Of a DNA stretch of 64,000 nt, positions 1 to 64,000 are shown in pieces. Source of the DNA: Spirochaetia bacterium (GTDB taxonomy: Bacteria > Spirochaetota > Spirochaetia > UBA9216); NCBI GenBank assembly GCA_963675665.1, contig OY776510.1:2848001-2912000 (forward strand), read 5' to 3'. A program made the translations under genes and the position numbers. Below the pieces are notes generated by a model. That model saw only the letters and a list, made by a program, of their open reading frames with translations, did not search any database and was not told the DNA's origin. Positions within the stretch are counted from its first letter, which is position 1; each line of letters begins with the position of its first letter.

Positions 1-295
1 GGATTTTGCAATGTCAAAAAAACTCGCCGTATTTGTTCCATATTTTAAGCTGGGAGCCTGGTATACAATAACCAACGTCGGCGGAGAAGCTCTTTTGATG
101 AGCGACGACACAACTACTACGGACAAGAATGAAGAAGTTGCTATTAATAGCCTCACAGGGCATAATGATCTTGATTTGCTGGTTTCCAGCGGGTTTGATT
201 TAATGCTTGGACCATTCTGCTCAAATATCGGCGGAGATTACAATCTCAGCAGCGGAGTATGGAGCGTTAGCCTCGGTTCAAGGCTGCAATTTTAG
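1..295 (+). CDS. C-terminal part of a probable outer-membrane beta-barrel protein (5'-truncated by the window edge)
   Basis: Frame is open from position 2. Amphipathic beta-strand-like segments, ending in a C-terminal Phe (SLGSRLQF). Confidence 0.5.
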   Translation, partial: DFAMSKKLAVFVPYFKLGAWYTITNVGGEALLMSDDTTTTDKNEEVAINSLTGHNDLDLLVSSGFDLMLGPFCSNIGGDYNLSSGVWSVSLGSRLQF

Positions 296-313
296 TCTAA
301 TACTGTGCTATAT

Positions 314-355
314 AAAAAGGGGCTGACTGATAATTAAATCCGGTCAGCCCTTTTT
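314..355. terminator. Bidirectional intrinsic terminator
   Basis: AAAAAGGGGCTGAC...GTCAGCCCTTTTT inverted repeat with A/T tracts on both sides, between convergent genes. Confidence 0.8.
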
Positions 356-384
356 GTATATACCCCACTTTATACAGGCTTAAG

Positions 385-3123
385 TCATTTCTCCGTCCGG
401 CAGGGGCAGGAGAAGTTGTATTTTCCCGAGCCCAGCTTTATAACAACATCCTCTCCTGTACGGTTTATTGAAAACTGATCCCTGCTTTGAACGGTCCGGA
501 TATCAGTATCACTTATGTCGGTTCCTGCAGCCCCCCGTGGAAGCGTAAGTGAGGCAGTAACTCCCGGTGGAATGAGAATGGAAATTATAATCTCACCGTT
601 TACAATCTCCCAGCCGCATTCAGAGCGTCCGTACGGAGTCTCATGCCAAGCTGACGCACTTTGAAGACTTCCGCCCGGTTGTGGCTTCAGTTTAAGCCTT
701 TGAAAACCGGGTCCTTCCGAACCCAGGCCAGCTATAGTATCAAAGAACCACGCACCAACCGCACCGGGAGAGTAATGGTTGAGCGAACTGAAGCCGATGC
801 GGCCATCGGCTTTAATGACATCCCAGCTCTCCCAGATGGTTGTTGCCCCTTTCTCCACTTCGTAGAGCCATGAGGGAGCTTCCTTCTGCATCAGGAGCCG
901 ATAAGCAATGTCGGGATAACCGGCCCGTGTAAGTTCATGACAGAGGGAAGCAGTGGCAAGGAAACCGGTCCCGATATGATAACCGTTTTTTTCTACGAGT
1001 TCAGCAAGCCGGGCGGCAGCCTGCTTCCGCTTCTGCTCCGGGAGAAGATCGAACGCGAGGGCACGGACATAGGTTGCCTGCCTGTCCGGTCGGAGCCGCG
1101 AACCGTCCTTGCAGGAGAACTCGTCCGTCCATGCGGAGGCGCTCTTTTCTCTCACCTCTTTGTAGCGTCTGGCATCCGCTTTATTACCGAGAATTTCCGC
1201 CGTAGCGGCGACTATTCCGCATGTGTAGGAGAGATATGCTGTGGCTACGGAGGGGCGGGAAAAGACCAGATTCACCAGAACATCAGCTGTCCGATTTTCA
1301 CCGGGTTCCAGCCACTCGCCGAAATGGAAGTCCCTGTCCCAGATCCACCGGGCGTCACCCGTGCCGCGGAGGAGCCGGCGGATAGAGAACCTTCGGGACC
1401 AGTGAGGTTTACCGGACCGGGAAATCATGTAGTCAGCCCAGGCTTTCATTGCGGGATAGAAGCGTTCAAGAATTCTTTCATCGCCGTAGAATTGATAAAG
1501 CACCCGGGGAATAATCGCTACGGCGTCTCCCCAGCCTGCGGAAATGGCGATCCCGGACAAGAATCCAAGGTTTATAGCGGGAACAATAATCGGTACGGCC
1601 CCGTCCGGCCTCTGGTCCGCTGCCACATCGTCCAGCCAGCGGGTTAAGAAACCGGAGATATCTCCGATGTACGAAGCAGTAGATGCAAAGATTTGAGCGT
1701 CGCCTGTCCATCCCGCACGTTCTCTCTGCGGGCAATCTGTAGGAATTTCCAGGAAATTACTCTTCATGCTCCAGGTAATATTATTGAAAAGCCGTTGAAG
1801 ATCGGGATCGGAGCATGTAAAGGAGCCGGCGTCTTCGAAGTCTGAGTAGACGGCTATACCCTCAAAGTCTCCTTCACGGATATCCCGGGAAAATCCTTCA
1901 ACAAGTACAAGTACGTATCGAAAGCCGTGAAAGGTGAAATGCGGCTCGTACACTTCTTCGGCTCCTCCTTTAAGGATATAACATACTTCCTGGAATGTTT
2001 TTTTCCTGGACATCACCAGATTTGACAGGGTGAAATTACCATTCTGGTCAAGGGTTTCTCCATGTATGAGCCGGACCGATGAGCCAGCAGACCCCGAAAC
2101 CCTAATCTTTACCCGGCCGGCAAAGTTCTGGCCCATGTCCAGAACTGTTTCGCCGTTCGGGGTGAACAGGACCTGCGGTGAAAATCTCTCCCTTCTGCGC
2201 ACAGGCGGACCGGCACCGGCAACAAGCCTGTCCATCGGAAATTCAATCTCCTTCGCCGGGTTCCAGGAAGAATCGTCAAAGCCTGTTTCATTCCATCCGG
2301 GCATCTCGAGCCGGGCATCGTAGATTTCGCCTTCAACCATATCGGATTTCAGGATTGGACCGGTACAGGCGCGCCATGGATTTTCGGGATGAATCCATTC
2401 GGCTGTCCCGTCTTCATATTCCACTCTCAAACAAAAAAGGAAGGCCAGGTCTGTGCCGAATGTGTTCCGTCGGCCAAAGGGTCCTGCCTTGCCCCGAAAC
2501 CATCCGTCGCCGAGAACGGCTCCTACTATATTGTCTCCGATCCTAAGCATGTCCGTTATATCGTATACCTGATACCGAATGCGCTTTCTGTAGCTTGTAA
2601 ACCCGGGGGCAAAAAGACAGTCGCCTGTGATGCTGCCATTAACGTACAATTCATAAACGCCGTGAGCTGATGCATAGCCCCGGACCTTCAATACAGGCTT
2701 CGCGGGAAAGGTGAACAGAGCCCTGAGGTAGGGACAGGGGTTGAACCCTCCGGAATGTTTATGCTCCTCCGGGACAATCCACTTTACTGCGCCCCAGTCT
2801 GCATGATTGAGGATGCCCATCTCCCAGGACGCCTGTTCGCTCCATGGCCCTTCGGTGTCCGCCTCATCCCATACCTTAACCTGCCATGTCAGGACCTGGA
2901 AAGACTGTAGCGCCGGGCCGCTGTAAACAGCGCCGGGCCGGTTGGAAGGTTCTTTAAAGCTGTCCCAGACGGTTTTGTTCCCTTCCTGAACCAGGATCCG
3001 GTACGCGCTCTGGGCCGCCAGACGACGATCCGAACGCAGGTGCCAGGCCAGAAGCGGATTAGAATCATCAATTCCGATTGGATTCACTTCGTAATTGCAG
3101 CGTAAATGGTAAATATCCAACAC
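385..3123 (-). CDS. Alpha-L-rhamnosidase (glycoside hydrolase family 78)
   Basis: 912 aa with GH78 motifs PTDCPQRERAGWTGD, FGEWL, GATTIWESWD, SLNHY and LDMGQNFAG. Confidence 0.92.
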   Translation of the reverse strand: MLDIYHLRCNYEVNPIGIDDSNPLLAWHLRSDRRLAAQSAYRILVQEGNKTVWDSFKEPSNRPGAVYSGPALQSFQVLTWQVKVWDEADTEGPWSEQASWEMGILNHADWGAVKWIVPEEHKHSGGFNPCPYLRALFTFPAKPVLKVRGYASAHGVYELYVNGSITGDCLFAPGFTSYRKRIRYQVYDITDMLRIGDNIVGAVLGDGWFRGKAGPFGRRNTFGTDLAFLFCLRVEYEDGTAEWIHPENPWRACTGPILKSDMVEGEIYDARLEMPGWNETGFDDSSWNPAKEIEFPMDRLVAGAGPPVRRRERFSPQVLFTPNGETVLDMGQNFAGRVKIRVSGSAGSSVRLIHGETLDQNGNFTLSNLVMSRKKTFQEVCYILKGGAEEVYEPHFTFHGFRYVLVLVEGFSRDIREGDFEGIAVYSDFEDAGSFTCSDPDLQRLFNNITWSMKSNFLEIPTDCPQRERAGWTGDAQIFASTASYIGDISGFLTRWLDDVAADQRPDGAVPIIVPAINLGFLSGIAISAGWGDAVAIIPRVLYQFYGDERILERFYPAMKAWADYMISRSGKPHWSRRFSIRRLLRGTGDARWIWDRDFHFGEWLEPGENRTADVLVNLVFSRPSVATAYLSYTCGIVAATAEILGNKADARRYKEVREKSASAWTDEFSCKDGSRLRPDRQATYVRALAFDLLPEQKRKQAAARLAELVEKNGYHIGTGFLATASLCHELTRAGYPDIAYRLLMQKEAPSWLYEVEKGATTIWESWDVIKADGRIGFSSLNHYSPGAVGAWFFDTIAGLGSEGPGFQRLKLKPQPGGSLQSASAWHETPYGRSECGWEIVNGEIIISILIPPGVTASLTLPRGAAGTDISDTDIRTVQSRDQFSINRTGEDVVIKLGSGKYNFSCPCRTEK

Positions 3124-3140
3124 ACTATTCTCCTGAAAAA

Positions 3141-4502
3141 TTATTTTCGCGGCAACTTATTGTGTCGCCTGATCAACTCTGTGTTAACTTCGACCAGCTT
3201 TTCTCCGGAAATATCGTACCCGACAGCAAATATTATACCGGCCAGCAGAATTATGGCTGCCGGAACGGCCAGATTGGAAACAATTATTCCCTTCAGCGCT
3301 GAATCGGGTTGAACAGTAGAAGCCCCGTCAAAGCAGGTAGCAGCCAGGATATAACCCGGAATTGCTCCGCCGATTCCCTGAGAAAACTTTGTGGTAAATG
3401 AACTCAATGAGGCTATTGCAGCTTCAACCCTTATATTTTTTATATATTCAACGTAATTGGTATTGTCGGCCTGAATGGAATACATCAGGACCAGAAAGCC
3501 GCCCATCCCGAACCCGTATACTACTGAAGCGATAGTCGCCGCCCGTACAGATTCCAGCGATACAAAACGAATAAGCAGCCCAAGCGCCATGAGTATAAGG
3601 CAGGAAACAAAGACAGCTTTTTTGCCGAACCTGTTTATCCAGAGTTGCGATGTAAGCATTGCGGGTATGATCCCAACCATAGAGGCAAGCATAACAATGG
3701 ATAATTTGCTTAAATCTCCTATAATATAGCTGAAATAATAGGTATTTGTAGTATTGTACATCATCAGTCCTATGCTGCCGATAAACATCGACAGGAAGGT
3801 AAACAGGACGGGTTTTATCGAGAATATCCGGAAGATATCCTTGAATTTATATTTTTCCGAATCATTTTTTTGTGCGGCAACATGCTCCCGTACAAGCAAA
3901 GCGCCAACGACAGAGAAGAAAATTACAAAGGCGACAATACTGAATATAAGTTTATAGTAAGCGTTGATCGAACCGGACGCTACGGCAATTGGGGCCGTAA
4001 CATTGAAAATCATGGCTCCTACCATATAAAAGAAGCCTTTCAGGGTTGATAATGAATTTCGTTCCTTTAAATTATCGGTCATCACAGGAAGCAGGCTGTT
4101 AAGAGAAATATCCATAATTGGGAAAGTTATTCCGATTAGTAAATAGGATATATAGACGATCAATAGCTTGATCCCGGGCATCCATATGGGCCCGAACCAC
4201 AATAAAAGATAATTTAAACCGCATATGACTGCACCAAAAATCAGTGACCTTCTGAATCTACCCATTTTGCCTACGGGTGTATGATCAATAAAGTAACCGA
4301 CCAGGGGATCGTTAACTGCATCAATTATCCGTGCAATCAGGAAAAGCGTGGCAACCTGCGCGGGTTTCAGACCAACTACATTTGTATAGAAAATCATTAA
4401 AAAAACACTGATGAAAGTGATGACGGGGATATTTCCCAGGTTTGCCATAATAAATCCCAATTTCTCGGAAAATTTTATCTTTCCTTCTGTTACTGCCGTC
4501 AT
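3141..4502 (-). CDS. Glycoside-pentoside-hexuronide (GPH/MelB-like) cation symporter, MFS
   Basis: About 12 hydrophobic segments and the ARIIDAVNDPLVG...GRFRR motif. Directly upstream of the GH78 gene. Confidence 0.88.
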   Translation of the reverse strand: MTAVTEGKIKFSEKLGFIMANLGNIPVITFISVFLMIFYTNVVGLKPAQVATLFLIARIIDAVNDPLVGYFIDHTPVGKMGRFRRSLIFGAVICGLNYLLLWFGPIWMPGIKLLIVYISYLLIGITFPIMDISLNSLLPVMTDNLKERNSLSTLKGFFYMVGAMIFNVTAPIAVASGSINAYYKLIFSIVAFVIFFSVVGALLVREHVAAQKNDSEKYKFKDIFRIFSIKPVLFTFLSMFIGSIGLMMYNTTNTYYFSYIIGDLSKLSIVMLASMVGIIPAMLTSQLWINRFGKKAVFVSCLILMALGLLIRFVSLESVRAATIASVVYGFGMGGFLVLMYSIQADNTNYVEYIKNIRVEAAIASLSSFTTKFSQGIGGAIPGYILAATCFDGASTVQPDSALKGIIVSNLAVPAAIILLAGIIFAVGYDISGEKLVEVNTELIRRHNKLPRK

Positions 4503-4583
4503 CTTATTTCTCCTTATTTTTTACCGTCTGTGTTTTTACAGCCTCAACAAGTGGATTATAAGGGTGGGACTTTCTTCCGGGTA

Positions 4584-4618
4584 ATGACCATTTCCGTATT
4601 GTTCATGACTTATTCCGT
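4584..4618. promoter_or_regulatory. Putative AraC-family binding half-sites (direct repeat, 21-bp period)
   Basis: ATGACCATTTCCGT at 4584 and ATGACTTATTCCGT at 4605, in the divergent GPH/AraC intergenic region. Confidence 0.45.
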
Positions 4619-4630
4619 GCTATACTTATT

Positions 4631-5797
4631 TTGTCTATGACAAACGAAGAACTTGACAGTTTTCTGAGATCCTCAAGCAAGTACGATAATTGTCTTCGCT
4701 GTATCGGGAAGAATGTGTCATTAGGCTCCGGCATGAGGTTTGAAGATGCAGCTTTAATTGCAGCCGCCTTTTCTTCTGAAGCGGCTTTGCCAAGATCCCG
4801 TTTCTACTCAATTCCGGTTCCCAAAAATAACCTAATTGAACTTTTTCGGAAATCTTCCATCGTGTGCGACGAGAATCTGTTGATACCCCGAAACCGGGGA
4901 TTCACCTTTTCCATTCATCCCCGCTTTTTCAAAGCCGGTATAAACCACCGGCACAACTATATTGAGTTCGTATATGTATATTCAGGTTCTATCACCCAGA
5001 ATGTCGGAAATCTTTCGGTTACTCTGGAGGAAGGTGATGCCTGTATACTCGACACGATAACCGAACACTCCTTCGGCTTGGCAGGCGAAGGCGATATTAT
5101 AGTGAACTGTCTTATCAGAAGAAGCTATTTCAATACTTCGATCCTGTCCAAACTGGCGGGAGAATCGTTTCTCTCACATTTTATAATGGAGACATCATTC
5201 CGCGGATACGGCTCCGTCGGGTATTTGATGTTCAGAACCGGTAAAGATGCAGCCCTGCGCGAAGCAATACAAAGGGTTCTGCGTGAACATTTCGATCCCG
5301 GTCCTTTTTCCGAACTTATCCTGGATTCGGGGCTTAATATTATTTTCGCGGAACTGGCCCGTATTGGGGTTTCAGGCGAACGGGACGGAAATCCAGGCTC
5401 CGACGAATACATTGCTCCGGGGATAAAAGGCCGGATTCCGGATATTCTCCGTTTTATCCGTACCGGCTGTGCGTCAGTCAAATTGAGCGATGCAGCAGAA
5501 TACTTCCATATCAGCCCTGATTACCTGAGTGCTGTCCTCCGTAGGACATTGGGAAAGGGCTTCATTGATCTTCTGAAAGAGGCCCGCCTTGAAAGAGCGG
5601 CCGTTATTCTGATAAGTACGGATGCTTCTGTTGAGTCTGTTATTCACGAAGTCGGTTATGAGAATGTTCATTACTTCAACCGGATTTTTAAAGAGAAATA
5701 CGGCAGTCTGCCTTCTATCTACCGGCGATCATCCGGGAATAGACTTTCCCGGAATACAAGGGTTAAAACCTCAGACCCTTCTTTGGGCTTAAAATAG
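4631..5797 (+). CDS. AraC-family transcriptional regulator (cupin sensor + C-terminal HTH)
   Basis: HRHNYIEFVYVYSG cupin motif and C-terminal VGYENVHYFNRIFKEKYGSLPSIYR. Confidence 0.9.
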   Translation: MSMTNEELDSFLRSSSKYDNCLRCIGKNVSLGSGMRFEDAALIAAAFSSEAALPRSRFYSIPVPKNNLIELFRKSSIVCDENLLIPRNRGFTFSIHPRFFKAGINHRHNYIEFVYVYSGSITQNVGNLSVTLEEGDACILDTITEHSFGLAGEGDIIVNCLIRRSYFNTSILSKLAGESFLSHFIMETSFRGYGSVGYLMFRTGKDAALREAIQRVLREHFDPGPFSELILDSGLNIIFAELARIGVSGERDGNPGSDEYIAPGIKGRIPDILRFIRTGCASVKLSDAAEYFHISPDYLSAVLRRTLGKGFIDLLKEARLERAAVILISTDASVESVIHEVGYENVHYFNRIFKEKYGSLPSIYRRSSGNRLSRNTRVKTSDPSLGLK

Positions 5798-5859
5798 AAT
5801 TATAGTCAGTTGCCGTGGATACATCCGTAAATTGTTTCTTTTTTATATTTGAGGCATCT

Positions 5860-6210
5860 TTATTCCGATTCGGGAACCATATTAAAATACTGATAATCTG
5901 CAGGTCCGTAACACCACAGAAGAGAAGGCCACCATACAAGAATTCCCAGGACAAGGTTTACCGGCTGTATTGTCTTTTTTAATGAAGAATGTCTTGTAAT
6001 ATATCCGTCTTTTTCAAGTCTTATATCGGGGTCTTCCCATATGCCGTTGCTCAGTCTGACGCTGGCAGGAACAGTTCCTTCGGGCCTTCCATCGATGAAA
6101 AGTTCTGCTCCGACTGCGTTTGATTCAATCGTAACATTGGTATACGAAACGCATCCTGAGAGAAACACAACAAGCATAATTATACTAATGGTACGAAAAG
6201 ATTTTTTCAT
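5860..6210 (-). CDS. PEGA-domain lipoprotein
   Basis: GGAGG RBS then MKKSF...FLSGC lipobox. IESNAVGAELFIDG..GTVP...LEKDGY fits the PEGA pattern. Confidence 0.7.
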   Translation of the reverse strand: MKKSFRTISIIMLVVFLSGCVSYTNVTIESNAVGAELFIDGRPEGTVPASVRLSNGIWEDPDIRLEKDGYITRHSSLKKTIQPVNLVLGILVWWPSLLWCYGPADYQYFNMVPESE

Positions 6211-6285
6211 TATTCCTCCAGATAACAACCCCCGTACGGGGGAGTGTTATCCTATTCTATAATTGAAAATGGTAGTTGTTCAACC

Positions 6286-6315
6286 AAAAAAAAGCCGCCT
6301 CCCAGAGGAGGCGGC
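6286..6315 (-). terminator. Intrinsic terminator of the 6337-10448 gene cluster
   Basis: GCCGCCTCC-CAGA-GGAGGCGGC stem preceded on the + strand by A8. Confidence 0.85.
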
Positions 6316-6336
6316 AGATATAATATCCTGGTAATT

Positions 6337-7788
6337 CTATTTCCAGAGGTCCGCGTCAGCGGCATTTACAGCAGTAACACCGTAGTTCCCTGCGATATAA
6401 AGGATATCTCCGTTCCAGTCAAGACCGGTTACGGCGCCCGTCAGAAGTCCGGATACGGGAAGGCCTTCGTTGAAAGCTATAGATGCAGTTACTATCGAGC
6501 CGTTAACTTCCTTTAACAGAAGCAGTTCAAGCGGCGTTACACATGCGGTGTAATTATCTCCGCATGCGATCATCGATACGCGTTTGTTCTGTGCTGCTAC
6601 AGGTACTGCATCAGGTTTTAACATGTCGGAGATATTCTCCGAAGCTGAAGCCTTGTACAGACCTTTGTCGGTTCCGATAAACAGGCTGCTGCCGTCCGGA
6701 GTATCTATATCCAGAACAGCTCTTGCGTCAAGCGGATCGCGTCCGGTAACAAAGTCTTCGAAAAGCTCAAAGATCGCATTCTCATCCGTTCCGAGATCAA
6801 AACCTGTATCGGTGAAATCAAGTTTGATCCTGAAATTCCCGATTTTGGATACCATGTATACCCATAAAGATTTTGTTTCGCCTGCCGATTTATTTATTAC
6901 CGTAATGCCTTTAATAACCTGACCTTTCAGTGGTATTCCGGCATCATCCAGAAACGGTTTTAAATCAACGGGCTTCCATTCATGAAAACCTTTTTCATAA
7001 TCCTGGGCTGAAAGTATAAGTCCGCCTTCGGTGTGTCCTACTATCAGCTCAATCTGTTCGGTGTCGTCCCAGAAAACATCCGCTGAAAGAATATCAACTT
7101 TATTGTTAAGTTTGGTGGCAAGACCGTCTGCAAAGGCGTCATCGTAAGCGCCGTTATAAGTAATAAATCCTTCTCCTGCGTTGTGAGCGCTGCTGATAAC
7201 CGCTTTGTCCTGATAACCTTCCGTAACACTGTTGAAGGTGAATCCGGCGGGAGCGGCCACAGGAGTACGCGAAGTTCCGTAGTAGAGGTATTTGCCGTCT
7301 TCGCTGATCGTATAAAATTCACCGTCGACGACAGCTATGCCGTTGTAGGTGTCTCCTGTTGTGTAGGAAGCAATCGGTGTTATTCCGCGTTCGCCAAACT
7401 TCACCTCGGTTACCGGAGCTTCTGTCGCGGTTCCGCCGGTTACTGTAACTTTACCGTTAAAGGTCCGGTCCAGCACGAACGTACCGTCGGTTTTTTCCGT
7501 TCCGAGCGATATAAATATTTTATATACCGGTCCGACAGGAATTTTATAAATCTCTATTGCCTTGTCTGCGCCGACTTCCTGGTAAGCATATTCACCGAGG
7601 TTAACAGGTGTAATTGTGCCTTCAGGAAAAAGCCAGATTTTGGCCCATGACCCTACACCTTTTGAAACAACAGATGAAAGGTCTATACTTACATTTTCCG
7701 CATCTTCAACCATCATGGCCCCGCATGAGGAAAAGAGCAGTATTATAGCGGATATAAGCAAGAAACCGGTTAATTTCATTTTTTTCAT
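6337..7788 (-). CDS. Hypothetical lipoprotein, beta-rich (possible beta-propeller C-terminus)
   Basis: MKKMKLTGFLLISAIILLFSSC lipobox, GGAGG RBS, 483 aa. Confidence 0.65.
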   Translation of the reverse strand: MKKMKLTGFLLISAIILLFSSCGAMMVEDAENVSIDLSSVVSKGVGSWAKIWLFPEGTITPVNLGEYAYQEVGADKAIEIYKIPVGPVYKIFISLGTEKTDGTFVLDRTFNGKVTVTGGTATEAPVTEVKFGERGITPIASYTTGDTYNGIAVVDGEFYTISEDGKYLYYGTSRTPVAAPAGFTFNSVTEGYQDKAVISSAHNAGEGFITYNGAYDDAFADGLATKLNNKVDILSADVFWDDTEQIELIVGHTEGGLILSAQDYEKGFHEWKPVDLKPFLDDAGIPLKGQVIKGITVINKSAGETKSLWVYMVSKIGNFRIKLDFTDTGFDLGTDENAIFELFEDFVTGRDPLDARAVLDIDTPDGSSLFIGTDKGLYKASASENISDMLKPDAVPVAAQNKRVSMIACGDNYTACVTPLELLLLKEVNGSIVTASIAFNEGLPVSGLLTGAVTGLDWNGDILYIAGNYGVTAVNAADADLWK

Positions 7789-7800
7789 CGCTTATCCTCC

Positions 7801-8502
7801 TTATTCTACGCTGATTATAATATCACCGAACATTTTAACCGGTGATTGCGATACCGCAGAAGATACCCCGCCGGCGTTGCTTGTCTGTGAGGCGCCGCTC
7901 TGAGAATTGTTGTTCTGCTGTTTGGCAAGACTGGCCACCGTTGCGGCTTTCTTGGCTTTTTCATTTGACGGGTTCGACTGTTTTCCGGATTCAGTTACCT
8001 TGCTCTCTTCTCCGCCGCTTACAAGCTGCTCACGGGCAATGGCTTCACCGAAAAAGCTTACTGCTCCGCTTTCTACTGTAAGGGTAGTGCCGTCATATGA
8101 AAAAGAGGTTCCCCTTACTGCAGCTGTCGAAGAAGGGCTTCTCAGTTTAAAATCATGACTGAGACCGGCGTCGCGTTTAACCTCGGCATTTACTTTGCCG
8201 ACCCTTAAAAATAATCCGGTGGTTTGAGCACCCTGGCTCTGCATCAGTTCTTCAAGTTTCATTCTTGTCAGCGCGTCAACCTCGAGAACAGAGGCTCCGA
8301 CTTCGAGTACTGCGGATGATCCGAAACCTGTTGAAATACTTGCTCCCGTCGGAAGAACGTCTCCGGCGGCTGCACGCTGCCAGTTTCCTCCCGGGGCCTG
8401 AATTTCAACCCTGCCTGTCAGTTCTTTTACTACGGCGTTATCTGATGCAAATACCGGAATCGATATAAGCAAAATTGCCAGAATTATGATCAGTTTCTTC
8501 AT
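7801..8502 (-). CDS. Secreted FecR-domain protein
   Basis: Signal peptide, ISTGFGSSAVL...AAVRGTSF...VESGAV FecR-like motif, Q/N/S-rich tail. Confidence 0.8.
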   Translation of the reverse strand: MKKLIIILAILLISIPVFASDNAVVKELTGRVEIQAPGGNWQRAAAGDVLPTGASISTGFGSSAVLEVGASVLEVDALTRMKLEELMQSQGAQTTGLFLRVGKVNAEVKRDAGLSHDFKLRSPSSTAAVRGTSFSYDGTTLTVESGAVSFFGEAIAREQLVSGGEESKVTESGKQSNPSNEKAKKAATVASLAKQQNNNSQSGASQTSNAGGVSSAVSQSPVKMFGDIIISVE

Positions 8503-8520
8503 CTATTGTATACCTCCTGA

Positions 8521-9987
8521 TTAAAAACTCATTGAAACATTAAGTTTTACCATGAATGACGGATTCTCCATATCTGAACCGGCAAAAGCAACTGCATTCG
8601 GAAGGAAATAACCGCCCATAACTGCTACGCCCAGATCTGAAAAAGGACGCATATTCACACTTAAGTCTATCTCAGAACCAAGATAATTTCCGTCAAAATC
8701 GTCCGAAAGTCCTGAAATTGCTATAGGTCCGTCAACAATTCTGAAGAACGGCATTGCCGCGGCTGTGACCTGCATGCTGCTGATGAACGGAAGATCCATC
8801 CATTCGAGCGGCTTTATGGAGTAATTGGCATTGGCTGTAAAAATATTGGACAATCCCGGAGAAAATATCATTCCGCCGCCGCCGCCGGTAATCGGGGTAA
8901 ACTGCGTATAATTTTCTGCCTTGTTGCCTTCATATATCGAGTCCGCATCAGCATCTCCTGTTCCGAATGTTGCTCCGATGCCGGCTTTTGAATTAAAAAG
9001 CCAGGGCATGTAATAATCTACACTCAAACCGGCCATATGGGAAATTATCATGTCGTATTGATATGCGAAACCTGTTTCGCTGTAGATATTTTCCGCATAT
9101 GTCAATGCCCGGCCTGTTCCGAAATAGTAGTAGACATTGTGATAAAGACCCGGGATTGACGGTCCTGATACGCCGGCCCCGATGTACTGTGTATCAACCG
9201 CACCGCCCCTTGTCAGGTCCTGATCGGTTTCGCCTTCCTGTATAAGAGATGAAACGTAGTCGGGATTGGAGTAACTCTGCAGTACGTCCAGCATTGGACG
9301 GAGATCTTCCTGCGCCACGAGCGACAGGGTTATGCTTTGTTTTGCAATAATCTGCGGAACGGTCAGCGTTACAATTTCGACTGCCCTCGGGCTGCCCAGT
9401 ACTGATTTTCCGGCTGCATCAGCTGCAGCTTTGTCGGAAAGGTATTCAAACAGACCCGCGGAATTTTCCAGTTCCGAAGCGTCGGTTCGTGACATTACAA
9501 CAGGTTTTGAGGTTGTCAGCATATTCCCGGTTTCTGAAAAGAAAAGCGCTGTTGAACCGGCAGCTATTGTGAGCTCAAAAGCCGGATAATTGAAATTCCA
9601 TATCATGCCGTCAAGGCTTTGGGAAAATACTTTGGTGGAAAAATCAGCTGTGGCAAATCTTCCTATGCTTGTAGCAAGTATGGAAGGACCGTAATCAAGA
9701 TTATCCCAGAGACCGTCAAGTTTGACGTAGTCGGGGTTTATATAAAACTGAAAACCTTCATCGGTAATGGATGCAATATGATCAGTTTTCATCTCGAATG
9801 AATAATGTTCGCCCTTTCCGGTTTCAAACCAGATTCCTACAGCTTCCTCATTTGTTAATCCCCCGGCAGGCGCGGATGAGTAGCCTGTTGCAGAAGTAAG
9901 CGATCCGCCGTAATCCAATGCTGCAAGATTGACACCGGCGGCAAGCAGAAGTATTGCGGAGAGTATAATTACAGAAATTCGTTTCAT
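8521..9987 (-). CDS. Probable outer-membrane beta-barrel protein (alginate-export-like)
   Basis: Signal peptide, YLGSEIDL...GGYFLP motif near the C-terminus, terminal Phe. Confidence 0.6.
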   Translation of the reverse strand: MKRISVIILSAILLLAAGVNLAALDYGGSLTSATGYSSAPAGGLTNEEAVGIWFETGKGEHYSFEMKTDHIASITDEGFQFYINPDYVKLDGLWDNLDYGPSILATSIGRFATADFSTKVFSQSLDGMIWNFNYPAFELTIAAGSTALFFSETGNMLTTSKPVVMSRTDASELENSAGLFEYLSDKAAADAAGKSVLGSPRAVEIVTLTVPQIIAKQSITLSLVAQEDLRPMLDVLQSYSNPDYVSSLIQEGETDQDLTRGGAVDTQYIGAGVSGPSIPGLYHNVYYYFGTGRALTYAENIYSETGFAYQYDMIISHMAGLSVDYYMPWLFNSKAGIGATFGTGDADADSIYEGNKAENYTQFTPITGGGGGMIFSPGLSNIFTANANYSIKPLEWMDLPFISSMQVTAAAMPFFRIVDGPIAISGLSDDFDGNYLGSEIDLSVNMRPFSDLGVAVMGGYFLPNAVAFAGSDMENPSFMVKLNVSMSF

Positions 9988-10448
9988 TATTCAGCCTCCT
10001 TGAGCTCAATCGCTTTGGAGAGAATATTAATTACATCTTCTCCGGTTACCGTTTTGTTCGGATGGGCTCCCGAGTCCAGGACTTCAAGGAAAACAAGTTC
10101 CCGTACGGCATATCTTGGCGAAGGAAACAGCGTATACATGATTCCTCCCTTCATCCCGAACGCCTGCATTATGATGTAAGACATTTCTCCCAATGTTACA
10201 GGATCGGAGGCTTCCTTATGCGATTTGTTCCACTTGTTTTCAGTGATAATATTAACCGCATCGTTTATCGTCGCGTTTTCATCAGCTATCCCGCTTCCAA
10301 CAGCTATCATATATACCGATTCGCCGAAGCCTGCTTCGCCGGATGCGAGAAGATTATCAACAATCTCCATTGACTGGGCGTTCAGGCTTGCTGCTCCAAC
10401 CAGTATTATGACAGCGGTAAAAATGAGAAAAACTTTATTTTTTTGCAT
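9987..10448 (-). CDS. Secreted hypothetical protein, SLH-like repeats possible
   Basis: Signal peptide plus PVTLGEMSYIIMQAF and KTVTGEDVINIL repeats, which resemble SLH motifs. Confidence 0.55.
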   Translation of the reverse strand: MQKNKVFLIFTAVIILVGAASLNAQSMEIVDNLLASGEAGFGESVYMIAVGSGIADENATINDAVNIITENKWNKSHKEASDPVTLGEMSYIIMQAFGMKGGIMYTLFPSPRYAVRELVFLEVLDSGAHPNKTVTGEDVINILSKAIELKEAE

Positions 10449-10540
10449 ACCTTTTCTCCATTTTATGGATTATACTACCATTAAAGTATAGTACTTACAG
10501 TCATTGCTTTCAAATGTTTTTTAATAAAGGTTAGCCGATT

Positions 10541-13249
10541 ATGGAAGGAAAAATCAATCTCAAAATCACAGTAGCGGTACTGATTGTCGTAGTTTTTTCT
10601 TTGCTCACTTATTTTGGAGCTTTAGCAACACTTGAGAACCGACTTTATGATGTACTTCTCCATTTGAAGAGGGAAATACCCGAAGACAGCAGAATTCTGC
10701 TTATTGATGTAGATGATACTTCAATTGAAAAAGTAGGCGTATGGCCCTGGAGCCGGGACATTATGGCGAACGGTCTGATTACAATGAAGGAACTGGGCGC
10801 TGAATATGCTGTTTTTGATATTGAATATGTTCAGAAAAGTCCTACCGCGGTTGATCCGGATTTTCTGAGAAATGAGCTTCCGGAGGTTTTTGAAGGGGAG
10901 TTTGAGATAATTAATAACAATATTCTTGATCTTTTCGGGGCTATAGCCAGCGGCGCGCTGCCGATGGAAGTTGCAGCAGACTATATTTATGATCTTGCAA
11001 CACTTAACGATCAGGCCAAAGATATTCTTTTGTCAAAGGTTGCCGAGGTTGCCAGGGACAACGATGAGTATTTCAGTAAGGCTGTTTACCTGTATGACAA
11101 TGTTTTTTTTACCGTCAATATGGTAGATGATTATGAAGTAGAGCTTTCCGAAGATTTTGAAAACTGGATTCTTGAAAACATCGCCTACCCGAATATTGAA
11201 GTTAAAACGGAATTATATACATCGGCGGAGAGTATTGATCCCGCGCTGCCCCGGCTTATACAGAACGGCGGCGGAGCCGGTTTTCCGAATATAATCATCG
11301 ATAATGACGGTGTAAGAAGAAGGGTCGATTTTTTTATAGAATACTCGGATCATTTCTTTGCCCAGCTGGCCATGTCTCCGTTTCTTGAGTGGATTGGAAA
11401 TCCGAAACTCACGCTGACCGACGACTACCTTGTTATCGAGCAGGCCGATATTCCGGGCAGCGAAGGACCAAGGGATATCAGGGTGCCAAGAGCTGATGAC
11501 GGAACTTTTCTTATAAACTGGCCGGCGAAAGATTACTGGAAAAGTTTCAGGCATCTTTCATATTATTACATGGTTTTGCATAACTGGCAGGAGGAAGCGC
11601 TGATAGAAAATCTTAAGCTGCTCGAAGCTGATCAGTATTTTTACTATTACGAAGGTGATCAGGATATTTTTGCAGGTTATGATTATGCCGAATCGATAAA
11701 GCAGGAAGTGCTCAACGGAGGCGACAGAACATATCTGCAGGATTTCAGGGATTCGAGGGAGTATTTTTTCTCTGAAGTCGGCAATTTTATCAACGGTCAG
11801 GCTGAATCGGTTATACGGGGGCAGATTGAGGATATTCTTGCAACTGAAGGCCTCTCTTCGGAGGAAACGGAAGAATACAAGGCTATCGATGCAAATGTGG
11901 CAAACAACTTTTCCGAGGTAAGAATTCTTTACGATGACTACATGAAAACACGGGATATTATCAGCGAGGCTGTGAACGGTTCTTTCTGTATAATAGGGTC
12001 TTCAGCCACCTCCACATTCGACCGCGGAGTTAACCCGTTTTCCAAGGAATATGCAAACGTCGGAACACACGCAGCTGTTATCAATATGATAATTCAGGAC
12101 AGTTTTCTCGACGATTCATCACGATGGATTTCCATTCTTCTGGCTGTAGTTTTAACTTTTCTTTTATACCTGATAATTCATAAAATGGATGCTCTTCCAA
12201 CTATTCTCTGGGGTATTGCAATAGTAATAATAATTGCAGCGATTGAGATCGGTGTTTTTCTTATGCTCGGTATTTATATACAGCTGCTGACGCCTGTTCT
12301 TTCGGTTGCCGTCACCTTTGTTTTTATGAGCTTTCTGAAATTTCTTGAGACGGCAAAGGAAAGAAGTTACATAAGGAATGCTTTCGGACATTATCTCTCT
12401 GATCAGGTAATTGAAAACCTTATTGATGATCCAGACAAACTTACCCTCGGCGGTGAGAAAAAACATATGACGGCAATATTTACTGATGTTAAAGGGTTTT
12501 CAACGATATCCGAGCAGCTTGATCCGACTGATCTGGTTAAAATTCTTAATATGTATCTTACCGAAATGAGCAATCTTGTTATGGATCAGGGCGGAACAAT
12601 AGATAAGTACGAGGGGGATGCAATCATAGCATTCTTCGGAGCTCCGGTTGATTTTGATGATCACGCCGTAAGGGCCTGCCGGGCGGCAGTAAGAATGAAA
12701 AAGATGGAGCGCATTATGAACGGTCATTTCATGGAGGATGAAATAGTGCCGACTCCGCTTCTTACCCGAATAGGTATTAATACCGGCGATATGGTAGTAG
12801 GAAATATGGGTACTGCCCGCAAGATGGACTATACAATTATGGGAAATGCGGTAAACCTTGCGGCAAGACTGGAAGGTGTTAACAAGCAATATAACTGCTG
12901 GAAACTGATCAGTTCGATGACTGCTGATGAACTGGGTGATGAATTTCTGCTGCGCAGGCTCGACAGGGTACGGGTAGTTGGAATAAGCGAACCTGTGCGG
13001 CTTTTCGAGCTTGTCGATGAAAAGGAACTTGCCGGGGATGAAAGTCTTGAGATCATTAATATTTTCCATGATGCACTCGAAAAATTCGAGGAAAAGAACT
13101 GGGCTGATGCAGAGGACCTTTTTCAGAAAATTCTGCGGATAGATCCGGAAGACGGTCCCGCCGGCATATATATAAAACGCTGCACTGAATACAGGAAAAA
13201 AGCGCCGCCCGCAAACTGGGACGGAGTCTTTAATCTAACCACAAAGTAG
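10541..13249 (+). CDS. CHASE2-domain class III adenylate cyclase with C-terminal TPR
   Basis: CHASE2 WPWSR motif and 3 TM helices. The cyclase motifs FTDVKGFS, DKYEGDA, RIGINTG and DYTIMGNAVNLAARLEG are all canonical for ATP. Confidence 0.93.
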   Translation: MEGKINLKITVAVLIVVVFSLLTYFGALATLENRLYDVLLHLKREIPEDSRILLIDVDDTSIEKVGVWPWSRDIMANGLITMKELGAEYAVFDIEYVQKSPTAVDPDFLRNELPEVFEGEFEIINNNILDLFGAIASGALPMEVAADYIYDLATLNDQAKDILLSKVAEVARDNDEYFSKAVYLYDNVFFTVNMVDDYEVELSEDFENWILENIAYPNIEVKTELYTSAESIDPALPRLIQNGGGAGFPNIIIDNDGVRRRVDFFIEYSDHFFAQLAMSPFLEWIGNPKLTLTDDYLVIEQADIPGSEGPRDIRVPRADDGTFLINWPAKDYWKSFRHLSYYYMVLHNWQEEALIENLKLLEADQYFYYYEGDQDIFAGYDYAESIKQEVLNGGDRTYLQDFRDSREYFFSEVGNFINGQAESVIRGQIEDILATEGLSSEETEEYKAIDANVANNFSEVRILYDDYMKTRDIISEAVNGSFCIIGSSATSTFDRGVNPFSKEYANVGTHAAVINMIIQDSFLDDSSRWISILLAVVLTFLLYLIIHKMDALPTILWGIAIVIIIAAIEIGVFLMLGIYIQLLTPVLSVAVTFVFMSFLKFLETAKERSYIRNAFGHYLSDQVIENLIDDPDKLTLGGEKKHMTAIFTDVKGFSTISEQLDPTDLVKILNMYLTEMSNLVMDQGGTIDKYEGDAIIAFFGAPVDFDDHAVRACRAAVRMKKMERIMNGHFMEDEIVPTPLLTRIGINTGDMVVGNMGTARKMDYTIMGNAVNLAARLEGVNKQYNCWKLISSMTADELGDEFLLRRLDRVRVVGISEPVRLFELVDEKELAGDESLEIINIFHDALEKFEEKNWADAEDLFQKILRIDPEDGPAGIYIKRCTEYRKKAPPANWDGVFNLTTK

Positions 13250-13290
13250 CACTGCAGCACACATTGTATCACAATTACCTCCGTAAAATA

Positions 13291-13319
13291 TTGATAATTG
13301 GATTGGTAAATGTTAGTAT
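13291..13319 (+). promoter_or_regulatory. Putative sigma70 promoter of the second cyclase gene
   Basis: TTGATA-17 nt-TAGTAT with an extended TGn. Confidence 0.45.
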
Positions 13320-13337
13320 GCCATTGCGGAGGATTTA

Positions 13338-14258
13338 TTGCTCGAGCCGGCTCTTCTTAATGAAACATCTGAAATATTGTCAAAAAACTTCTCTGCTGAT
13401 GAGATAGATAAAATCGGCAATATGCTGTACTCAGGGTACAGTACCCATGGGATTGCCGGAGAAGGCAATCATATTACCTTTTCATCATCAAGAGCAGCAT
13501 CGGTACTTGTCAGTTACTCCAATACAATGCGCAAAACGTTCGAGCTTATTAAACTTTTAATTGAGCTGGATGACAGTACCATTAACGGTAAAGCCGTCGG
13601 AATTAACGGTTTGGAGACATACCTTAATAAATTGACAAAATGCGGAATTATATATGATTTTAAAAAAAGAAAACTGCATCACGGCCACAAGGACAGGGAT
13701 GTTCTTGTAAATTGGGGTTCGTTGAAAGACGGCAAGGTTTACTCATTTTCGATACTCAGTCTTGATATCGTTGGAAATTCAAAACTGGTCAGAAAGTACG
13801 GCGCTCCCAAAATGGAAAAAGTGTATTTTTACCTGAGGAAATTTATTGAACGGAAAGTGTCTGATTACGACGGAAGAATCTGGTCTTTTGCCGGGGACGG
13901 GGGCCTGATAGCTTATGCTTTCAGGAAGCACGAACAAAGAGCAGTTTTATGTGCGCTTGATATTCAGAGCTCGGTTCCGGTGTTCAATCTAAGACCCGAT
14001 ATTCCGATTAATGATGAGATAATTCTGCGGATAGGTATTGATACAGGGAAATTCCGATTCTCAATGGATACCGGCCATATAGTATCAGATATAATAAACT
14101 ATGCCGCCCATCTTGAGAAATCAGGAACCAGGCCCGGGGAAATATCGATTTCATCAAGAGTAAAAAAGGAATTGCCCGGGAAAATATCAAAATGTTTTCC
14201 ACATGAGGCGGAATTTGAAGGGCTCACATCACATAGCACCAGGCTGAACCTGAATTAA
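13338..14258 (+). CDS. Soluble class III nucleotidyl-cyclase-domain protein with atypical active-site residues
   Basis: SLDIVGNS, WSFAGDGG, LRIGIDTG and INYAAHLEK motifs, preceded by an N-terminal domain of about 115 aa of unknown function. Confidence 0.8.
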   Translation: MLEPALLNETSEILSKNFSADEIDKIGNMLYSGYSTHGIAGEGNHITFSSSRAASVLVSYSNTMRKTFELIKLLIELDDSTINGKAVGINGLETYLNKLTKCGIIYDFKKRKLHHGHKDRDVLVNWGSLKDGKVYSFSILSLDIVGNSKLVRKYGAPKMEKVYFYLRKFIERKVSDYDGRIWSFAGDGGLIAYAFRKHEQRAVLCALDIQSSVPVFNLRPDIPINDEIILRIGIDTGKFRFSMDTGHIVSDIINYAAHLEKSGTRPGEISISSRVKKELPGKISKCFPHEAEFEGLTSHSTRLNLN

Positions 14259-14316
14259 TTGAAAAACAATGCAATTTATGTTGCCTCGATACTGAATATT
14301 CTATTAACTTAGTTGT

Positions 14317-14435
14317 AATAAACAAATAGATACTGTGTATATATTTGTTATTTTGAAGGTTGCCAGGTGTTACTTGTCAAACTTCACTTCAATAGCCCGC
14401 CTTCCATGGCGGGAAAAATGTATAGGAGAAGAAAA
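14317..14435 (+). repeat. Dispersed structured leader element, copy 1 (upstream of lemA)
   Basis: P2 AATAAACAAATAGATAC/GTATATATTTGTTATT, P3 TGAAGGTTG/CAAACTTCA, P4 CCCGCC-TTCCAT-GGCGGG, then TATAGGAG RBS. Confidence 0.7.
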
Positions 14436-15044
14436 ATGACCAATAAAGCATTAAAAATTATTATTCCTGTAGCAATCGTTGTGATAATCATTCTGATAAT
14501 ATATGGTTCATTTGCAGGGACCTATAATAAAATGGTGACCATGGAAGAAACTGTAAAGGCATCATGGAGCCAGGTTGAAAATGTATATCAGCGCAGATTT
14601 GATTTGATTCCGAATCTTGTTGAAACGGTAAAAGGATATGCTGCTCATGAAAGTGAGACATTTACGGCTGTAGCCGAAGCAAGGGCCAACGCCGGAGGGG
14701 TGATGCAAATGTCTGACGAGCTGCTTAATGATCCGGCAGCCTTTGAACGTTTTCAACAGGCTCAGTCAACACTTGGCGGAGCACTGCAGAGACTGCTTGT
14801 TGTAACAGAGAATTATCCGGAACTGAAAGCGAACCAGAATTTTATAGCTCTTCAGGACCAGCTTGAAGGAACTGAGAACCGTATTGCTGTAGAGCGCAAG
14901 CGTTTTAATGAGGCGGTTCAGGTATACAATACATATATAAAGCAGTTTCCCAGAATGATTATTGCCAATATTGCCGGTTTCGACGAAAAACCGTATTTTG
15001 AAGCTGCTCAGGGTGCAGAAACCGCTCCGAAAGTGGAATTCTAA
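14436..15044 (+). CDS. lemA: LemA family protein
   Basis: WSQVENVYQRRFDLIPNLVETVKGYA and ENYPELKANQNF...LEGTENRIAVER. Start chosen from the RBS. Confidence 0.95.
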   Translation: MTNKALKIIIPVAIVVIIILIIYGSFAGTYNKMVTMEETVKASWSQVENVYQRRFDLIPNLVETVKGYAAHESETFTAVAEARANAGGVMQMSDELLNDPAAFERFQQAQSTLGGALQRLLVVTENYPELKANQNFIALQDQLEGTENRIAVERKRFNEAVQVYNTYIKQFPRMIIANIAGFDEKPYFEAAQGAETAPKVEF

Positions 15045-15054
15045 GGTGAGACAT

Positions 15055-15729
15055 ATGGCTGATTTAAAATTCAGTAAAAATGAAATAGATCGTATAAACA
15101 AGGCAGCTGCACATGTGGAGTCGGTATCTTCCGGTGAAGTTCTTGCCGCGGTGATAAATGAAAGCTCCAATTATGCCGCAGCTGAACTTCTGTTTTCAGT
15201 AATCGGCGGATTTATTTATTATTCTGTTGTCCTGCTTTTTTATTCCGGGATTGAAAACTGGATCAACAGTTTGTTCTGGAGCCCGCAATCATGGTATGTA
15301 ACAGCGTTTTACGGAGCAAGCACGATGCTTGTAATCGGAATAATATATGCAATTACCAACATTCCCGGATTTGACAGAAAGTTCGTGCCGAAAGCCGTGA
15401 TTTCCCGGAATGTTCACCGAAGGGCGCTTGTTCATTTTACAGAGTCAGGTGCCGTTAACACCAGGGACAGGACGGGCATTTTGTTCTTTTTATCGCTCCG
15501 GGAACGCAGGGTTGAGATAATTGCGGATGAAGGTATTAATTCAAAGGTTAAGCCTGAAGATTGGGAAGGAATTCTGAACAACCTGATTGCGGCAATCAGG
15601 AAGGGGCAACCTGCCGATGGACTTGAAAAAGCGATTATGGATTGTTCGGAGATACTGGAGCGTCATTTCCCTGTAAAGAATGATGATGTAAACGAACTGC
15701 CGGACGGCATAGTATTTCTGGAGGATTAA
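15055..15729 (+). CDS. TPM-domain membrane protein
   Basis: ESVSSGEV, TRDRTGILFFLSLRERRVEIIADEGI and NELPD. Usual lemA partner gene. Confidence 0.88.
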   Translation: MADLKFSKNEIDRINKAAAHVESVSSGEVLAAVINESSNYAAAELLFSVIGGFIYYSVVLLFYSGIENWINSLFWSPQSWYVTAFYGASTMLVIGIIYAITNIPGFDRKFVPKAVISRNVHRRALVHFTESGAVNTRDRTGILFFLSLRERRVEIIADEGINSKVKPEDWEGILNNLIAAIRKGQPADGLEKAIMDCSEILERHFPVKNDDVNELPDGIVFLED

Positions 15730-15732
15730 TTT

Positions 15733-16539
15733 ATGCAGAAGAAAATTGTGTTTCTTTTTATAATAACGGCCGTTCTCCTGACTCCTGTATTTGCTTTGAA
15801 GGTTCCGGCCCTGGATGGTCCGGTTGTTGACAAGGCTGGAGTTATTTCAAGCAGGGATGAAACAGTAATTGAACAGATGCTCATGGAGCTTGAAAGCGCA
15901 ACGACCGCACAGGTTGCAGTGCTTACAGTACCTGATTTAAGCGGAGAATCCATTGAAGAATATTCCTTGGCAGTAGCTGAAGAATGGAAGCTTGGTCAGG
16001 CCGGAAAGGATAACGGCGCGCTGATTCTTCTTGCGCTCAAGGAGCGTAAAGTTCGGATCGAAGTAGGCTACGGCCTGGAAGCGGACCTTACTGATGCAAA
16101 ATCCGGATATATTATCAGGGAAGTTATTCTTCCTCAACTCAGGGAAGGAAATTACGCACAGGGGCTGTATGACGGCGCTTCAGCAGTCGGCGGGGTAATA
16201 TTAAAAACAGCAGACATCAGTGCGGAACAGATAGCCAAATCAAACGAAGCTGCTTCAAGGCAGAGCTCTTCTTCACGCGCAGGCATTCCGTTTAACCTGG
16301 TAGTCTTCATTCTGATCATCTTCTTTTCTTCGATTGCAAGGCTCGGAAGGCGCGGACGCAGACGCGGAGGCAGTATCTGGCCCTGGTTTTTTCTCGGCTC
16401 AATGATGGGATCCGGAAGGCGATATAACGGTCGCGACGGGTTCGGCAGCGGGGGGTTCGGAGGCGGCGGTTTCGGCGGAGGAGGTTTCTCCGGCGGAGGC
16501 GGAGGCTTCGGAGGCGGAGGGGCTTCAGGCGGTTGGTAA
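15733..16539 (+). CDS. TPM-domain (YgcG-like) protein with Gly-rich tail
   Basis: VVDKAG, WKLGQAGKDNGALIL, RIEVGYGLE and GGFSGGGGGFGGGGASGGW. Confidence 0.92.
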   Translation: MQKKIVFLFIITAVLLTPVFALKVPALDGPVVDKAGVISSRDETVIEQMLMELESATTAQVAVLTVPDLSGESIEEYSLAVAEEWKLGQAGKDNGALILLALKERKVRIEVGYGLEADLTDAKSGYIIREVILPQLREGNYAQGLYDGASAVGGVILKTADISAEQIAKSNEAASRQSSSSRAGIPFNLVVFILIIFFSSIARLGRRGRRRGGSIWPWFFLGSMMGSGRRYNGRDGFGSGGFGGGGFGGGGFSGGGGGFGGGGASGGW

Positions 16540-18312
16540 ACCGCCCGGGGCAGCTGCTTCTGCTACAAGTTTCCTCTGCCATTCAAGCAGTTCGCGCATG
16601 GCTTTCGGGTTGTTGCCTTCGATATCGGTCCCAACCCTGAATACGGGTTCCGTGCCGGAGCCCCTCATCCAGAGAAAAGCAACATCACGAAGCACCTGTA
16701 TGCCGGAATTGTCGGTGCCGACGCCGGTAAGCATTATTTTAAGCCCGCCGGTTTCCTTTCCGCTGCGGTATTTCGGGCCGACGCCTTTTCGTGCGGCAGT
16801 TCCTTCATAATTTACCTCGTACCATCCGGTGATACCGTAATCGGTTTTGAGCTGTACTTTACGTTTTTCAAAAGCCGCGGGAAAAATTTGCTCATAGTTT
16901 GCCTTTAGTTCGGCATGGCTTATAGTTCCGATTTGCATTTTGGCTTCGTCTTCATAAGCACTTGTTGTCGAGAAGGCAGGCAGAGATTCCACTGCTTCAG
17001 TTATTGAGCTGAATCCGGCAAAAGCAATCAGCTTTACCAGCGCGAATATTGTGTTGAGTGGATCACGTACTGTCGCCGGATGTGTAATATTCCCTCCGTT
17101 TGAACCTTCTCCGAGGATCCTGACCTCATAACCGTCGGCTCTTTTCTCTGCTGCAAGGTTAACTACATTTGCCTCGCCGACCTCGGCGCGAAAAACGTCA
17201 GCTCCGTATTCTTCGGCAATACGCTCTATCCGCATTGAGGTGGGACCGTTTACTGCAACAGCCGTTTTTGCGCCGGGCTTTGTCTGTTTCATGAATTCGA
17301 GTTCCGATTTTACCGAAAGAGCGAAAACCTCCTGTGCTTCAAGAATTTCGGCGCGTTTTGTCCGCTCATTGAAGTATACAATATTGCCGCGATCCCCGTC
17401 GTTGTCCGGAACATATCCGAGTATAAAGGCCGGATCCGCAGTATGGGCTTTTTCAAGTTCAGCGCGGCATAAATCCAGTGAACTGCCTTCAGGCACAATA
17501 CGGTGGACTACCGCGCCGGGAATATCGTTCAGAAAAAGGGTTTTCATTCCGAAGCTTTTAAAGTATTCCCTGTCGATGCTGACTCCGCGGGCTGAACCGT
17601 TAAGCTCGGCTACTATCCCGATTTTTGATGCTGAAGTGCGCAGCCGATCCATAACGGTTTTCTGACTGTCCGGATTGGATTCAGCCGTTATAACTTCATT
17701 TGAGAATACAGTATAGGCAGCTTCGGCAGCAGCTTTATTTTTTGAAGGATCCGGCAGGACTGATTCCGGAGATGATCCCGGTTCAGCAAGAACATCGGAG
17801 TAGCGGTTATACTTATCTTCGTCAACTGCAGCGGCTATAACATTTGAGATGAAGTTTTTTGCCGTATTTCCGCCAAGTACGGCCCCGTCTGATAATCCGA
17901 ATTTAAACCCGTTATGGCCTATCGGATTATGGCTGGCCGAGATATATGCAAACCCGTCGATATCCGGTGCAGTTTTTACCCGGGCCATAAGCTCGGGTGC
18001 TGCTGTAATTCCTGAATACCTGATGCTGAATCCGAGTTGTTGCAGTGTTTTTATAATCACCGAAGCGATGGCAGGACCGGTGGGCCTTGCATCCATCCCG
18101 ACGGCTATTGTCCTGCCGCCGTGTTCAGAAACAAGCTCGCCGAAGATATCAGTGATTATCGCTGATGCCGCGGCGTCTTCAGCCGTGATCTCCGTGCTTT
18201 TACTTTCCTCATCGGCGGTCCGGCCGTTGTCGGCGGCAAATATCTTTCTGAAACCGGATGCTGAAAGAATAAACCGGGAAAAATTTTCCTGAAATGAATT
18301 ATAATCTGCCAC
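16525..18312 (-). CDS. Phosphoglucomutase/phosphomannomutase-family phosphohexomutase
   Basis: ISASHNP phosphoserine loop, PDNDGDR metal loop, GEGSNGG and MRGSGTEPVFRV. Confidence 0.88.
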   Translation of the reverse strand: MADYNSFQENFSRFILSASGFRKIFAADNGRTADEESKSTEITAEDAAASAIITDIFGELVSEHGGRTIAVGMDARPTGPAIASVIIKTLQQLGFSIRYSGITAAPELMARVKTAPDIDGFAYISASHNPIGHNGFKFGLSDGAVLGGNTAKNFISNVIAAAVDEDKYNRYSDVLAEPGSSPESVLPDPSKNKAAAEAAYTVFSNEVITAESNPDSQKTVMDRLRTSASKIGIVAELNGSARGVSIDREYFKSFGMKTLFLNDIPGAVVHRIVPEGSSLDLCRAELEKAHTADPAFILGYVPDNDGDRGNIVYFNERTKRAEILEAQEVFALSVKSELEFMKQTKPGAKTAVAVNGPTSMRIERIAEEYGADVFRAEVGEANVVNLAAEKRADGYEVRILGEGSNGGNITHPATVRDPLNTIFALVKLIAFAGFSSITEAVESLPAFSTTSAYEDEAKMQIGTISHAELKANYEQIFPAAFEKRKVQLKTDYGITGWYEVNYEGTAARKGVGPKYRSGKETGGLKIMLTGVGTDNSGIQVLRDVAFLWMRGSGTEPVFRVGTDIEGNNPKAMRELLEWQRKLVAEAAAPGGLPTA

Positions 18313-18340
18313 TGCAATATCCTTTTTAATAATTTTTATT

Positions 18341-19564
18341 TTATTTCAGGGCGTCTTCGATTCTGCTCATTGCTTCATTAACATTTTCAACAGAATTGAA
18401 GGCGCTTATTCTGATAAAGCCTTCTCCGCATTTACCGAATCCGCTGCCCGGGGTACACACAACTTCGGCCTTTTTCAGAAGAAGATCGAAGAAATCCCAT
18501 GAATCCATACCGCCTTCTATCCATATGTACGGGGAGTTGTATCCGCCGTAACAGGTATATCCGAGGTCGGTCATCTTGTTACGGATAATCTTTGCATTGT
18601 TCAGATAGTAATCAACAAGTTGGGTTACTTCTTTTTTGCCCTGTTCGGAATAAACGGCTTCCGCAGCGCGCTGAACAGGGTAGGATACTCCGTTGAATTT
18701 TGTGCTGTGGCGCCTGTTCCAGAGCGGATGGAGCTCAACACGGTTGCCGTCGGCAGTAAAACCGCGGCATTCAGACGGGATTACCGTATATGCACATCTG
18801 GTTCCGGTGAATCCTGCTGTCTTGGAAAAACTTCTGAACTCAATTGCGCACTTGCGGGCCCCGTCAATTTCATAAATACTGTGAGGAATTGATTCATCGC
18901 GGATGAAGGCAACGTAAGCGGCGTCAAAAAGAATAAGGGCGTCGTTATCAAGAGCGTATTTAACCCAGGCTTCAAGCTGCTTTTTTGTTGCTGTTGCCCC
19001 TGTCGGATTATTCGGGAAACAGAGGTATATAACATCCGCTTTTTGCTGAGGCGGCGAGGGGACAAAACCGTTTTCATTTGTAGAATCCAGGTAGACAAGA
19101 CCTTTGTAGCGGCCGTTTTCCCATATGCCGGTACGTCCCGCCATGACGTTTGTATCTACATAAACAGGATAGACCGGATCGGGAACTGCGATAACGCAGT
19201 CATCGGAAAAGAGCTCCTGAATGTTTCCGGTGTCGCATTTTGAACCGTCGCTGATAAAAACTTCATCTGCAGTGATGTTGCAGCCGCGGGCGGCAAAATC
19301 GTTCTGCGCAATTGCCTCGCGCAGAAAAGCATATCCCTGTTCGGGGCCGTATCCGCGAAAGGTTTCTTCGGCCGCCATATCGTCGACGGCTTTATGGAAA
19401 GCCTCGAGACATGTCGGAGTAAGCGGTTTTGTAACGTCGCCTATCCCGAGTTTTATGATTTTGTTGTCCGGATTTTCATCCTGGTATGCTTTAACACGTT
19501 TGGCAATATCTGAAAAGAGATATGAAGCCTTCAACTTTGAATAGTTTTCATTGACCTTTATCAT
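18341..19564 (-). CDS. dapL: LL-diaminopimelate aminotransferase
   Basis: [40 protein letters not shown] and [13 protein letters not shown]. Confidence 0.96.
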
Positions 19565-19719
19565 GATGTACCTCTCTGTGGGGGTGGAATGGCAACAGTA
19601 TACATAAAAACAAATTATGAGTAAATCCACCGGTAAAACGCAAAAAAAGTCGATGATTTTGCCGAAACAGAACAATTAATCTCAAGCACCGTTTTTCTGC
19701 ATGTCGTATGATTTTATCA

Positions 19720-19752
19720 CCTGCCATTCATGGCTGGATTTTAGGAGGAAAA
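19720..19752 (+). repeat. Partial copy (P4 + T-tract + RBS) of the dispersed leader element
   Basis: CCTGCCA-TTCA-TGGCTGG-ATTTT-AGGAGG-AAAA before ATG 19753. Confidence 0.4.
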
Positions 19753-20226
19753 ATGAAATTTGGACTGAAACAAATCGGAAGTATTGAGCAGGAGGCGAGC
19801 GGGTTCATTGTTCGCCTGGAATCTGTTTACAGGGAAGCGTTAACAGGTATCGACGGGTTCAGCTGGCTGAACATTATATGGTGGGCAAACCAGTTTGATT
19901 CAGAGGAGTTTCGCGACATCCTGACGACTCAAAAACCTTATAAAAAAGGCCCTGAAAAACTCGGGATTTTCGCTACCCGTTCTCCAATAAGGCCGAATCC
20001 TGTGGCCATCACACCGGTTTATGTAAGCAGAATTGATTTTAAGGCTGGGGTGATCTACACTCCGTATATTGATGCCGAAGCCGGAACGCCGGTTATCGAT
20101 ATCAAGCCTTACCACGGCAGCTCCGACCGGGTAGACCGCTGGAAGGTTCCCGGCTGGTGTTCGGATTGGCCGAAAACTGTAAAAGAATCTGCTGATTTCG
20201 CCTGGGAAGATGTTTTTAATTTTTAG
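19753..20226 (+). CDS. TsaA/TrmO-like SAM-binding protein
   Basis: GIFATRSPIRPNPVA and IDAEAGTPVIDIKPY motifs. Confidence 0.85.
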   Translation: MKFGLKQIGSIEQEASGFIVRLESVYREALTGIDGFSWLNIIWWANQFDSEEFRDILTTQKPYKKGPEKLGIFATRSPIRPNPVAITPVYVSRIDFKAGVIYTPYIDAEAGTPVIDIKPYHGSSDRVDRWKVPGWCSDWPKTVKESADFAWEDVFNF

Positions 20227-20254
20227 CCGGTTAACCGGCAAATGGAGAAGACGG

Positions 20255-21118
20255 GTGAGCAACAGGGAAATAATTTATCAATCGCTCTCAATTATGGAAA
20301 ACAATCTTAAAACTGAAATGAGTATTCAGGAAGTTTCCGACAGGCTCGGTTTCTCTGTTTATTATTTTATCCGGTTATTCAGGGGAGTAACCGGGTATTC
20401 ACCTAAATCTTATTTTCTTAAGCGGAAGATAACGGAAGCCGCGTTTGAAATTATGAATGATGATAAAAAGATAATTGATATAGCTTTTGACTATGGTTTC
20501 GGCAGCCCCGAATCGTTCTCCAGGGCTTTTCAGAAACAGGTTGGTTTTAATCCGAGCCGGCTGAAAACAGGCAGCCGAATTGCTTCAGAAGCCTTGTGCT
20601 CGCCGCTTACCGCGGAGAAACTGGAACATATCAGGAATATTCCGTATAAAGAACCTGAACTGGTTGATTTTGGTCCGCTGTCGCTTATCGGTATGCCGTT
20701 GTATTATAACTCGGAAATGCCTGAAGATCTTTCCGCACCGTGGCATGCTTTTGAAAAGAATATAAATACAATAAGCGGTCGGGTTGTGCCGGAAAAATAC
20801 TACCAGGTACAGTACTGGTTTCCAAACCAGGATTACGGATCAGTTTTCTTTTTTCTTGCAATCGAGGTTGTTCCGGGCGGAGATATTCCGATTCAGTTTT
20901 CAGCTAAAACCCTTCCTGCGCAGAAATATCTCAGGTTCTATCACCGGGGATTGTCGAATAAAGTGGGACTTACATATGAATACATATATAATACCTATCT
21001 TCCCGATACCGACTACAAGCTTCCGCATTGTTTCAACTTTGAATACTACCCGCCGGACCACAAGGGACCGTACAATGAAGAATCTGTAAGCGAGATCTAT
21101 ATTCCTGTGACAATATGA
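20255..21118 (+). CDS. AraC-family regulator with C-terminal GyrI-like effector domain
   Basis: N-terminal HTH (IIDIAFDYGFGSPESFSRAF) and C-terminal GyrI-like region (YIYNTYLP...EIYIPV). GTG start after GGAG. Confidence 0.9.
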   Translation: MSNREIIYQSLSIMENNLKTEMSIQEVSDRLGFSVYYFIRLFRGVTGYSPKSYFLKRKITEAAFEIMNDDKKIIDIAFDYGFGSPESFSRAFQKQVGFNPSRLKTGSRIASEALCSPLTAEKLEHIRNIPYKEPELVDFGPLSLIGMPLYYNSEMPEDLSAPWHAFEKNINTISGRVVPEKYYQVQYWFPNQDYGSVFFFLAIEVVPGGDIPIQFSAKTLPAQKYLRFYHRGLSNKVGLTYEYIYNTYLPDTDYKLPHCFNFEYYPPDHKGPYNEESVSEIYIPVTI

Positions 21119-21139
21119 TTTGAAATGATATAATGAGCC

Positions 21140-21577
21140 ATGAATCCTGAAATAGTACTGGTACTTATTGTCCTTGCCGCTGTAGTTCTGATTTTTATAG
21201 CCTTCCGGTTGGGCCGTGTCTCCGGACGCCGGGCCGAAGAACGGGACTGGGAAAAAAATAAAATTGAGAGTATTGTCCGCGACAGAATAAAGCGTTCCCG
21301 TGCGGTTCTCGGCGGGCAGTTTTCTGAACAGCTGGCGCCATACCTTCCTGATTTTCCCTACAATCCCAATGAATGCCGGTTTATAGGTAAGCCTATAGAT
21401 CTGCTTGTTTTCAGGGGAATGGATGACGGGCGTATTGACGAGATTGTTTTTGTAGAAATTAAAAGCGGCAGGGCAAAAAATCTTTCGAAAACAGAAAGAC
21501 TGCTGCGTGATGCTGTAAACGAAGGCCGGGTAAGCTGGCGTCAGTATGATGTTCCGGACAGTATTGTTCGGCGGTAG
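21140..21577 (+). CDS. Membrane-anchored endonuclease related to archaeal Holliday junction resolvase
   Basis: N-terminal TM, then SRAVLGGQFSEQLAPYLPDF and RFIGKPIDLLVF...FVEIKSG, a PD-(D/E)xK motif. Confidence 0.85.
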   Translation: MNPEIVLVLIVLAAVVLIFIAFRLGRVSGRRAEERDWEKNKIESIVRDRIKRSRAVLGGQFSEQLAPYLPDFPYNPNECRFIGKPIDLLVFRGMDDGRIDEIVFVEIKSGRAKNLSKTERLLRDAVNEGRVSWRQYDVPDSIVRR

Positions 21578-21587
21578 CTAAAAATAC

Positions 21588-21613
21588 AATCCCCGCATTA
21601 TGCAGGGATTTTT
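21588..21613. terminator. Probable terminator between convergent genes
   Basis: AATCCCCGCA-TTA-TGCAGGGATT-TTT. Confidence 0.55.
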
Positions 21614-21628
21614 AACAAAAAGTCATTG

Positions 21629-22600
21629 CTATTTAAAAATTTGAAAGGAAGTACTATCAGTGGGTTTTCCACCGATAGAAGCCCTTATTGTTGCTATACC
21701 TTCAGCCTCGAACGCTGAAGCTACCTTGTCCTGAAGTTCTTTTCCGGGAGTAAGCGCAACCATGTATCCGCCTCTTCCGCCTCCTGTAACTTTTGCTCCG
21801 TATGCACCCAGTGAGTTTGCAGTATCACATAAATCGATCAATTTATTATGTGACAAACCCATGTCAATGAGTATCCTGTGATTTTCATTCATGATAAGAC
21901 CGGTTTTTTTCAGATCTCCTTTTGACAGAGCATGTTCCAGAGCTTCTACCTGTGTTTTGATCTTGTTAAGACGTTCATTGAATAATGCCGGATTATCATC
22001 TTCCTGTTTTTCAAGAAAGCCCTTGAGCGAGGCTGTATTGGATGTTACTCCGCTGTTGCCGAGAACAATTTCAACCGGTTCAAAAAGATCAATTCTCTTA
22101 AATTGTTTAATACCGTCTTTTATCTGATATTTAATTACTCCGCCGTAGGTCGAAACTGTATTGTCAAGACCGCTCGGAAGTCCGTGATAACCGAATTCGC
22201 CTTCCCAGGCAATGTGATTAATATCAAGTATATCCATGCCCAGATCAAACGCCTTGTTGCATGCTCTGGCAAATGATACGCAGATTGCCGCACTGGCGCC
22301 AACTCCGCTTCCGGCGAGCAGATCGCCTGCAACCGTTATTTTTATCGGATTTTTATCAAGATCCAATCCCATTACCTTGACCATTCTGTTGAATGACACA
22401 TTGCTGTCATCTTCTTTGGCTTTTTTATAGCCGGGGACCTCAATTCTGTTGTCTTCAAGAAACCAGCCCTTTCCCGAGTCAAGTTTTTCAACTGTACACT
22501 CTGTTTCAAAAGGTATCGCAGACAGAATTGCCGGGACCTCCCAGAGTACAAACTGATCTCCGATTAAAATAGTCTTGCCGTAACCCTTTCCGGTATTCAT
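21629..22600 (-). CDS. Mevalonate-kinase-like GHMP kinase
   Basis: GKTILIGDQFV, GSGVGASAA (GHMP loop), HGLPSGLDN and GAKVTGGGRGG. Confidence 0.8.
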   Translation of the reverse strand: MNTGKGYGKTILIGDQFVLWEVPAILSAIPFETECTVEKLDSGKGWFLEDNRIEVPGYKKAKEDDSNVSFNRMVKVMGLDLDKNPIKITVAGDLLAGSGVGASAAICVSFARACNKAFDLGMDILDINHIAWEGEFGYHGLPSGLDNTVSTYGGVIKYQIKDGIKQFKRIDLFEPVEIVLGNSGVTSNTASLKGFLEKQEDDNPALFNERLNKIKTQVEALEHALSKGDLKKTGLIMNENHRILIDMGLSHNKLIDLCDTANSLGAYGAKVTGGGRGGYMVALTPGKELQDKVASAFEAEGIATIRASIGGKPTDSTSFQIFK

Positions 22601-23826
22601 ACCAAATCCCCCTCATTTGCTAAAAGTTTTTCAATTTCATCTATAAGTTCCTGTTCCTGTCCCTTCCTTATTGTCGTCGCGGCAGAAAGCCTGTGACATG
22701 CATCGGAGAAACCTCCGATTTTTTCTGTGGCCGCCGGAAGGAAGCTGTTTAATCCCCTGATTTCGCTGTTCCGGATTTTCATTACCAGATATTCTGAAAC
22801 CCGCATGGAGATTTTTGTTGAATTAAATTCTATTTCGCCGAATCCGGGAACAAAATCCGGTATCTGCTGAAATCCTGCAAGATACTTTTTCCTGTCGACA
22901 AATTCGGCATCTTTTATTTCCGTGAGGAACACGCCTATCATTTTGATGCCCATAGGCGAAAATCTGTTTTCAACATTGAGCCACTGCAGATTCTTTGTCG
23001 TTATTAAATTGTTTTTGATATTTTTAATCTCATTCATAAATATTTTATTTTTGACGGAATCAAGTTTCTCTGCATAAAGTGTAATATCAGGTGTTAATCC
23101 GCCGTTGCAGACTTGAATCCCGGCTGAAACACCATCTTCATAATAACCGACTCCCCCGAGAGTATCCAAAGTTTTACAGATATTTTCGGCTTCATACTCT
23201 TTTCCCCCCAATAAAATAAAATATTCCTCTCCGGTTGATTTTATTTCCGTTCTGATTACATTGAGGTCTTCTGCTTCTTGAAGTATTTGTCTGTTAATTC
23301 CGGATAACGCACCGTTAACAAAAAAACCGTCGCCTATAGCTCCCAGAACTCCCAAATGCGGCATGGGATTAGACTTTAAGCTGAACAACCTGTACATTGT
23401 TTTAGCAAAAAGATAGCAGGTTGCTGATGCGGAGATATCCTGATCCCCTTTAAGATTGAAGAATTCTCCATCAAGATTAAAAACATGGTTATCGCTTACC
23501 GGTTCAGCAGGGTGATGATCCAGGATTAAGACAAGGTTTCTTTTATTATTCAATTGTGAAATAAGCGGAGCGATCTTTCCCGCGAAATCTGAAAAAACGA
23601 TAATCTGATTACTTTCTAAAAATACTTTTTCCAATATCTGCGGATAAGGTTTTTCAAGCGGATAGTGTGACACTTTATAACCTACCGCCGAGAATGCATT
23701 GATAAGTATGGTTCCGGAGCTTATTCCGTCGGTATCATTATGATGAAATAAAAGAATCTCCTTTGCGGGATAATTCTGTAATACAGTTATGGCTTCTTCC
23801 ATAGTGCTTATAAAATCATTTATCAT
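22597..23826 (-). CDS. DHH-family phosphoesterase
   Basis: HHNDTDGISS, FSDF, ILDHH and GAIGD motifs, with a DHHA1-like C-terminus. Confidence 0.8.
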   Translation of the reverse strand: MINDFISTMEEAITVLQNYPAKEILLFHHNDTDGISSGTILINAFSAVGYKVSHYPLEKPYPQILEKVFLESNQIIVFSDFAGKIAPLISQLNNKRNLVLILDHHPAEPVSDNHVFNLDGEFFNLKGDQDISASATCYLFAKTMYRLFSLKSNPMPHLGVLGAIGDGFFVNGALSGINRQILQEAEDLNVIRTEIKSTGEEYFILLGGKEYEAENICKTLDTLGGVGYYEDGVSAGIQVCNGGLTPDITLYAEKLDSVKNKIFMNEIKNIKNNLITTKNLQWLNVENRFSPMGIKMIGVFLTEIKDAEFVDRKKYLAGFQQIPDFVPGFGEIEFNSTKISMRVSEYLVMKIRNSEIRGLNSFLPAATEKIGGFSDACHRLSAATTIRKGQEQELIDEIEKLLANEGDLV

Positions 23827-23859
23827 ATCTTCTCCAGACAATACTTGTTATCCTGTTGT

Positions 23860-23909
23860 GTGAACGCTAACGAACATTATAGTATCATTATATGAACGTT
23901 TGCAACCAA
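23860..23909. promoter_or_regulatory. Degenerate DeoR/GlpR-type operator sites in the divergent promoter region
   Basis: GTGAACG-CTAA-CGAACAT (23860-23877) and ATGAACG-TTTG-CAACCAA (23892-23909) resemble the perfect palindrome at 24870. Confidence 0.55.
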
Positions 23910-23959
23910 AAAATAAACTTGTTATTGATTATTGGCTTTTTGATAGTTATAATACTGAA

Positions 23960-24763
23960 ATGATGAACTCAGATCAGTCAAAACTGTCAAAATCACAAAC
24001 TGCCAGGCAGCAGAGAATTATGGAATTGCTTCAACGGGACGGTTATGTTCGTGTTCTGGAATTAAGTAATATTCTGGATGTGGCTGAGATCACCATCAGA
24101 AGAGATCTTGCATTAATGGAAACAAGAAATCTGTTGGAAAGAACTCATGGCGGTGCAATTTCAGTTAAACATATTCATCATGAAATAAATTATAACAGCA
24201 GATCTGATCTTGAACTGGAAAACAAGGATTTGATAGCAAAGACAGCTGCTGAATTAATTGAAGACGGTGATACTGTATTTATTAATGGCGGATCAACGAC
24301 CTTTCATATTTTCAGGTATATAAAAGCTAAAAATGTAAAGATTGTAACTATCAATGCAGGTGCGCTCGGCCAGGTTGATAATCCGGATATCGATTTAATT
24401 CTGGCGGGGGGATTATTTCATTCCCAGTCTAATGCCTTTTACGGCGGTTTTACAAATGATATTCTTAATCAGGTCATTGCAAACAAGGCAATTCTCGGTG
24501 TTCACGGTATAAGTTGCCGTTATGGTCTCACGACTCCAATACAATATGCTGCAGAAACAACAAAAATAATGATGGATCGTACACGCGGTGAAATTATCGT
24601 AGTAGCGGATCACCGGAAATTAGGACTTGTTTCCGACTTCGTCACAGCCCCTGTAAACAGAATTAATACCCTGATTACGGACCAGTTTCAGGATGAAGAA
24701 TATATCAGGGATTTTGAAGAATTGGGCATAAAGGTGATTCAGACAAGAGCGTTATCGAAATAA
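23960..24763 (+). CDS. DeoR/GlpR-family transcriptional repressor
   Basis: RQQRIMELL...VAEITIRRDL...RTHGGA HTH, VFINGGSTT and VVADHRK. Confidence 0.93.
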   Translation: MMNSDQSKLSKSQTARQQRIMELLQRDGYVRVLELSNILDVAEITIRRDLALMETRNLLERTHGGAISVKHIHHEINYNSRSDLELENKDLIAKTAAELIEDGDTVFINGGSTTFHIFRYIKAKNVKIVTINAGALGQVDNPDIDLILAGGLFHSQSNAFYGGFTNDILNQVIANKAILGVHGISCRYGLTTPIQYAAETTKIMMDRTRGEIIVVADHRKLGLVSDFVTAPVNRINTLITDQFQDEEYIRDFEELGIKVIQTRALSK

Positions 24764-24832
24764 TGTTTTGATTGATATAAACCAAGAAACCTTATAAATA
24801 TGTACTAAAACAATCACATTGATAATAAATAT

Positions 24833-24887
24833 TTGACATATCCATTTTATTAGGTTAATCTGTCAATATATGTTCGCAAACGAACAT
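24833..24887 (+). promoter_or_regulatory. TRAP operon promoter with palindromic operator at the start site
   Basis: TTGACA (24833)-17 nt-TAATCT (24856), followed by the perfect palindrome ATGTTCG-CAAA-CGAACAT (24870-24887). Confidence 0.75.
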
Positions 24888-24937
24888 TTACGACAATTCT
24901 TTATTTAAAGAACGACCAAAATTATCAGGAGGATTTG

Positions 24938-25960
24938 ATGATGAAAAGAAGAATGTTGATTGTTTTAAGTATTGTATTACTTTCAACAATGATGGTTTTT
25001 GCCGGGGGACAACAGGAGGCGAAAACAGACGCTGGTGATGATTACAAACTTGTCCTCAAACTAAGTCATGTCTTCAGTCCTGCGGAGCAGTTGACAAAAT
25101 CAATGGATGCAGTAGCTGAAAGTATTTATGAAAAAACTGACGGTGCAATTGAAATTCAAACATTCCCGCAGGCTCAGCTTCCTGCTTATAAGGAAGGTGT
25201 TGAACAGGTCGTCAGGGGTGCTGACTTTATATCTGTTGAAGACCCTTCATTTATAGGCGATTATGTTCCGGATTTCAAAGCCCTCTATGCGCCGATGCTT
25301 TACAGAAGCTTCGATGAATATGTTGCACTTACAAGAACAGCGCTTGTTAAAGACATGATGGCCCAGGCTGAAGAACAGGGAATAAAGATCCTTGCGCTTG
25401 ACTACATTTATGGTTTTCGGAATGTTATTACAAATAAAATTGTAAGAACCCCGGCTGACCTGGAAGGAGTGAAACTCCGGACACCGGGTTCAAAGTCTTA
25501 TATCGATACTCTTTCGGCTATGGGTGCAATTGCAACACCGCTTCCCTGGGGCGAAACCCTTTCTGCTGTACAGCAGGGTGTTGTAGACGGACTCGAAGGT
25601 TCCGAGTTTACAAATCTGGGAACCAAGGTGTATGAGGGCCCGACAAAAAATGTTGCTGAAACCAGACATATTCTGGGAACCTGCGGTGTGTATATTTCGA
25701 CTGATGTATGGGCTTCAATTCCTGAAAAGTATCGAACAATTATTCAGGAGGAATTTACAAAGGGCGCAAATGATATGGTAAGTCTTCTTAAATCACAGCA
25801 TGGAGATGTTAAAAAAGAACTTGAATCATACGGCGTTAAATTCAATGAGGTTGACGGAGAGGCCTTCAGAAAAGCCCTTGCTCCGCTTTATGCAGAGCAG
25901 GAAGGTATGACTCCCGGAATTTTTAATTCAATATTTGCTGAATTGGATTCCATGCGTTAA
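24938..25960 (+). CDS. dctP: TRAP transporter substrate-binding protein
   Basis: Signal peptide, YGFRNV, DLEGVKLRTP and VQQGVVDGLE. Confidence 0.93.
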   Translation: MMKRRMLIVLSIVLLSTMMVFAGGQQEAKTDAGDDYKLVLKLSHVFSPAEQLTKSMDAVAESIYEKTDGAIEIQTFPQAQLPAYKEGVEQVVRGADFISVEDPSFIGDYVPDFKALYAPMLYRSFDEYVALTRTALVKDMMAQAEEQGIKILALDYIYGFRNVITNKIVRTPADLEGVKLRTPGSKSYIDTLSAMGAIATPLPWGETLSAVQQGVVDGLEGSEFTNLGTKVYEGPTKNVAETRHILGTCGVYISTDVWASIPEKYRTIIQEEFTKGANDMVSLLKSQHGDVKKELESYGVKFNEVDGEAFRKALAPLYAEQEGMTPGIFNSIFAELDSMR

Positions 25961-25977
25961 AATATCTTTATATAAAA

Positions 25978-26005
25978 GGCGTATAGATTATAAACTCTAT
26001 ACGCC
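25978..26005 (+). other. Intergenic hairpin after dctP (mRNA stabiliser or partial terminator)
   Basis: GGCGTATAGA-TTATAAAC-TCTATACGCC. Confidence 0.55.
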
Positions 26006-26029
26006 AATCCTGTTATTTACGGAAAAAAA

Positions 26030-26539
26030 ATGACTTTATTATTAAAAAAATTACTTCCTAATGTAGAAGTAATAATAAGCGCCGCTTTTTTATCAGTTAC
26101 AGTTCTTGTTGTTATTATAAATGTTGTTTTGAGGTATCTTTTTCACAGCGGCTTGTTCTGGGTTGAGGAAGTTGCTACTACCTGCTTTATCTGGAGTATT
26201 TTTATCGGTTCTGCTGCAGCTTATAAATATAAAATACACATTGGTATAGATTTAATTACAAAACTCTTCCCGGAAAAGGCAAGGGAACTGGTTTCAATTA
26301 TAATAAATTTCTTAATGTTCGTCATAAATGGTTATATAACATATTTAAGCACACTGTTTATAAATGCAAACAGGTTAAAAAGAACTCCGGTTCTGGATAT
26401 TCCTGCAATATACGTTAATCTGGCAATTACTGTCGGGTTTGGTCTTATGACACTTTATGCACTGAGGTTTGTTATAATTGAGGGGAAGCTTTTTTTCAGC
26501 ACTTCCGCGACTGCAGAATCAACAGAGAAAGTAAAGTAA
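26030..26539 (+). CDS. dctQ: TRAP transporter small permease
   Basis: 4 TM segments, VVLRY...WVEEV...HIGID. Confidence 0.92.
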   Translation: MTLLLKKLLPNVEVIISAAFLSVTVLVVIINVVLRYLFHSGLFWVEEVATTCFIWSIFIGSAAAYKYKIHIGIDLITKLFPEKARELVSIIINFLMFVINGYITYLSTLFINANRLKRTPVLDIPAIYVNLAITVGFGLMTLYALRFVIIEGKLFFSTSATAESTEKVK

Positions 26540-26549
26540 GGATATTAAT

Positions 26550-27830
26550 ATGTCAATTTTTCCAATAGTAATAGTAATGGTATTGTATTTTTCAAGTATT
26601 CCCATTGCTTTTGCACTTCTTGCGGCTGCCCTGGCTTATTTTACTTTCGGAGATGTGGGGACACCTCCGGATCTGATTCTGCAGAAATTCATAACAGCGT
26701 CATCATCTTTTCCGCTGCTGGCTGTGCCGTTCTTTATTATGATGGGTGAGATAATGAACTTTTCAGGAATAAGTTCAAGCCTGATGAAAATGGCTGATGT
26801 GCTCACCGGTCATATGAAGGGAGGTCTGGCGCAGGTTAATGTCGTATTAAGCACCATGATGGGAGGGATCTCAGGATCAGCTAATGCCGATGCTGCAATG
26901 CAGTCCAAAATCCTTGTGCCTGAAATGGAAAAAAGAGGGTACGGCAAGGCTTTCTCAACTGCAATTACAGCTGCTTCTTCATCTATTGCTCCTGTTATTC
27001 CTCCAGGGATTAATCTTATAATTTATGCTTTGATTGCACGGGCGTCTGTGGCCAAGATGTTTATCGGCGGTTATGTACCTGGACTTCTTATGTGTATTGC
27101 CCTGATGGTCACGGTTTATATTATTTCCAGTAAAAGGGGTTATAAACCGACAAGGGAAAAAATGTCGTCCCCTGGCAATATCTTCAAGCAATTAAAAGAG
27201 TCCATATGGGCATTATTACTTCCTTTCGGAATCATTCTGGGAATACGGTTCGGTATTTTTACACCTACTGAGGCAGGCGCTATAGCTGTGCTTTTTTGTA
27301 CTTTTGTAGGCGTCTTTTTCTATAAAAAGCTGAAATGGAAGCATCTTCCGATCATTTTGAAAAATACTGTTTATTCAACAAGCTCTGTTGTTTTAATAAT
27401 TGTTGCAGCTTCTGTTTTCGGACAATATATGGCCTGGGAAAGAATTCCGTATGAACTGACGAAATCTCTGATTTCTTTATCTGAATCGCCATGGCTTATG
27501 CTGGTAGTAATCAATATATTTCTGCTTTTACTGGGAATGTTTCTTGAGGGAGGGGCGGTTCTTATTATAGTAGCTCCGCTTCTGGTCCCTGTAATAAGTT
27601 CGATGGGTATTGATGTAATTCATTTCGGTCTTATATTAATTGTTAATATTATGATAGGCGGAATCACACCTCCCTTCGGTTCCATGATGTTCACCACATG
27701 TTCGATTACTAAAGTACAAATCGGAGATTTTATGAGGGAGGTATGGCCGTTTATTATTGCCCTGATTATTGTACTTATAATAGTTACTTACATTCCTTCA
27801 ATTGTGTTGTTTCTTCCCAATCTTTTATAG
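26550..27830 (+). CDS. dctM: TRAP transporter large permease
   Basis: FPLLAVPFF, GGISGSANADAA, IPPG, FTPTEAGA and ITPPFG. Confidence 0.95.
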   Translation: MSIFPIVIVMVLYFSSIPIAFALLAAALAYFTFGDVGTPPDLILQKFITASSSFPLLAVPFFIMMGEIMNFSGISSSLMKMADVLTGHMKGGLAQVNVVLSTMMGGISGSANADAAMQSKILVPEMEKRGYGKAFSTAITAASSSIAPVIPPGINLIIYALIARASVAKMFIGGYVPGLLMCIALMVTVYIISSKRGYKPTREKMSSPGNIFKQLKESIWALLLPFGIILGIRFGIFTPTEAGAIAVLFCTFVGVFFYKKLKWKHLPIILKNTVYSTSSVVLIIVAASVFGQYMAWERIPYELTKSLISLSESPWLMLVVINIFLLLLGMFLEGGAVLIIVAPLLVPVISSMGIDVIHFGLILIVNIMIGGITPPFGSMMFTTCSITKVQIGDFMREVWPFIIALIIVLIIVTYIPSIVLFLPNLL

Positions 27831-27853
27831 AAGGATAAAACCGGCTGTAACAG

Positions 27854-28708
27854 TTATTTAATGTTCCGGAGAATAAGAAAGCAGAATATATAATTTATCA
27901 GGGTTGCGGCCGGGAAGACTGCAAATTCTGCCGGATTTACCTCGATACCGTTCAGTTTCATAAGAATTGCCATCATTGTTACAGCAGAAAACAGGGTGGC
28001 TCCTTTCAGCACAATAACCGTCGACAGGGCGTAGCCTATATTCAGCTTTAAAAACAATGCGGTTGCAGCAATAAGCGTTGCAGGAACAATGATTCCCAGA
28101 TCCATCGCCTGTATAACCAGTGTTGTATAGGATTCAAGTCCGACCGGGGCTGTGCCGGTTCCAATCGTCGGAATAATTCTTGCAAGCCACATGAACAGCA
28201 GCATTATTCCAATAAAGATAAAGAATATTCCGGTGCTGCGACGGGGAAAACCCGGTTTTATGTGTGATTTGATTTTATTTATATCCAGATCAATAAGCGA
28301 AAGAATAAATCCGAAAAGCGATAATGAGAAGAGCAAAACATATATCAAAAAAATATTGTTATAAGTCATAAGAAATGCATATGACATATACGTATAAAGA
28401 AAGTAGCCGAGGGTTCCGGTAAGCAAAAGCCTGCCTCTGTAACTTTCCTTAACCGCCATCAGCAGCGATATTACCAGCAGCGGGATTCCTGTGACAAGCG
28501 TAACCCAATCCTGGGCTATAGCCTGAACGGCGTACGAATGGGATTCCCGCTGATACAATCCCCGACCATGTATTTCAATTTCTTCACCCCATTGGGACAT
28601 TATTGTATATGATTTGCCTTCTCCGGGGATTATTGCGGTGATACATACTGCCGCCGACAGTACGATAACCATTATTGTTATTGCTGTTATGATTTTCATG
28701 TGTTTCAT
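27854..28708 (-). CDS. Multi-pass membrane protein of unknown function
   Basis: About 8 TM segments, with its start overlapping the TetR stop. Confidence 0.75.
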   Translation of the reverse strand: MKHMKIITAITIMVIVLSAAVCITAIIPGEGKSYTIMSQWGEEIEIHGRGLYQRESHSYAVQAIAQDWVTLVTGIPLLVISLLMAVKESYRGRLLLTGTLGYFLYTYMSYAFLMTYNNIFLIYVLLFSLSLFGFILSLIDLDINKIKSHIKPGFPRRSTGIFFIFIGIMLLFMWLARIIPTIGTGTAPVGLESYTTLVIQAMDLGIIVPATLIAATALFLKLNIGYALSTVIVLKGATLFSAVTMMAILMKLNGIEVNPAEFAVFPAATLINYIFCFLILRNIK

Positions 28709-29292
28709 GTTAATCCTCGTAAAATAATATCTGTATAAAGCTCAATATAATTCTGAATTTCAGGCTCGCCGAGATGCGGGCCTTTATTTATAAGCATAAC
28801 CGATGTGCTTCGCAGTGAGCCGAGTAAAATTTCAACTGATTTCTCGGTGTCATTTTTCAGTTCCGTTTTTACACATTTCTTCAATATATGCGAGAGAAGT
28901 TCTGATAATCTCTTTTCTGATTCGGACGGCATGTGACGGGAGCTGTTGATTCCCTGAATAACGGCTTTGTAAAACGACGGATTTGAAAGTGCATTCCTGA
29001 TATGACGGTTAATCATTGATCTGAAAAAATCGGCCGATTCGATGTTTTGTCTGCTTGCGAGTGTCATTACTTCAACGGTTTCGGAGAAAACATTTTCGAT
29101 AATTGCATGCAGCAGATCTTCCTTGTTTTTGAAATACAGATAAATGGTCCGTGGAGAATAATCAATGGACTCGGCAAGCAGCCTTATTGTAAACCGGCTG
29201 TAGCCTTTTTCCATGATAATGCCGATTGCTTTTTCTATAATAAGGGTTTTCAGATTTTCCTTATGTTTTTGTTTTCTGCTTTCAGTACTCAT
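28705..29292 (-). CDS. TetR/AcrR-family regulator
   Basis: GYSRFTIRLLAESIDYSPRTIYLYFKNKEDL HTH. Confidence 0.92.
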   Translation of the reverse strand: MSTESRKQKHKENLKTLIIEKAIGIIMEKGYSRFTIRLLAESIDYSPRTIYLYFKNKEDLLHAIIENVFSETVEVMTLASRQNIESADFFRSMINRHIRNALSNPSFYKAVIQGINSSRHMPSESEKRLSELLSHILKKCVKTELKNDTEKSVEILLGSLRSTSVMLINKGPHLGEPEIQNYIELYTDIILRGLT

Positions 29293-29322
29293 AAAATCCT
29301 TTTGTAAAACAAATTGCTAAAG

Positions 29323-29376
29323 TAAACAATGTATATTTAATAAACAATGTATATTTAATAAACAATGTATACATAA
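29323..29376. repeat. Triple 18-bp tandem repeat, likely TetR operator array
   Basis: TAAACAATGTATATTTAA twice plus TAAACAATGTATACATAA. Each unit holds the near-palindrome TAAACA-A-TGTATA. Confidence 0.75.
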
Positions 29377-29435
29377 ATTAATATTTTGTCAAGCTGCTTG
29401 ATAACATACTGCTGTTTGTATATTCTACCGGGGTT

Positions 29436-29960
29436 ATGACAGAATACTTCGACGTTGTGGATACCAACGATATAATAATCAGCAAAGCAGCAAGAAAAGA
29501 AGTCCACGGGAATCCTGAGCTTATTCACCGCGTATCCCATGTTATTGTATTCAACCATAAAGGTGAGCTTTTCCTTCAAAAAAGATCCCGGAATAAAACA
29601 GTTCAGCCGGGAAAGTGGGATACTTCCGTTGGAGGTCATGTTGATGCAGGTGAGGATTATCTGGATGCTGCAATCAGAGAGACCGCAGAAGAACTCGGCA
29701 TCAAAGCCGGGGCGGAATCATTCGGATATCTTTATAAATATCTTCACAGAAACAAGTTTGAATCTGAGTATGTTTCAACCTACAGACTTGTATGGAACGG
29801 AGAGATTAAAATTCAGGAGTCTGAAATAGATGACGGCAGATTCTGGTGCATTGATGAAATAAGGAAAACAGCAGATACTGCAAACGAAGCTGAAAATTCG
29901 ATTTTCACTCCAAACTTTCTGGATGAGTTTGACCGGTTTACAAAAGTCCTCCGATTATAA
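29436..29960 (+). CDS. NUDIX hydrolase (IPP-isomerase-like/YfcD-type fold)
   Basis: HRVSHV, LQKRS and the Nudix box GGHVDAGEDYLDAAIRETAEELGI. Confidence 0.85.
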   Translation: MTEYFDVVDTNDIIISKAARKEVHGNPELIHRVSHVIVFNHKGELFLQKRSRNKTVQPGKWDTSVGGHVDAGEDYLDAAIRETAEELGIKAGAESFGYLYKYLHRNKFESEYVSTYRLVWNGEIKIQESEIDDGRFWCIDEIRKTADTANEAENSIFTPNFLDEFDRFTKVLRL

Positions 29961-30522
29961 GCAGCTGGGCAGCGATATAGGTAACCACTATTATTGTGCC
30001 GATACCCTTAAACTTTCTTTTAAAATTACGGACGCTAATCAGCGTGTCGGAAATGATGAAAAGAATACTTCCGGAGAACGTCATTAAGAAAGAATAAAAC
30101 GGAAGGTTCCAGAATCTCGTCAGGCTTGAATAACTCATAAGCAGAAGAACTGATATATACACGGTAGCTACCAGGAAGATTGACGACATATTATGTGCAA
30201 GCAATTTGTTAAAAAGGATAATGTAGATAATATATGGAACCAGAGCAACAGCGCAAAACAGGGGATAAGAAGTAAAAACCTGAAGTCCTCCGGCACTCTC
30301 CAGAAAGACATAGATATAAAAGAGATGGCCGACCATAAATGAAAACGCTCCGGCAATAAACCAGCTTTTACGATTTTTTATTAAGAGCAGATCACCGATA
30401 TAACAGAAACCCAGGGAAACCAGAACAAAAGGATTAATCTGCCGGGCTGCAGAAAGATAGATAGCTGTAATAGCCGGGACCCAAAAAGGTTTTGTCAATA
30501 TTTTAAATTTATGAAGCGTCAT
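29938..30522 (-). CDS. Lysoplasmalogenase (YhhN/TMEM86 family)
   Basis: TKP, GDLLL, FMVGHLFY, LFIISD and YIAAQ motifs. GGAGG RBS before ATG 30522. Confidence 0.82.
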   Translation of the reverse strand: MTLHKFKILTKPFWVPAITAIYLSAARQINPFVLVSLGFCYIGDLLLIKNRKSWFIAGAFSFMVGHLFYIYVFLESAGGLQVFTSYPLFCAVALVPYIIYIILFNKLLAHNMSSIFLVATVYISVLLLMSYSSLTRFWNLPFYSFLMTFSGSILFIISDTLISVRNFKRKFKGIGTIIVVTYIAAQLLIIGGLL

Positions 30523-30624
30523 TTTACCTCCGTCGCTATTAAAAATATAATCAGAATCAGCTGAAATACAACAATTTTTTTGCCCTGGTAGACTATGGAT
30601 AATCAGCGCGTTATAATTTGAAAG

Positions 30625-32271
30625 ATGGCAGAGATAATTATAACAGGTCACAGAAACCCGGATATGGATTCGGTTTGCGCAGCCTGGTGTTACGCTGAAT
30701 TCAGAAACAGAACTGATCCGGTTAATAACTATACGGCGGTAAGATGCGGCAGTCTGAACAATCAGACCCGAACCGCGTTTAAATCGGCCGGTGTCGAACC
30801 CCCGCGATTTATCAAGGATGTCAGCCCCAAGGTTTCGGACGTAACAAGACGCGATATTGTAAGTCTTGATATTAATGAACCGGTTTTCCACGCTATAAAG
30901 ATTCTTGATGAACAGAACGTCAGCTGCCTGCCGGTTTTTGAAGAAGGTTCGGTTTTCCGCGGAATAATAACAATTCACCAGATAAGCGGCTTTCTTATCT
31001 CAGAGAACCTCGGCAAAAGACCTGTTTACCGGTTCAGAATCGAGAATTTTCAGGATGTACTGCCCGGATTTTTTTATAAAAGAGGTGAAGCCTCCGAATT
31101 TACGGCCCCGGTTATGACCGGTGCAATGCCCGTAGAGATAAGTCGCGAACGTATTGAGGCGCTGAAGCCTGAAAAACCTGTCCTTGTTGTCGGACTGCGC
31201 GAAGAGCTTATCAGATTTGCTATTGAAAACAATTTTCCGGCTGTTATTCTGACCGGTGCGGAAGACGATTCACAGCTTCCGATTGATTTTAACGGATATT
31301 CCGGCACGGTTTATATCTCCCGGGCGGATACCGCGGAAACCATAAGGCTTCTGAGGCTGAGCGCTCCGGTGAAGGATATAATGAATACAAAACCCGAGAT
31401 AATACAGGCCGACAGCGGATTCGATGAAGCGAAAAACCTGCTGGTAAATTCAAGCTACCGCGGGCTTCCCGTATTCAGCGGAGACATTTTCAGCGGGATA
31501 GTAACCCGCCGATGTTTTATAGAAAAGCCTATGCGGAAGCTGATAATGGTTGATCATAACGAGATTAGCCAGTCCGTACCCGGCGCCGATCAGGCTGAGA
31601 TTGTTGGAATAATAGACCATCACAGGATATCTCCCCAGCCTACCAAAACACCTATCCATATGGATGTTCGGCCGGTAGGCAGCACCTGTACAATAATATT
31701 CGGACATTTTGAGACCGCCGGTCTGGAAATCGGAATTGAGACTGCAAATCTTCTTCTGGCGGGCATTCTTTCCGATACGGTAATACTGAAATCGCCTACT
31801 ACAACAGGCGAGGACCGAAGGGCTGCCGGAAAACTGGAGGTAATATGCGGCACAACGGTAGAAGCCTACGGGCGTGAACTTCTGGAAAACAGCGCTGTAC
31901 TGGAGAAGACGCCTCCGGCAGAGCTTATAGGCACGGATTTCAAGGAATACCGCGAAAAGTCAATCAGCTTCGGCGTCGGCCAGGCTGAGGTTATAAACCT
32001 TGACGGTGTGAGCCGTCTTAAAGAAAAACTTGTCGCCGAGCTTAAAGACATTGCCGGGCATAAAAAACTCGACTGGGCAATGCTTCTGGTTACAGATGTA
32101 ATCAGGGAAAATTCGGTCCTTATAACAACTTCATACAACAAAGCGGAAGAACTGCTTGTATACCGCAAGATTGAAGATAACCTTTTTGATCTGCCGGGAA
32201 TCCTGTCGAGAAAGAAACAGCTTCTTCCGGAGCTGCTGCGTGTTGTGGAAGAACTTGAGAACCGAGGTTGA
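30625..32271 (+). CDS. ppaC: Manganese-dependent inorganic pyrophosphatase with CBS/DRTGG insert (family II)
   Basis: GHRNPDMDS, VDHNE, IIDHHR, PVGSTCTI, ILSDT and SRKKQ. Confidence 0.93.
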   Translation: MAEIIITGHRNPDMDSVCAAWCYAEFRNRTDPVNNYTAVRCGSLNNQTRTAFKSAGVEPPRFIKDVSPKVSDVTRRDIVSLDINEPVFHAIKILDEQNVSCLPVFEEGSVFRGIITIHQISGFLISENLGKRPVYRFRIENFQDVLPGFFYKRGEASEFTAPVMTGAMPVEISRERIEALKPEKPVLVVGLREELIRFAIENNFPAVILTGAEDDSQLPIDFNGYSGTVYISRADTAETIRLLRLSAPVKDIMNTKPEIIQADSGFDEAKNLLVNSSYRGLPVFSGDIFSGIVTRRCFIEKPMRKLIMVDHNEISQSVPGADQAEIVGIIDHHRISPQPTKTPIHMDVRPVGSTCTIIFGHFETAGLEIGIETANLLLAGILSDTVILKSPTTTGEDRRAAGKLEVICGTTVEAYGRELLENSAVLEKTPPAELIGTDFKEYREKSISFGVGQAEVINLDGVSRLKEKLVAELKDIAGHKKLDWAMLLVTDVIRENSVLITTSYNKAEELLVYRKIEDNLFDLPGILSRKKQLLPELLRVVEELENRG

Positions 32272-32289
32272 TTACACCTTAAAGAGCCT

Positions 32290-32937
32290 CTAAAGAAAGA
32301 ATTTTTTTAGTTCAGCGGGAGTTTTGAAAACGGCATCGGCGCCGCAGGCGTTCAGTACGTTTTCGGTATTCGCACCCCAGGCAACCAGCCCGCTTTTCAT
32401 GCCGGCAGCTTTGGCTGCTTTATGGTCGGACGGGGCGTCCCCAATATACCAGCAGTTTTCAGGCTCTGCCGCAAGCCCGGCGCAAGCCTGTATTAACCCT
32501 CCGGGAGCCGGTTTCGGAGCCTCGACATTCTCTTCGCCGAGAATTATTGCAAGGTCATAAGCGTAATGAAGATGTGCTGCAGCTTTTCTGACGAACATTC
32601 CCTGGCTGTTTGATACGATTCCCATCGAATATCCCGACTTTGCAAATTCATCAAGACAGTCCTGAATGCCGGGAAACACTTTAAGATATTGGAGACCGTC
32701 AGAATGAAGAAAACTGTAAAAGTCGGCAGTCATCTGCATAACTTTACCATCATCTTCCGAATCCGAATGAAGGCGGAAACGTTCGAATGTAGGGTAATTC
32801 ATACCGTAAGTTATTTCTTCTGTTGTGCATTCATTAAACCCGTTTTTTTTCAACGACATATTGGTTGTTATTACAACAGCCTGGATGGAATCTACAAGCG
32901 TGCCGTCGTGATCAAAAAGGATAGCAGTTTCTTTCAT
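32290..32937 (-). CDS. HAD-family phosphatase (phosphoglycolate-phosphatase-like)
   Basis: FDHDGTLVDS, VSN, KPAP and IGDAPSD. Confidence 0.88.
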   Translation of the reverse strand: MKETAILFDHDGTLVDSIQAVVITTNMSLKKNGFNECTTEEITYGMNYPTFERFRLHSDSEDDGKVMQMTADFYSFLHSDGLQYLKVFPGIQDCLDEFAKSGYSMGIVSNSQGMFVRKAAAHLHYAYDLAIILGEENVEAPKPAPGGLIQACAGLAAEPENCWYIGDAPSDHKAAKAAGMKSGLVAWGANTENVLNACGADAVFKTPAELKKFFL

Positions 32938-33093
32938 AGTGGTTTTATAACATTATTACAGGTTTTAGGTAACATTACGGCGCAGGAAATATGTTAAAAT
33001 AATGGTAAACTGGTAATTATCGATAGACTGATTAAGCTTTGAATATTATCTTTTTATAGATGTATAATAAAAATATAAATATCGGTGATTTTT

Positions 33094-33229
33094 GGAGAAA
33101 TAATAAAAGTACTTCCATGTACTTTTATTATTTTGAGGTTTGAAAAGCTGAACAATTTTTGCGGTCATTACTTTCAAACCTCCTGCAAAGTAACCCGCAT
33201 TCATGCGGGGATTTTTATAGGAGTAAATC
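33094..33229 (+). repeat. Dispersed structured leader element, copy 2 (upstream of the ABC ATPase)
   Basis: P2 AAATAATAAAAGTAC-TTCCAT-GTACTTTTATTATTT (perfect 15 bp), P3 GAGGTTTGAAA/TTTCAAACCTC, P4 CCCGCAT-TC-ATGCGGG, then ATTTTTATAGGAG. Confidence 0.8.
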
Positions 33230-33949
33230 TTGGCTATTGTTGAACTGAGGGATGTAAAAAAGATATATCCGCTGGGAAAAACTGAAGTACATGCGGTAAA
33301 AGGCGTGAGTTTTGAAATATGCAAAGGTGATTTTATATCAATCGCCGGACCGTCGGGAAGCGGCAAGTCCACAATTCTGAATATGATCGGATGTATCGAT
33401 ATCCCTACTGAGGGAACGGTTCTGATCAATGGAATTGATACGGACGGTCTCTCAGACAAGAAGATAACAGATCTGCGTCATGAAGTTCTCGGTTTTATCT
33501 TCCAGTCATTCAACCTTATTCCGGTGCTTAATGTGTATGAAAATGTTGAATTTCCGCTGCTGCTTGGAAAGGCAAGGATGGGCAAGGCGGAAAAAGCCGG
33601 CTGGATTGATATGCTCATTGATGAAGTAGGGCTTCAGGACTGGCGTAATCACAAGCCCAATGAACTCTCCGGCGGTCAGCGTCAGAGGGTCGCCATAGCG
33701 CGTGCGCTTGCTACAAAACCCGAAATTGTTCTGGCCGACGAACCTACCGCAAACCTTGATTCGGTCACCAGCGAAGCGATAATCAATCTTATGAAAAAGA
33801 TTAACAGGGACCTCGGCACAACCTTTATTTTTTCAACCCATGACCCGTCTATTGTCGGCGTGGCTGATCACATTATAAGGCTGCGGGACGGGCTCATCAG
33901 TGAAAATTACAGGCAGGATGATGCGCGTGCCTGCAGGGACGAAGACTGA
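33230..33949 (+). CDS. ABC transporter ATP-binding protein (LolD/MacB-like)
   Basis: GPSGSGKST, LSGGQRQRVAIARAL, LADEPTANLD and STHD. Confidence 0.95.
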   Translation: MAIVELRDVKKIYPLGKTEVHAVKGVSFEICKGDFISIAGPSGSGKSTILNMIGCIDIPTEGTVLINGIDTDGLSDKKITDLRHEVLGFIFQSFNLIPVLNVYENVEFPLLLGKARMGKAEKAGWIDMLIDEVGLQDWRNHKPNELSGGQRQRVAIARALATKPEIVLADEPTANLDSVTSEAIINLMKKINRDLGTTFIFSTHDPSIVGVADHIIRLRDGLISENYRQDDARACRDED

Positions 33950-35472
33950 TGCCGGTTCTTTTCCGAATCGCCGTACGCAACCTGAGGCAGCACAGATCCA
34001 AAAGTCTTATCATCGGGATAATAATGGCAATAGGCGTAATGATTCTGGTAGTCGGAAATACGCTTATCAATACAATAGATACCGGCATCGAGCGTGCATT
34101 TATTGATAATTATACGGGGAATATAATGATCACCGGGATTACCGAAAACGATATCTCCCTTTTCGGCGTTCAGTCTCCCGGCGGTCTCGAAGAAACCCCT
34201 GCAATACCCGACTTCTGGCAAGTCCGCGAACATATTGAAAGCCTGCCGAATGTCGTCGGCGCCGCAAACCAGATTACCGGTTTCGGAATCATAAACGTTG
34301 AGGGCGCTGATGAGGATAAAGGTCCGTACATGGGGCTGCTGTTCGGCATTGAGCCCAGGGAGTACAGAAGCATCTTTTCCAACACCGTAATTCGTGAAGG
34401 GCATTATCTGCAGCCCGGGGAAGAAGGCATCATGATGTCGCAGACGAACCTGGAAACGATGGAAGATATTTTTGATATGGATATAGGCGTAGGCGATAAA
34501 ATCCTTATTACTGCGCCGGGTTCCGCCGGTTTTAAAATTCGTGAAGTCGAGATAATCGGTATTTACGGACTTGAATTTGATTCCGAAGCAGCCGGATACA
34601 TATCATATATCGATGCGCAGACACTGCGCGTAATGAAGGGAATGAATCTGGGAAATTCAGGTGAGATCGAACTTTCTGACGAAGAAACCTCGCTGCTTGA
34701 AAGCGACAGTTTTGACGCAATGTTCAGCATCGATACAGTAACCGGAGAAGCAGAACTTGATTTCGAGATGACAGAAGATAACCTTTTCGACATACTTGAT
34801 CTTGATACAGGCGGGATCGCAGAGGGTGAAGAAGAAGTTGCGGAAGTAATCGAAACGGAAACTGACGCTGAAACCTTAGGCGGTTCGGCAACCTGGGAAT
34901 ATATACTTCTGAAAACAGGTACCCAGCGGGCGGCAGTCCGGCTTGTAGCGGAACTGAATATGTGGTTTCTGGAAAACGGCATAAACGCGCGCGCCCAAGA
35001 CTGGAAAGCAGCGGCCGGGCCGTTCTCAACTACTGCTGATGTAATAAGAATAGTATTCAATATAGCCATAATACTGGTTGCTGTTGTGGCAATTATTATC
35101 ATGACGAATACACTGGTAATTAATGTTGTCGAACGTACCTCAGAAATAGGAACCATGAGGGCCCTCGGCGCCCACAGGGGTTTTATACGGAATATGGTCA
35201 CAACCGAGATTTTTACCATCTCAGCTATTTTCGGTTTTATGGGAATGATTACGGGCGTTATTGTACTCGTTGTAATTGGACTTATCGGTTTTGAAGCGAC
35301 CAACCCGTTTCTTGAGATTCTTTTTGCCGGTCCGGTCCTTAAACCCGTTTACTCGGTTTATTCGGTAATCGGATCATGGATTATTGTTATCCTGATCGGA
35401 ATGATTGCAAATATTTATCCGCTAAGACTTGCACTTAGAGTTCAGCCCATCAAGGCTATGACATCAGAATAG
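33949..35472 (+). CDS. FtsX/LolC-like ABC permease with acidic periplasmic insert
   Basis: AVRNLRQHRSKS and ERTSEIGTMRALG. Confidence 0.9.
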   Translation: MPVLFRIAVRNLRQHRSKSLIIGIIMAIGVMILVVGNTLINTIDTGIERAFIDNYTGNIMITGITENDISLFGVQSPGGLEETPAIPDFWQVREHIESLPNVVGAANQITGFGIINVEGADEDKGPYMGLLFGIEPREYRSIFSNTVIREGHYLQPGEEGIMMSQTNLETMEDIFDMDIGVGDKILITAPGSAGFKIREVEIIGIYGLEFDSEAAGYISYIDAQTLRVMKGMNLGNSGEIELSDEETSLLESDSFDAMFSIDTVTGEAELDFEMTEDNLFDILDLDTGGIAEGEEEVAEVIETETDAETLGGSATWEYILLKTGTQRAAVRLVAELNMWFLENGINARAQDWKAAAGPFSTTADVIRIVFNIAIILVAVVAIIIMTNTLVINVVERTSEIGTMRALGAHRGFIRNMVTTEIFTISAIFGFMGMITGVIVLVVIGLIGFEATNPFLEILFAGPVLKPVYSVYSVIGSWIIVILIGMIANIYPLRLALRVQPIKAMTSE

Positions 35473-35554
35473 GAGGAGGTGGAGTTTCCAAACTTCATTT
35501 GAAAACTCTTCTCATAAACCTGTCTCCAGGCAGGAACGTTTTACAGGAGAAAAC
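35473..35554 (+). repeat. Dispersed structured leader element, copy 3 (shortened, lacks P2)
   Basis: GAGTTTCCAAACTTCATTTGAAAACTC hairpin containing the shared TTTCCAAACTTCA, then P4 CCTGTCT-CC-AGGCAGG and TTTTACAGGAG RBS. Confidence 0.6.
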
Positions 35555-36868
35555 ATGAGGGACGTTAAGATTGCATTTAGAAATCTCACCAGGCAGAAAA
35601 AAAGAACTATTCTGTTGTCTGCAGCCATAGCGTTCGGAATCTATATCATTACAATGATAAACGGGTTTACCGGAAGTTTTATTGAAAATGTAAGCGAGAA
35701 TTTTTCAAATCTGCTGGCAGGACATATATTTATAGAGGGTGTGGAGAAATCGGAATCCGGAAAAACTTTATCGCTTGTGCGAAATGACGATATTCTGATG
35801 CAGTCGATTGAAGAAACTGCAATACCCTGGAAATACCTCACAAAGCGATCGGATCTTCACGTTTCATTGATTTTCGAAGGCGAAAGCATCAACCAGTCGG
35901 TGACGGGAGCCGACTGGGAGTCGGAAGAATATTTCAAGGAACGGATTATTCTTAAGGAAGGATCTTTTGCCGATTTACAGGCAGAAAGGCAGGGAATTAT
36001 CATCAGTGAGAAAGTCGCTGAGCGCCTTAATATAGAAATTGGCGACCGGATGCTGGTTAAGTGCAGAACATACACAGGCCAGCAGAATGTAGGCGAGTTC
36101 GTGCTTTCAGCTGTACTCATCGATGCAAGCATTTTCGGCAATACAACGGCGTATGCGAATATCTCGTATGTAAATGAACTGCTGAACCTGCAGCCTTTCG
36201 AGTACATGTCGCTTGGAATCTATCTTGAAGATCCTGAATTAATAGATTCTTCAGCAGATAAGCTGTATGAAAATCTGCTGACCAAAGTCAGCATGTTTGA
36301 CCGGAAAGCTGAAGATGAAGATGAAAACCTGATTATAGCCATGCTTGAACAGCAGGAAGAAGAGGAGTGGGAAGGTCTCCGGTTCCAACTGGTTACCCTG
36401 AATGATGTTATGAAAGAAGTTCAGCAGATAGTGGATGTTCTCAATACGGCCGCTCTTATTATTCTGCTGGTGCTTTTCGGAATTATAATGGTCGGGGTAA
36501 CGAATACTTTCAGAATGGTACTGATGGAACGTACAAAAGAAATCGGTACTATGCGCGCCGTCGGTATGCAGCGGGGAATAGTACGCAAACTTTTTCTGTA
36601 CGAGGCTTTCTTTATTGCTGTAATCGGGGTAATTGTCGGGCTGATTCTTGCTGTGATAACAATGCTGATACTGATGCAGATTAACTGGGGAGTTGAAACT
36701 CCTGCATTCATGCTGATGAAGAACGGGTATATGACGTTTAAACTTTCGGTTTTACAGGTGTTATTCAATTTTGTAGTTGTCAGCGGGCTTACGCTTCTTG
36801 CCGCTTTTTTTCCATCAAACAAAGCGGCGCTGCTTCAGCCTGCAGATGCCCTCAGGAGCACCAAATAG
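35555..36868 (+). CDS. FtsX/LolE-like ABC permease
   Basis: AFRNLTRQKKRT, ERTKEIGTMRAVG and PADALR. Confidence 0.9.
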   Translation: MRDVKIAFRNLTRQKKRTILLSAAIAFGIYIITMINGFTGSFIENVSENFSNLLAGHIFIEGVEKSESGKTLSLVRNDDILMQSIEETAIPWKYLTKRSDLHVSLIFEGESINQSVTGADWESEEYFKERIILKEGSFADLQAERQGIIISEKVAERLNIEIGDRMLVKCRTYTGQQNVGEFVLSAVLIDASIFGNTTAYANISYVNELLNLQPFEYMSLGIYLEDPELIDSSADKLYENLLTKVSMFDRKAEDEDENLIIAMLEQQEEEEWEGLRFQLVTLNDVMKEVQQIVDVLNTAALIILLVLFGIIMVGVTNTFRMVLMERTKEIGTMRAVGMQRGIVRKLFLYEAFFIAVIGVIVGLILAVITMLILMQINWGVETPAFMLMKNGYMTFKLSVLQVLFNFVVVSGLTLLAAFFPSNKAALLQPADALRSTK

Positions 36869-37034
36869 GGAGGAATGATAAAATAACTAAAAGTACTTCG
36901 TACTTTTAGTTATTTTATCATTTTGAAGTTTGAAGCAAAAACTGCTTTGCAGTTTAGCTTTCCAAACTTCACCTCTTTTACCTGCCTTCCAGGCTGCCAT
37001 ACAGCTTTTGCAGGAAATTTTTACAGGAGTAGAT
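36869..37034 (+). repeat. Dispersed structured leader element, copy 4 (longest)
   Basis: GGAGG, perfect 23-bp P2 (36874-36922), P3 TGAAGTTTG...CAAACTTCA with an inner AAACTGC/GCAGTTT stem, CCTC, P4 CCTGC...GCAGG, then TTTTTACAGGAG. Confidence 0.85.
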
Positions 37035-37778
37035 ATGAAGAAACATTTTTTAATACTAATACTCGTAATTCTTGGGAGCCTGCTGTATGCAGAACCGGAT
37101 TTTGACGTAATGCTTGCCGAGATAGATCAGCTGGGCAGTTTTGACGACACGGATTTTTCCTGCGTTTACACCTTCGTTTCCGAGAAACCCGGAGAAGAAA
37201 CCGAGGTGACCCAGGCAAGAATGTTCAGACGGGATGCGAAGGAACAGTTTGTAATGCTGATTCTCAAACCTGAATACCAGAAAGGGCAGGGGTATCTTAA
37301 GGTTGACGATAACGTCTGGTTTTATGACCCTGAAAGCAGGAAATTCACCCATTCCTCCATGAAAGAAAATGTTCAGAATTCCGAGGCAAGGAATTCCGAT
37401 ATGGACGGTCTGTCGTTGTCGGAAGATTACGAAGTGGAAAGCTGGGAGATCGGAAACCTCGGAAATTTTGAAACCTACATACTTACCCTTCGTGCGTTGA
37501 ATAACGAAGTCACCTATCCAAGGCTCAGGATCTGGGTGAGAACTGATGCGACGATTGTTCTCAAGGAAGAAGATTACAGCCTTTCCGATCGCCTGATGCG
37601 TACGACCTATTTTCCCAAGTATGTAAAGGTCGGCGAGAAATATGTTCCGTCGCAGATACTTATGGTGGACAATCTGCAGGAAGGAGAAAAAACCCAGCTG
37701 ACCATGAAGAACCCGTCGACGGCTGATTTGCCCGACTCGGTTTTCTCCAAGGCGTATATCGAACGCGTGAACAATTGA
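37035..37778 (+). CDS. Outer-membrane lipoprotein-sorting (LolA-like fold) protein
   Basis: Signal peptide, P..KGQGYLK..DNVWFYDP and VFSKAYIE. Position in the ABC operon is typical. Confidence 0.8.
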   Translation: MKKHFLILILVILGSLLYAEPDFDVMLAEIDQLGSFDDTDFSCVYTFVSEKPGEETEVTQARMFRRDAKEQFVMLILKPEYQKGQGYLKVDDNVWFYDPESRKFTHSSMKENVQNSEARNSDMDGLSLSEDYEVESWEIGNLGNFETYILTLRALNNEVTYPRLRIWVRTDATIVLKEEDYSLSDRLMRTTYFPKYVKVGEKYVPSQILMVDNLQEGEKTQLTMKNPSTADLPDSVFSKAYIERVNN

Positions 37779-37779
37779 T

Positions 37780-39585
37780 ATGAAAAAAGCAGCCTTCCTT
37801 TTCATTGCAGTCATGGTCTTCTTGCTGTTTTTAGCAGCCGCTGTTTACGCGCAGGACTCCGATGAGGAAACTTCGATTATGGAAGACCCGTTTGCGGACG
37901 CGTTTCTTGACCCCTTTGCCGATCCGGACGAAATTTTTGACGACGAAATGATTGGCGGGGAGGAAGAGCTTGATTCTGCCCTGATTGAAGATCCTTTCGC
38001 GGTTGATGACAACGAAGAAATGATATCGTTTGATGATATGGATTCAATGTTCGAAACAGAATCCATGGTTGAAGAAATCGATGAAGAGGAAGCTTCAACA
38101 GCTTCCGGGGCGGCTGATGAATTCCTTCTGAGCGAAGGAGTAGAATTCGGGGGCAGTTTTAACGGTTCGCTCTCGTCAAGCTTTGATTATGAGAATCTCT
38201 GGACGGAGGATTTTGATATTACAGACCCCGAACAGAGCCTGACTCCGTCGATAACCGCAGATTTGTTTTTTGACGCGCGACCCGAGACCGATTATAGGGT
38301 TTTCGGTAAACTGGGCTTTACCTCCGCTACCGGTACCCAGGATCAGCTGTCGGCATTGATACCCGACAGCGGTATAACGTTCACTACTGCTACCGATGAA
38401 GACGGTAATGCTGTTGTTACCACGGTTGATGAAGATGAAGTCGACCCAAATGATCCAAACCAGACGACAATAACGCAGGAGGACGTCGATGCCGCCGGGC
38501 AGGACACGTCGACCGAACTGAATATTACTGTTAAAGAGCTTTTCGCCGACTTCGACTGGAAGGACAGTATTTATTTCAGGTTCGGGAAAAGCATGATTAA
38601 ATGGGGCGTAGGATATTTCTGGAGCCCGTCCGATGTGCTGAATCTTACGTCAATAGATGTAGAGGACCCGACCGCAGAGAGGGAAGGTCCGGTTTCGTTT
38701 AAGATACATTATCCGTTTGATATCAATAATGCCTACCTGTACCTGATAACTGAAAATGTTGAGGAACCTCTGGATACCGCGGCTGCGGCAAAGACCGAAT
38801 TTGTAATAGGAAATACCGAGATTGGAATAGGTTCGTATTACCAGAGGGACCTTGCTCCACGTGCTGTCGCAACGTTTTCAACTACAATTGGAGATTTCGC
38901 CGTTTTCGGCGAAGGGGTTGTAAGCTGGGGATCAGACAGGGTTTTCGTAAGGAGTTCGATGGACCAGTCTGCGGCTGAAGCCGATGAAGAAGACAATCTT
39001 GTTCTGGTCCTGGATACCTACGAGGTTGACGACAGGCCTTTTTTCTCCGGTACCATCGGAACCAATTATATGCATGAATTTGAGAATGACGCCGGTAGTA
39101 TAATGTTTGCCGGTCAGTATTACTTCAACGGAGAGGGTTACGGCCGTGATGTTCCGGACGGTCTGCTTGAAGCTGCATACAGGCTGTCTCTGAATGCCGG
39201 GGAAAACGGGCTGGCCCTGGACGCCGATGAACAGCCTGAAGGATATGAAGATCCACCTGCCCTCGGAACCGGCGATCTGGTTAATTTTGGGCGTCATTAT
39301 CTTGGCGGCCTGATTTCCTGGAGTTCGATATTCAATACAGATTTGAGTTTTACAACCCTGGTTATTGCTAACATGACTGATTTGTCCGGTATGGTGATAC
39401 CGACCTTCTCATACAGCATAATGGATTACATCTCGGTTGCCGCCGGAATGCGGATGACTTTCGGCGAAGTCGGCGATGAATACACAAACCCTGCGGCCCT
39501 GCTCGGGCTTGGCGGGGACGATGCCTGGAAAGGTCCGACGATGAGCCTGACGCTCGAATGTTCAATCGGCGGAGGTAGTTTCTGA
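37780..39585 (+). CDS. Secreted, probable outer-membrane beta-barrel protein with highly acidic N-terminus
   Basis: Signal peptide, RFGKSMIKWGVGYFWSPSD, terminal Phe. Confidence 0.6.
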   Translation: MKKAAFLFIAVMVFLLFLAAAVYAQDSDEETSIMEDPFADAFLDPFADPDEIFDDEMIGGEEELDSALIEDPFAVDDNEEMISFDDMDSMFETESMVEEIDEEEASTASGAADEFLLSEGVEFGGSFNGSLSSSFDYENLWTEDFDITDPEQSLTPSITADLFFDARPETDYRVFGKLGFTSATGTQDQLSALIPDSGITFTTATDEDGNAVVTTVDEDEVDPNDPNQTTITQEDVDAAGQDTSTELNITVKELFADFDWKDSIYFRFGKSMIKWGVGYFWSPSDVLNLTSIDVEDPTAEREGPVSFKIHYPFDINNAYLYLITENVEEPLDTAAAAKTEFVIGNTEIGIGSYYQRDLAPRAVATFSTTIGDFAVFGEGVVSWGSDRVFVRSSMDQSAAEADEEDNLVLVLDTYEVDDRPFFSGTIGTNYMHEFENDAGSIMFAGQYYFNGEGYGRDVPDGLLEAAYRLSLNAGENGLALDADEQPEGYEDPPALGTGDLVNFGRHYLGGLISWSSIFNTDLSFTTLVIANMTDLSGMVIPTFSYSIMDYISVAAGMRMTFGEVGDEYTNPAALLGLGGDDAWKGPTMSLTLECSIGGGSF

Positions 39586-41057
39586 TGAAAAGATATTTTG
39601 ACAATAAAATGAATAAAATCCTGGTTTTACAAGCTATCCCGTTCTTCATTACAGTGACGGTTATTCTGCTGGCGTCCTGCGGTTCGGCGGGACTGGCAGC
39701 GCCTGAAAAACCCGTAGCGGCTGATCCCGATCCGGAAAACCCGAACCGGATTGAGCTGAGCTGGAAGGCCGTCGACGGAGCCGATATCTATTATGTATAC
39801 CGAAGTACGTCCGAAACCGGCAGCTACGTTAATTCAGGCTTTTCCGTAACATATAATGAAATTGAGGCCGATGACGGCGGCACGGAGATTCGTTACTCAT
39901 ATATCGAAAGCTTCGACGAGGGTAACGGCGGAACCTACTGGTATAAAATCACGGCCGCAACAGCCGAGGCTTCGGGAACCGTTGAAAGCGGGATGAGCCC
40001 GGCCGGTGATGCTTCGACATACAGCGGCACCTGGGGCGCAGCAAAGGACCTCGGCGCCGCCGGACAGCTGAAACTTGTCGCCGGTCTAAACTCGCTGTAC
40101 GCGCTCTATTCGGCTGAAGCCGGAAGCGATGTAATAAATATGCAGATATACGCAGAGGGCTGGACTGCGGCGGCATCGCCCGGAACAACCGACGGAGGCG
40201 AGAATGGTCCGTTCACGGTTTTCCTCAGCGGCGGCGAACTCTACACGGTTTTCAGTGATAGTCCGGCCCCGGCATCGGGCGCTGTCTCTATTCAGTATTA
40301 CCAGGATCCTGGAACCGGTGTTTTTGCATGGGAAGCTGTCGGCGCCGAAGGTTTTAACGGAGCTGCCGCTTCCGGTCTGTCGGCAGCAGCGGTCGGTTTT
40401 GCAGGTGATATATACTCGGCTTTTATTGAAACCGGCGGCGGAGAGGTCGGTGCCCAACTGTATAAAAATAACGAGGAAATAGATCTGCTTGCATTGATTG
40501 GTCCTATTGACGTTGCTTCGAACCTTAGGCTTGTTTCCCATAACAACAATCTCTATTTCGGTTATGAATACACCGACGGTTTGTACCTGCGTGAATACGA
40601 TACCGTCTTCGAAACCCTTGATACCGGCGGGCAGGTTACGACATCGGACATAGACGACGGAAATATAGTGTTTGTATCCGGCGGGGGCAGCCTTTACGCG
40701 GTTTATATCGAGGTCGGCGGTACGGAAGTAATTGTTCAGCAGCTGATCGGCGATGTCTGGATGCCGGTTGCAACGACGGGCGAACTTGTTACAACCGACA
40801 GCGCAGCATACGGCGCGCTTACAGCGCACTGGTTTAACGGTTACCTGTATGTTTTTTATATTGATACGGACGCCGGCGGCACAGGCTGGGTGAAGTATTA
40901 TGACGCAGATGATGGATGGCTGAACGCCCAGAGAATCGGGGGAGCGGCTGTTACCGGCTCGACAGGTCTTAAAGCCTTTCAGCTTGCGTCATCGGGAAAT
41001 ACTCTTTATGCCGGCTGGATTGAAGGCGGAAACGCTTATGTTCGTATTCTTGAATAA
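39585..41057 (+). CDS. Lipoprotein with fibronectin type III domain and beta-propeller-like C-terminus
   Basis: LLASC lipobox, IELSWKAVDGADIYYVYRS...YWYKITA FN3 pattern. Confidence 0.7.
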   Translation: MKRYFDNKMNKILVLQAIPFFITVTVILLASCGSAGLAAPEKPVAADPDPENPNRIELSWKAVDGADIYYVYRSTSETGSYVNSGFSVTYNEIEADDGGTEIRYSYIESFDEGNGGTYWYKITAATAEASGTVESGMSPAGDASTYSGTWGAAKDLGAAGQLKLVAGLNSLYALYSAEAGSDVINMQIYAEGWTAAASPGTTDGGENGPFTVFLSGGELYTVFSDSPAPASGAVSIQYYQDPGTGVFAWEAVGAEGFNGAAASGLSAAAVGFAGDIYSAFIETGGGEVGAQLYKNNEEIDLLALIGPIDVASNLRLVSHNNNLYFGYEYTDGLYLREYDTVFETLDTGGQVTTSDIDDGNIVFVSGGGSLYAVYIEVGGTEVIVQQLIGDVWMPVATTGELVTTDSAAYGALTAHWFNGYLYVFYIDTDAGGTGWVKYYDADDGWLNAQRIGGAAVTGSTGLKAFQLASSGNTLYAGWIEGGNAYVRILE

Positions 41058-41102
41058 CGCTTATGCTTGAATAAATAGCAATCTCGGTCTAAAGTAATAA
41101 TT

Positions 41103-42242
41103 ATGGAAAATAAAGAACGTCAAATCAGGGATCTTGAAAAGAAAATTGACCTGGCCGAATCAGTAATAGATGTACAGTATGAAAATATCGGCGAAGTTAT
41201 TTTTGCCGCAGAAGCGGAGAAGAAAGAATCTTCACTGGCTTCAGGTATTTTACGCGAGATTGATGAAATCGACGATGAAGTTAACAGTGAACGTGAACGT
41301 ATCAACAACATTCTGAATGCTGTTGAACGCGCCGACGAAATAGAAGCAATCCGAAAAAGTCTTACAGAAAAAATCAGGTCCATTGAAAAGGACAATATCT
41401 CGAATTATGAAACAATAGGACGGGCAAGTTTCGAAGCCTTTAAAGCCGGCGAGCTTCCTTCTGATAAGTATGCGGATATTTTTTCCGAAATAGTAAAAAC
41501 AATGGTCAAGATCGATGACCATGAGGCGGAAGCAACAAGGCTTGAAGATAAAACCGATCAGCTGGGGCTGTTCGACAAGATGAAATCCGGAGCAAGGAAG
41601 ATCTATCTTAAAAATGCCGTCAACGGATATTATCGACAGCTGCAACGCCAATACAAGAAGGCGGGAGCAAATATCTGTCATTCGGAACTGGTTATGAACC
41701 TCGAAGCTGAATCGGTTGAAAAGGCCATGACGCCTTTTCGTGAAAATCTCGAAGGTCTTGAAAAACTTGAAAAAGAAGATCAGGAGCTGACTTCGGAAAC
41801 TGAAAAATTGCAGGGCAACCTTGAAGGTCTCGGGGTTCAGTCCAATGCAGTTAAAACAGTCAATGATATCGAGAAGCACATCAATAAGCTTTATCTGGCA
41901 AGGAAGGACAAGCAAAGAGAAGCCGGCCAGCTGATATTTCTGAATCAGAAAGATGTTCTTGCCAGGTCCTCAAAGGTAAAAGTGATACTGAAAGAAATCC
42001 GGAATGAGAAAGATGTAATCACTGAAAGCCGGGAAGAAATCGAACGGTGTAAAGCAGAAATTGAAATTGAGAAACACAACAGGGAAATAAAAGCTCTTAA
42101 TCGAAAAATCAACGGATTTGAAGAAAAGATATCATCTTACAGCCAGGAGGCGGATCAGCTTAAGGAAAAGATACAGCAGGCTGAGCAGAATATAAAAAAA
42201 CTGGAGACTTCATCAGGCAATGGAGAGGAAGAAAATGGCTAA
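41103..42242 (+). CDS. Coiled-coil hypothetical protein
   Basis: E/K/I/L-rich heptads over 379 aa, with an apparent internal repeat (YENIGE / YETIGR / YKKAGA). Confidence 0.7.
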   Translation: MENKERQIRDLEKKIDLAESVIDVQYENIGEVIFAAEAEKKESSLASGILREIDEIDDEVNSERERINNILNAVERADEIEAIRKSLTEKIRSIEKDNISNYETIGRASFEAFKAGELPSDKYADIFSEIVKTMVKIDDHEAEATRLEDKTDQLGLFDKMKSGARKIYLKNAVNGYYRQLQRQYKKAGANICHSELVMNLEAESVEKAMTPFRENLEGLEKLEKEDQELTSETEKLQGNLEGLGVQSNAVKTVNDIEKHINKLYLARKDKQREAGQLIFLNQKDVLARSSKVKVILKEIRNEKDVITESREEIERCKAEIEIEKHNREIKALNRKINGFEEKISSYSQEADQLKEKIQQAEQNIKKLETSSGNGEEENG

Positions 42243-42984
42243 GATTGGAATTATCGGCGGAAGCGGACTGGATAACCCCGAAATACTTAAAGATGCTTTA
42301 GACAAAGAAGTCGACACCTGTTGGGGCAAGCCTTCATGTCCGCTGAAAGCGGGTACTATAGCAGGAAAGGAAGTAATCATCATAGGACGTCACGGCCGGG
42401 AGCATACAATCCCTCCGACTCAGGTTAACTACAGGGCAAATATTCAGGCGCTCAAGGATGCCGGGTGCACACATATTATAGCTACCACGGCAGTAGGTTC
42501 GCTGCGGCAGGAGATAGGCCGTGGGCATTTTGTCGTACTGGATCAGTTTATTGATTTCACCCGGCACCGGGACATTACTTTTTACGAAAGTTTCGAGCCC
42601 GGCAAGATGGTCCATACCGGAATGGCGGACCCGTTTAACTCCGAACTCCGGAAACTGCTCATTTTAAAGGCTGACGAACTCGGGCTGGAGTATCATCCGG
42701 TTGGAACAGTAATTACCATTGAAGGTCCGCGTTTTTCCACCAGGGCGGAATCTCATATGTTCAGATTATGGGGAGCCGACGTAATCAATATGTCTATAGC
42801 CCCCGAGACAATTCTGGCAAATGAAGCCGGAATTCCCTACGCGGCTGTGGCCATGAGTACCGATTACGACTGCTGGAAGGAAGACGAGGCTCCTGTAAGC
42901 TGGGAAGCGGTGCTTGAGGTTTTTGAAAACAATGTCGAAAAAATGATCAGGCTGTTGACCGCCGTAATTCCGGAGATCAATTGA
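42235..42984 (+). CDS. mtnP: S-methyl-5'-thioadenosine phosphorylase
   Basis: IGIIGGSG, RHGREH, NYRANI, EGPRFSTRAES, VINMS and TDYDCW. Confidence 0.93.
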   Translation: MAKIGIIGGSGLDNPEILKDALDKEVDTCWGKPSCPLKAGTIAGKEVIIIGRHGREHTIPPTQVNYRANIQALKDAGCTHIIATTAVGSLRQEIGRGHFVVLDQFIDFTRHRDITFYESFEPGKMVHTGMADPFNSELRKLLILKADELGLEYHPVGTVITIEGPRFSTRAESHMFRLWGADVINMSIAPETILANEAGIPYAAVAMSTDYDCWKEDEAPVSWEAVLEVFENNVEKMIRLLTAVIPEIN

Positions 42985-43667
42985 TAGCGCTTACCGCCGC
43001 AATGCAGCCTGAAATCGGGTTTCTAAAATCCTCAATAACCGAGCAGGAAATTATCAGGTGGAGCAACTGGGAGTTCATAATAGGCCGTCTGGGAGGGCGG
43101 GAAGTTGTTGCTGTAAAGACCGGAATCGGCAAGGTCCTTGCTGCAGCAGTTACACAGAAAATTATAGATCAGTTTTCTCCTTCTGCAATTATAATGAGCG
43201 GTATAGGAGGTTCGATTAACCCTGAAATACGAAGAGGCGATCTGGTAATCGGCATGGATTGTGTTCAGCATGATTTTGATTCGACCGAATTCGGTTTTAG
43301 GCGCGGACATATACCGCATTCAGATTATCACATCATTCCTTCGGATCCGAATTTAGTCAGAACAGCCTTGCTTTATAAAAAAGAACCGCTGAAAACCGGA
43401 CGAATTCTTACTGGAGACCAGTTTATTACCCGCGCGCATGAAAAAGAGTTTGAATACCTTAGAAATGAACTTAATGGAGATATTGTTGAGATGGAAGGGG
43501 CGGCTGCAGGATTGACTGCATTAATAAATGATGTGCCGTTTCTTATTATCCGGGTAGTCTCGGACAATGCCGACGGGGAATCAAAAGGCAGTTACAGGAA
43601 ATTCGTAAATACTGCTTCGGAACGCAGCTTTCATTTAATTGAACACATTCTAATGAACCTGGAATAA
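42981..43667 (+). CDS. mtnN: 5'-methylthioadenosine/S-adenosylhomocysteine nucleosidase
   Basis: GIGKV.AA, VQHDFD, TGDQF, EMEGAA and RVVSD. Confidence 0.9.
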   Translation: MIALTAAMQPEIGFLKSSITEQEIIRWSNWEFIIGRLGGREVVAVKTGIGKVLAAAVTQKIIDQFSPSAIIMSGIGGSINPEIRRGDLVIGMDCVQHDFDSTEFGFRRGHIPHSDYHIIPSDPNLVRTALLYKKEPLKTGRILTGDQFITRAHEKEFEYLRNELNGDIVEMEGAAAGLTALINDVPFLIIRVVSDNADGESKGSYRKFVNTASERSFHLIEHILMNLE

Positions 43668-43671
43668 ATAA

Positions 43672-44583
43672 TTGAAAAAAATATCAGTGCCCGAGAGCAC
43701 CAGAGCTGAAGGAATTCTGGCTTTTACAACCATATTGTGGGGTATGACGTTTATAGTGATAAAGACGGGTCTTCATGATGCGTCTCCCATGATTTTTCTT
43801 TGTATCCGTTTCGGCGCTGCATTTATAATCTACACAATTTTATTCCGCAGACATTTCAGGAAACTTGGCAGGAAGACGATTGTCAGGGCTGTTTTTCTTT
43901 CACTGTTTTTTTTCAGCGGGTATGCTTTTCAGACTATAGGATTGAAATATACTACAGTTGCAAAATCGGCGTTGTTTACGTATATGTTTGCAGTGTTTGT
44001 TCCTCCGCTGCAGTTTTTCTTTACCGGCAAGAAACCGAAAATCCTGAATATTACGGCTCTCGTGATAGTTTTTTTGGGAATGTATATATTTACGGCCCCG
44101 GGAAACTCAACACTGAATACCGGTGATTTTCTGACCTTAATAGGAGCAGTAGGTTATTCTTTCTTTATCATATTTGTTGATCGCTATACCGGAGAAGAGG
44201 ATCCTGTCGTTCTTACGGGTTTTCAGTTCCTTGTAAGCGCAGCAGTTGCAGGCGTAATGTCGATATTCCTTGAGGATACTTTTGTGATCCCCACACTGAG
44301 CCTGACGGTATCGATACTTTATCTTGCAATTCCGGGCAGCGTTATTGCCATCCTGTTTATGAATAAATACCAGGGAAGGACGACTCCGATTAAAGCCTGC
44401 ATAATCTATGCGCTTGAACCGGTTTTTACAATCTTCTTCGGCTGGATTATTCTTCATGAAAAGCTGACTTCTTCCGAAATGCTTGGGGCTGTGCTTATTC
44501 TGGCGGGAGTGATTTTTACCGAGCTTGCGGGAATAATAAAAAAACGCCCCGCGATGCTGAATCGGCGGGACGGTGGACCCTAG
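43672..44583 (+). CDS. DMT/EamA-family transporter
   Basis: 10 TM segments, LWGMTF, FQTIGLKYTT and ALEPVF. Confidence 0.9.
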   Translation: MKKISVPESTRAEGILAFTTILWGMTFIVIKTGLHDASPMIFLCIRFGAAFIIYTILFRRHFRKLGRKTIVRAVFLSLFFFSGYAFQTIGLKYTTVAKSALFTYMFAVFVPPLQFFFTGKKPKILNITALVIVFLGMYIFTAPGNSTLNTGDFLTLIGAVGYSFFIIFVDRYTGEEDPVVLTGFQFLVSAAVAGVMSIFLEDTFVIPTLSLTVSILYLAIPGSVIAILFMNKYQGRTTPIKACIIYALEPVFTIFFGWIILHEKLTSSEMLGAVLILAGVIFTELAGIIKKRPAMLNRRDGGP

Positions 44584-45030
44584 CTATTTCAGAATAAAAT
44601 AGATGTTTGTCAAAAGCTCTTCTACCGGGACTTCTTCAGGAGAATTCAGATACTCTTCATACATGAACTCTTCGGGTATACGGTTCTGCTCTTTGCAGAA
44701 CGCGGAAAGTTCAGTATAGGTTTTTTCAAGGCTATCATACGGCCCTTTGTGAGTCGCTGTAGCCTGTTCTCCTCCGGGAAGTCTGGAACGTTTGACCCTG
44801 CCGTGATCAGTTGAAGCCCCGGTTGCCGGGAACCCCGCTTCGATATCCAGGTTTTCCATATCCATATTGTAATAAATTACAAAAGGCGCCCCGGTACAGG
44901 TGATTCCGTCAGTGCCGAACAGAGAAGCAATTTCACCGTATATTGAACCGAGATTTTCAGGCATATCTGCCAGTGATGTGAACATCCTTACGCTCAGGGT
45001 GTCCGTTTCATTTTTCGTAATAATTTTCAT
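44584..45030 (-). CDS. GyrI-like small-molecule-binding protein
   Basis: HKGPYDSL...EEYLNSP...LLT pattern. Confidence 0.85.
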   Translation of the reverse strand: MKIITKNETDTLSVRMFTSLADMPENLGSIYGEIASLFGTDGITCTGAPFVIYYNMDMENLDIEAGFPATGASTDHGRVKRSRLPGGEQATATHKGPYDSLEKTYTELSAFCKEQNRIPEEFMYEEYLNSPEEVPVEELLTNIYFILK

Positions 45031-45073
45031 AATTTTCCTCCGTTGAAATAATGATTACAGTCTAAACATCATA

Positions 45074-45093
45074 TACGACAACAGTATGTCGTA
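45074..45093. promoter_or_regulatory. Putative WYL-regulator binding palindrome
   Basis: TACGACA-ACAGTA-TGTCGTA between the WYL gene stop and the GyrI-like gene start. Confidence 0.7.
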
Positions 45094-45104
45094 ATTGGAA
45101 AAAA

Positions 45105-46040
45105 TTATTCGTAAATCGATGCAATTTTTTCGGCGCCGTCCCGGATTATTTCTCTTAAGCGGGGAGGCTCAAGCACTTCAACAAACTGGCCGAAGCTGAG
45201 GATGTATCCGTAAAGCCACCCGCTTTCAGGCATTCTGATGTTAATTACAATATGTTTGTCATCACGATATTCAATATCCTCAGCACGGTAATATTCTTCA
45301 ACAACTGTCCACATTTCCTTGTCGAACCGGAGTTTTATATCCAGCATATCCGGCTGTATACGGTTTCCTGTTTCTGTTTCGAAATCGTCAAAGCTTTTCT
45401 TTCTTCTGTTAAAAGTTTTGGGAAGAATCTCGGGATTGCGAATTTTTGAAGCGCGAAAGATCCTGTAATCATCTTTAAGTCTGCAGTACCCGAACAGATA
45501 CCAGGCCCGCCATTTAAATACAATAGTCATCGGTTCCACTGTTCTGACGGAATGTTCCAGTTTATTGTTGATATAATTGAAATTCAACAGCCTGTCGGCT
45601 TCAACCGCGTTCTGAACGATATTAAGGACCTTGCGCTGCTCCTCATTTCCTCCGAGCATGCTGAAATCAATATGCAGTTTTTCATGACGTTCATTGAAAG
45701 CGGCTGTATCAACCGCGGGAATAAGACCGGTCATCTTTTCTATTGTGTTATTGATTTTTTTATCTTCCAGCGAAGAACCGATACCTTTCAACGAAGATAT
45801 TATATAATAAAGATCGTCGAGACTTATAAGCTGCCTGTCCATTTTGTAGGTATCCATAATACTGTACCCGCCGTTAGGGCCCTGAATGCTTACAACAGGT
45901 ATTCCTGCAAGGTCTATGGTTTCCATATCACGCTGTATTGTGCGGACGGAAACATCAAAACGGTCGGAAAGTTCCCGTGCGCTGACCAGGTCGCGGTTCA
46001 GCAGGTATACAATAATGGACAGAAGGCGATCTATCTTCAT
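45105..46040 (-). CDS. HTH-WYL-WCX transcriptional regulator (YafY-like)
   Basis: MKIDRLLSI...VSVRTIQRD..GPNGGY, RTVEPM..WYLFGYC...RIFR and VEVLEP. Confidence 0.93.
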   Translation of the reverse strand: MKIDRLLSIIVYLLNRDLVSARELSDRFDVSVRTIQRDMETIDLAGIPVVSIQGPNGGYSIMDTYKMDRQLISLDDLYYIISSLKGIGSSLEDKKINNTIEKMTGLIPAVDTAAFNERHEKLHIDFSMLGGNEEQRKVLNIVQNAVEADRLLNFNYINNKLEHSVRTVEPMTIVFKWRAWYLFGYCRLKDDYRIFRASKIRNPEILPKTFNRRKKSFDDFETETGNRIQPDMLDIKLRFDKEMWTVVEEYYRAEDIEYRDDKHIVINIRMPESGWLYGYILSFGQFVEVLEPPRLREIIRDGAEKIASIYE

Positions 46041-46086
46041 ACTGCGATGATAAGTTCCACTCCTGAAAACGTCAAGGTAACGACCA

Positions 46087-46115
46087 TTGACTTTTTAAGA
46101 ATAGAAAGGTATATT
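46087..46115 (+). promoter_or_regulatory. Putative sigma70 promoter
   Basis: TTGACT-17 nt-TATATT, upstream of the AGGAGG RBS. Confidence 0.6.
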
Positions 46116-46147
46116 AACTGACCTGAAAGGTTTTATAGGAGATTAAG

Positions 46148-46342
46148 ATGTCGAAAGCACATAGAGGTTTCGGAGTACGCGAACTTGTAAGCAATGGCAG
46201 GGGGACATGTCCTGTATGCGGCAGAACTGGTATCAAAGTTCTTTATGAATATGAAAAAGACGGAAAGAAGTTCAATATATGCAAACAGTGCAAGGTTGCA
46301 ATTGCAAGAGGCAAAAAGGCTGATGCCGTATCAGCTCTTTAA
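46148..46342 (+). CDS. Small basic zinc-ribbon protein (CxxC...CxxC)
   Basis: AGGAGG RBS, 64 aa, CPVC and CKQC, own promoter and terminator. Confidence 0.8.
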   Translation: MSKAHRGFGVRELVSNGRGTCPVCGRTGIKVLYEYEKDGKKFNICKQCKVAIARGKKADAVSAL

Positions 46343-46372
46343 ATAAACGTTACAAACCTGTACGTTTAAACC

Positions 46373-46410
46373 AGAACCCCGGCAGTGCTGACGCATGACC
46401 GGGGTTTTTT
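46373..46410 (+). terminator. Intrinsic terminator
   Basis: AACCCCGG...CCGGGGTT followed by a T-tract. Confidence 0.75.
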
Positions 46411-46433
46411 ATAGGTATGTCTGATAATCCTGA

Positions 46434-47138
46434 TTAGAATTTATAACCAATACATAGAAGAATGCCGGAATTAAAAGCTTTACGGTAACCCCCGTAAGTA
46501 TTCTCATCCTCGGGTGTAAAAGCCAGGGCAGACGTAACCGACACCGGAAAACGGAACTCGTAAACAAGGTGTCCGGCTTCATAACCGGCAGAGAATAAAA
46601 GTCCGGCATCATGCCGTCTGGCTTCGGTAATAATCTCCTCTTCTCCGATTGTTATATTTCCGTTTCCATTCCATTCTGATCCGGGAACATCGAATTTATA
46701 ACTGCCGCCGAGAAAATAACTGTAATATCCGCCGCCGCCCAGCCAGAAATTTTCTGTTTCCGAGAATGTGTAATTCCTTTTCAGCCATACAGGCAGCTCC
46801 AGGTAATGAAACCTCCATTTAAGGCTGCCGTCGGAAGCGTCAAGCGAGGCGCCCTTGCCGTTATAGCCGGCTTCGACCTGAACGGCAATTTCATCCGTAA
46901 TATTAAACTCAGCGCAGGCCCATGCCGCTCCCTGCAGGGCAAACATGGTAACGGAGTTCCAGCTGTTGTCTTCCAGCCAGAAAAAGCTGGGCAGTGATAA
47001 AGCTGCTTTCAATTCGGCTTCGAAAAATGCGGGCTGATCCGGGCCGGATTCCATAAGATCTTCAGCTGACAATGCCTGAGTGTAAAGCAGCAAAAGCAGT
47101 ATTGAAAGGGATATTTTAATTATTCTTTTTTTAACCAT
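46434..47138 (-). CDS. Outer-membrane beta-barrel (porin-like) protein
   Basis: Signal peptide, VQVEAGYNGKG...HYLELPV...GGYYSYFL, terminal GYKF. Confidence 0.75.
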   Translation of the reverse strand: MVKKRIIKISLSILLLLLYTQALSAEDLMESGPDQPAFFEAELKAALSLPSFFWLEDNSWNSVTMFALQGAAWACAEFNITDEIAVQVEAGYNGKGASLDASDGSLKWRFHYLELPVWLKRNYTFSETENFWLGGGGYYSYFLGGSYKFDVPGSEWNGNGNITIGEEEIITEARRHDAGLLFSAGYEAGHLVYEFRFPVSVTSALAFTPEDENTYGGYRKAFNSGILLCIGYKF

Positions 47139-47152
47139 AAGACCAGAATACG

Positions 47153-48385
47153 TCAGTTTGTCTTCGACGTCAAGAAATCCGCAATGCTTCCATGTTTGAT
47201 TGCCGAGATCCCTGAATCATAAAATTTCCTGATATCGGGATGATTTACCGGCCCGAAAATTGCCTCTACCACATCCACCGTATTGATCCCGGTAAGGCTT
47301 CTTGCCGGAACCCATGAACCGCCGTCGTCTCCTGCAGCAAGCAACAGGTTATTCGTCTGGAGAAGATCGGTCATTTCACGTATATCGCTGATAGAAACGG
47401 AAAAAATAGAAGCAAGCTGGTCCGTAGTAGGGCCCTTGCGGCCGTTTTCAAACTCTTCCGCTACTACGAGAAACAGTTCAAACCCGAAAGTCAGTTTTTC
47501 CGACGGAGACATGTCGCATGCCGGCTTTCCCATCCAGGATTTTTCCTTATGCTGCAGGATCCAGGCTGTTTCCATTGCTATCAGAATTATCATCCAGATA
47601 ATAAAAACCCAGAACAAAAAAATGGGAATGAGTGCAAGCGTACCGTAGATGACAGAGGTGCGGATAGCCCAGCTTGATAAATGAAAAAAGCCGTATTTAA
47701 GCAGTTCCCAGAACACCGATCCGACAGCCGATACAATTACAAGGTATTTTACCCTGACACGGCCCGAAGGCGTTATGCCGATTATCAGTAAAATGACGAA
47801 AAAATCAAAAATGTACGGCGCAATTCTGAGCAGGATTCTGTTGAGCACTGCAATATTTTCTATTTGCTTGAAAGAAAACTGCGACGACATGGTTGTGCTT
47901 GCAGCAAGAAGAAGGCTGCCGAATATTATTACCGATACATAGGTTGTGAACTTGCTTAGAAAATTAGTCTGTACCTTGCTTCCCCATACTGCGTTAAGAT
48001 TATCGCTGATGGTATTTAAAAGCAAAACGCTCGTTATTGTAAAGAAAACAAGCCCGACAACGCCGAGGGTGTTGGAATTTTCAAGAAACTGGTCAAGTAT
48101 GGCTATGACTTCAGCCTGCCGTGTCGGTATAAGCAGTCTGAAAATAAAGTCCATAATCTGAACCTGAACTACATCCAGAGCGCCGAATGCATTCATAAGC
48201 GACAGGACAAGGGCTGCAAAAGGGATGGCTGCCATTAATGTTGTATAAGCAAGACTTCCGGCCCTGGCAAATCCGGCATCCTTGATGAACTTTCTGTAGA
48301 CGTCGACTATAAGCTGGAACAGTGTTATCAGCAGAGAGATAAATATATTGTGTTTTCCGGTTTCCATTTCCATAATTTTATTCAT
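47153..48385 (-). CDS. YihY/BrkB-family inner-membrane protein
   Basis: AGSLAYTTL, NAVWG and IYGTLALIPIFLFW, plus a C-terminal winged-helix-like extension. Confidence 0.88.
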   Translation of the reverse strand: MNKIMEMETGKHNIFISLLITLFQLIVDVYRKFIKDAGFARAGSLAYTTLMAAIPFAALVLSLMNAFGALDVVQVQIMDFIFRLLIPTRQAEVIAILDQFLENSNTLGVVGLVFFTITSVLLLNTISDNLNAVWGSKVQTNFLSKFTTYVSVIIFGSLLLAASTTMSSQFSFKQIENIAVLNRILLRIAPYIFDFFVILLIIGITPSGRVRVKYLVIVSAVGSVFWELLKYGFFHLSSWAIRTSVIYGTLALIPIFLFWVFIIWMIILIAMETAWILQHKEKSWMGKPACDMSPSEKLTFGFELFLVVAEEFENGRKGPTTDQLASIFSVSISDIREMTDLLQTNNLLLAAGDDGGSWVPARSLTGINTVDVVEAIFGPVNHPDIRKFYDSGISAIKHGSIADFLTSKTN

Positions 48386-48469
48386 ATTGTTATAATATCG
48401 GTAATTACACCCAATTTCTATAAAATGCCCATAATTGAAATTATTACTGAAATAATCTATTATACTGCC

Positions 48470-49936
48470 ATGATTGATGAAAAGCTGCCGGAGATAAACG
48501 GTAATGTAACATATTTTGTAGGAATAAAGGGTACCGGAATGACCGCTCTGGCCGAGATTTTTCGCGCCAGGGGTGCAATCGTAACCGGCTCGGACGTCAA
48601 AGACAAGTTTTATACCGATGATATTCTGCATGAGCTGGGAATACCGGTTTTTGAAGGTTTTTCAGAAGCCAACCTGCCGCATAGCACAAAGTTGCTTGTT
48701 TATTCGGCTGCTTATTCGCCAGATGAACACCCCGAGATTATTAAAGCCAGGGGGCTGGGAATAGATATTTTATCATATGCCGAAGCCCTCGGTCGTCTCT
48801 CCGGAGAGAGTGTTTCCGCGGGTATCTCGGGTGTTCACGGGAAAACAACTACTACGGCAATTGCCGGTACGGTTTTCAAGGAGTTTGATCTTCCGTTTTC
48901 AGTTATGACCGGTTCCGCCGCTGCAAATTTCGGCGGCAAGTCGACACTGGTTAAGGGGCATAAATATTTTATAGCTGAGACCTGCGAATACAAACGCCAT
49001 TTTCTTAATTTTCATCCCGACTATCTGGTTATTACAAGTATTGAGGCCGACCATCTTGATTATTTCTGTGACCTTGATGATGTAATAGGCGCATTTGTAG
49101 AATATGCGGAGCGGCTTCCAAAGAAGGGAACTTTGATTTATTGCGCGGATGACGCCGGAACTTTGAAAGCCGTCGGGATAATCGGGGTAAAAAGGCCTGA
49201 TCTTGTTATGGTTCCGTACGGTTTTAAAGCCGACGGCGATTTCAGAATCACCGGTTACGAACAGCTTTCCGGTGAACAAAGGTTTTTTGTAAAAAAATTC
49301 GGTGAGCGCGAATTTATTATAAAAGTTCCCGGGAGGCACAATATTCTAAACAGCACAGCAGCCGCTGCTTTGCTCCAGTCTATCCTTTTTCGCGAAGGAA
49401 TCAATACCGATTCTTACGACGGAATTGCAAAGGGGCTTGCCGGTTTCAGGGGAACCAAAAGGCGAAGTGAATTGATAGGCGAATCCGAAGGTATCCTGAT
49501 AATGGATGACTACGGGCACCATCCGGGAGCGATAAAAACAACCCTTGCAGGTCTGCGTGATTTCTACCCCGACAGAAGGATTGTTGTAGATTTTATGAGC
49601 CATACCTATTCAAGGACAGAAGCGCTTCTTGATGATTTTGCCGTTTCTTTCGGTTCGGCCGACGTTGTTCTTCTGCATAAAATCTACGCGTCGGCGCGGG
49701 AAAAGGCCGGAAATATTTCCGGACGAGATCTATACGACAGGGTAGCCGAGCAGCATGATGCTGTGTATTACTACGAAGAGGTTATGGATTCGCTCGATTT
49801 TATCAGTAAAGTGCTCAAACCAGGCGATTTATTTATTACCATGGGGGCCGGGGACAACTGGAAGCTCGGTCTGCGGCTGTTTGAAAAATTAAATCATAAT
49901 AAACCCAATCTTCAAAAACAGGGATGTGTAGAATGA
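48470..49936 (+). CDS. murC: UDP-N-acetylmuramate--L-alanine ligase
   Basis: GIKGTGM, GVHGKTTTT, ETCEY and DDYGHHP. Confidence 0.95.
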   Translation: MIDEKLPEINGNVTYFVGIKGTGMTALAEIFRARGAIVTGSDVKDKFYTDDILHELGIPVFEGFSEANLPHSTKLLVYSAAYSPDEHPEIIKARGLGIDILSYAEALGRLSGESVSAGISGVHGKTTTTAIAGTVFKEFDLPFSVMTGSAAANFGGKSTLVKGHKYFIAETCEYKRHFLNFHPDYLVITSIEADHLDYFCDLDDVIGAFVEYAERLPKKGTLIYCADDAGTLKAVGIIGVKRPDLVMVPYGFKADGDFRITGYEQLSGEQRFFVKKFGEREFIIKVPGRHNILNSTAAAALLQSILFREGINTDSYDGIAKGLAGFRGTKRRSELIGESEGILIMDDYGHHPGAIKTTLAGLRDFYPDRRIVVDFMSHTYSRTEALLDDFAVSFGSADVVLLHKIYASAREKAGNISGRDLYDRVAEQHDAVYYYEEVMDSLDFISKVLKPGDLFITMGAGDNWKLGLRLFEKLNHNKPNLQKQGCVE

Positions 49937-50799
49937 AAAGTATGACCGGTTACGGTTACGCAGAATACCAGGATGAAAAAATTCATCTTATTCTCGAAAT
50001 GAAATCCTATAACAACCGTTATCTCGATATAATAATAAACCAGCCGGTTTTTCTGAATTCTCTTGAATCGGAAATCAGAAAATATATCAGTGATAACGCC
50101 GAACGCGGAAGGGTTGAACTTTATCTCCGTGTGCGCGAGCTCGAAGAAGATGTTAAAGTGCACATTGATAAAAGCGCCGCTTCTTCGTATGCGGAAGCGC
50201 TTAGGCAGTTGTCCAAAGCCGCCGGCATAGAAGAGAACGTCGGTCTCTCCCATATTCTTTCGTTCGAAGGGGTTCTAAAAACAGAAAAGAACAGGGATAT
50301 CGACGAGTACCGCACGAAAATAATGCCTCTGCTGGATTCATGTATGAGTCAATGGAACGAATCGAGACTGAAAGAAGGTCTTGAGACTGAAGCGCATATT
50401 AAATCAAATATTGATATAATTTACAATGCTCTTGAAGTGTTTGAACTGAATGCCGGACAGATGGAAGAAAACATTAAAACAAATATTAAAAACAAATTCG
50501 CGGAGGTTATAGGCGATTCCGTCGATGAACAGAGGGTGCTTGCCGAAACGGCGGTTCTGCTGGTCAAGTATTCCATAAGTGAAGAAATATCAAGGTTGAA
50601 GGGACATCTTGACTCATTTCTGAAGTCCGTTGAATCCGGTGAAGCAGCAGGAAAAAAGCTGGATTTTATCTGTCAGGAAATAAATCGTGAAGTAAACACA
50701 ATCGGCTCAAAATCGGTAATAATGCAGGTTAACCAGACGGTTGTTGAAGTTAAAGACAGCCTTGAAAACATTCGTGAACAATTGAGGAATGTGGAATAA
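49933..50799 (+). CDS. yicC: YicC/YloC family endoribonuclease
   Basis: MKSMTGYG and GKKLDFICQEINREVNTIGSK. Confidence 0.95.
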   Translation: MKSMTGYGYAEYQDEKIHLILEMKSYNNRYLDIIINQPVFLNSLESEIRKYISDNAERGRVELYLRVRELEEDVKVHIDKSAASSYAEALRQLSKAAGIEENVGLSHILSFEGVLKTEKNRDIDEYRTKIMPLLDSCMSQWNESRLKEGLETEAHIKSNIDIIYNALEVFELNAGQMEENIKTNIKNKFAEVIGDSVDEQRVLAETAVLLVKYSISEEISRLKGHLDSFLKSVESGEAAGKKLDFICQEINREVNTIGSKSVIMQVNQTVVEVKDSLENIREQLRNVE

Positions 50800-50800
50800 A

Positions 50801-51328
50801 ATGAAAAAAGGACTGAAAATCGCCATTTCCGGTAAAAGCGGATGCGGAAACTCAACCGTAAGCAGTATTGTAGCCGAAAAGCTTGGTTTCGAGATGATTA
50901 ATTTTACATTCCGCCAGCTTGCTGAAGAAAAAAAGATCGAATTCAGGGAACTTTGCAGAATCGCAATGAAAGATTTTTCATATGACCGCGAGCTTGACCG
51001 CAGGCAGGTTGAGATGGCAAGCCGCGGCAACTGTGTGCTCGGAAGCCGGTTAGCTGTATGGATGCTGAAAGATGCCGATTTGAAAATCTTTCTGAACGCC
51101 TCAACCGATACCCGGGCCGGCAGAATCAGGCAGCGGGAAGGCGGTCACGCCGAAGAAGTTCTTGCTGAAACAGAAAAAAGAGATCTTAACGATTCGGCAC
51201 GGTATAAAGAAATTTATAATATCGACAATAATGATTACGGTTTTGTTGATATTGTAATCAATGCCGACAGGCTGGACCAGTATCAGATAGCGGATATAAT
51301 AATAGCTGCCGCCAAGTCTTTACAGTAG
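50801..51328 (+). CDS. cmk: Cytidylate kinase (short, archaeal-like type)
   Basis: ISGKSGCGNST, LGSRLAVW and RD..D..RY..IY.ID. Confidence 0.82.
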   Translation: MKKGLKIAISGKSGCGNSTVSSIVAEKLGFEMINFTFRQLAEEKKIEFRELCRIAMKDFSYDRELDRRQVEMASRGNCVLGSRLAVWMLKDADLKIFLNASTDTRAGRIRQREGGHAEEVLAETEKRDLNDSARYKEIYNIDNNDYGFVDIVINADRLDQYQIADIIIAAAKSLQ

Positions 51329-51381
51329 TTGTAATTATTGATATATTGTGGTTTGAAATAGATAATATCAGGAGTATGTGA

Positions 51382-51573
51382 ATGATCCTACCTCTTTCAG
51401 AGCTTATCGACCTGCAGGAAGATGTTTATGCCTGCACATGCGCGATCATAAAAAGGGCTCAGCAGGTTACAGTAGCAGGCGATGAAGAGCTTGATAAAAA
51501 TAACGGCAAAGTCGTTTCAACCGCGATCAATCAGGTCTTAACAACCAAAGTTGAATACGCCATAGAGGACTAA
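51382..51573 (+). CDS. rpoZ: Probable RNA polymerase omega subunit (spirochaete type)
   Basis: 63 aa with a VY...KRA.Q...KVVSTA omega-like pattern. Synteny yicC-kinase-rpoZ, AGGAG RBS. Confidence 0.7.
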   Translation: MILPLSELIDLQEDVYACTCAIIKRAQQVTVAGDEELDKNNGKVVSTAINQVLTTKVEYAIED

Positions 51574-52616
51574 TGCCGGAAGAAACAACCGGAGTCGCAG
51601 CAACTGAAGCTGAATCGACTTCCGTTGTTATAACCAAGGTTAAAAAACCGAAGGTTAAAAAACCGAAGGTTAAAAAACCGAAGGTTAAAAAACCGAAGGT
51701 TAAAAAACCGAAGGTTTTACTGATCTTCGGGCCGACAGCAGTAGGAAAAACCGCACTGCTGGAAGCTCCTGTTTTTAAAAATTCAGAAATAATAAATGCC
51801 GACTCAATGCAGGTTTACCGGGGTATGGATATAGGTACGGCCAAGCCCGATGCGGCCTTTCTGTCGCGGGTAAAGCATCACCTTATTGATATTCGCGGGC
51901 CTGGCGAACAGTTTCATGCCGGAGATTTTGTTGAGCTGGCCGACAGGCTTGTAACAGAAATAATCGGGCGGGGCAGGCTTCCCGTTATCTGCGGCGGAAC
52001 GGGTTTCTATTTTAAAAACTTCATCTACGGCCTGCCGGATGCCCCGCCGTCGGATGAGCTGATTCGTAAACGGCTGCAGGCGGAGCTGGACGCGGGGGGA
52101 GCTGAAAGTCTGGTGAAAAGGCTTGAAAAGGCGGACCCCGTATCAGCCGCCAGGATAAACAAAAACGATAATTACAGGATTCTCAGGGCCCTTGAGGTAT
52201 TTGAGGTTTCGGGACGCCCGCTTTCCGAATACAGGATTCCATCAAAGCCCCGTGCAGAGTACGACTGCCTTCTTGTCGGGTTGAACCGCGAGCGTGAAGA
52301 GCTGTATAAACGGATAAATCAGCGTGTTGATATAATGTTTGCAGAAGGTCTTGAGATTGAAGTCTCGCGTCTGAGGGCGGAAGGCTGCAATGAAACGTAC
52401 CCCGGAATGAAGGGAATCGGTTACCGCGAGTTTTTTACAGCCGAAAAAGAAGGTTTGACGAGGGAGCGGCTTGCAGAACTGATTAAACGTAATTCGAGAC
52501 ATTACGCAAAAAGACAGATTACATGGTTCGGTCAGCTTGAAGGAATAAACTGGTTCAGCCCTGATGATATTGACGGAATCAGTGCCTGCGTTAAGAATTT
52601 TTTATCCGGCAGCTGA
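51573..52616 (+). CDS. miaA: tRNA dimethylallyltransferase
   Basis: GPTAVGKT, INADSMQVYRGMDIGTAKP, GGTGFY and YAKRQITW. Confidence 0.96.
   Translation: MPEETTGVAATEAESTSVVITKVKKPKVKKPKVKKPKVKKPKVKKPKVLLIFGPTAVGKTALLEAPVFKNSEIINADSMQVYRGMDIGTAKPDAAFLSRVKHHLIDIRGPGEQFHAGDFVELADRLVTEIIGRGRLPVICGGTGFYFKNFIYGLPDAPPSDELIRKRLQAELDAGGAESLVKRLEKADPVSAARINKNDNYRILRALEVFEVSGRPLSEYRIPSKPRAEYDCLLVGLNREREELYKRINQRVDIMFAEGLEIEVSRLRAEGCNETYPGMKGIGYREFFTAEKEGLTRERLAELIKRNSRHYAKRQITWFGQLEGINWFSPDDIDGISACVKNFLSGS
51636..51716 (+). repeat. In-frame 15-bp tandem repeat (5.4 copies) in miaA
   Basis: (AAGGTTAAAAAACCG)x5 + AAGGTT, encoding (KVKKP)5KV. Confidence 0.97.
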
Positions 52617-52624
52617 CCTTTTTT

Positions 52625-53182
52625 TCAGGAACCTTTCTCTTCAGAAAAAACAACAGCTGAAAATATCTCGATCTTCGTTGCCGGGTCTTTCCATGCATCT
52701 TTCGGCAGTCCGGCCTTCATGCAGGTGTGCTGCACAAAGGTGTCGCGGTCCCAACCCTGTTCGGTTGCGACCTGGGGCAGCAGCACTCCGGAACTGAACC
52801 CCCTGGTCATAAAGATACCGTGAACGCCTGTTTTTATTTCCGATATATCGGTAATTTCACGAAGAGGCGATAGAACGGAGATTTCAATATGAATACGGTT
52901 GAATTCTTCAGGTCTTAAAGCCGGGAACCGGGGATCGTCGAATGCTGCCGCATGCGCCATCGATGTAACGGTATCTATAAGGGGGCGTCGTCCGATGATA
53001 TTGCCTATACAGCCGCGGAGCATACCGCTGCTGTGAAGCGTTACAAAAGCGCCGCAAACCTGCCGAAGGTTTGCGGTCGGCGCCGGAAACTCTACCGGCC
53101 CCAGATCCAGATCTGATTTGATTTTTTCTCTGGCAGTTACAAGCAGTATTCGTTTTTCTTCCCCCGATAGGTTGAAATCCAT
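52625..53182 (-). CDS. amrA: AmmeMemoRadiSam system protein A (AMMECR1 domain)
   Basis: GAFVTL..LRGCIG, AAFDDPRF, EISVLS and GVLLPQVA. Confidence 0.92.
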   Translation of the reverse strand: MDFNLSGEEKRILLVTAREKIKSDLDLGPVEFPAPTANLRQVCGAFVTLHSSGMLRGCIGNIIGRRPLIDTVTSMAHAAAFDDPRFPALRPEEFNRIHIEISVLSPLREITDISEIKTGVHGIFMTRGFSSGVLLPQVATEQGWDRDTFVQHTCMKAGLPKDAWKDPATKIEIFSAVVFSEEKGS

Positions 53183-53207
53183 AATAATTCCTCCCTGAAA
53201 AGGCTGT

Positions 53208-54605
53208 TCAGTCGATGTCCATCATTCTGTTTAGTCTTTCCTGATCAAGTATAACAGATAAATTCTTTTCCTGTGTAGGAATAACCAGGCCTTTTAGTCC
53301 GTCTTTTGCGCGCCTGAGATATTTTACCTGGGTATAGTATAATTCGCCCCTGCCTGAATTGCGTCCTTTACTGTAGAACAGCGCGAGATTTCCGGCATCA
53401 AGAAGGATATCGAGCGGGACCGACTTTCCCTTTATGGTTTTGATAAAAACATATCCGCCCGGATAATCTCTTGTATGAAGCCAAAGATCATTTCCGCGCA
53501 TGAATTTTCGTAAAAGGGTATCATTTTCAGAAGAACTTCGACCAACCAGAATTGTGTATATGCCTGACCTGTAGCTGAGTCCAGGCGGTTTTTCTTTCTC
53601 GTCTTCCCGGCTGGGTTTCGGAACTGATTCTATAAACGATTTAAGGACTTCAAGGCTTTCTTCCTTCTCAACCTGCAGCCTGTCGGCTTCAATGTTTTTA
53701 AGCATAAGTCGGTGGTTCTTCAGATCTTCTTCCACTTTTTCGACCCCGGATTTTGCCTTGCGGTATCGTGTGTAATATTTTTCTGCATTCTTTTCAGGGC
53801 TGAGGGTGGGATTAAGTTCTATCTGTATCTCTTCGTTATCCGAATAATAGTTATTTACGGTTACCCATTTATCTCCGCGGCTGACAAGATGAATATTACT
53901 CATCAGCAGATCTCCGGTTTGTTTATATGCTTCAAACTGCTCATACTGTCCCGATTTTTTCTCAAGCTTGTCGAGAGTTGAGCGAATACGGGCCTCATCC
54001 GAGGCTATCCTGCGAAGGGCTTTTTCACGAAACCGCAACAACTCGGAATCATGCTCGTTTGAGCTGTAAAACTCATTGATTTTTTCGTTAAACGAACCGC
54101 TGCCGGGAAGTTCCCTTATGCTGAATTCCCTGGCAGAAGGTTTTGCCCCGGGCAGCACGAAACTGCCGCCTGAAACCTCACCGCGGGCGGGCCTGCGGTA
54201 AAAAGCGTCATGTACGTTGCCTTCGGAATCGGCGGCTATGATATTGGCGGCGCCGCTCCAGAGTCTGAACCAGAGAACAATCTCTTCGCCTGCCCGAAGA
54301 ATATCCATCCTGACGATTCTGTCGTTATTTATCTGTTTTAATGATATTACTCTTCCGCCCCTGACTCTTGATCTCATAAACTGTGCAAACCGCTGCAGTT
54401 TAATTTCATTGGCGGGTGCCGCCGGTACAAGATGAAGACGAGTTCTCCCGGGCGCCAGGCATACAATAATGCCGAAACGTCCTCCCGGCTTGTAAAACTC
54501 AAGATACAGGGTGTGGAAATTAGGCTGTTTGATCTTTTGCAGATGAGCGCCTTCAATATCAAGCTCACCAAGGACCGCATCAATTTCTTTATGGTTTAGT
54601 GACAT
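53208..54605 (-). CDS. rqcH: NFACT/RqcH (FbpA-like) ribosome quality-control protein
   Basis: NDRIV, NAEKYY.RY.KAK, VGRSSSEND and LWLHTRDYPG. Confidence 0.88.
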   Translation of the reverse strand: MSLNHKEIDAVLGELDIEGAHLQKIKQPNFHTLYLEFYKPGGRFGIIVCLAPGRTRLHLVPAAPANEIKLQRFAQFMRSRVRGGRVISLKQINNDRIVRMDILRAGEEIVLWFRLWSGAANIIAADSEGNVHDAFYRRPARGEVSGGSFVLPGAKPSAREFSIRELPGSGSFNEKINEFYSSNEHDSELLRFREKALRRIASDEARIRSTLDKLEKKSGQYEQFEAYKQTGDLLMSNIHLVSRGDKWVTVNNYYSDNEEIQIELNPTLSPEKNAEKYYTRYRKAKSGVEKVEEDLKNHRLMLKNIEADRLQVEKEESLEVLKSFIESVPKPSREDEKEKPPGLSYRSGIYTILVGRSSSENDTLLRKFMRGNDLWLHTRDYPGGYVFIKTIKGKSVPLDILLDAGNLALFYSKGRNSGRGELYYTQVKYLRRAKDGLKGLVIPTQEKNLSVILDQERLNRMMDID

Positions 54606-54616
54606 ACTTCCGGATT

Positions 54617-55171
54617 CTATACAGACATCCGGCTCTTTTCAACAGCAGAATAAAAACTATCCAGATCTTTTTCCGAGAAGAAAACAAGGATTACTTCGCG
54701 GGGAAGGCTGTTATTTCTGAGGTGATCAAGTATGGTTTCATAAGCTATAACAGCGGCCAGCTTTTTGGGAAAGCCGTAAATTCCGGTTGATATTGCAGGA
54801 AAAGCAATTGTCTTGATTCCGGTTTCCGACGCAAGGTTGAGAGAATTTCGGTAAGCGTCGGCAAGGGTTTCACGTTCGTTTGTTTTACCGCCGTGCCAGA
54901 TTGGCCCTACTGTATGGATTACATATTTTGCCGGCATATTACCTGCGGTTGTAAGAACTGCTTTTCCGGGAGGAAGTCCGTCGGGATAACGGTGGGTGCG
55001 AATGTCCCTGCATTCGGCAAGAATTAAGGGCCCCCCGGCCCTGTGGATTGCTCCGTCAACGCCTCCTCCGCCAAGAAGGCTCGAATTGGCGGCATTTACT
55101 ACCGCATCAACGTCCATGGAAGTTAAATCACCGGTTAGAACCTTTAACCGGTCCGGGAATTTCTTCTCCAT
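54617..55171 (-). CDS. Macrodomain O-acetyl-ADP-ribose deacetylase (YmdB-like)
   Basis: GDLT, VNAANSSLLGGGGVDGAIH, VIHTVGP and PAISTGIYGFP. Confidence 0.95.
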   Translation of the reverse strand: MEKKFPDRLKVLTGDLTSMDVDAVVNAANSSLLGGGGVDGAIHRAGGPLILAECRDIRTHRYPDGLPPGKAVLTTAGNMPAKYVIHTVGPIWHGGKTNERETLADAYRNSLNLASETGIKTIAFPAISTGIYGFPKKLAAVIAYETILDHLRNNSLPREVILVFFSEKDLDSFYSAVEKSRMSV

Positions 55172-55256
55172 TGAATCCTCCGGTTAATAATGATAGAGGT
55201 GTTTTCAATATATGTCCAATTAATTCGGATTTAACCGGATATAACCGAACGATGAT

Positions 55257-56315
55257 TTATTCCTGAAGCTCCTTCATTGCAGCAAGAAGCGTGTTCATAT
55301 CCGCATCGGTGCCTATAGTAATTCTTACAAAATCGGAAATACCCGGGAAGTTAAAAAATCGTACGAGTATTTTACGGTCCCTGAGTCTTGAATAGATTTC
55401 TTTTCCGGTAAGTCCGTTTCGGCGTGTAAAAACAAAATTTGCAGCGGAAGGCAGAACCTCCCATCCGAGAGCTTCGGCTTCAGCGGTAAACCTTTTCCTG
55501 GTTGCTATTATTCTTCTGATTACCGATTCAGAGTATTCTCTGTCCCGTACAGCCAGCTCGCCGCATTTCTGTGCCATGAAATCAACCGGGTATGAATTAA
55601 ATGAATCTTTAACGGTTGTAAGAGCATTAATAAGTTTTTCATTTCCAAGCGCATAGCCGAGACGAAGTCCTGCAAGCGATGAACTTTTTGAGAAGGTTCT
55701 TACAACCAGAAGATTATCATAAGCGCTGATAAGTTTTACGGCAGATTCACCGCCGAATGCGATATACGCTTCATCGATAGCAACAAGCCTGTCTTTTCTG
55801 AAGCCGTCGAGAAGTCTTTTTATTTCCGGGAGGGGCAGGCCGATGCCGGTAGGGGCGTTCGGGTTAGGAATAATCAGTCCTGCCGTATCTTCCCGAAGAT
55901 AATCATCAATGCAGATTGAGAAATCCTTATGCAAGCCGATTTTTTCAAAGGGAATATTATAAAAGCCCGAATAAACCGGATAGAACGAATATGTGAATTC
56001 AGGAAACAGCAGCGGCCCGTTTTTTCCGTCGAAAAAACCGAAAAACACAAACGAAAGAACTTCGTCCGAGCCGTTGCCGATAAAAACATTTTTAGGACTT
56101 ACATCTTCATGCTCGGCAATTGCTTCACGAAGAAGCGATGATGTAGGTTCAGGGTACAGCCTGAGTTTATTAATATCGATTGAGGACAGAAATTCCTTTA
56201 TCCTGGGTGTAGGCGGATATGGATTTTCGTTTGTGTTGAGTTTTATATATTCTCCGTCCCGGGGCTGTTCGCCCGGAACATAGGGGCTGAGGTTCGTCAT
56301 TCGTTCTGAAAGCAT
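55257..56315 (-). CDS. hisC: Histidinol-phosphate aminotransferase
   Basis: PYVPGEQP, KLNTNENPY, GNGSDE, NPNAPTG, DEAY and RTFSKS..LAGLRLG. Confidence 0.93.
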   Translation of the reverse strand: MLSERMTNLSPYVPGEQPRDGEYIKLNTNENPYPPTPRIKEFLSSIDINKLRLYPEPTSSLLREAIAEHEDVSPKNVFIGNGSDEVLSFVFFGFFDGKNGPLLFPEFTYSFYPVYSGFYNIPFEKIGLHKDFSICIDDYLREDTAGLIIPNPNAPTGIGLPLPEIKRLLDGFRKDRLVAIDEAYIAFGGESAVKLISAYDNLLVVRTFSKSSSLAGLRLGYALGNEKLINALTTVKDSFNSYPVDFMAQKCGELAVRDREYSESVIRRIIATRKRFTAEAEALGWEVLPSAANFVFTRRNGLTGKEIYSRLRDRKILVRFFNFPGISDFVRITIGTDADMNTLLAAMKELQE

Positions 56316-56433
56316 GATCTTCTCCAATAAAAAGTATCCGCCATGGATGGCTGTTAGTGAGGTGAAGTTTGCATGCGTAGCTGGCAAACTTCAAAATGAT
56401 AAAATAACATGGACGTTATTTTATCATTCCTCC
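56316..56433 (-). repeat. Dispersed structured leader element, copy 5 (upstream of hisC)
   Basis: Minus strand reads GGAGG-AATGATAAAATAAC-GTCCAT-GTTATTTTATCATT-TTGAAGTTTGC...GCAAACTTCA-CCTC-...GCCATCCATGGC-GGATAC-TTTTTATTGGAG-AAGATC-ATG. Confidence 0.85.
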
Positions 56434-56492
56434 AAATAAACTGTATGGCACAGAATATCTTAAGCGGCGGAAAATGTCAGCTCCATAAAGAC

Positions 56493-56522
56493 AAAAAAAT
56501 CCCCGAACGGGTAATTCGGGGA
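56493..56522 (-). terminator. Intrinsic terminator after trpB
   Basis: TCCCCGAA-CGGGTAA-TTCGGGGA stem with A7 on the + strand. Confidence 0.8.
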
Positions 56523-56571
56523 AAGCAGTTGTCCTGCTGCTGGTGTAAAATATTTAACAAAAAGGAGTTAG

Positions 56572-57768
56572 TTATCTGACTCCGTAATTATCAACTATAA
56601 AATCAATATCCTTGTCTCCGCGTCCGCTGAGGTTTACCAGGATTGATTCTCTTGGTTTTTCCTTGGCAAGTTTCATGGCGTAGGCAAGGGCATGAGCGCT
56701 TTCAAGGGCCGGAATAATTCCTTCTTTTCTGCTGAGTGTGTAGAATGCATCGAGGCAGTCTTCATCCGAAGCGGTTACGTATTCGACTTTGCTCTTGTCT
56801 TTAAGCATTGAATGCTCGGGGCCTACTCCCGGATAATCAAGACCGCTTGCAATTGAATATACAGGGGACGGGTCGCCGTTTTCTTCCTGGAGAAGATAGC
56901 ATTTGAAACCATGGATAATTCCGGGTTTTCCGTAGGTAATGGTAGACGCGTGGTCGCCGGGTTTAAATGATCTTCCTGAAGGTTCAACTCCGTAGAGCGT
57001 AGTTTCTTCATCATCAAGGAATGCCGAGAAAAGTCCCATGGCGTTGCTTCCGCCGCCGACGCAGGCTACTATATTGTCCGGAAGTTCTCCGGTCATTTCA
57101 AAAAACTGTTCCCGGGCTTCAATGCCGACAACACGCTGAAAATCTCTGACCATCATCGGAAACGGATGCGGGCCGACTACCGAACCTATACAATAGATGG
57201 TGGATATCGGGTCTTTAAGATACGCCTGGAAAGCGGAGTCAACAGCTTCCTTGAGCGTTTTCAGTCCGTGTGATACCGGGACGACTTCTGCTCCGAGAAG
57301 TTTCATTCTGATGACATTCGGATGTTCCTTTACTATATCTACTTCACCCATGTGAATTTCACATTCAAGTCCGAAATAAGCCGCGGCTGTAGCAAGAGCA
57401 ACCCCGTGCTGACCTGCGCCTGTTTCCGCTATAAGTTTTTTCTTGCCCATATATTTTGCAAGAAGGGCCTCTCCCATGCAGTGATTGAGTTTATGGGCCC
57501 CTGTATGGTTTAAATCTTCTCTTTTCAGGTATATTCTTCCGCCGAGTTCATCTGAAAGTGTTTTTGCAAAGTACACCGGAGTAGGACGTCCCTGAAAATG
57601 TTTTCTGATGTTTCTCAATTCTGAAATGAATTGATGTGATTTGCTGATTGAATAATAAGCATCAGTAATTTTATCCATTTCTCCCTGGAGTTCGGGAGGT
57701 ATATAACTGCCGCCGTATTCACCGAAATTCCCGTTAGCATCAGGAAAAGTTTTGAAATAATTGTTCAT
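56572..57768 (-). CDS. trpB: Tryptophan synthase beta chain (stand-alone)
   Basis: [39 protein letters not shown] and LSGRGDKD. Confidence 0.96.
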
Positions 57769-57819
57769 ATCGCGTTTCTCCTTGTAGTAACGACATGATA
57801 CAACGACATTATGTTTCTG

Positions 57820-59208
57820 TCAATAGAAACATTTGCGAATTTCAGCAACCATATAGAACGAACCGGCAACCAGAATGGGAAAATTGTATGAAACAGCAGT
57901 CTTCAGGGCAGTTTCAGGATCTTTTTCCAGCAGAACTGTTGAATTATCACCGCAGGTATCACTGAAAACAGAAAAAACCTTACGGGGATCGCTTTTTTTA
58001 AAGTTTCCAGGCGTGGAGATAATAATTGTTCCGAATTTGCCATCGAGCTGACGGGCCATGCCGGCTATGTCTTTTCCTTCGACGGCGCCGAAGACAAGAA
58101 CGGAATTATTCGTTGAGTTTCCAGCTTCAAAGGCTGTTGAAAAAAAGGCTTCGGAAGCCGCCCTGATCGATTCTACGGTATGGGCGCCGTCCAGTATTAC
58201 AACAGGCCTGTCCACGGTACCGGGAATAATTTCCGCCCGGCCCGGCAATGAAGCTGAGGAAATGCCTAAAGAGGGATCAAACCCGCACGGAAGCTGATCT
58301 TTACGGGTTTCGCAGATACCGGAAAGACAGGAGACGGCAAGAACGGCGTTATCAGCCTGAAACCGTCCGGGAGTTTTTAACCGGATATTGTATTCGCAGC
58401 TGTTTTTAAATTTAAGCCGGAAACTCTGACGGTATTCAGAAGAAACTGTCGCCGGGAACGACTGATAATCGGTAACGGCATGAACAAGATCATCAGGAAA
58501 GAACAGCGCTGAACCCGCCTCTTCAGCCCGTTTTCTGAAAACTGATTCAGCCTCAGGTTTCTGTCGTGCAGAGTATACGGGAACTCCCTGTTTTATAATG
58601 CCTGCTTTTTCTCCGGCTATTTCTTTAATTGTGTTTCCAAGGTAATCGGTATGCTCCAGTTCAATAATGGTAAGCACAGAGGCTTCCGGGATGAGTACGT
58701 TTGTAGCGTCAAGCCTTCCGCCGAGCCCTGTTTCAAAAACAGCCCATTCGCAGCCGGTTCTCCGGAAAACAAGAAACGACAACAGGGTAAGAAGCTCGAA
58801 TGTCGTAGGCGCTCCGCCCGGGAAATTTGTTAAAGCGCCGCCGTAAGCCCCGAATTCATCAAGCCGGGTCATCATAAATGAGGCGGTTTCAGCGTATACG
58901 GCGTCTTCAAAAAACACTCCGGCTTCGCTGATACGTTCTTTGTAGGTTTGAACATGCGGAGAACAGAAAAGCCCGGTTTTCAGCCCGTTTGCCGACAGAA
59001 CCGCTGCCATAAAGGAGGCTGTAGAGCCCTTTCCCTTTGAGCCGGCCACATGAATTGATTTAAACGCATTCTGCGGATTGTCGAACAGTTTCAGCAGTTC
59101 CCACATCCGGTCAAGCCGGTATTCGCGGGCCGTCAGGTTGGGGCTTTTTTCGAGGTTTGTAAAAGATTCAAGGAAAGCGAAAGCCGCCTCCGCCGAATTG
59201 AATTTCAT
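57820..59208 (-). CDS. folC: Dihydrofolate/folylpolyglutamate synthase
   Basis: HVAGSKGKGST, SPH, ETGLGGRLDATN, EKAGIIK and LDGAH. Confidence 0.94.
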   Translation of the reverse strand: MKFNSAEAAFAFLESFTNLEKSPNLTAREYRLDRMWELLKLFDNPQNAFKSIHVAGSKGKGSTASFMAAVLSANGLKTGLFCSPHVQTYKERISEAGVFFEDAVYAETASFMMTRLDEFGAYGGALTNFPGGAPTTFELLTLLSFLVFRRTGCEWAVFETGLGGRLDATNVLIPEASVLTIIELEHTDYLGNTIKEIAGEKAGIIKQGVPVYSARQKPEAESVFRKRAEEAGSALFFPDDLVHAVTDYQSFPATVSSEYRQSFRLKFKNSCEYNIRLKTPGRFQADNAVLAVSCLSGICETRKDQLPCGFDPSLGISSASLPGRAEIIPGTVDRPVVILDGAHTVESIRAASEAFFSTAFEAGNSTNNSVLVFGAVEGKDIAGMARQLDGKFGTIIISTPGNFKKSDPRKVFSVFSDTCGDNSTVLLEKDPETALKTAVSYNFPILVAGSFYMVAEIRKCFY

Positions 59209-59214
59209 CGGCGG

Positions 59215-60516
59215 CTACAGGCCGCGTTCTTTCAAAGCGTTGCCGTGGGTTATAAAACCTTCATAGTCCGCTAATGCTTTTACATGGCCGGCCGCGGATT
59301 TAAGTCCGTTGCCTGTTGCGTATACTACCGAGGAGTACTTGATAAAATCCCTGACCGATACCGCCGACCAGGTTTTTGCCCCGCCGCCTGTAGGCAGTAC
59401 GGCATTTGCCCCGGTGGAATAATTGGCAATTGAGAACGGGGTATTCTCGCCAAGCAGAATTTCTCCGGCGTTTTCAATTAAAGCCAGGGTCTCGAACGGA
59501 TCAGCAGTTTGAATCTGAAGATGTTCCGGGGCAAACTCATTAATAATTTCCGCAGCCTCTTCAAGAGTTCGGGTTATGATGATGCCGCCGTAGCCTGAAA
59601 GGACATCCTGAACGAAGGTCCTGCGCGGTTCAGGCAGTGCCTCAGTCTTTTTTCGCATTACAGCGGCCGCCTTCTCTGCGAGCTTTTCCGAGGGTGTAAT
59701 CAGAAGGGCTGATGAATCTGAACCGTGTTCGGCTTCAATCATCAGATCAAGCGCAGTTTTAACCGGGTCAGCCGATTCATCGGCCAGCACTATCGATTCG
59801 GAAGGACCGGCGGGCAGGCCGGTATCGACCTTTGAGGCGAGCAGCCGTTTTGCCGCCGCAACGTACATGCTGCCGGGGCCCGACAGCTTCACTACAGGTT
59901 TTATCGATTCGGTACCGAGCGCCAGGGCGGCTACAGCTTGAGCACCTCCGACACGGTATATTTCATGAACTCCGCAGAGCTTTGCCGCATACAGACAGGC
60001 AGGGTCTACTGAACCGTCTTTATTCGGCGGCGTAACAACTACAACACGTTTTACGCCGGCAATCGCCGCGGGAACCGCAAGCATATACAGCATCGACGGA
60101 AAACTTCCCCTGCCGCGGGGCACGTAAAGTCCGGCCGATGAAACAGCGGACGGGCGCTCCCCGGCGTATATGCCCGGGCTGATCTCGGCAAAGCTCATTT
60201 TCGGCGGGACCTGTTCCCTGTGGAATTTTTTTACGTTGTTAATCGAGTATTCGATTGCGGCCTTAACCTCATTGCTGATAAGCGATTCCGCCCGGATAAA
60301 CTCATCTTCCTGAACAGCCAGCGGAAGACTTCTGATATCGGCGCCGTCAAATTTTAGCGTCAGTTCTTTAAGCGCCGAATCTCCGTCTTTTTTGACGGAA
60401 TCTATAATAGAGCTTACCGAATCCGTAACTTCGGAAATATTCAGCTCCGAACGGGCAAAAATTCTCCCGCGTTCTGCTTTGTCAAGTTTAGCCCAATTGT
60501 GTATGTTTATATTCAT
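59215..60516 (-). CDS. hisD: Histidinol dehydrogenase
   Basis: GLYVP, GGAQAVAA, GPG, PAGPSE, EAEHG and APEHL. Confidence 0.92.
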   Translation of the reverse strand: MNINIHNWAKLDKAERGRIFARSELNISEVTDSVSSIIDSVKKDGDSALKELTLKFDGADIRSLPLAVQEDEFIRAESLISNEVKAAIEYSINNVKKFHREQVPPKMSFAEISPGIYAGERPSAVSSAGLYVPRGRGSFPSMLYMLAVPAAIAGVKRVVVVTPPNKDGSVDPACLYAAKLCGVHEIYRVGGAQAVAALALGTESIKPVVKLSGPGSMYVAAAKRLLASKVDTGLPAGPSESIVLADESADPVKTALDLMIEAEHGSDSSALLITPSEKLAEKAAAVMRKKTEALPEPRRTFVQDVLSGYGGIIITRTLEEAAEIINEFAPEHLQIQTADPFETLALIENAGEILLGENTPFSIANYSTGANAVLPTGGGAKTWSAVSVRDFIKYSSVVYATGNGLKSAAGHVKALADYEGFITHGNALKERGL

Positions 60517-60595
60517 ATGGCATATAATATAACGATAGGACCGTTTTGTCATCATCACGTTGAAATGGAACCAAAAAAGTAATATATTCGATAGT

Positions 60596-62251
60596 ATGAT
60601 ATTGAGGCGTTTTTCTTTATTACCTGTATTATTAACAATAATTGCTGTTTCGCTGATATTTACTTCGTGCGCACAGAAATACTCACTTACTGTCTCTGGG
60701 GCAACCGGCGGAAGTGTTTCACTGTCTCCGTCAGACGGGACCTATAAGGCCGGTACTGTTATAACCCTGACTGCATCCGCCGCCAGCGGGTATTATTTTA
60801 CGGGCTGGGGTAATATTGATAAATATTCTGAAGATTACGCTACGGATAACAGTATAGAAATCATAATGCCCGAGCAAAACCTGGATCTTTCTGTGGGTTT
60901 TGCCGTTCCCGGCGAAGGCTGGACCTTTATGCTCTATATGTCAGGCGATCAAATAGAGAGGAGCCTCTCGACTAATGTCGGTATTGATCTGAACGAAATG
61001 GAAGAAGGCCTGTGGAATGCGATACAGGCCGGCAACCCCTCTGTTGCGGGCGATGTAAGAGTGCTTGCTCTTACGGACCGAAAGTATGCGGGAGATTCAA
61101 AGCTATACCTGGTAGCTCCCGACAATACTTTAACCCTGGTGTCTTCAGAAATAGTCGACGGGCCGTATACGTCGGGCAATGAACTGAATATGGGAGATCC
61201 TGATACGCTGAAAAGCTTTATTCAATACAGTATGGCCAGGTACCCGTCGGAATATAACGCCCTTGTGCTGTGGAACCACGGCGGAGGAGTAAAGAGTCTG
61301 GATTTCAGTACTGCCGACAGCCGGGAGATCTGTTCGGACGATGAGAGCGATGATGTTCTGTTTCTTAATGAACTGGATACGGCCGTTGGACAGGCTTTAA
61401 GCGGCAACGGGGGCAGTATTGACATTATCGGAATGGACGCCTGTATCATGGGCGAGGTTGAAACCGCATACGAACTGCGGGACCATACCGATTATTTTGT
61501 TGCTTCAATGGCCAATGAATGGGGTGAAGGCTGGGATTACACGCTGATATTCGATAACTTTTCAAGCGCCGGCAACCCGCCCGCGCCGTCCTCAATGGCC
61601 GACATCCTGGTACGTCAGTATAAGGAATCGACCTACGGAATATCGAATCTTATGCCTAATACCCTTACCGCCGTTAAAACAGCAGGTCTGGAAAACCTTA
61701 AAAATGCAATCGACGACCTGGCAGATCTTCTGTATGATCCTGCCGGAGGAAACAACCAAACCTATTTTGAATCCGCCAGGGACAGTTCGGTATATTATTT
61801 TACTGCATCCTCGGAATATGAAATGGAATATAATCCTTACTATGATTTATATTCATTCTGCGAACAGATTGAAGGTTCCTTACTTGACCCGGCTATTCGA
61901 ACACAGGCCGGGGTTGTAAAAACCGCGCTTGCTGCATCAGTTGCCGCCTGTTACGCCGACAGCAACGGCTATATCGATCTTGATTATTATTACGAAACCG
62001 ACGATTCTTCAGCCGTGCGCGGGTTGTCTATCCTGATACCATTTGACGGAAACAGTACTGCTGGTTATCCTTACTATTCATACGCCTGGTGGTATGTATC
62101 CACCGAACATCAGTCTTCAGGCGGTTATACCCTTGGAGGGCTTGATTTCTGCACATACGACGACAGCGGCGATGTGGAAACCTGGCGCGAGCTGTTCGAA
62201 GCCTGGTATGACAATTATGCGTCCGACGGCTATACCCCCGGCAATTACTGA
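60596..62251 (+). CDS. Clostripain-family (C11) cysteine peptidase lipoprotein with N-terminal bacterial repeat domain
   Basis: FTSC lipobox, YSLTV..TGGSV...GYYFTGW repeat, WTFMLYM, NMGDP, and the catalytic WNHGGG and MDACIMG. Confidence 0.85.
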   Translation: MILRRFSLLPVLLTIIAVSLIFTSCAQKYSLTVSGATGGSVSLSPSDGTYKAGTVITLTASAASGYYFTGWGNIDKYSEDYATDNSIEIIMPEQNLDLSVGFAVPGEGWTFMLYMSGDQIERSLSTNVGIDLNEMEEGLWNAIQAGNPSVAGDVRVLALTDRKYAGDSKLYLVAPDNTLTLVSSEIVDGPYTSGNELNMGDPDTLKSFIQYSMARYPSEYNALVLWNHGGGVKSLDFSTADSREICSDDESDDVLFLNELDTAVGQALSGNGGSIDIIGMDACIMGEVETAYELRDHTDYFVASMANEWGEGWDYTLIFDNFSSAGNPPAPSSMADILVRQYKESTYGISNLMPNTLTAVKTAGLENLKNAIDDLADLLYDPAGGNNQTYFESARDSSVYYFTASSEYEMEYNPYYDLYSFCEQIEGSLLDPAIRTQAGVVKTALAASVAACYADSNGYIDLDYYYETDDSSAVRGLSILIPFDGNSTAGYPYYSYAWWYVSTEHQSSGGYTLGGLDFCTYDDSGDVETWRELFEAWYDNYASDGYTPGNY

Positions 62252-63285
62252 TTTCTGCTATCGTAATCGAGCCCCAGCAGGTCCTGGGCCACATAGTCAA
62301 GATACTTCTCAACTTCTTCTTTGTTAAGCGTGTAGTAGAATCTTCTTGACTCTCCCTTTGTTATATTCAGAAGTTCGGCATCGACCAGTTTGGTCATATG
62401 ATAAGAAAGCGTTGCCGGCTTTAAATCAAAATGGTTTGCAAGTTCGGTACTGTACCAGGGGCGCTGGGCGGTAAGCCGGAGTATTTCAAGCCGTTTCGGG
62501 TCTCCGAAACATGAAAAAAAGATATCGGCCCTGCTTCGGGCTGAATGGTGGAGTATACGCTGATCAGTGCCTCCGCCGATTACAAGGGTACGGGTTTTCC
62601 AGAATGAGGATATTTCGTTATCGCTGAAGAGTGAAAAATACATAACAATATCAGATTTATCGATATTCTCCCTGATAAAGCTTTGGAATCCCAGCTCCTT
62701 CAGATATGCTTCTCCCCCGTGCGAAAGCCTGTCCTTGTGCCATTCAAGCTTTTCCAGTTTCATTTTCTGAAAATGTCTGCTTGCCGGAATATATGCCTGT
62801 TCATGGAACTCGGAGTAGGTTCTGTGAAGTCTTTTCAGAAAGGCATCGGGTTCTTTTAAGAATCCAATCAGCAGTTCTGATTCTTCTTTTGGATCATAAC
62901 CGGGGTGAAGCCCTTCGTCGATAAGCGCCTCATATAGCCTTTCAACAGTTATATCTTTATGAAGAGAACCCAGTAACTCGTGGTTGATAAATGATTTGAA
63001 TTCCGTACCGGTTATTCCGGACAAATCCGATAAGAAATCTTCGACTGACTTGATTTTGTTGTTGTTAATGATTCTCATCAGGCAGTAAATCGAAACAAGA
63101 ATAGTTTTCTCAATCATCAGTGAAATATCATTCAGTAGAAAAGGCGACAGTGGTTTTTCAAAATTTGCGCACCATTCGGCAATTTCAGGTATGCCCGGAA
63201 AATCCGGGTCGGCAGGTTTGTTGCGGCACGCAAAGCGCTTTACGGCAAAAATGAAATCAACAGCATCGTTATCTATAAGTTCCAT
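62245..63285 (-). CDS. ArsR/SmtB-family regulator with long N-terminal domain
   Basis: C-terminal winged HTH, FGDPKRLEILRL...ELANHFDLKPATLSYHMTKL. Confidence 0.85.
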   Translation of the reverse strand: MELIDNDAVDFIFAVKRFACRNKPADPDFPGIPEIAEWCANFEKPLSPFLLNDISLMIEKTILVSIYCLMRIINNNKIKSVEDFLSDLSGITGTEFKSFINHELLGSLHKDITVERLYEALIDEGLHPGYDPKEESELLIGFLKEPDAFLKRLHRTYSEFHEQAYIPASRHFQKMKLEKLEWHKDRLSHGGEAYLKELGFQSFIRENIDKSDIVMYFSLFSDNEISSFWKTRTLVIGGGTDQRILHHSARSRADIFFSCFGDPKRLEILRLTAQRPWYSTELANHFDLKPATLSYHMTKLVDAELLNITKGESRRFYYTLNKEEVEKYLDYVAQDLLGLDYDSRNQ

Positions 63286-63324
63286 TCTCTGATTTTATAA
63301 TGATTTGAATTAATTTGCCATAAC

Positions 63325-63346
63325 ATATTAGAAAAATATCTAATAT
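63325..63346. promoter_or_regulatory. Putative ArsR operator palindrome
   Basis: ATATTAGA-AAAATA-TCTAATAT in the divergent intergenic region. Confidence 0.6.
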
Positions 63347-63376
63347 AGATATAAGAAAGCAATGTATTGAAGGAGT

Positions 63377-63523
63377 ATGAATATGTTCCATTCAATAGGT
63401 GAGATTTCAATCATGTTAAAAGAGCACGGTAAGTATGTACGCCGAAGCTGCAAAAGTAAACTCAAAAACAAACGCAGAAGCCTGCCGTCAGTTCTATCCC
63501 TGATTTTCTCTGTTTTTAAATAA
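63377..63523 (+). CDS. Small ORF (48 aa), basic with hydrophobic C-terminus
   Basis: AAGGAG RBS. Translation MNMFHSIGEISIMLKEHGKYVRRSCKSKLKNKRRSLPSVLSLIFSVFK*, with an alternative start at 63383. Confidence 0.5.
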   Translation: MNMFHSIGEISIMLKEHGKYVRRSCKSKLKNKRRSLPSVLSLIFSVFK

Positions 63524-63571
63524 ATTTCATGATAAAATGAAGCAGTCAGTTATCGGAACGGAGGCTGTTGT

Positions 63572-64000
63572 ATGTTTGAAAATTATGAAATTGTTGAAGT
63601 AGACGATTCAAATAAACACACCTACTGCATGTGTTTGGAAGAGTGGTCGGATGAAATCAGGGAGGCCGGAGACAACAAGGCCTGCTGGTATGAAAAAATG
63701 AAGGACAAGGGACTGGGCGTTAAACTTGTGAAAGATCGTGACGGTACGATCAGCGGTATGATTCAGTATGTTCCGGCCGGATACGCGCCGTTGACCGGCG
63801 ACGGGTACTATTTTATATACTGTGTATGGGTCCATGGTCATAAACAGGGTATAGGCGATCGCAGGGGTTCCGGCATGGGGACCATGCTGCTTGAGGCTGC
63901 CGAGCAGGACATGCGCAGCAAAGGCGCAAAAGGTGCTGCAGCCTGGGGGCTGTCGCTTCCGATATGGATGAAAGCCTCCTGGTATAAAAAACACGGATAC
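63572..64000 (+). CDS. GNAT-family N-acetyltransferase (3'-truncated by the window edge)
   Basis: GGAGG RBS. My translation includes MFENYEIV...GMIQYVP...IYCVWV...RRGSGMGTMLLEAAE (acetyl-CoA motif A)...WYKKHGY. Confidence 0.85.
   Translation, partial: MFENYEIVEVDDSNKHTYCMCLEEWSDEIREAGDNKACWYEKMKDKGLGVKLVKDRDGTISGMIQYVPAGYAPLTGDGYYFIYCVWVHGHKQGIGDRRGSGMGTMLLEAAEQDMRSKGAKGAAAWGLSLPIWMKASWYKKHGY

Follow-up and report, generated by a model that had tools for sequence, protein, structure and literature searches.

Mini-elements at the starts of six genes

The window, meaning the whole 64-kb stretch of spirochaete DNA that was analysed, carries a repeated multi-hairpin element directly upstream of six genes. 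By Pfam assignment these encode LemA, an ABC ATPase, an FtsX permease, a LolA-like protein, a class I/II aminotransferase and a TrmO/TsaA-like protein. A GGAG lies just 5′ of the start codon in all six cases. The sequence-only reading had reported six copies, each ending at the Shine–Dalgarno (SD) sequence of an unrelated gene; the sequences are as it described, and the placement holds for all six. The copies, here called mini-elements, and their matches to a covariance model (R1) are as follows.

14317..14435, plus strand: full-length copy, left end decayed (5′ GGAG missing); lemA downstream, ATG at 14436; R1 match 14298-14455, E 1.4e-17
19720..19752, plus strand: P4-only candidate (GC hairpin, TTCA-type loop, T-run, AGGAGG); TrmO/TsaA-like gene downstream, ATG at 19753
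33094..33229, plus strand: full copy; ABC-transporter ATPase gene (Pfam) downstream, TTG start at 33230; R1 match 33080-33250, E 2.8e-25
35473..35554, plus strand: 5′-truncated copy (P3 remnant, P4, T-rich GGAG) between two FtsX permease genes, ATG of the second at 35555; R1 match 35458-35575, E 2.1e-10
36869..37034, plus strand: full copy; FtsX permease gene upstream (stop TAG 36866-36868), LolA-like gene downstream (ATG 37035); R1 match 36855-37055, E 6.7e-23
56316..56433, minus strand: full copy; class I/II aminotransferase gene (hisC-like, Pfam) downstream, ATG 56315-56313; R1 match 56299-56447, E 1.4e-26

From 5′ to 3′, a mini-element consists of a left end, the hairpins P2 and P3, a C/T tract, the hairpin P4 and a right end. 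The left end is GGAG followed, in its commonest form, by GAATGATAAAA, and it forms the 5′ arm of the AT-rich P2. P3 lies 5′ of the C/T tract, the GC hairpin P4 lies 3′ of it, and the right end reads TTTTATAGGAG. The minus-strand copy shows the whole arrangement.

56433-56425, minus strand: left end, GGAG and GAATG
56428-56395, minus strand: P2, with its loop at 56414-56409
56393-56363, minus strand: P3
56362-56359, minus strand: CCTC pyrimidine tract
56351-56340, minus strand: P4
56333-56322, minus strand: right end, T-rich GGAG
56321-56316, minus strand: spacer

The 36869 copy has a nested palindrome at the tip of P2 and one extra hairpin in the loop of P3. The 33094 copy has a GAGG/CCTC variant in P3, bearing out the compensatory change that had been proposed there. 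Its P4 and T-run (33194-33219) fit a terminator-like pattern, which matches at 33194-33209, and a promoter-like site lies upstream at 33039-33068.

The 44 aligned copies behind R1 include all four full copies of the window. With filters off, it matched five copies in the 64-kb window, at E values from 1e-26 to 2e-10. The four full copies match by construction, being part of the alignment, so it is the genome-wide nhmmer and covariance-model matches that serve as independent support. The truncated copy at 35473 also has an nhmmer match, to model positions 46-122. The P4-only hairpin is the one reported copy that fares less well: its R1 match (19604-19774) is borderline at 19 bits and E 0.029, and nhmmer gave no match at E<1e-3. 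Its sequence might be what is left of a right end, and it is a candidate member of the family.

Conserved hairpins at variably occupied sites

Compensatory changes preserve the pairing of all three hairpins. Over 31 pairs in the 44 aligned copies, 87.8% of cells are paired, compared with 75.7% in shuffles, a level reached by 0 of 500 shuffles. Cells in which both sides changed number 151; shuffles give 47.5, and sliding the partners gives 25-43. The proposal of selection on secondary structure is thus upheld by the alignment. No Rfam family matched the mini-element at gathering thresholds, in line with the suggestion that it lies outside known RNA families. The closing helix, formed by the 5′ GAGG and the CCTC tract after P3 and proposed as part of a switch, appears in the predicted minimum-free-energy fold of about 12 of 31 full copies; it does form in these, but is inconsistent across copies and shows hardly any variation on either side.

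A genome-wide search gave 91 mini-elements by nhmmer (E<1e-3) and 92 by the covariance model. All 91 nhmmer matches lie upstream of an open reading frame (ORF) in their own orientation, so orientation is strictly with the gene, and the random orientation expected of an ordinary REP is absent. At 72 of the 91, an SD-like tetramer (GGAG in 69) stands at the end, followed by 3-10 nt and a start codon, start codons being counted for ORFs of at least 60 aa. Behind another nine comes the next copy of a tandem array (up to five copies long), and directly behind five comes an insertion sequence, IS-A; five more matches are 3′-truncated, and a co-oriented ORF begins 22-91 nt beyond them. Many copies are 5′-truncated in the nhmmer matches. 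About half (47 of 91) lie at most 60 nt behind a co-oriented ORF, which suggests transcription inside operons. Five same-genus genomes of sister species hold 19-71 mini-elements each. The best non-tandem pair of dispersed copies is 92% identical, with a median of 75% among pairs covering at least 85%. Judged by this divergence, the dispersed copies are old, and the recent burst of IS-A was not accompanied by visible copying of mini-elements.

Orthologous sites are mostly empty. The LolA-like site lacks the element in six of seven relatives (G001, G002, G003, G004, G008 and G010) and holds another variant of it in the seventh, G005. The hisC-like site is empty in three of four (G002, G003 and G004), with a variant of P2 and P4 in G005. 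The lemA site is also empty in three of four (G003, G004 and G005), where a conserved promoter-like block leads directly to the SD and ATG; G001 carries an unrelated insert there. In a marine-metagenome contig (run X7), position 36866 is joined to 37025, skipping 158 nt with a 3-nt ambiguity, which makes a precise empty site. Empty sites in relatives, which the sequence-only reading had suggested looking for, are present for three window sites, and the precise one is in the metagenome contig. Slippage between flanking AGGAG repeats could be another origin of such sites.

These data bear on one of the two readings offered, a new cis-regulatory leader whose folded RNA would work as a riboswitch, attenuator or translational switch and whose spread would be secondary. 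Such an RNA might act through termination at P4 and its U-tract, or the C/T tract might pair alternatively with the SD. It would account for the strong compensatory variation in three helices, the strict co-orientation and ending at the SD, the terminator-like P4 and T-run with a promoter-like site upstream in the 33094 copy, the closing helix in a minority of predicted folds and the location of many copies apparently inside operons. However, the element is not conserved at orthologous sites, the genes behind it are functionally unrelated, and it occurs in tandem arrays. On the sense strand, G-U wobbles (29) do not exceed A-C mismatches (38), so this weak test gives no sign of strand-specific RNA selection. 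Predicted accessibility averages 0.39 for the 3′ SD, not above the 0.40 of the 5′ GGAG, and Rfam offers no match. Finally, the target choice of IS-A fully explains the position at the SD. A leader RNA is therefore an unlikely primary explanation. The other proposal of the sequence-only reading, a REP/MITE-like mini-element carrying a ribosome-binding site, is essentially right, given about 91 copies, tandem arrays, empty sites and ends like those of an IS110-family element.

IS-A and its putative bridge RNA

IS-A is a 1.39-kb IS110-family insertion sequence with 15 near-identical copies in the same genome. Its protein, a DEDD IS110-type recombinase with domains PF01548 and PF02371, is 100% identical over the 15 copies. 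A linked HUH/RAYT or insertion-sequence transposase had been suggested as something to look for; no Y1 (RAYT) transposase was found in the genome, and the linked enzyme is the IS110-type recombinase. IS-A uses the same site and orientation as the mini-elements: host N4-GGAG-GA, then IS-A ending in TTTTTATAGGAG, 5-7 nt and ATG. All 15 junctions read ...AGGAGGA|ATGATAAAAAG...GACTTTTTATAGGAG|N5-7-ATG, so that the 3′ terminus of IS-A is its own T-rich GGAG. The likeness between mini-elements and IS-A is confined to the ends, the first ~16-20 nt and the last ~14 to ~40 nt. Among short matches of the 91 mini-elements to IS-A, 32 fall at positions 0-20 and 44 at 1340-1398, and any other 20-nt bin holds at most 6. 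Of the 63 copies whose 5′ end is covered, only 18 retain the exact GGAG-GAATG donor arm by a crude regular expression.

Relatives of IS-A with 56-79% protein identity have the same junctions in other genera and phyla, as listed here.

Oceanispirochaeta MAG: 10 loci
Syntrophales MAG: 9 loci
Ca. Marispirochaeta associata: 12 loci
Sister genus G009: contig-end fragments

In the other-taxa genomes, counts of the left-end motif track those of the insertion sequence (9 and 9, 11 versus 10 fetched, 14 versus 12 fetched), a count that gives no sign of a mini-element family there. The five same-genus genomes yielded no intact IS-A; G005 has no more than a left end cut short after its first 96 nt and a right-end remnant. 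Multi-copy insertion sequences are often lost from draft assemblies.

The left end of IS-A has a strong predicted fold (z -4.1) and no matching Rfam model. Aligning 20 diverse left ends gives two loops flanked by conserved stems, with the sequence-like guide strand 3′ of the inner hairpin. In loop 1, four variable bases 5′ of GGAGA track the four bases 5′ of GGAG at the insertion sites of each genome: UUUA goes with ttta/tata, CAAA with caaa/aaaa, UACA with taca and UUAA with ttaa/ctaa/ataa. Loop 2 contains an invariant AUAGGAG, equal to the right end. Its 5′ strand changes from CAUUC to CGUGC, CAUAC or CAUGC where the left end is GCACG, GTATG or GCATG, a co-change seen in five of six variant elements (the exception is L056). 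The alignment and the covariation across 4-20 elements indicate a bridge-RNA-like fold for the IS-A left end.

How mini-elements and IS-A are related could be read in other ways. The mini-elements might be an independent, old repeat family whose mover is unknown or lost and whose right ends are ideal landing pads for IS-A. Insertions of IS-A are indeed enriched behind these ends: 5 of 15 lie behind a mini-element and 2 more behind a P4-like hairpin, when mini-elements hold ~77 loci among ~4400 ORF-based pseudo-genes. Mini-elements also occur in sister species in which intact IS-A was not found, and the IS-A burst produced no recent copies of them. A second IS110-family element in the genome, IS-B, targets another palindromic repeat, so a repeat serving as an IS110 target has an example here. 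Yet this reading leaves unexplained why the left end of mini-elements equals that of IS-A, an end intrinsic to the IS-A clade even in phyla lacking mini-elements, and why mini-elements sit only at SDs, oriented with the gene. It lacks a Y1/RAYT mover in the genome, and 8 of 15 IS-A copies occupy plain SDs without any repeat. We consider it rather doubtful. That mini-elements are decayed internal-deletion remnants at former IS-A sites, and not a self-propagating family, would fit the terminal likeness, the truncated left end in G005 and the frequent 5′ truncation. But P3, P4 and their order are common to about 90 copies and to five sister species and have no counterpart inside IS-A, which argues for one multiplied mini-element ancestor over some 90 independent deletions. 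With the tandem arrays also against it, this reading is very improbable.

Precedents and proposed mobilisation

The preferred reading, which we hold to be probable, is that mini-elements are MITE-like, non-autonomous elements moved in trans by SD-targeting bridge recombinases of the IS110 type. REP sequences are landing pads for IS621 and ISPpu9/10; they are found in either orientation, as a rule behind genes, and have a Y1 (RAYT) transposase linked to them. REP/BIME sequences share with mini-elements their abundance as short palindromic intergenic repeats, compensatory stem variation and clustered arrays, and they are frequent targets of IS110-family elements. Mini-elements, unlike them, all run in the direction of the gene whose start codon they abut, and a search of the genome gave no Y1 transposase. 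IS900 lies between the ribosome-binding site and the start codon.

Among known systems, MITEPpu9/ISPpu9 and the IS900 target motif come closest. According to PMC12288879, MITEPpu9 is the MITE-like partner of the IS110-family ISPpu9 of Pseudomonas putida, and its movement is proposed to use transposase supplied in trans. Like the mini-elements, it is short and non-coding, is flanked by sequences resembling both termini of an IS110-family element, and lies next to the insertion sequence or alone, in tandem or stacked arrangements. It differs in having 8 copies (against ~91 here and 19-71 in sister species), in containing the sRNA gene ssr9 where mini-elements have three covarying hairpins, and in sitting in REP sequences, whereas mini-elements target a gene-oriented SD and supply a replacement (PMC12288879). 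For IS900, the IS110-family element of Mycobacterium avium subsp. paratuberculosis, PMC8141618 gives the target motif CATGNNNNNNTCTCCTT and insertions rarely within genes. Its reverse complement, SD-like AAGGAGA, 6 nt and CATG, amounts to a ribosome-binding site and start codon, comparable to the IS-A target. By this motif IS900 is oriented opposite to the targeted gene start, whereas IS-A is co-oriented and brings its own SD; the passages of PMC8141618 on this motif report no mini-element family.

In IS621/IS110 elements, as PMC11208160 and PMC11187229 describe them, a recombinase with DEDD/RuvC-like and Tnp domains works with an RNA from the non-coding left end that has two internal loops, one target-matching and one donor-matching. 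Insertion is site- and orientation-specific and makes no target duplication. IS-A shares the recombinase type and, putatively, the two-loop left-end RNA. A mini-IS with only the ends moves if transposase and the non-coding region are given in trans (PMC11187229). IS621 targets a REP, and its left target arm differs from its left donor arm (PMC11208160), whereas both left arms of IS-A are (T/A)-rich followed by GGAG, so that insertion would regenerate a target.

In the proposed mechanism, the recombinase and a bridge RNA from the IS-A left end would recognise the donor junction, right-end ATAGGAG joined to left-end GAATG, through the donor loop. The target loop would read a T/A-rich GGAG SD site, with the start codon 6 nt downstream possibly part of the recognised target. 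A mini-element keeping only these ends could then be excised and inserted in trans; no mobilisation, circle or right-end–left-end junction of a mini-element was seen in the available runs, which are all assembled contigs and of which none is listed as RNA. Each insertion would create a new target at the right end, given the likeness of the left donor and target arms. Tandem arrays would follow from this, as would the stacking of IS-A right behind mini-elements, where its insertions are enriched. The hairpins are kept by selection, most likely for recombination, comparable to the target-adjacent stem-loop that is a specificity determinant for ISPpu10 (bioRxiv 10.64898/2026.03.19.712850), and also or alternatively to keep the inserted RNA inert; this purpose is the least supported step.

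Most likely, then, the genome carries some 90 small non-coding mobile elements, each bringing a replacement ribosome-binding site. The right-end GGAG would replace the SD at native spacing and leave the downstream gene translatable, which would make insertion at gene starts tolerable, operon interiors included. As RNA, the element may in addition influence expression.

Anatomy, placement and pairing of the mini-element

The mini-element is a dispersed multi-hairpin repeat that stands before start codons. Six stretches of the window had been named by the sequence-only reading, and each has the sequence described for it.

Mini-element copies in the window (start, strand, description)
14317, forward strand: full copy before lemA
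19720, forward strand: stretch described as P4 only
33094, forward strand: full copy before an ABC ATPase gene
35473, forward strand: shortened copy
36869, forward strand: full copy before a LolA-like gene
56316, reverse strand: full copy before a hisC-like gene

A MAFFT alignment of five of these stretches gives one common plan. The unit opens with GGAG(G)A and the AT-rich hairpin P2, which has a (T/A)TCCATG-type tip, and continues with a second hairpin, P3 (arms TGAAGTTTG/CAAACTTCA), and a C/T tract. The GC hairpin P4, again with a TCCATG tip, is followed by a T-run, AGGAG and the start codon. The ORFs downstream encode LemA, an ABC ATPase, an FtsX permease, a LolA-like protein, a class I/II aminotransferase and a TrmO/TsaA-like protein. 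With the covariance model R1 the four full copies score at E 1e-17 to 1e-26, values that are not independent because those copies are in the seed alignment, and the shortened copy scores at 2e-10. The P4-only stretch reads as described, and its match to R1 is borderline, at E 0.03. Matches to the element are short (~75–175 nt), and by eye no reading frame stays open for more than a few codons after the 5' GGAG.

Smaller palindromic modules are nested in the mini-elements, as a AAAGTACTTCGTACTTT-type insert in the P2 tip and as one to three tandem AAACTGCnnnGCAGTTT units in the P3 loop, and the body of the element therefore looks modular.

Nested palindromic modules
Window: 36883-36912 and 36936-36957
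Whole genome (G000): 738778, 894792, 1454621, 4930024, 1148517, 2714718 and 4787868

The window occupies 2,848,001-2,912,000 of a single contig of 5.15 Mb with 43% G+C, in which three nhmmer rounds give 91 matches at E<1e-3 and the covariance model gives 92. Most of the matches (72/91) end at a Shine-Dalgarno (SD)-like tetramer, GGAG in 69, followed by 3–10 nt and the start codon (ATG in 68) of an ORF with 60 aa or more; of the 69 that end in GGAG, 63 have a spacer of 5, 6 or 7 nt. Five further matches have a 1.39-kb insertion sequence, IS-A, directly next to them, and nine are followed directly by another copy. The resulting tandem arrays hold 5, 3, 2, 2 and 2 units, the 3' AGGAGGA of each unit serving as the 5' GGAGGA of the following one. 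The last five matches are truncated at the 3' side, with a co-oriented ORF start 22–91 nt beyond. On the upstream side, a crude ORF-based gene set places a co-oriented ORF ending within 60 nt of 47 of the 91 matches, a more distant co-oriented ORF at 23 and a divergent ORF at 21, so about half of the matches lie inside apparent operons.

This placement bears on the possibility that the repeats are REP or BIME sequences moved by a RAYT/IS200-type transposase. Such repeats occur in both orientations and mostly after genes. All mini-elements are co-oriented with the downstream start, and no copy was seen facing away from its neighboring gene, which disposes of the random orientation raised in the sequence-only reading as the mark of an ordinary REP. 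The linked HUH/RAYT transposase that the same reading advised looking for did not turn up either: the Y1 domain PF01797 was not found in the genome, in a search that detected its positive controls, and a REP/RAYT system was rejected.

The proposal that selection acts on base pairing was examined with 44 copies of full length, 4 of them in the window and 40 in the rest of the genome, near-identical tandem duplicates being excluded. Indels in the loops kept RNAalifold, run on a MAFFT alignment of these copies, from recovering more than part of P3, and the three helices were therefore written by hand and the pairs counted. Over the 31 pairs of the three helices, pairing is present in 87.8% of cells versus 75.7% in column shuffles (0/500 reach it). 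Doubly changed cells number 151, against 47.5 in shuffles and 25–43 when the partners are slid by 1–3 columns, and these counts bear the proposal out. Conservation of pairing fits selection at the RNA or the DNA level alike and does not discriminate between them. In a strand test, G-U cells on the sense strand (29) are not above A-C cells (38), some of the cells being alignment errors, especially in P4; the result hints weakly against selection acting on the sense RNA alone.

The further suggestion that the 5' GGAG pairs with the C/T tract in a closing helix, and hence a switch, is convincing in neither direction, as the helix appears in ~12 of 31 minimum free energy folds. In predicted folds the 5' GGAG has a mean unpaired probability of 0.40 and the 3' SD, not predicted to be especially open, one of 0.39. 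A terminator pattern fits one of the three mini-element copies in the 5 kb scanned. An RNA-level effect may exist, by weak termination at P4 and the U-run or by sequestration of a decoy SD. A known riboswitch or cis-regulatory family was considered and rejected: cmscan of the window gives 0 Rfam matches at gathering thresholds, and the orthologous sites are empty in most relatives.

Occupied and empty sites among relatives

Mini-elements are present in all five same-genus genomes searched (23, 35, 19, 50 and 71 matches) and in four of five other genomes of the family (10, 4, 3 and 1 matches, with 0 in G007), and were not found in 10 genomes from other families of the class. The relatives' copies have the same ends and adjoin start codons in 7/7 inspected.

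A search for empty sites in relatives, advised in the sequence-only reading, found them at all three window loci tested. At the LolA-like site six relatives have 10–25 nt from the upstream stop to the ATG, with a plain SD, and only G005, of the same genus, is occupied, by a clearly different variant. The hisC-like site is empty in G002, G003 and G004 and holds a P2+P4 variant in G005. At lemA, a conserved promoter-like block is followed directly by an empty site in G003, G004 and G005, and G001 has an unrelated insert. The mini-elements are therefore not fixed leaders of the lemA, hisC-like and LolA-like genes. The block upstream of lemA (TTGCCTC...TATTAACTTAGTTGTA, window 14275-14316) is conserved in five species of the genus (orthologous loci L209-L212), and a mini-element lies between it and the SD in this genome only.

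No public run is listed as RNA. Four runs were read at the window, all as assembled contigs, and in X3, X6 and X7 the reading covers the stretches where contigs lie. The contigs of X7, a marine-metagenome run, are mostly 90–99% like the window. One of them joins 36866 to 37025 (ambiguous by 3 nt) and skips 36867-37024, its shorter side being 33 nt. What is missing at this LolA-like site is exactly the mini-element, and ...AAAT AGGAG TAGAT ATG remains, which is moderate evidence for a precise empty site. Slippage between the flanking AGGAG repeats could in principle also make such sites. An X7 contig also lacks window 33064-33099 (36 nt), a stretch bounded by two ATAATAAAA repeats where the 33094 copy has its left edge; the 5' GGAGAA of that copy is missing in the X7 relative.

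Within the genome, identity reaches 92% in the best non-tandem pair of mini-elements, with a median of 75% over pairs with coverage of at least 85%; only tandem neighbors are 95–99% alike. A crude regular expression finds the exact GGAG-GAATG arm in only 18/63 copies. The recent expansion of IS-A has been accompanied by no visible copying of mini-elements, which would fit movement that is rare or cut-and-paste, or a family made up mostly of fossils.

An IS110-family element with the same ends and sites

The sequence behind five mini-elements is one and the same IS-A, which occurs 15 times in the genome and is near-identical over ~1,390 nt. Its 370-aa protein carries DEDD_Tnp_IS110 (PF01548) and Transposase_20 (PF02371) and shows 100% identity in 15/15 copies. 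All 15 left junctions read host ...(T/A-rich)AGGAGGA and then ATGATAAAAAGTC..., and all 15 right junctions read ...GACTTTTTATAGGAG, 5–7 nt and the ATG of a long ORF. IS-A therefore inserts at SD sites in gene orientation and brings its own T-rich GGAG at its end.

Mini-elements start with GGAG-GAATGATAAAA(A)... and finish with ...TTTTATAGGAG. When the 91 copies are compared with IS-A, 32 short matches fall at IS-A positions 0–20 and 44 at 1340–1398, with a background of at most 6 per 20-nt bin elsewhere in IS-A. The 5' arm of P2 is the IS-A left end. The ends of IS-A are themselves short inverted repeats (ATAAAAAGTC/GACTTTTTAT), and those of the mini-elements have a short inverted match (ATAAAA/TTTTAT). 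Common termini around an unrelated interior are the hallmark of a non-autonomous derivative.

Placement agrees as well. IS-A lies in 15/15 cases behind N4-GGAG, with its terminal GGAG before N5-7-ATG; mini-elements end directly at an SD-like tetramer, 3–10 nt and a start codon in 72/91 cases, and 14 more reach one via a tandem copy or IS-A. Five of the 15 IS-A copies sit behind a mini-element and two more behind a P4-like hairpin, in a genome with ~77 occupied loci among ~4,400 pseudo-genes. Classical MITEs of the DDE type have terminal inverted repeats and a target-site duplication of fixed length. The AGGAG repeat that flanks mini-elements is part donor and part target and involves no duplication, as expected for IS110-type recombination; because AGGAG is shared, the exact core dinucleotide of the crossover is ambiguous, and the copy at the LolA-like site has one extra G.

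The distance from GGAG to ATG at the right junctions of IS-A (e.g., at 244,300) is 6 nt in 12/15 and 5–7 nt in all. The same 6-nt spacing is found at 26% of 1,569 background gene starts (binomial p ~2e-5), and at the sites of IS-A relatives in other genomes the spacing is less uniform. This bias raises the lead that a conserved CAU in the first sub-domain of the left end, the putative target loop, may read the start codon as part of the recognized target.

Public genomes supplied relatives of the IS-A protein, whose junctions were read at each locus.

IS-A relatives with the same junctions, adjoining an ATG
Oceanispirochaeta MAG: ten loci, 79% identity
Syntrophales MAG: nine loci, 74% identity
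Ca. Marispirochaeta associata: twelve loci, 56% identity (six left and six right junctions readable, because contigs break at the element)

The sister genus (G009) has contig-end fragments with the same type of junction, and in single loci of Desulfobacterales, Treponema, Leptospira, Dehalococcoidales and other MAGs this left-end motif is immediately preceded by GGAGG. Compared in this way, SD targeting appears conserved across the IS-A clade.

The 211-nt left end of IS-A folds far better than shuffles (z -4.1), and Rfam cmscan of the IS-A locus gives nothing at E<=1. An alignment of 20 diverse left ends points to a closing stem and two sub-domains, in which 10 of the 28 predicted pairs show compensatory changes. 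Both sub-domains contain an inner hairpin of the GGUC...GACC type between single-stranded stretches. The 3' stretch of the first is N4-GGAGA, in which N4 varies by element and tracks the four bases before GGAG at the insertion sites.

N4 of the first sub-domain and the bases at insertion sites
G000: UUUA; sites ttta (3), tata (9), others (3)
Syntrophales MAG: CAAA; sites caaa/aaaa/gaaa...
Oceanispirochaeta: UACA; sites taca in 6/10
Marispirochaeta: UUAA; sites ttaa/ctaa/ataa

In the second sub-domain the 3' stretch is an invariant AUAGGAG, equal to the element's right end, and CAUUC, the 5' stretch, complements GAATG, the pentamer of the left end. This 5' strand tracks the pentamer in five of six variant elements, the exception being L056: CGUGC goes with GCACG (L032, L033), CAUAC with GTATG (L026, L034) and CAUGC with GCATG (L058). 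In published bridge RNAs one loop reads the target and one the donor, the left guides equaling the top strand and the right guides being complementary (PMC11208160). That the left end of IS-A is a bridge RNA programmed for GGAG is a well-supported inference that matches this logic. The left target arm and left donor arm of IS-A are almost the same sequence, and the right junction of every insertion should therefore again be a good target. According to a passage in a 2026 preprint, IS110 insertion normally regenerates no target (10.64898/2026.08.14.744561).

The right end of IS-A also contains TTGACT, and by eye TAAAAA of the left end lies 17 nt on, across the inferred circle junction. Junction promoters in excised circles have been described for other IS families, and this pair could form one in an excised IS-A circle.

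Among 21 relatives, intact IS-A was found in G000 only, with fragments in G005, G009 and G012. No intact copy turned up in the five genomes of the same genus; draft assemblies commonly lose multi-copy IS. In G005 a right-end remnant like that of IS-A stands at a contig start, directly before a mini-element (G005:C391:1-70, L149), and a left end is truncated after 96 nt (G005:C379:2188-2285, L191); in G009 IS-A ends lie at several contig ends. These remnants suggest that IS-A-type elements were once, or still are, in G005, unassembled or decayed. In genomes of other taxa with IS-A relatives the left-end motif count is about the IS copy count, with no evident mini-element family; the family therefore appears specific to this lineage.

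A second IS110-family element, IS-B, was considered as the partner and rejected, since it targets a different palindrome. It has a 387-aa ORF, ~1.5 kb common to its copies, and seven near-identical copies and one diverged, outside the window (contig C1 of G000, e.g., 553,600-555,700 and 2,621,000-2,622,650). Its site lies inside a ~43-nt palindromic repeat, ...AACCTCTAAnAAnCCC...GGG...TTAG / IS-B / GT(T/G)CCC.... A single off-type copy is inserted within the P2 arm of a mini-element that itself precedes IS-A.

Proposed mobilization, possible host use and significance

This genome holds a many-copy structured family that stands before start codons and is polymorphic in its presence among relatives, together with an SD-targeting IS110-family IS that has the same termini. 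In the mechanism proposed here, the recombinase and bridge RNA of IS-A, or those of earlier relatives, would act in trans on mini-elements through the common donor arms, and the same bridge RNA would direct them to T/A-rich GGAG sites. The regenerated target would account for the tandem arrays and for IS-A stacked behind mini-elements, and the terminal GGAG of an inserted element would leave the downstream gene translatable. Mini-IS consisting only of ends are reported to be mobilized in trans by other IS110/IS1111 members (PMC11187229). A stem-loop 5' of the target is described as a specificity determinant for ISPpu10 (10.64898/2026.03.19.712850). By analogy, P4 would occupy the position of that stem-loop relative to the regenerated target. 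By eye, IS-A relatives also have a hairpin, of different sequence, just before the right end.

A different reading takes the mini-elements as mobile RBS or leader cassettes used by the host, which re-tune translation and operon polarity gene by gene. RNA-guided recombination would then place a structured module between upstream transcription and the SD and start codon; the module would comprise a decoy SD held by the C/T tract, two stabilizing hairpins and a leaky attenuator formed by P4 and the U-tract; and the conservation of pairing in place would reflect selection on RNA function. On this reading the recombinase would be a natural one directed at gene starts, its left donor and target arms being identical, with each insertion making its target anew. 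We regard this reading as improbable.

IS900 reportedly sits between the RBS and the start codon. It offers an older parallel for SD-directed insertion, its target motif being given as the reverse complement of an SD, 6 nt and CATG (PMC8141618). A MITE-like partner, MITEPpu9, is registered for ISPpu9 (PMC12288879); it resembles the mini-element in being an IS110-type MITE, and the mini-element differs in scale, target and body. The literature covered, with ISfinder and subscription journals outside its scope, held no account of the mini-element or of an SD-programmed bridge RNA, and the only precedent found was the eight-copy MITEPpu9. With tens to ~ninety copies in individual genomes throughout a genus, the mini-elements would be the first large non-autonomous IS110-type family found.

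Bridge-RNA recombinases are being studied intensively as tools for genome writing, and natural ones reveal which targets and architectures have proved workable in evolution. The IS-A clade appears to be programmed to the SD site, the most common functional motif in bacterial genomes, and appears to spare the targeted gene by carrying a replacement SD. For annotation, the mini-elements account for many long structured "leaders" and unusually wide gaps within operons of this spirochaete lineage and should not be taken for riboswitches.
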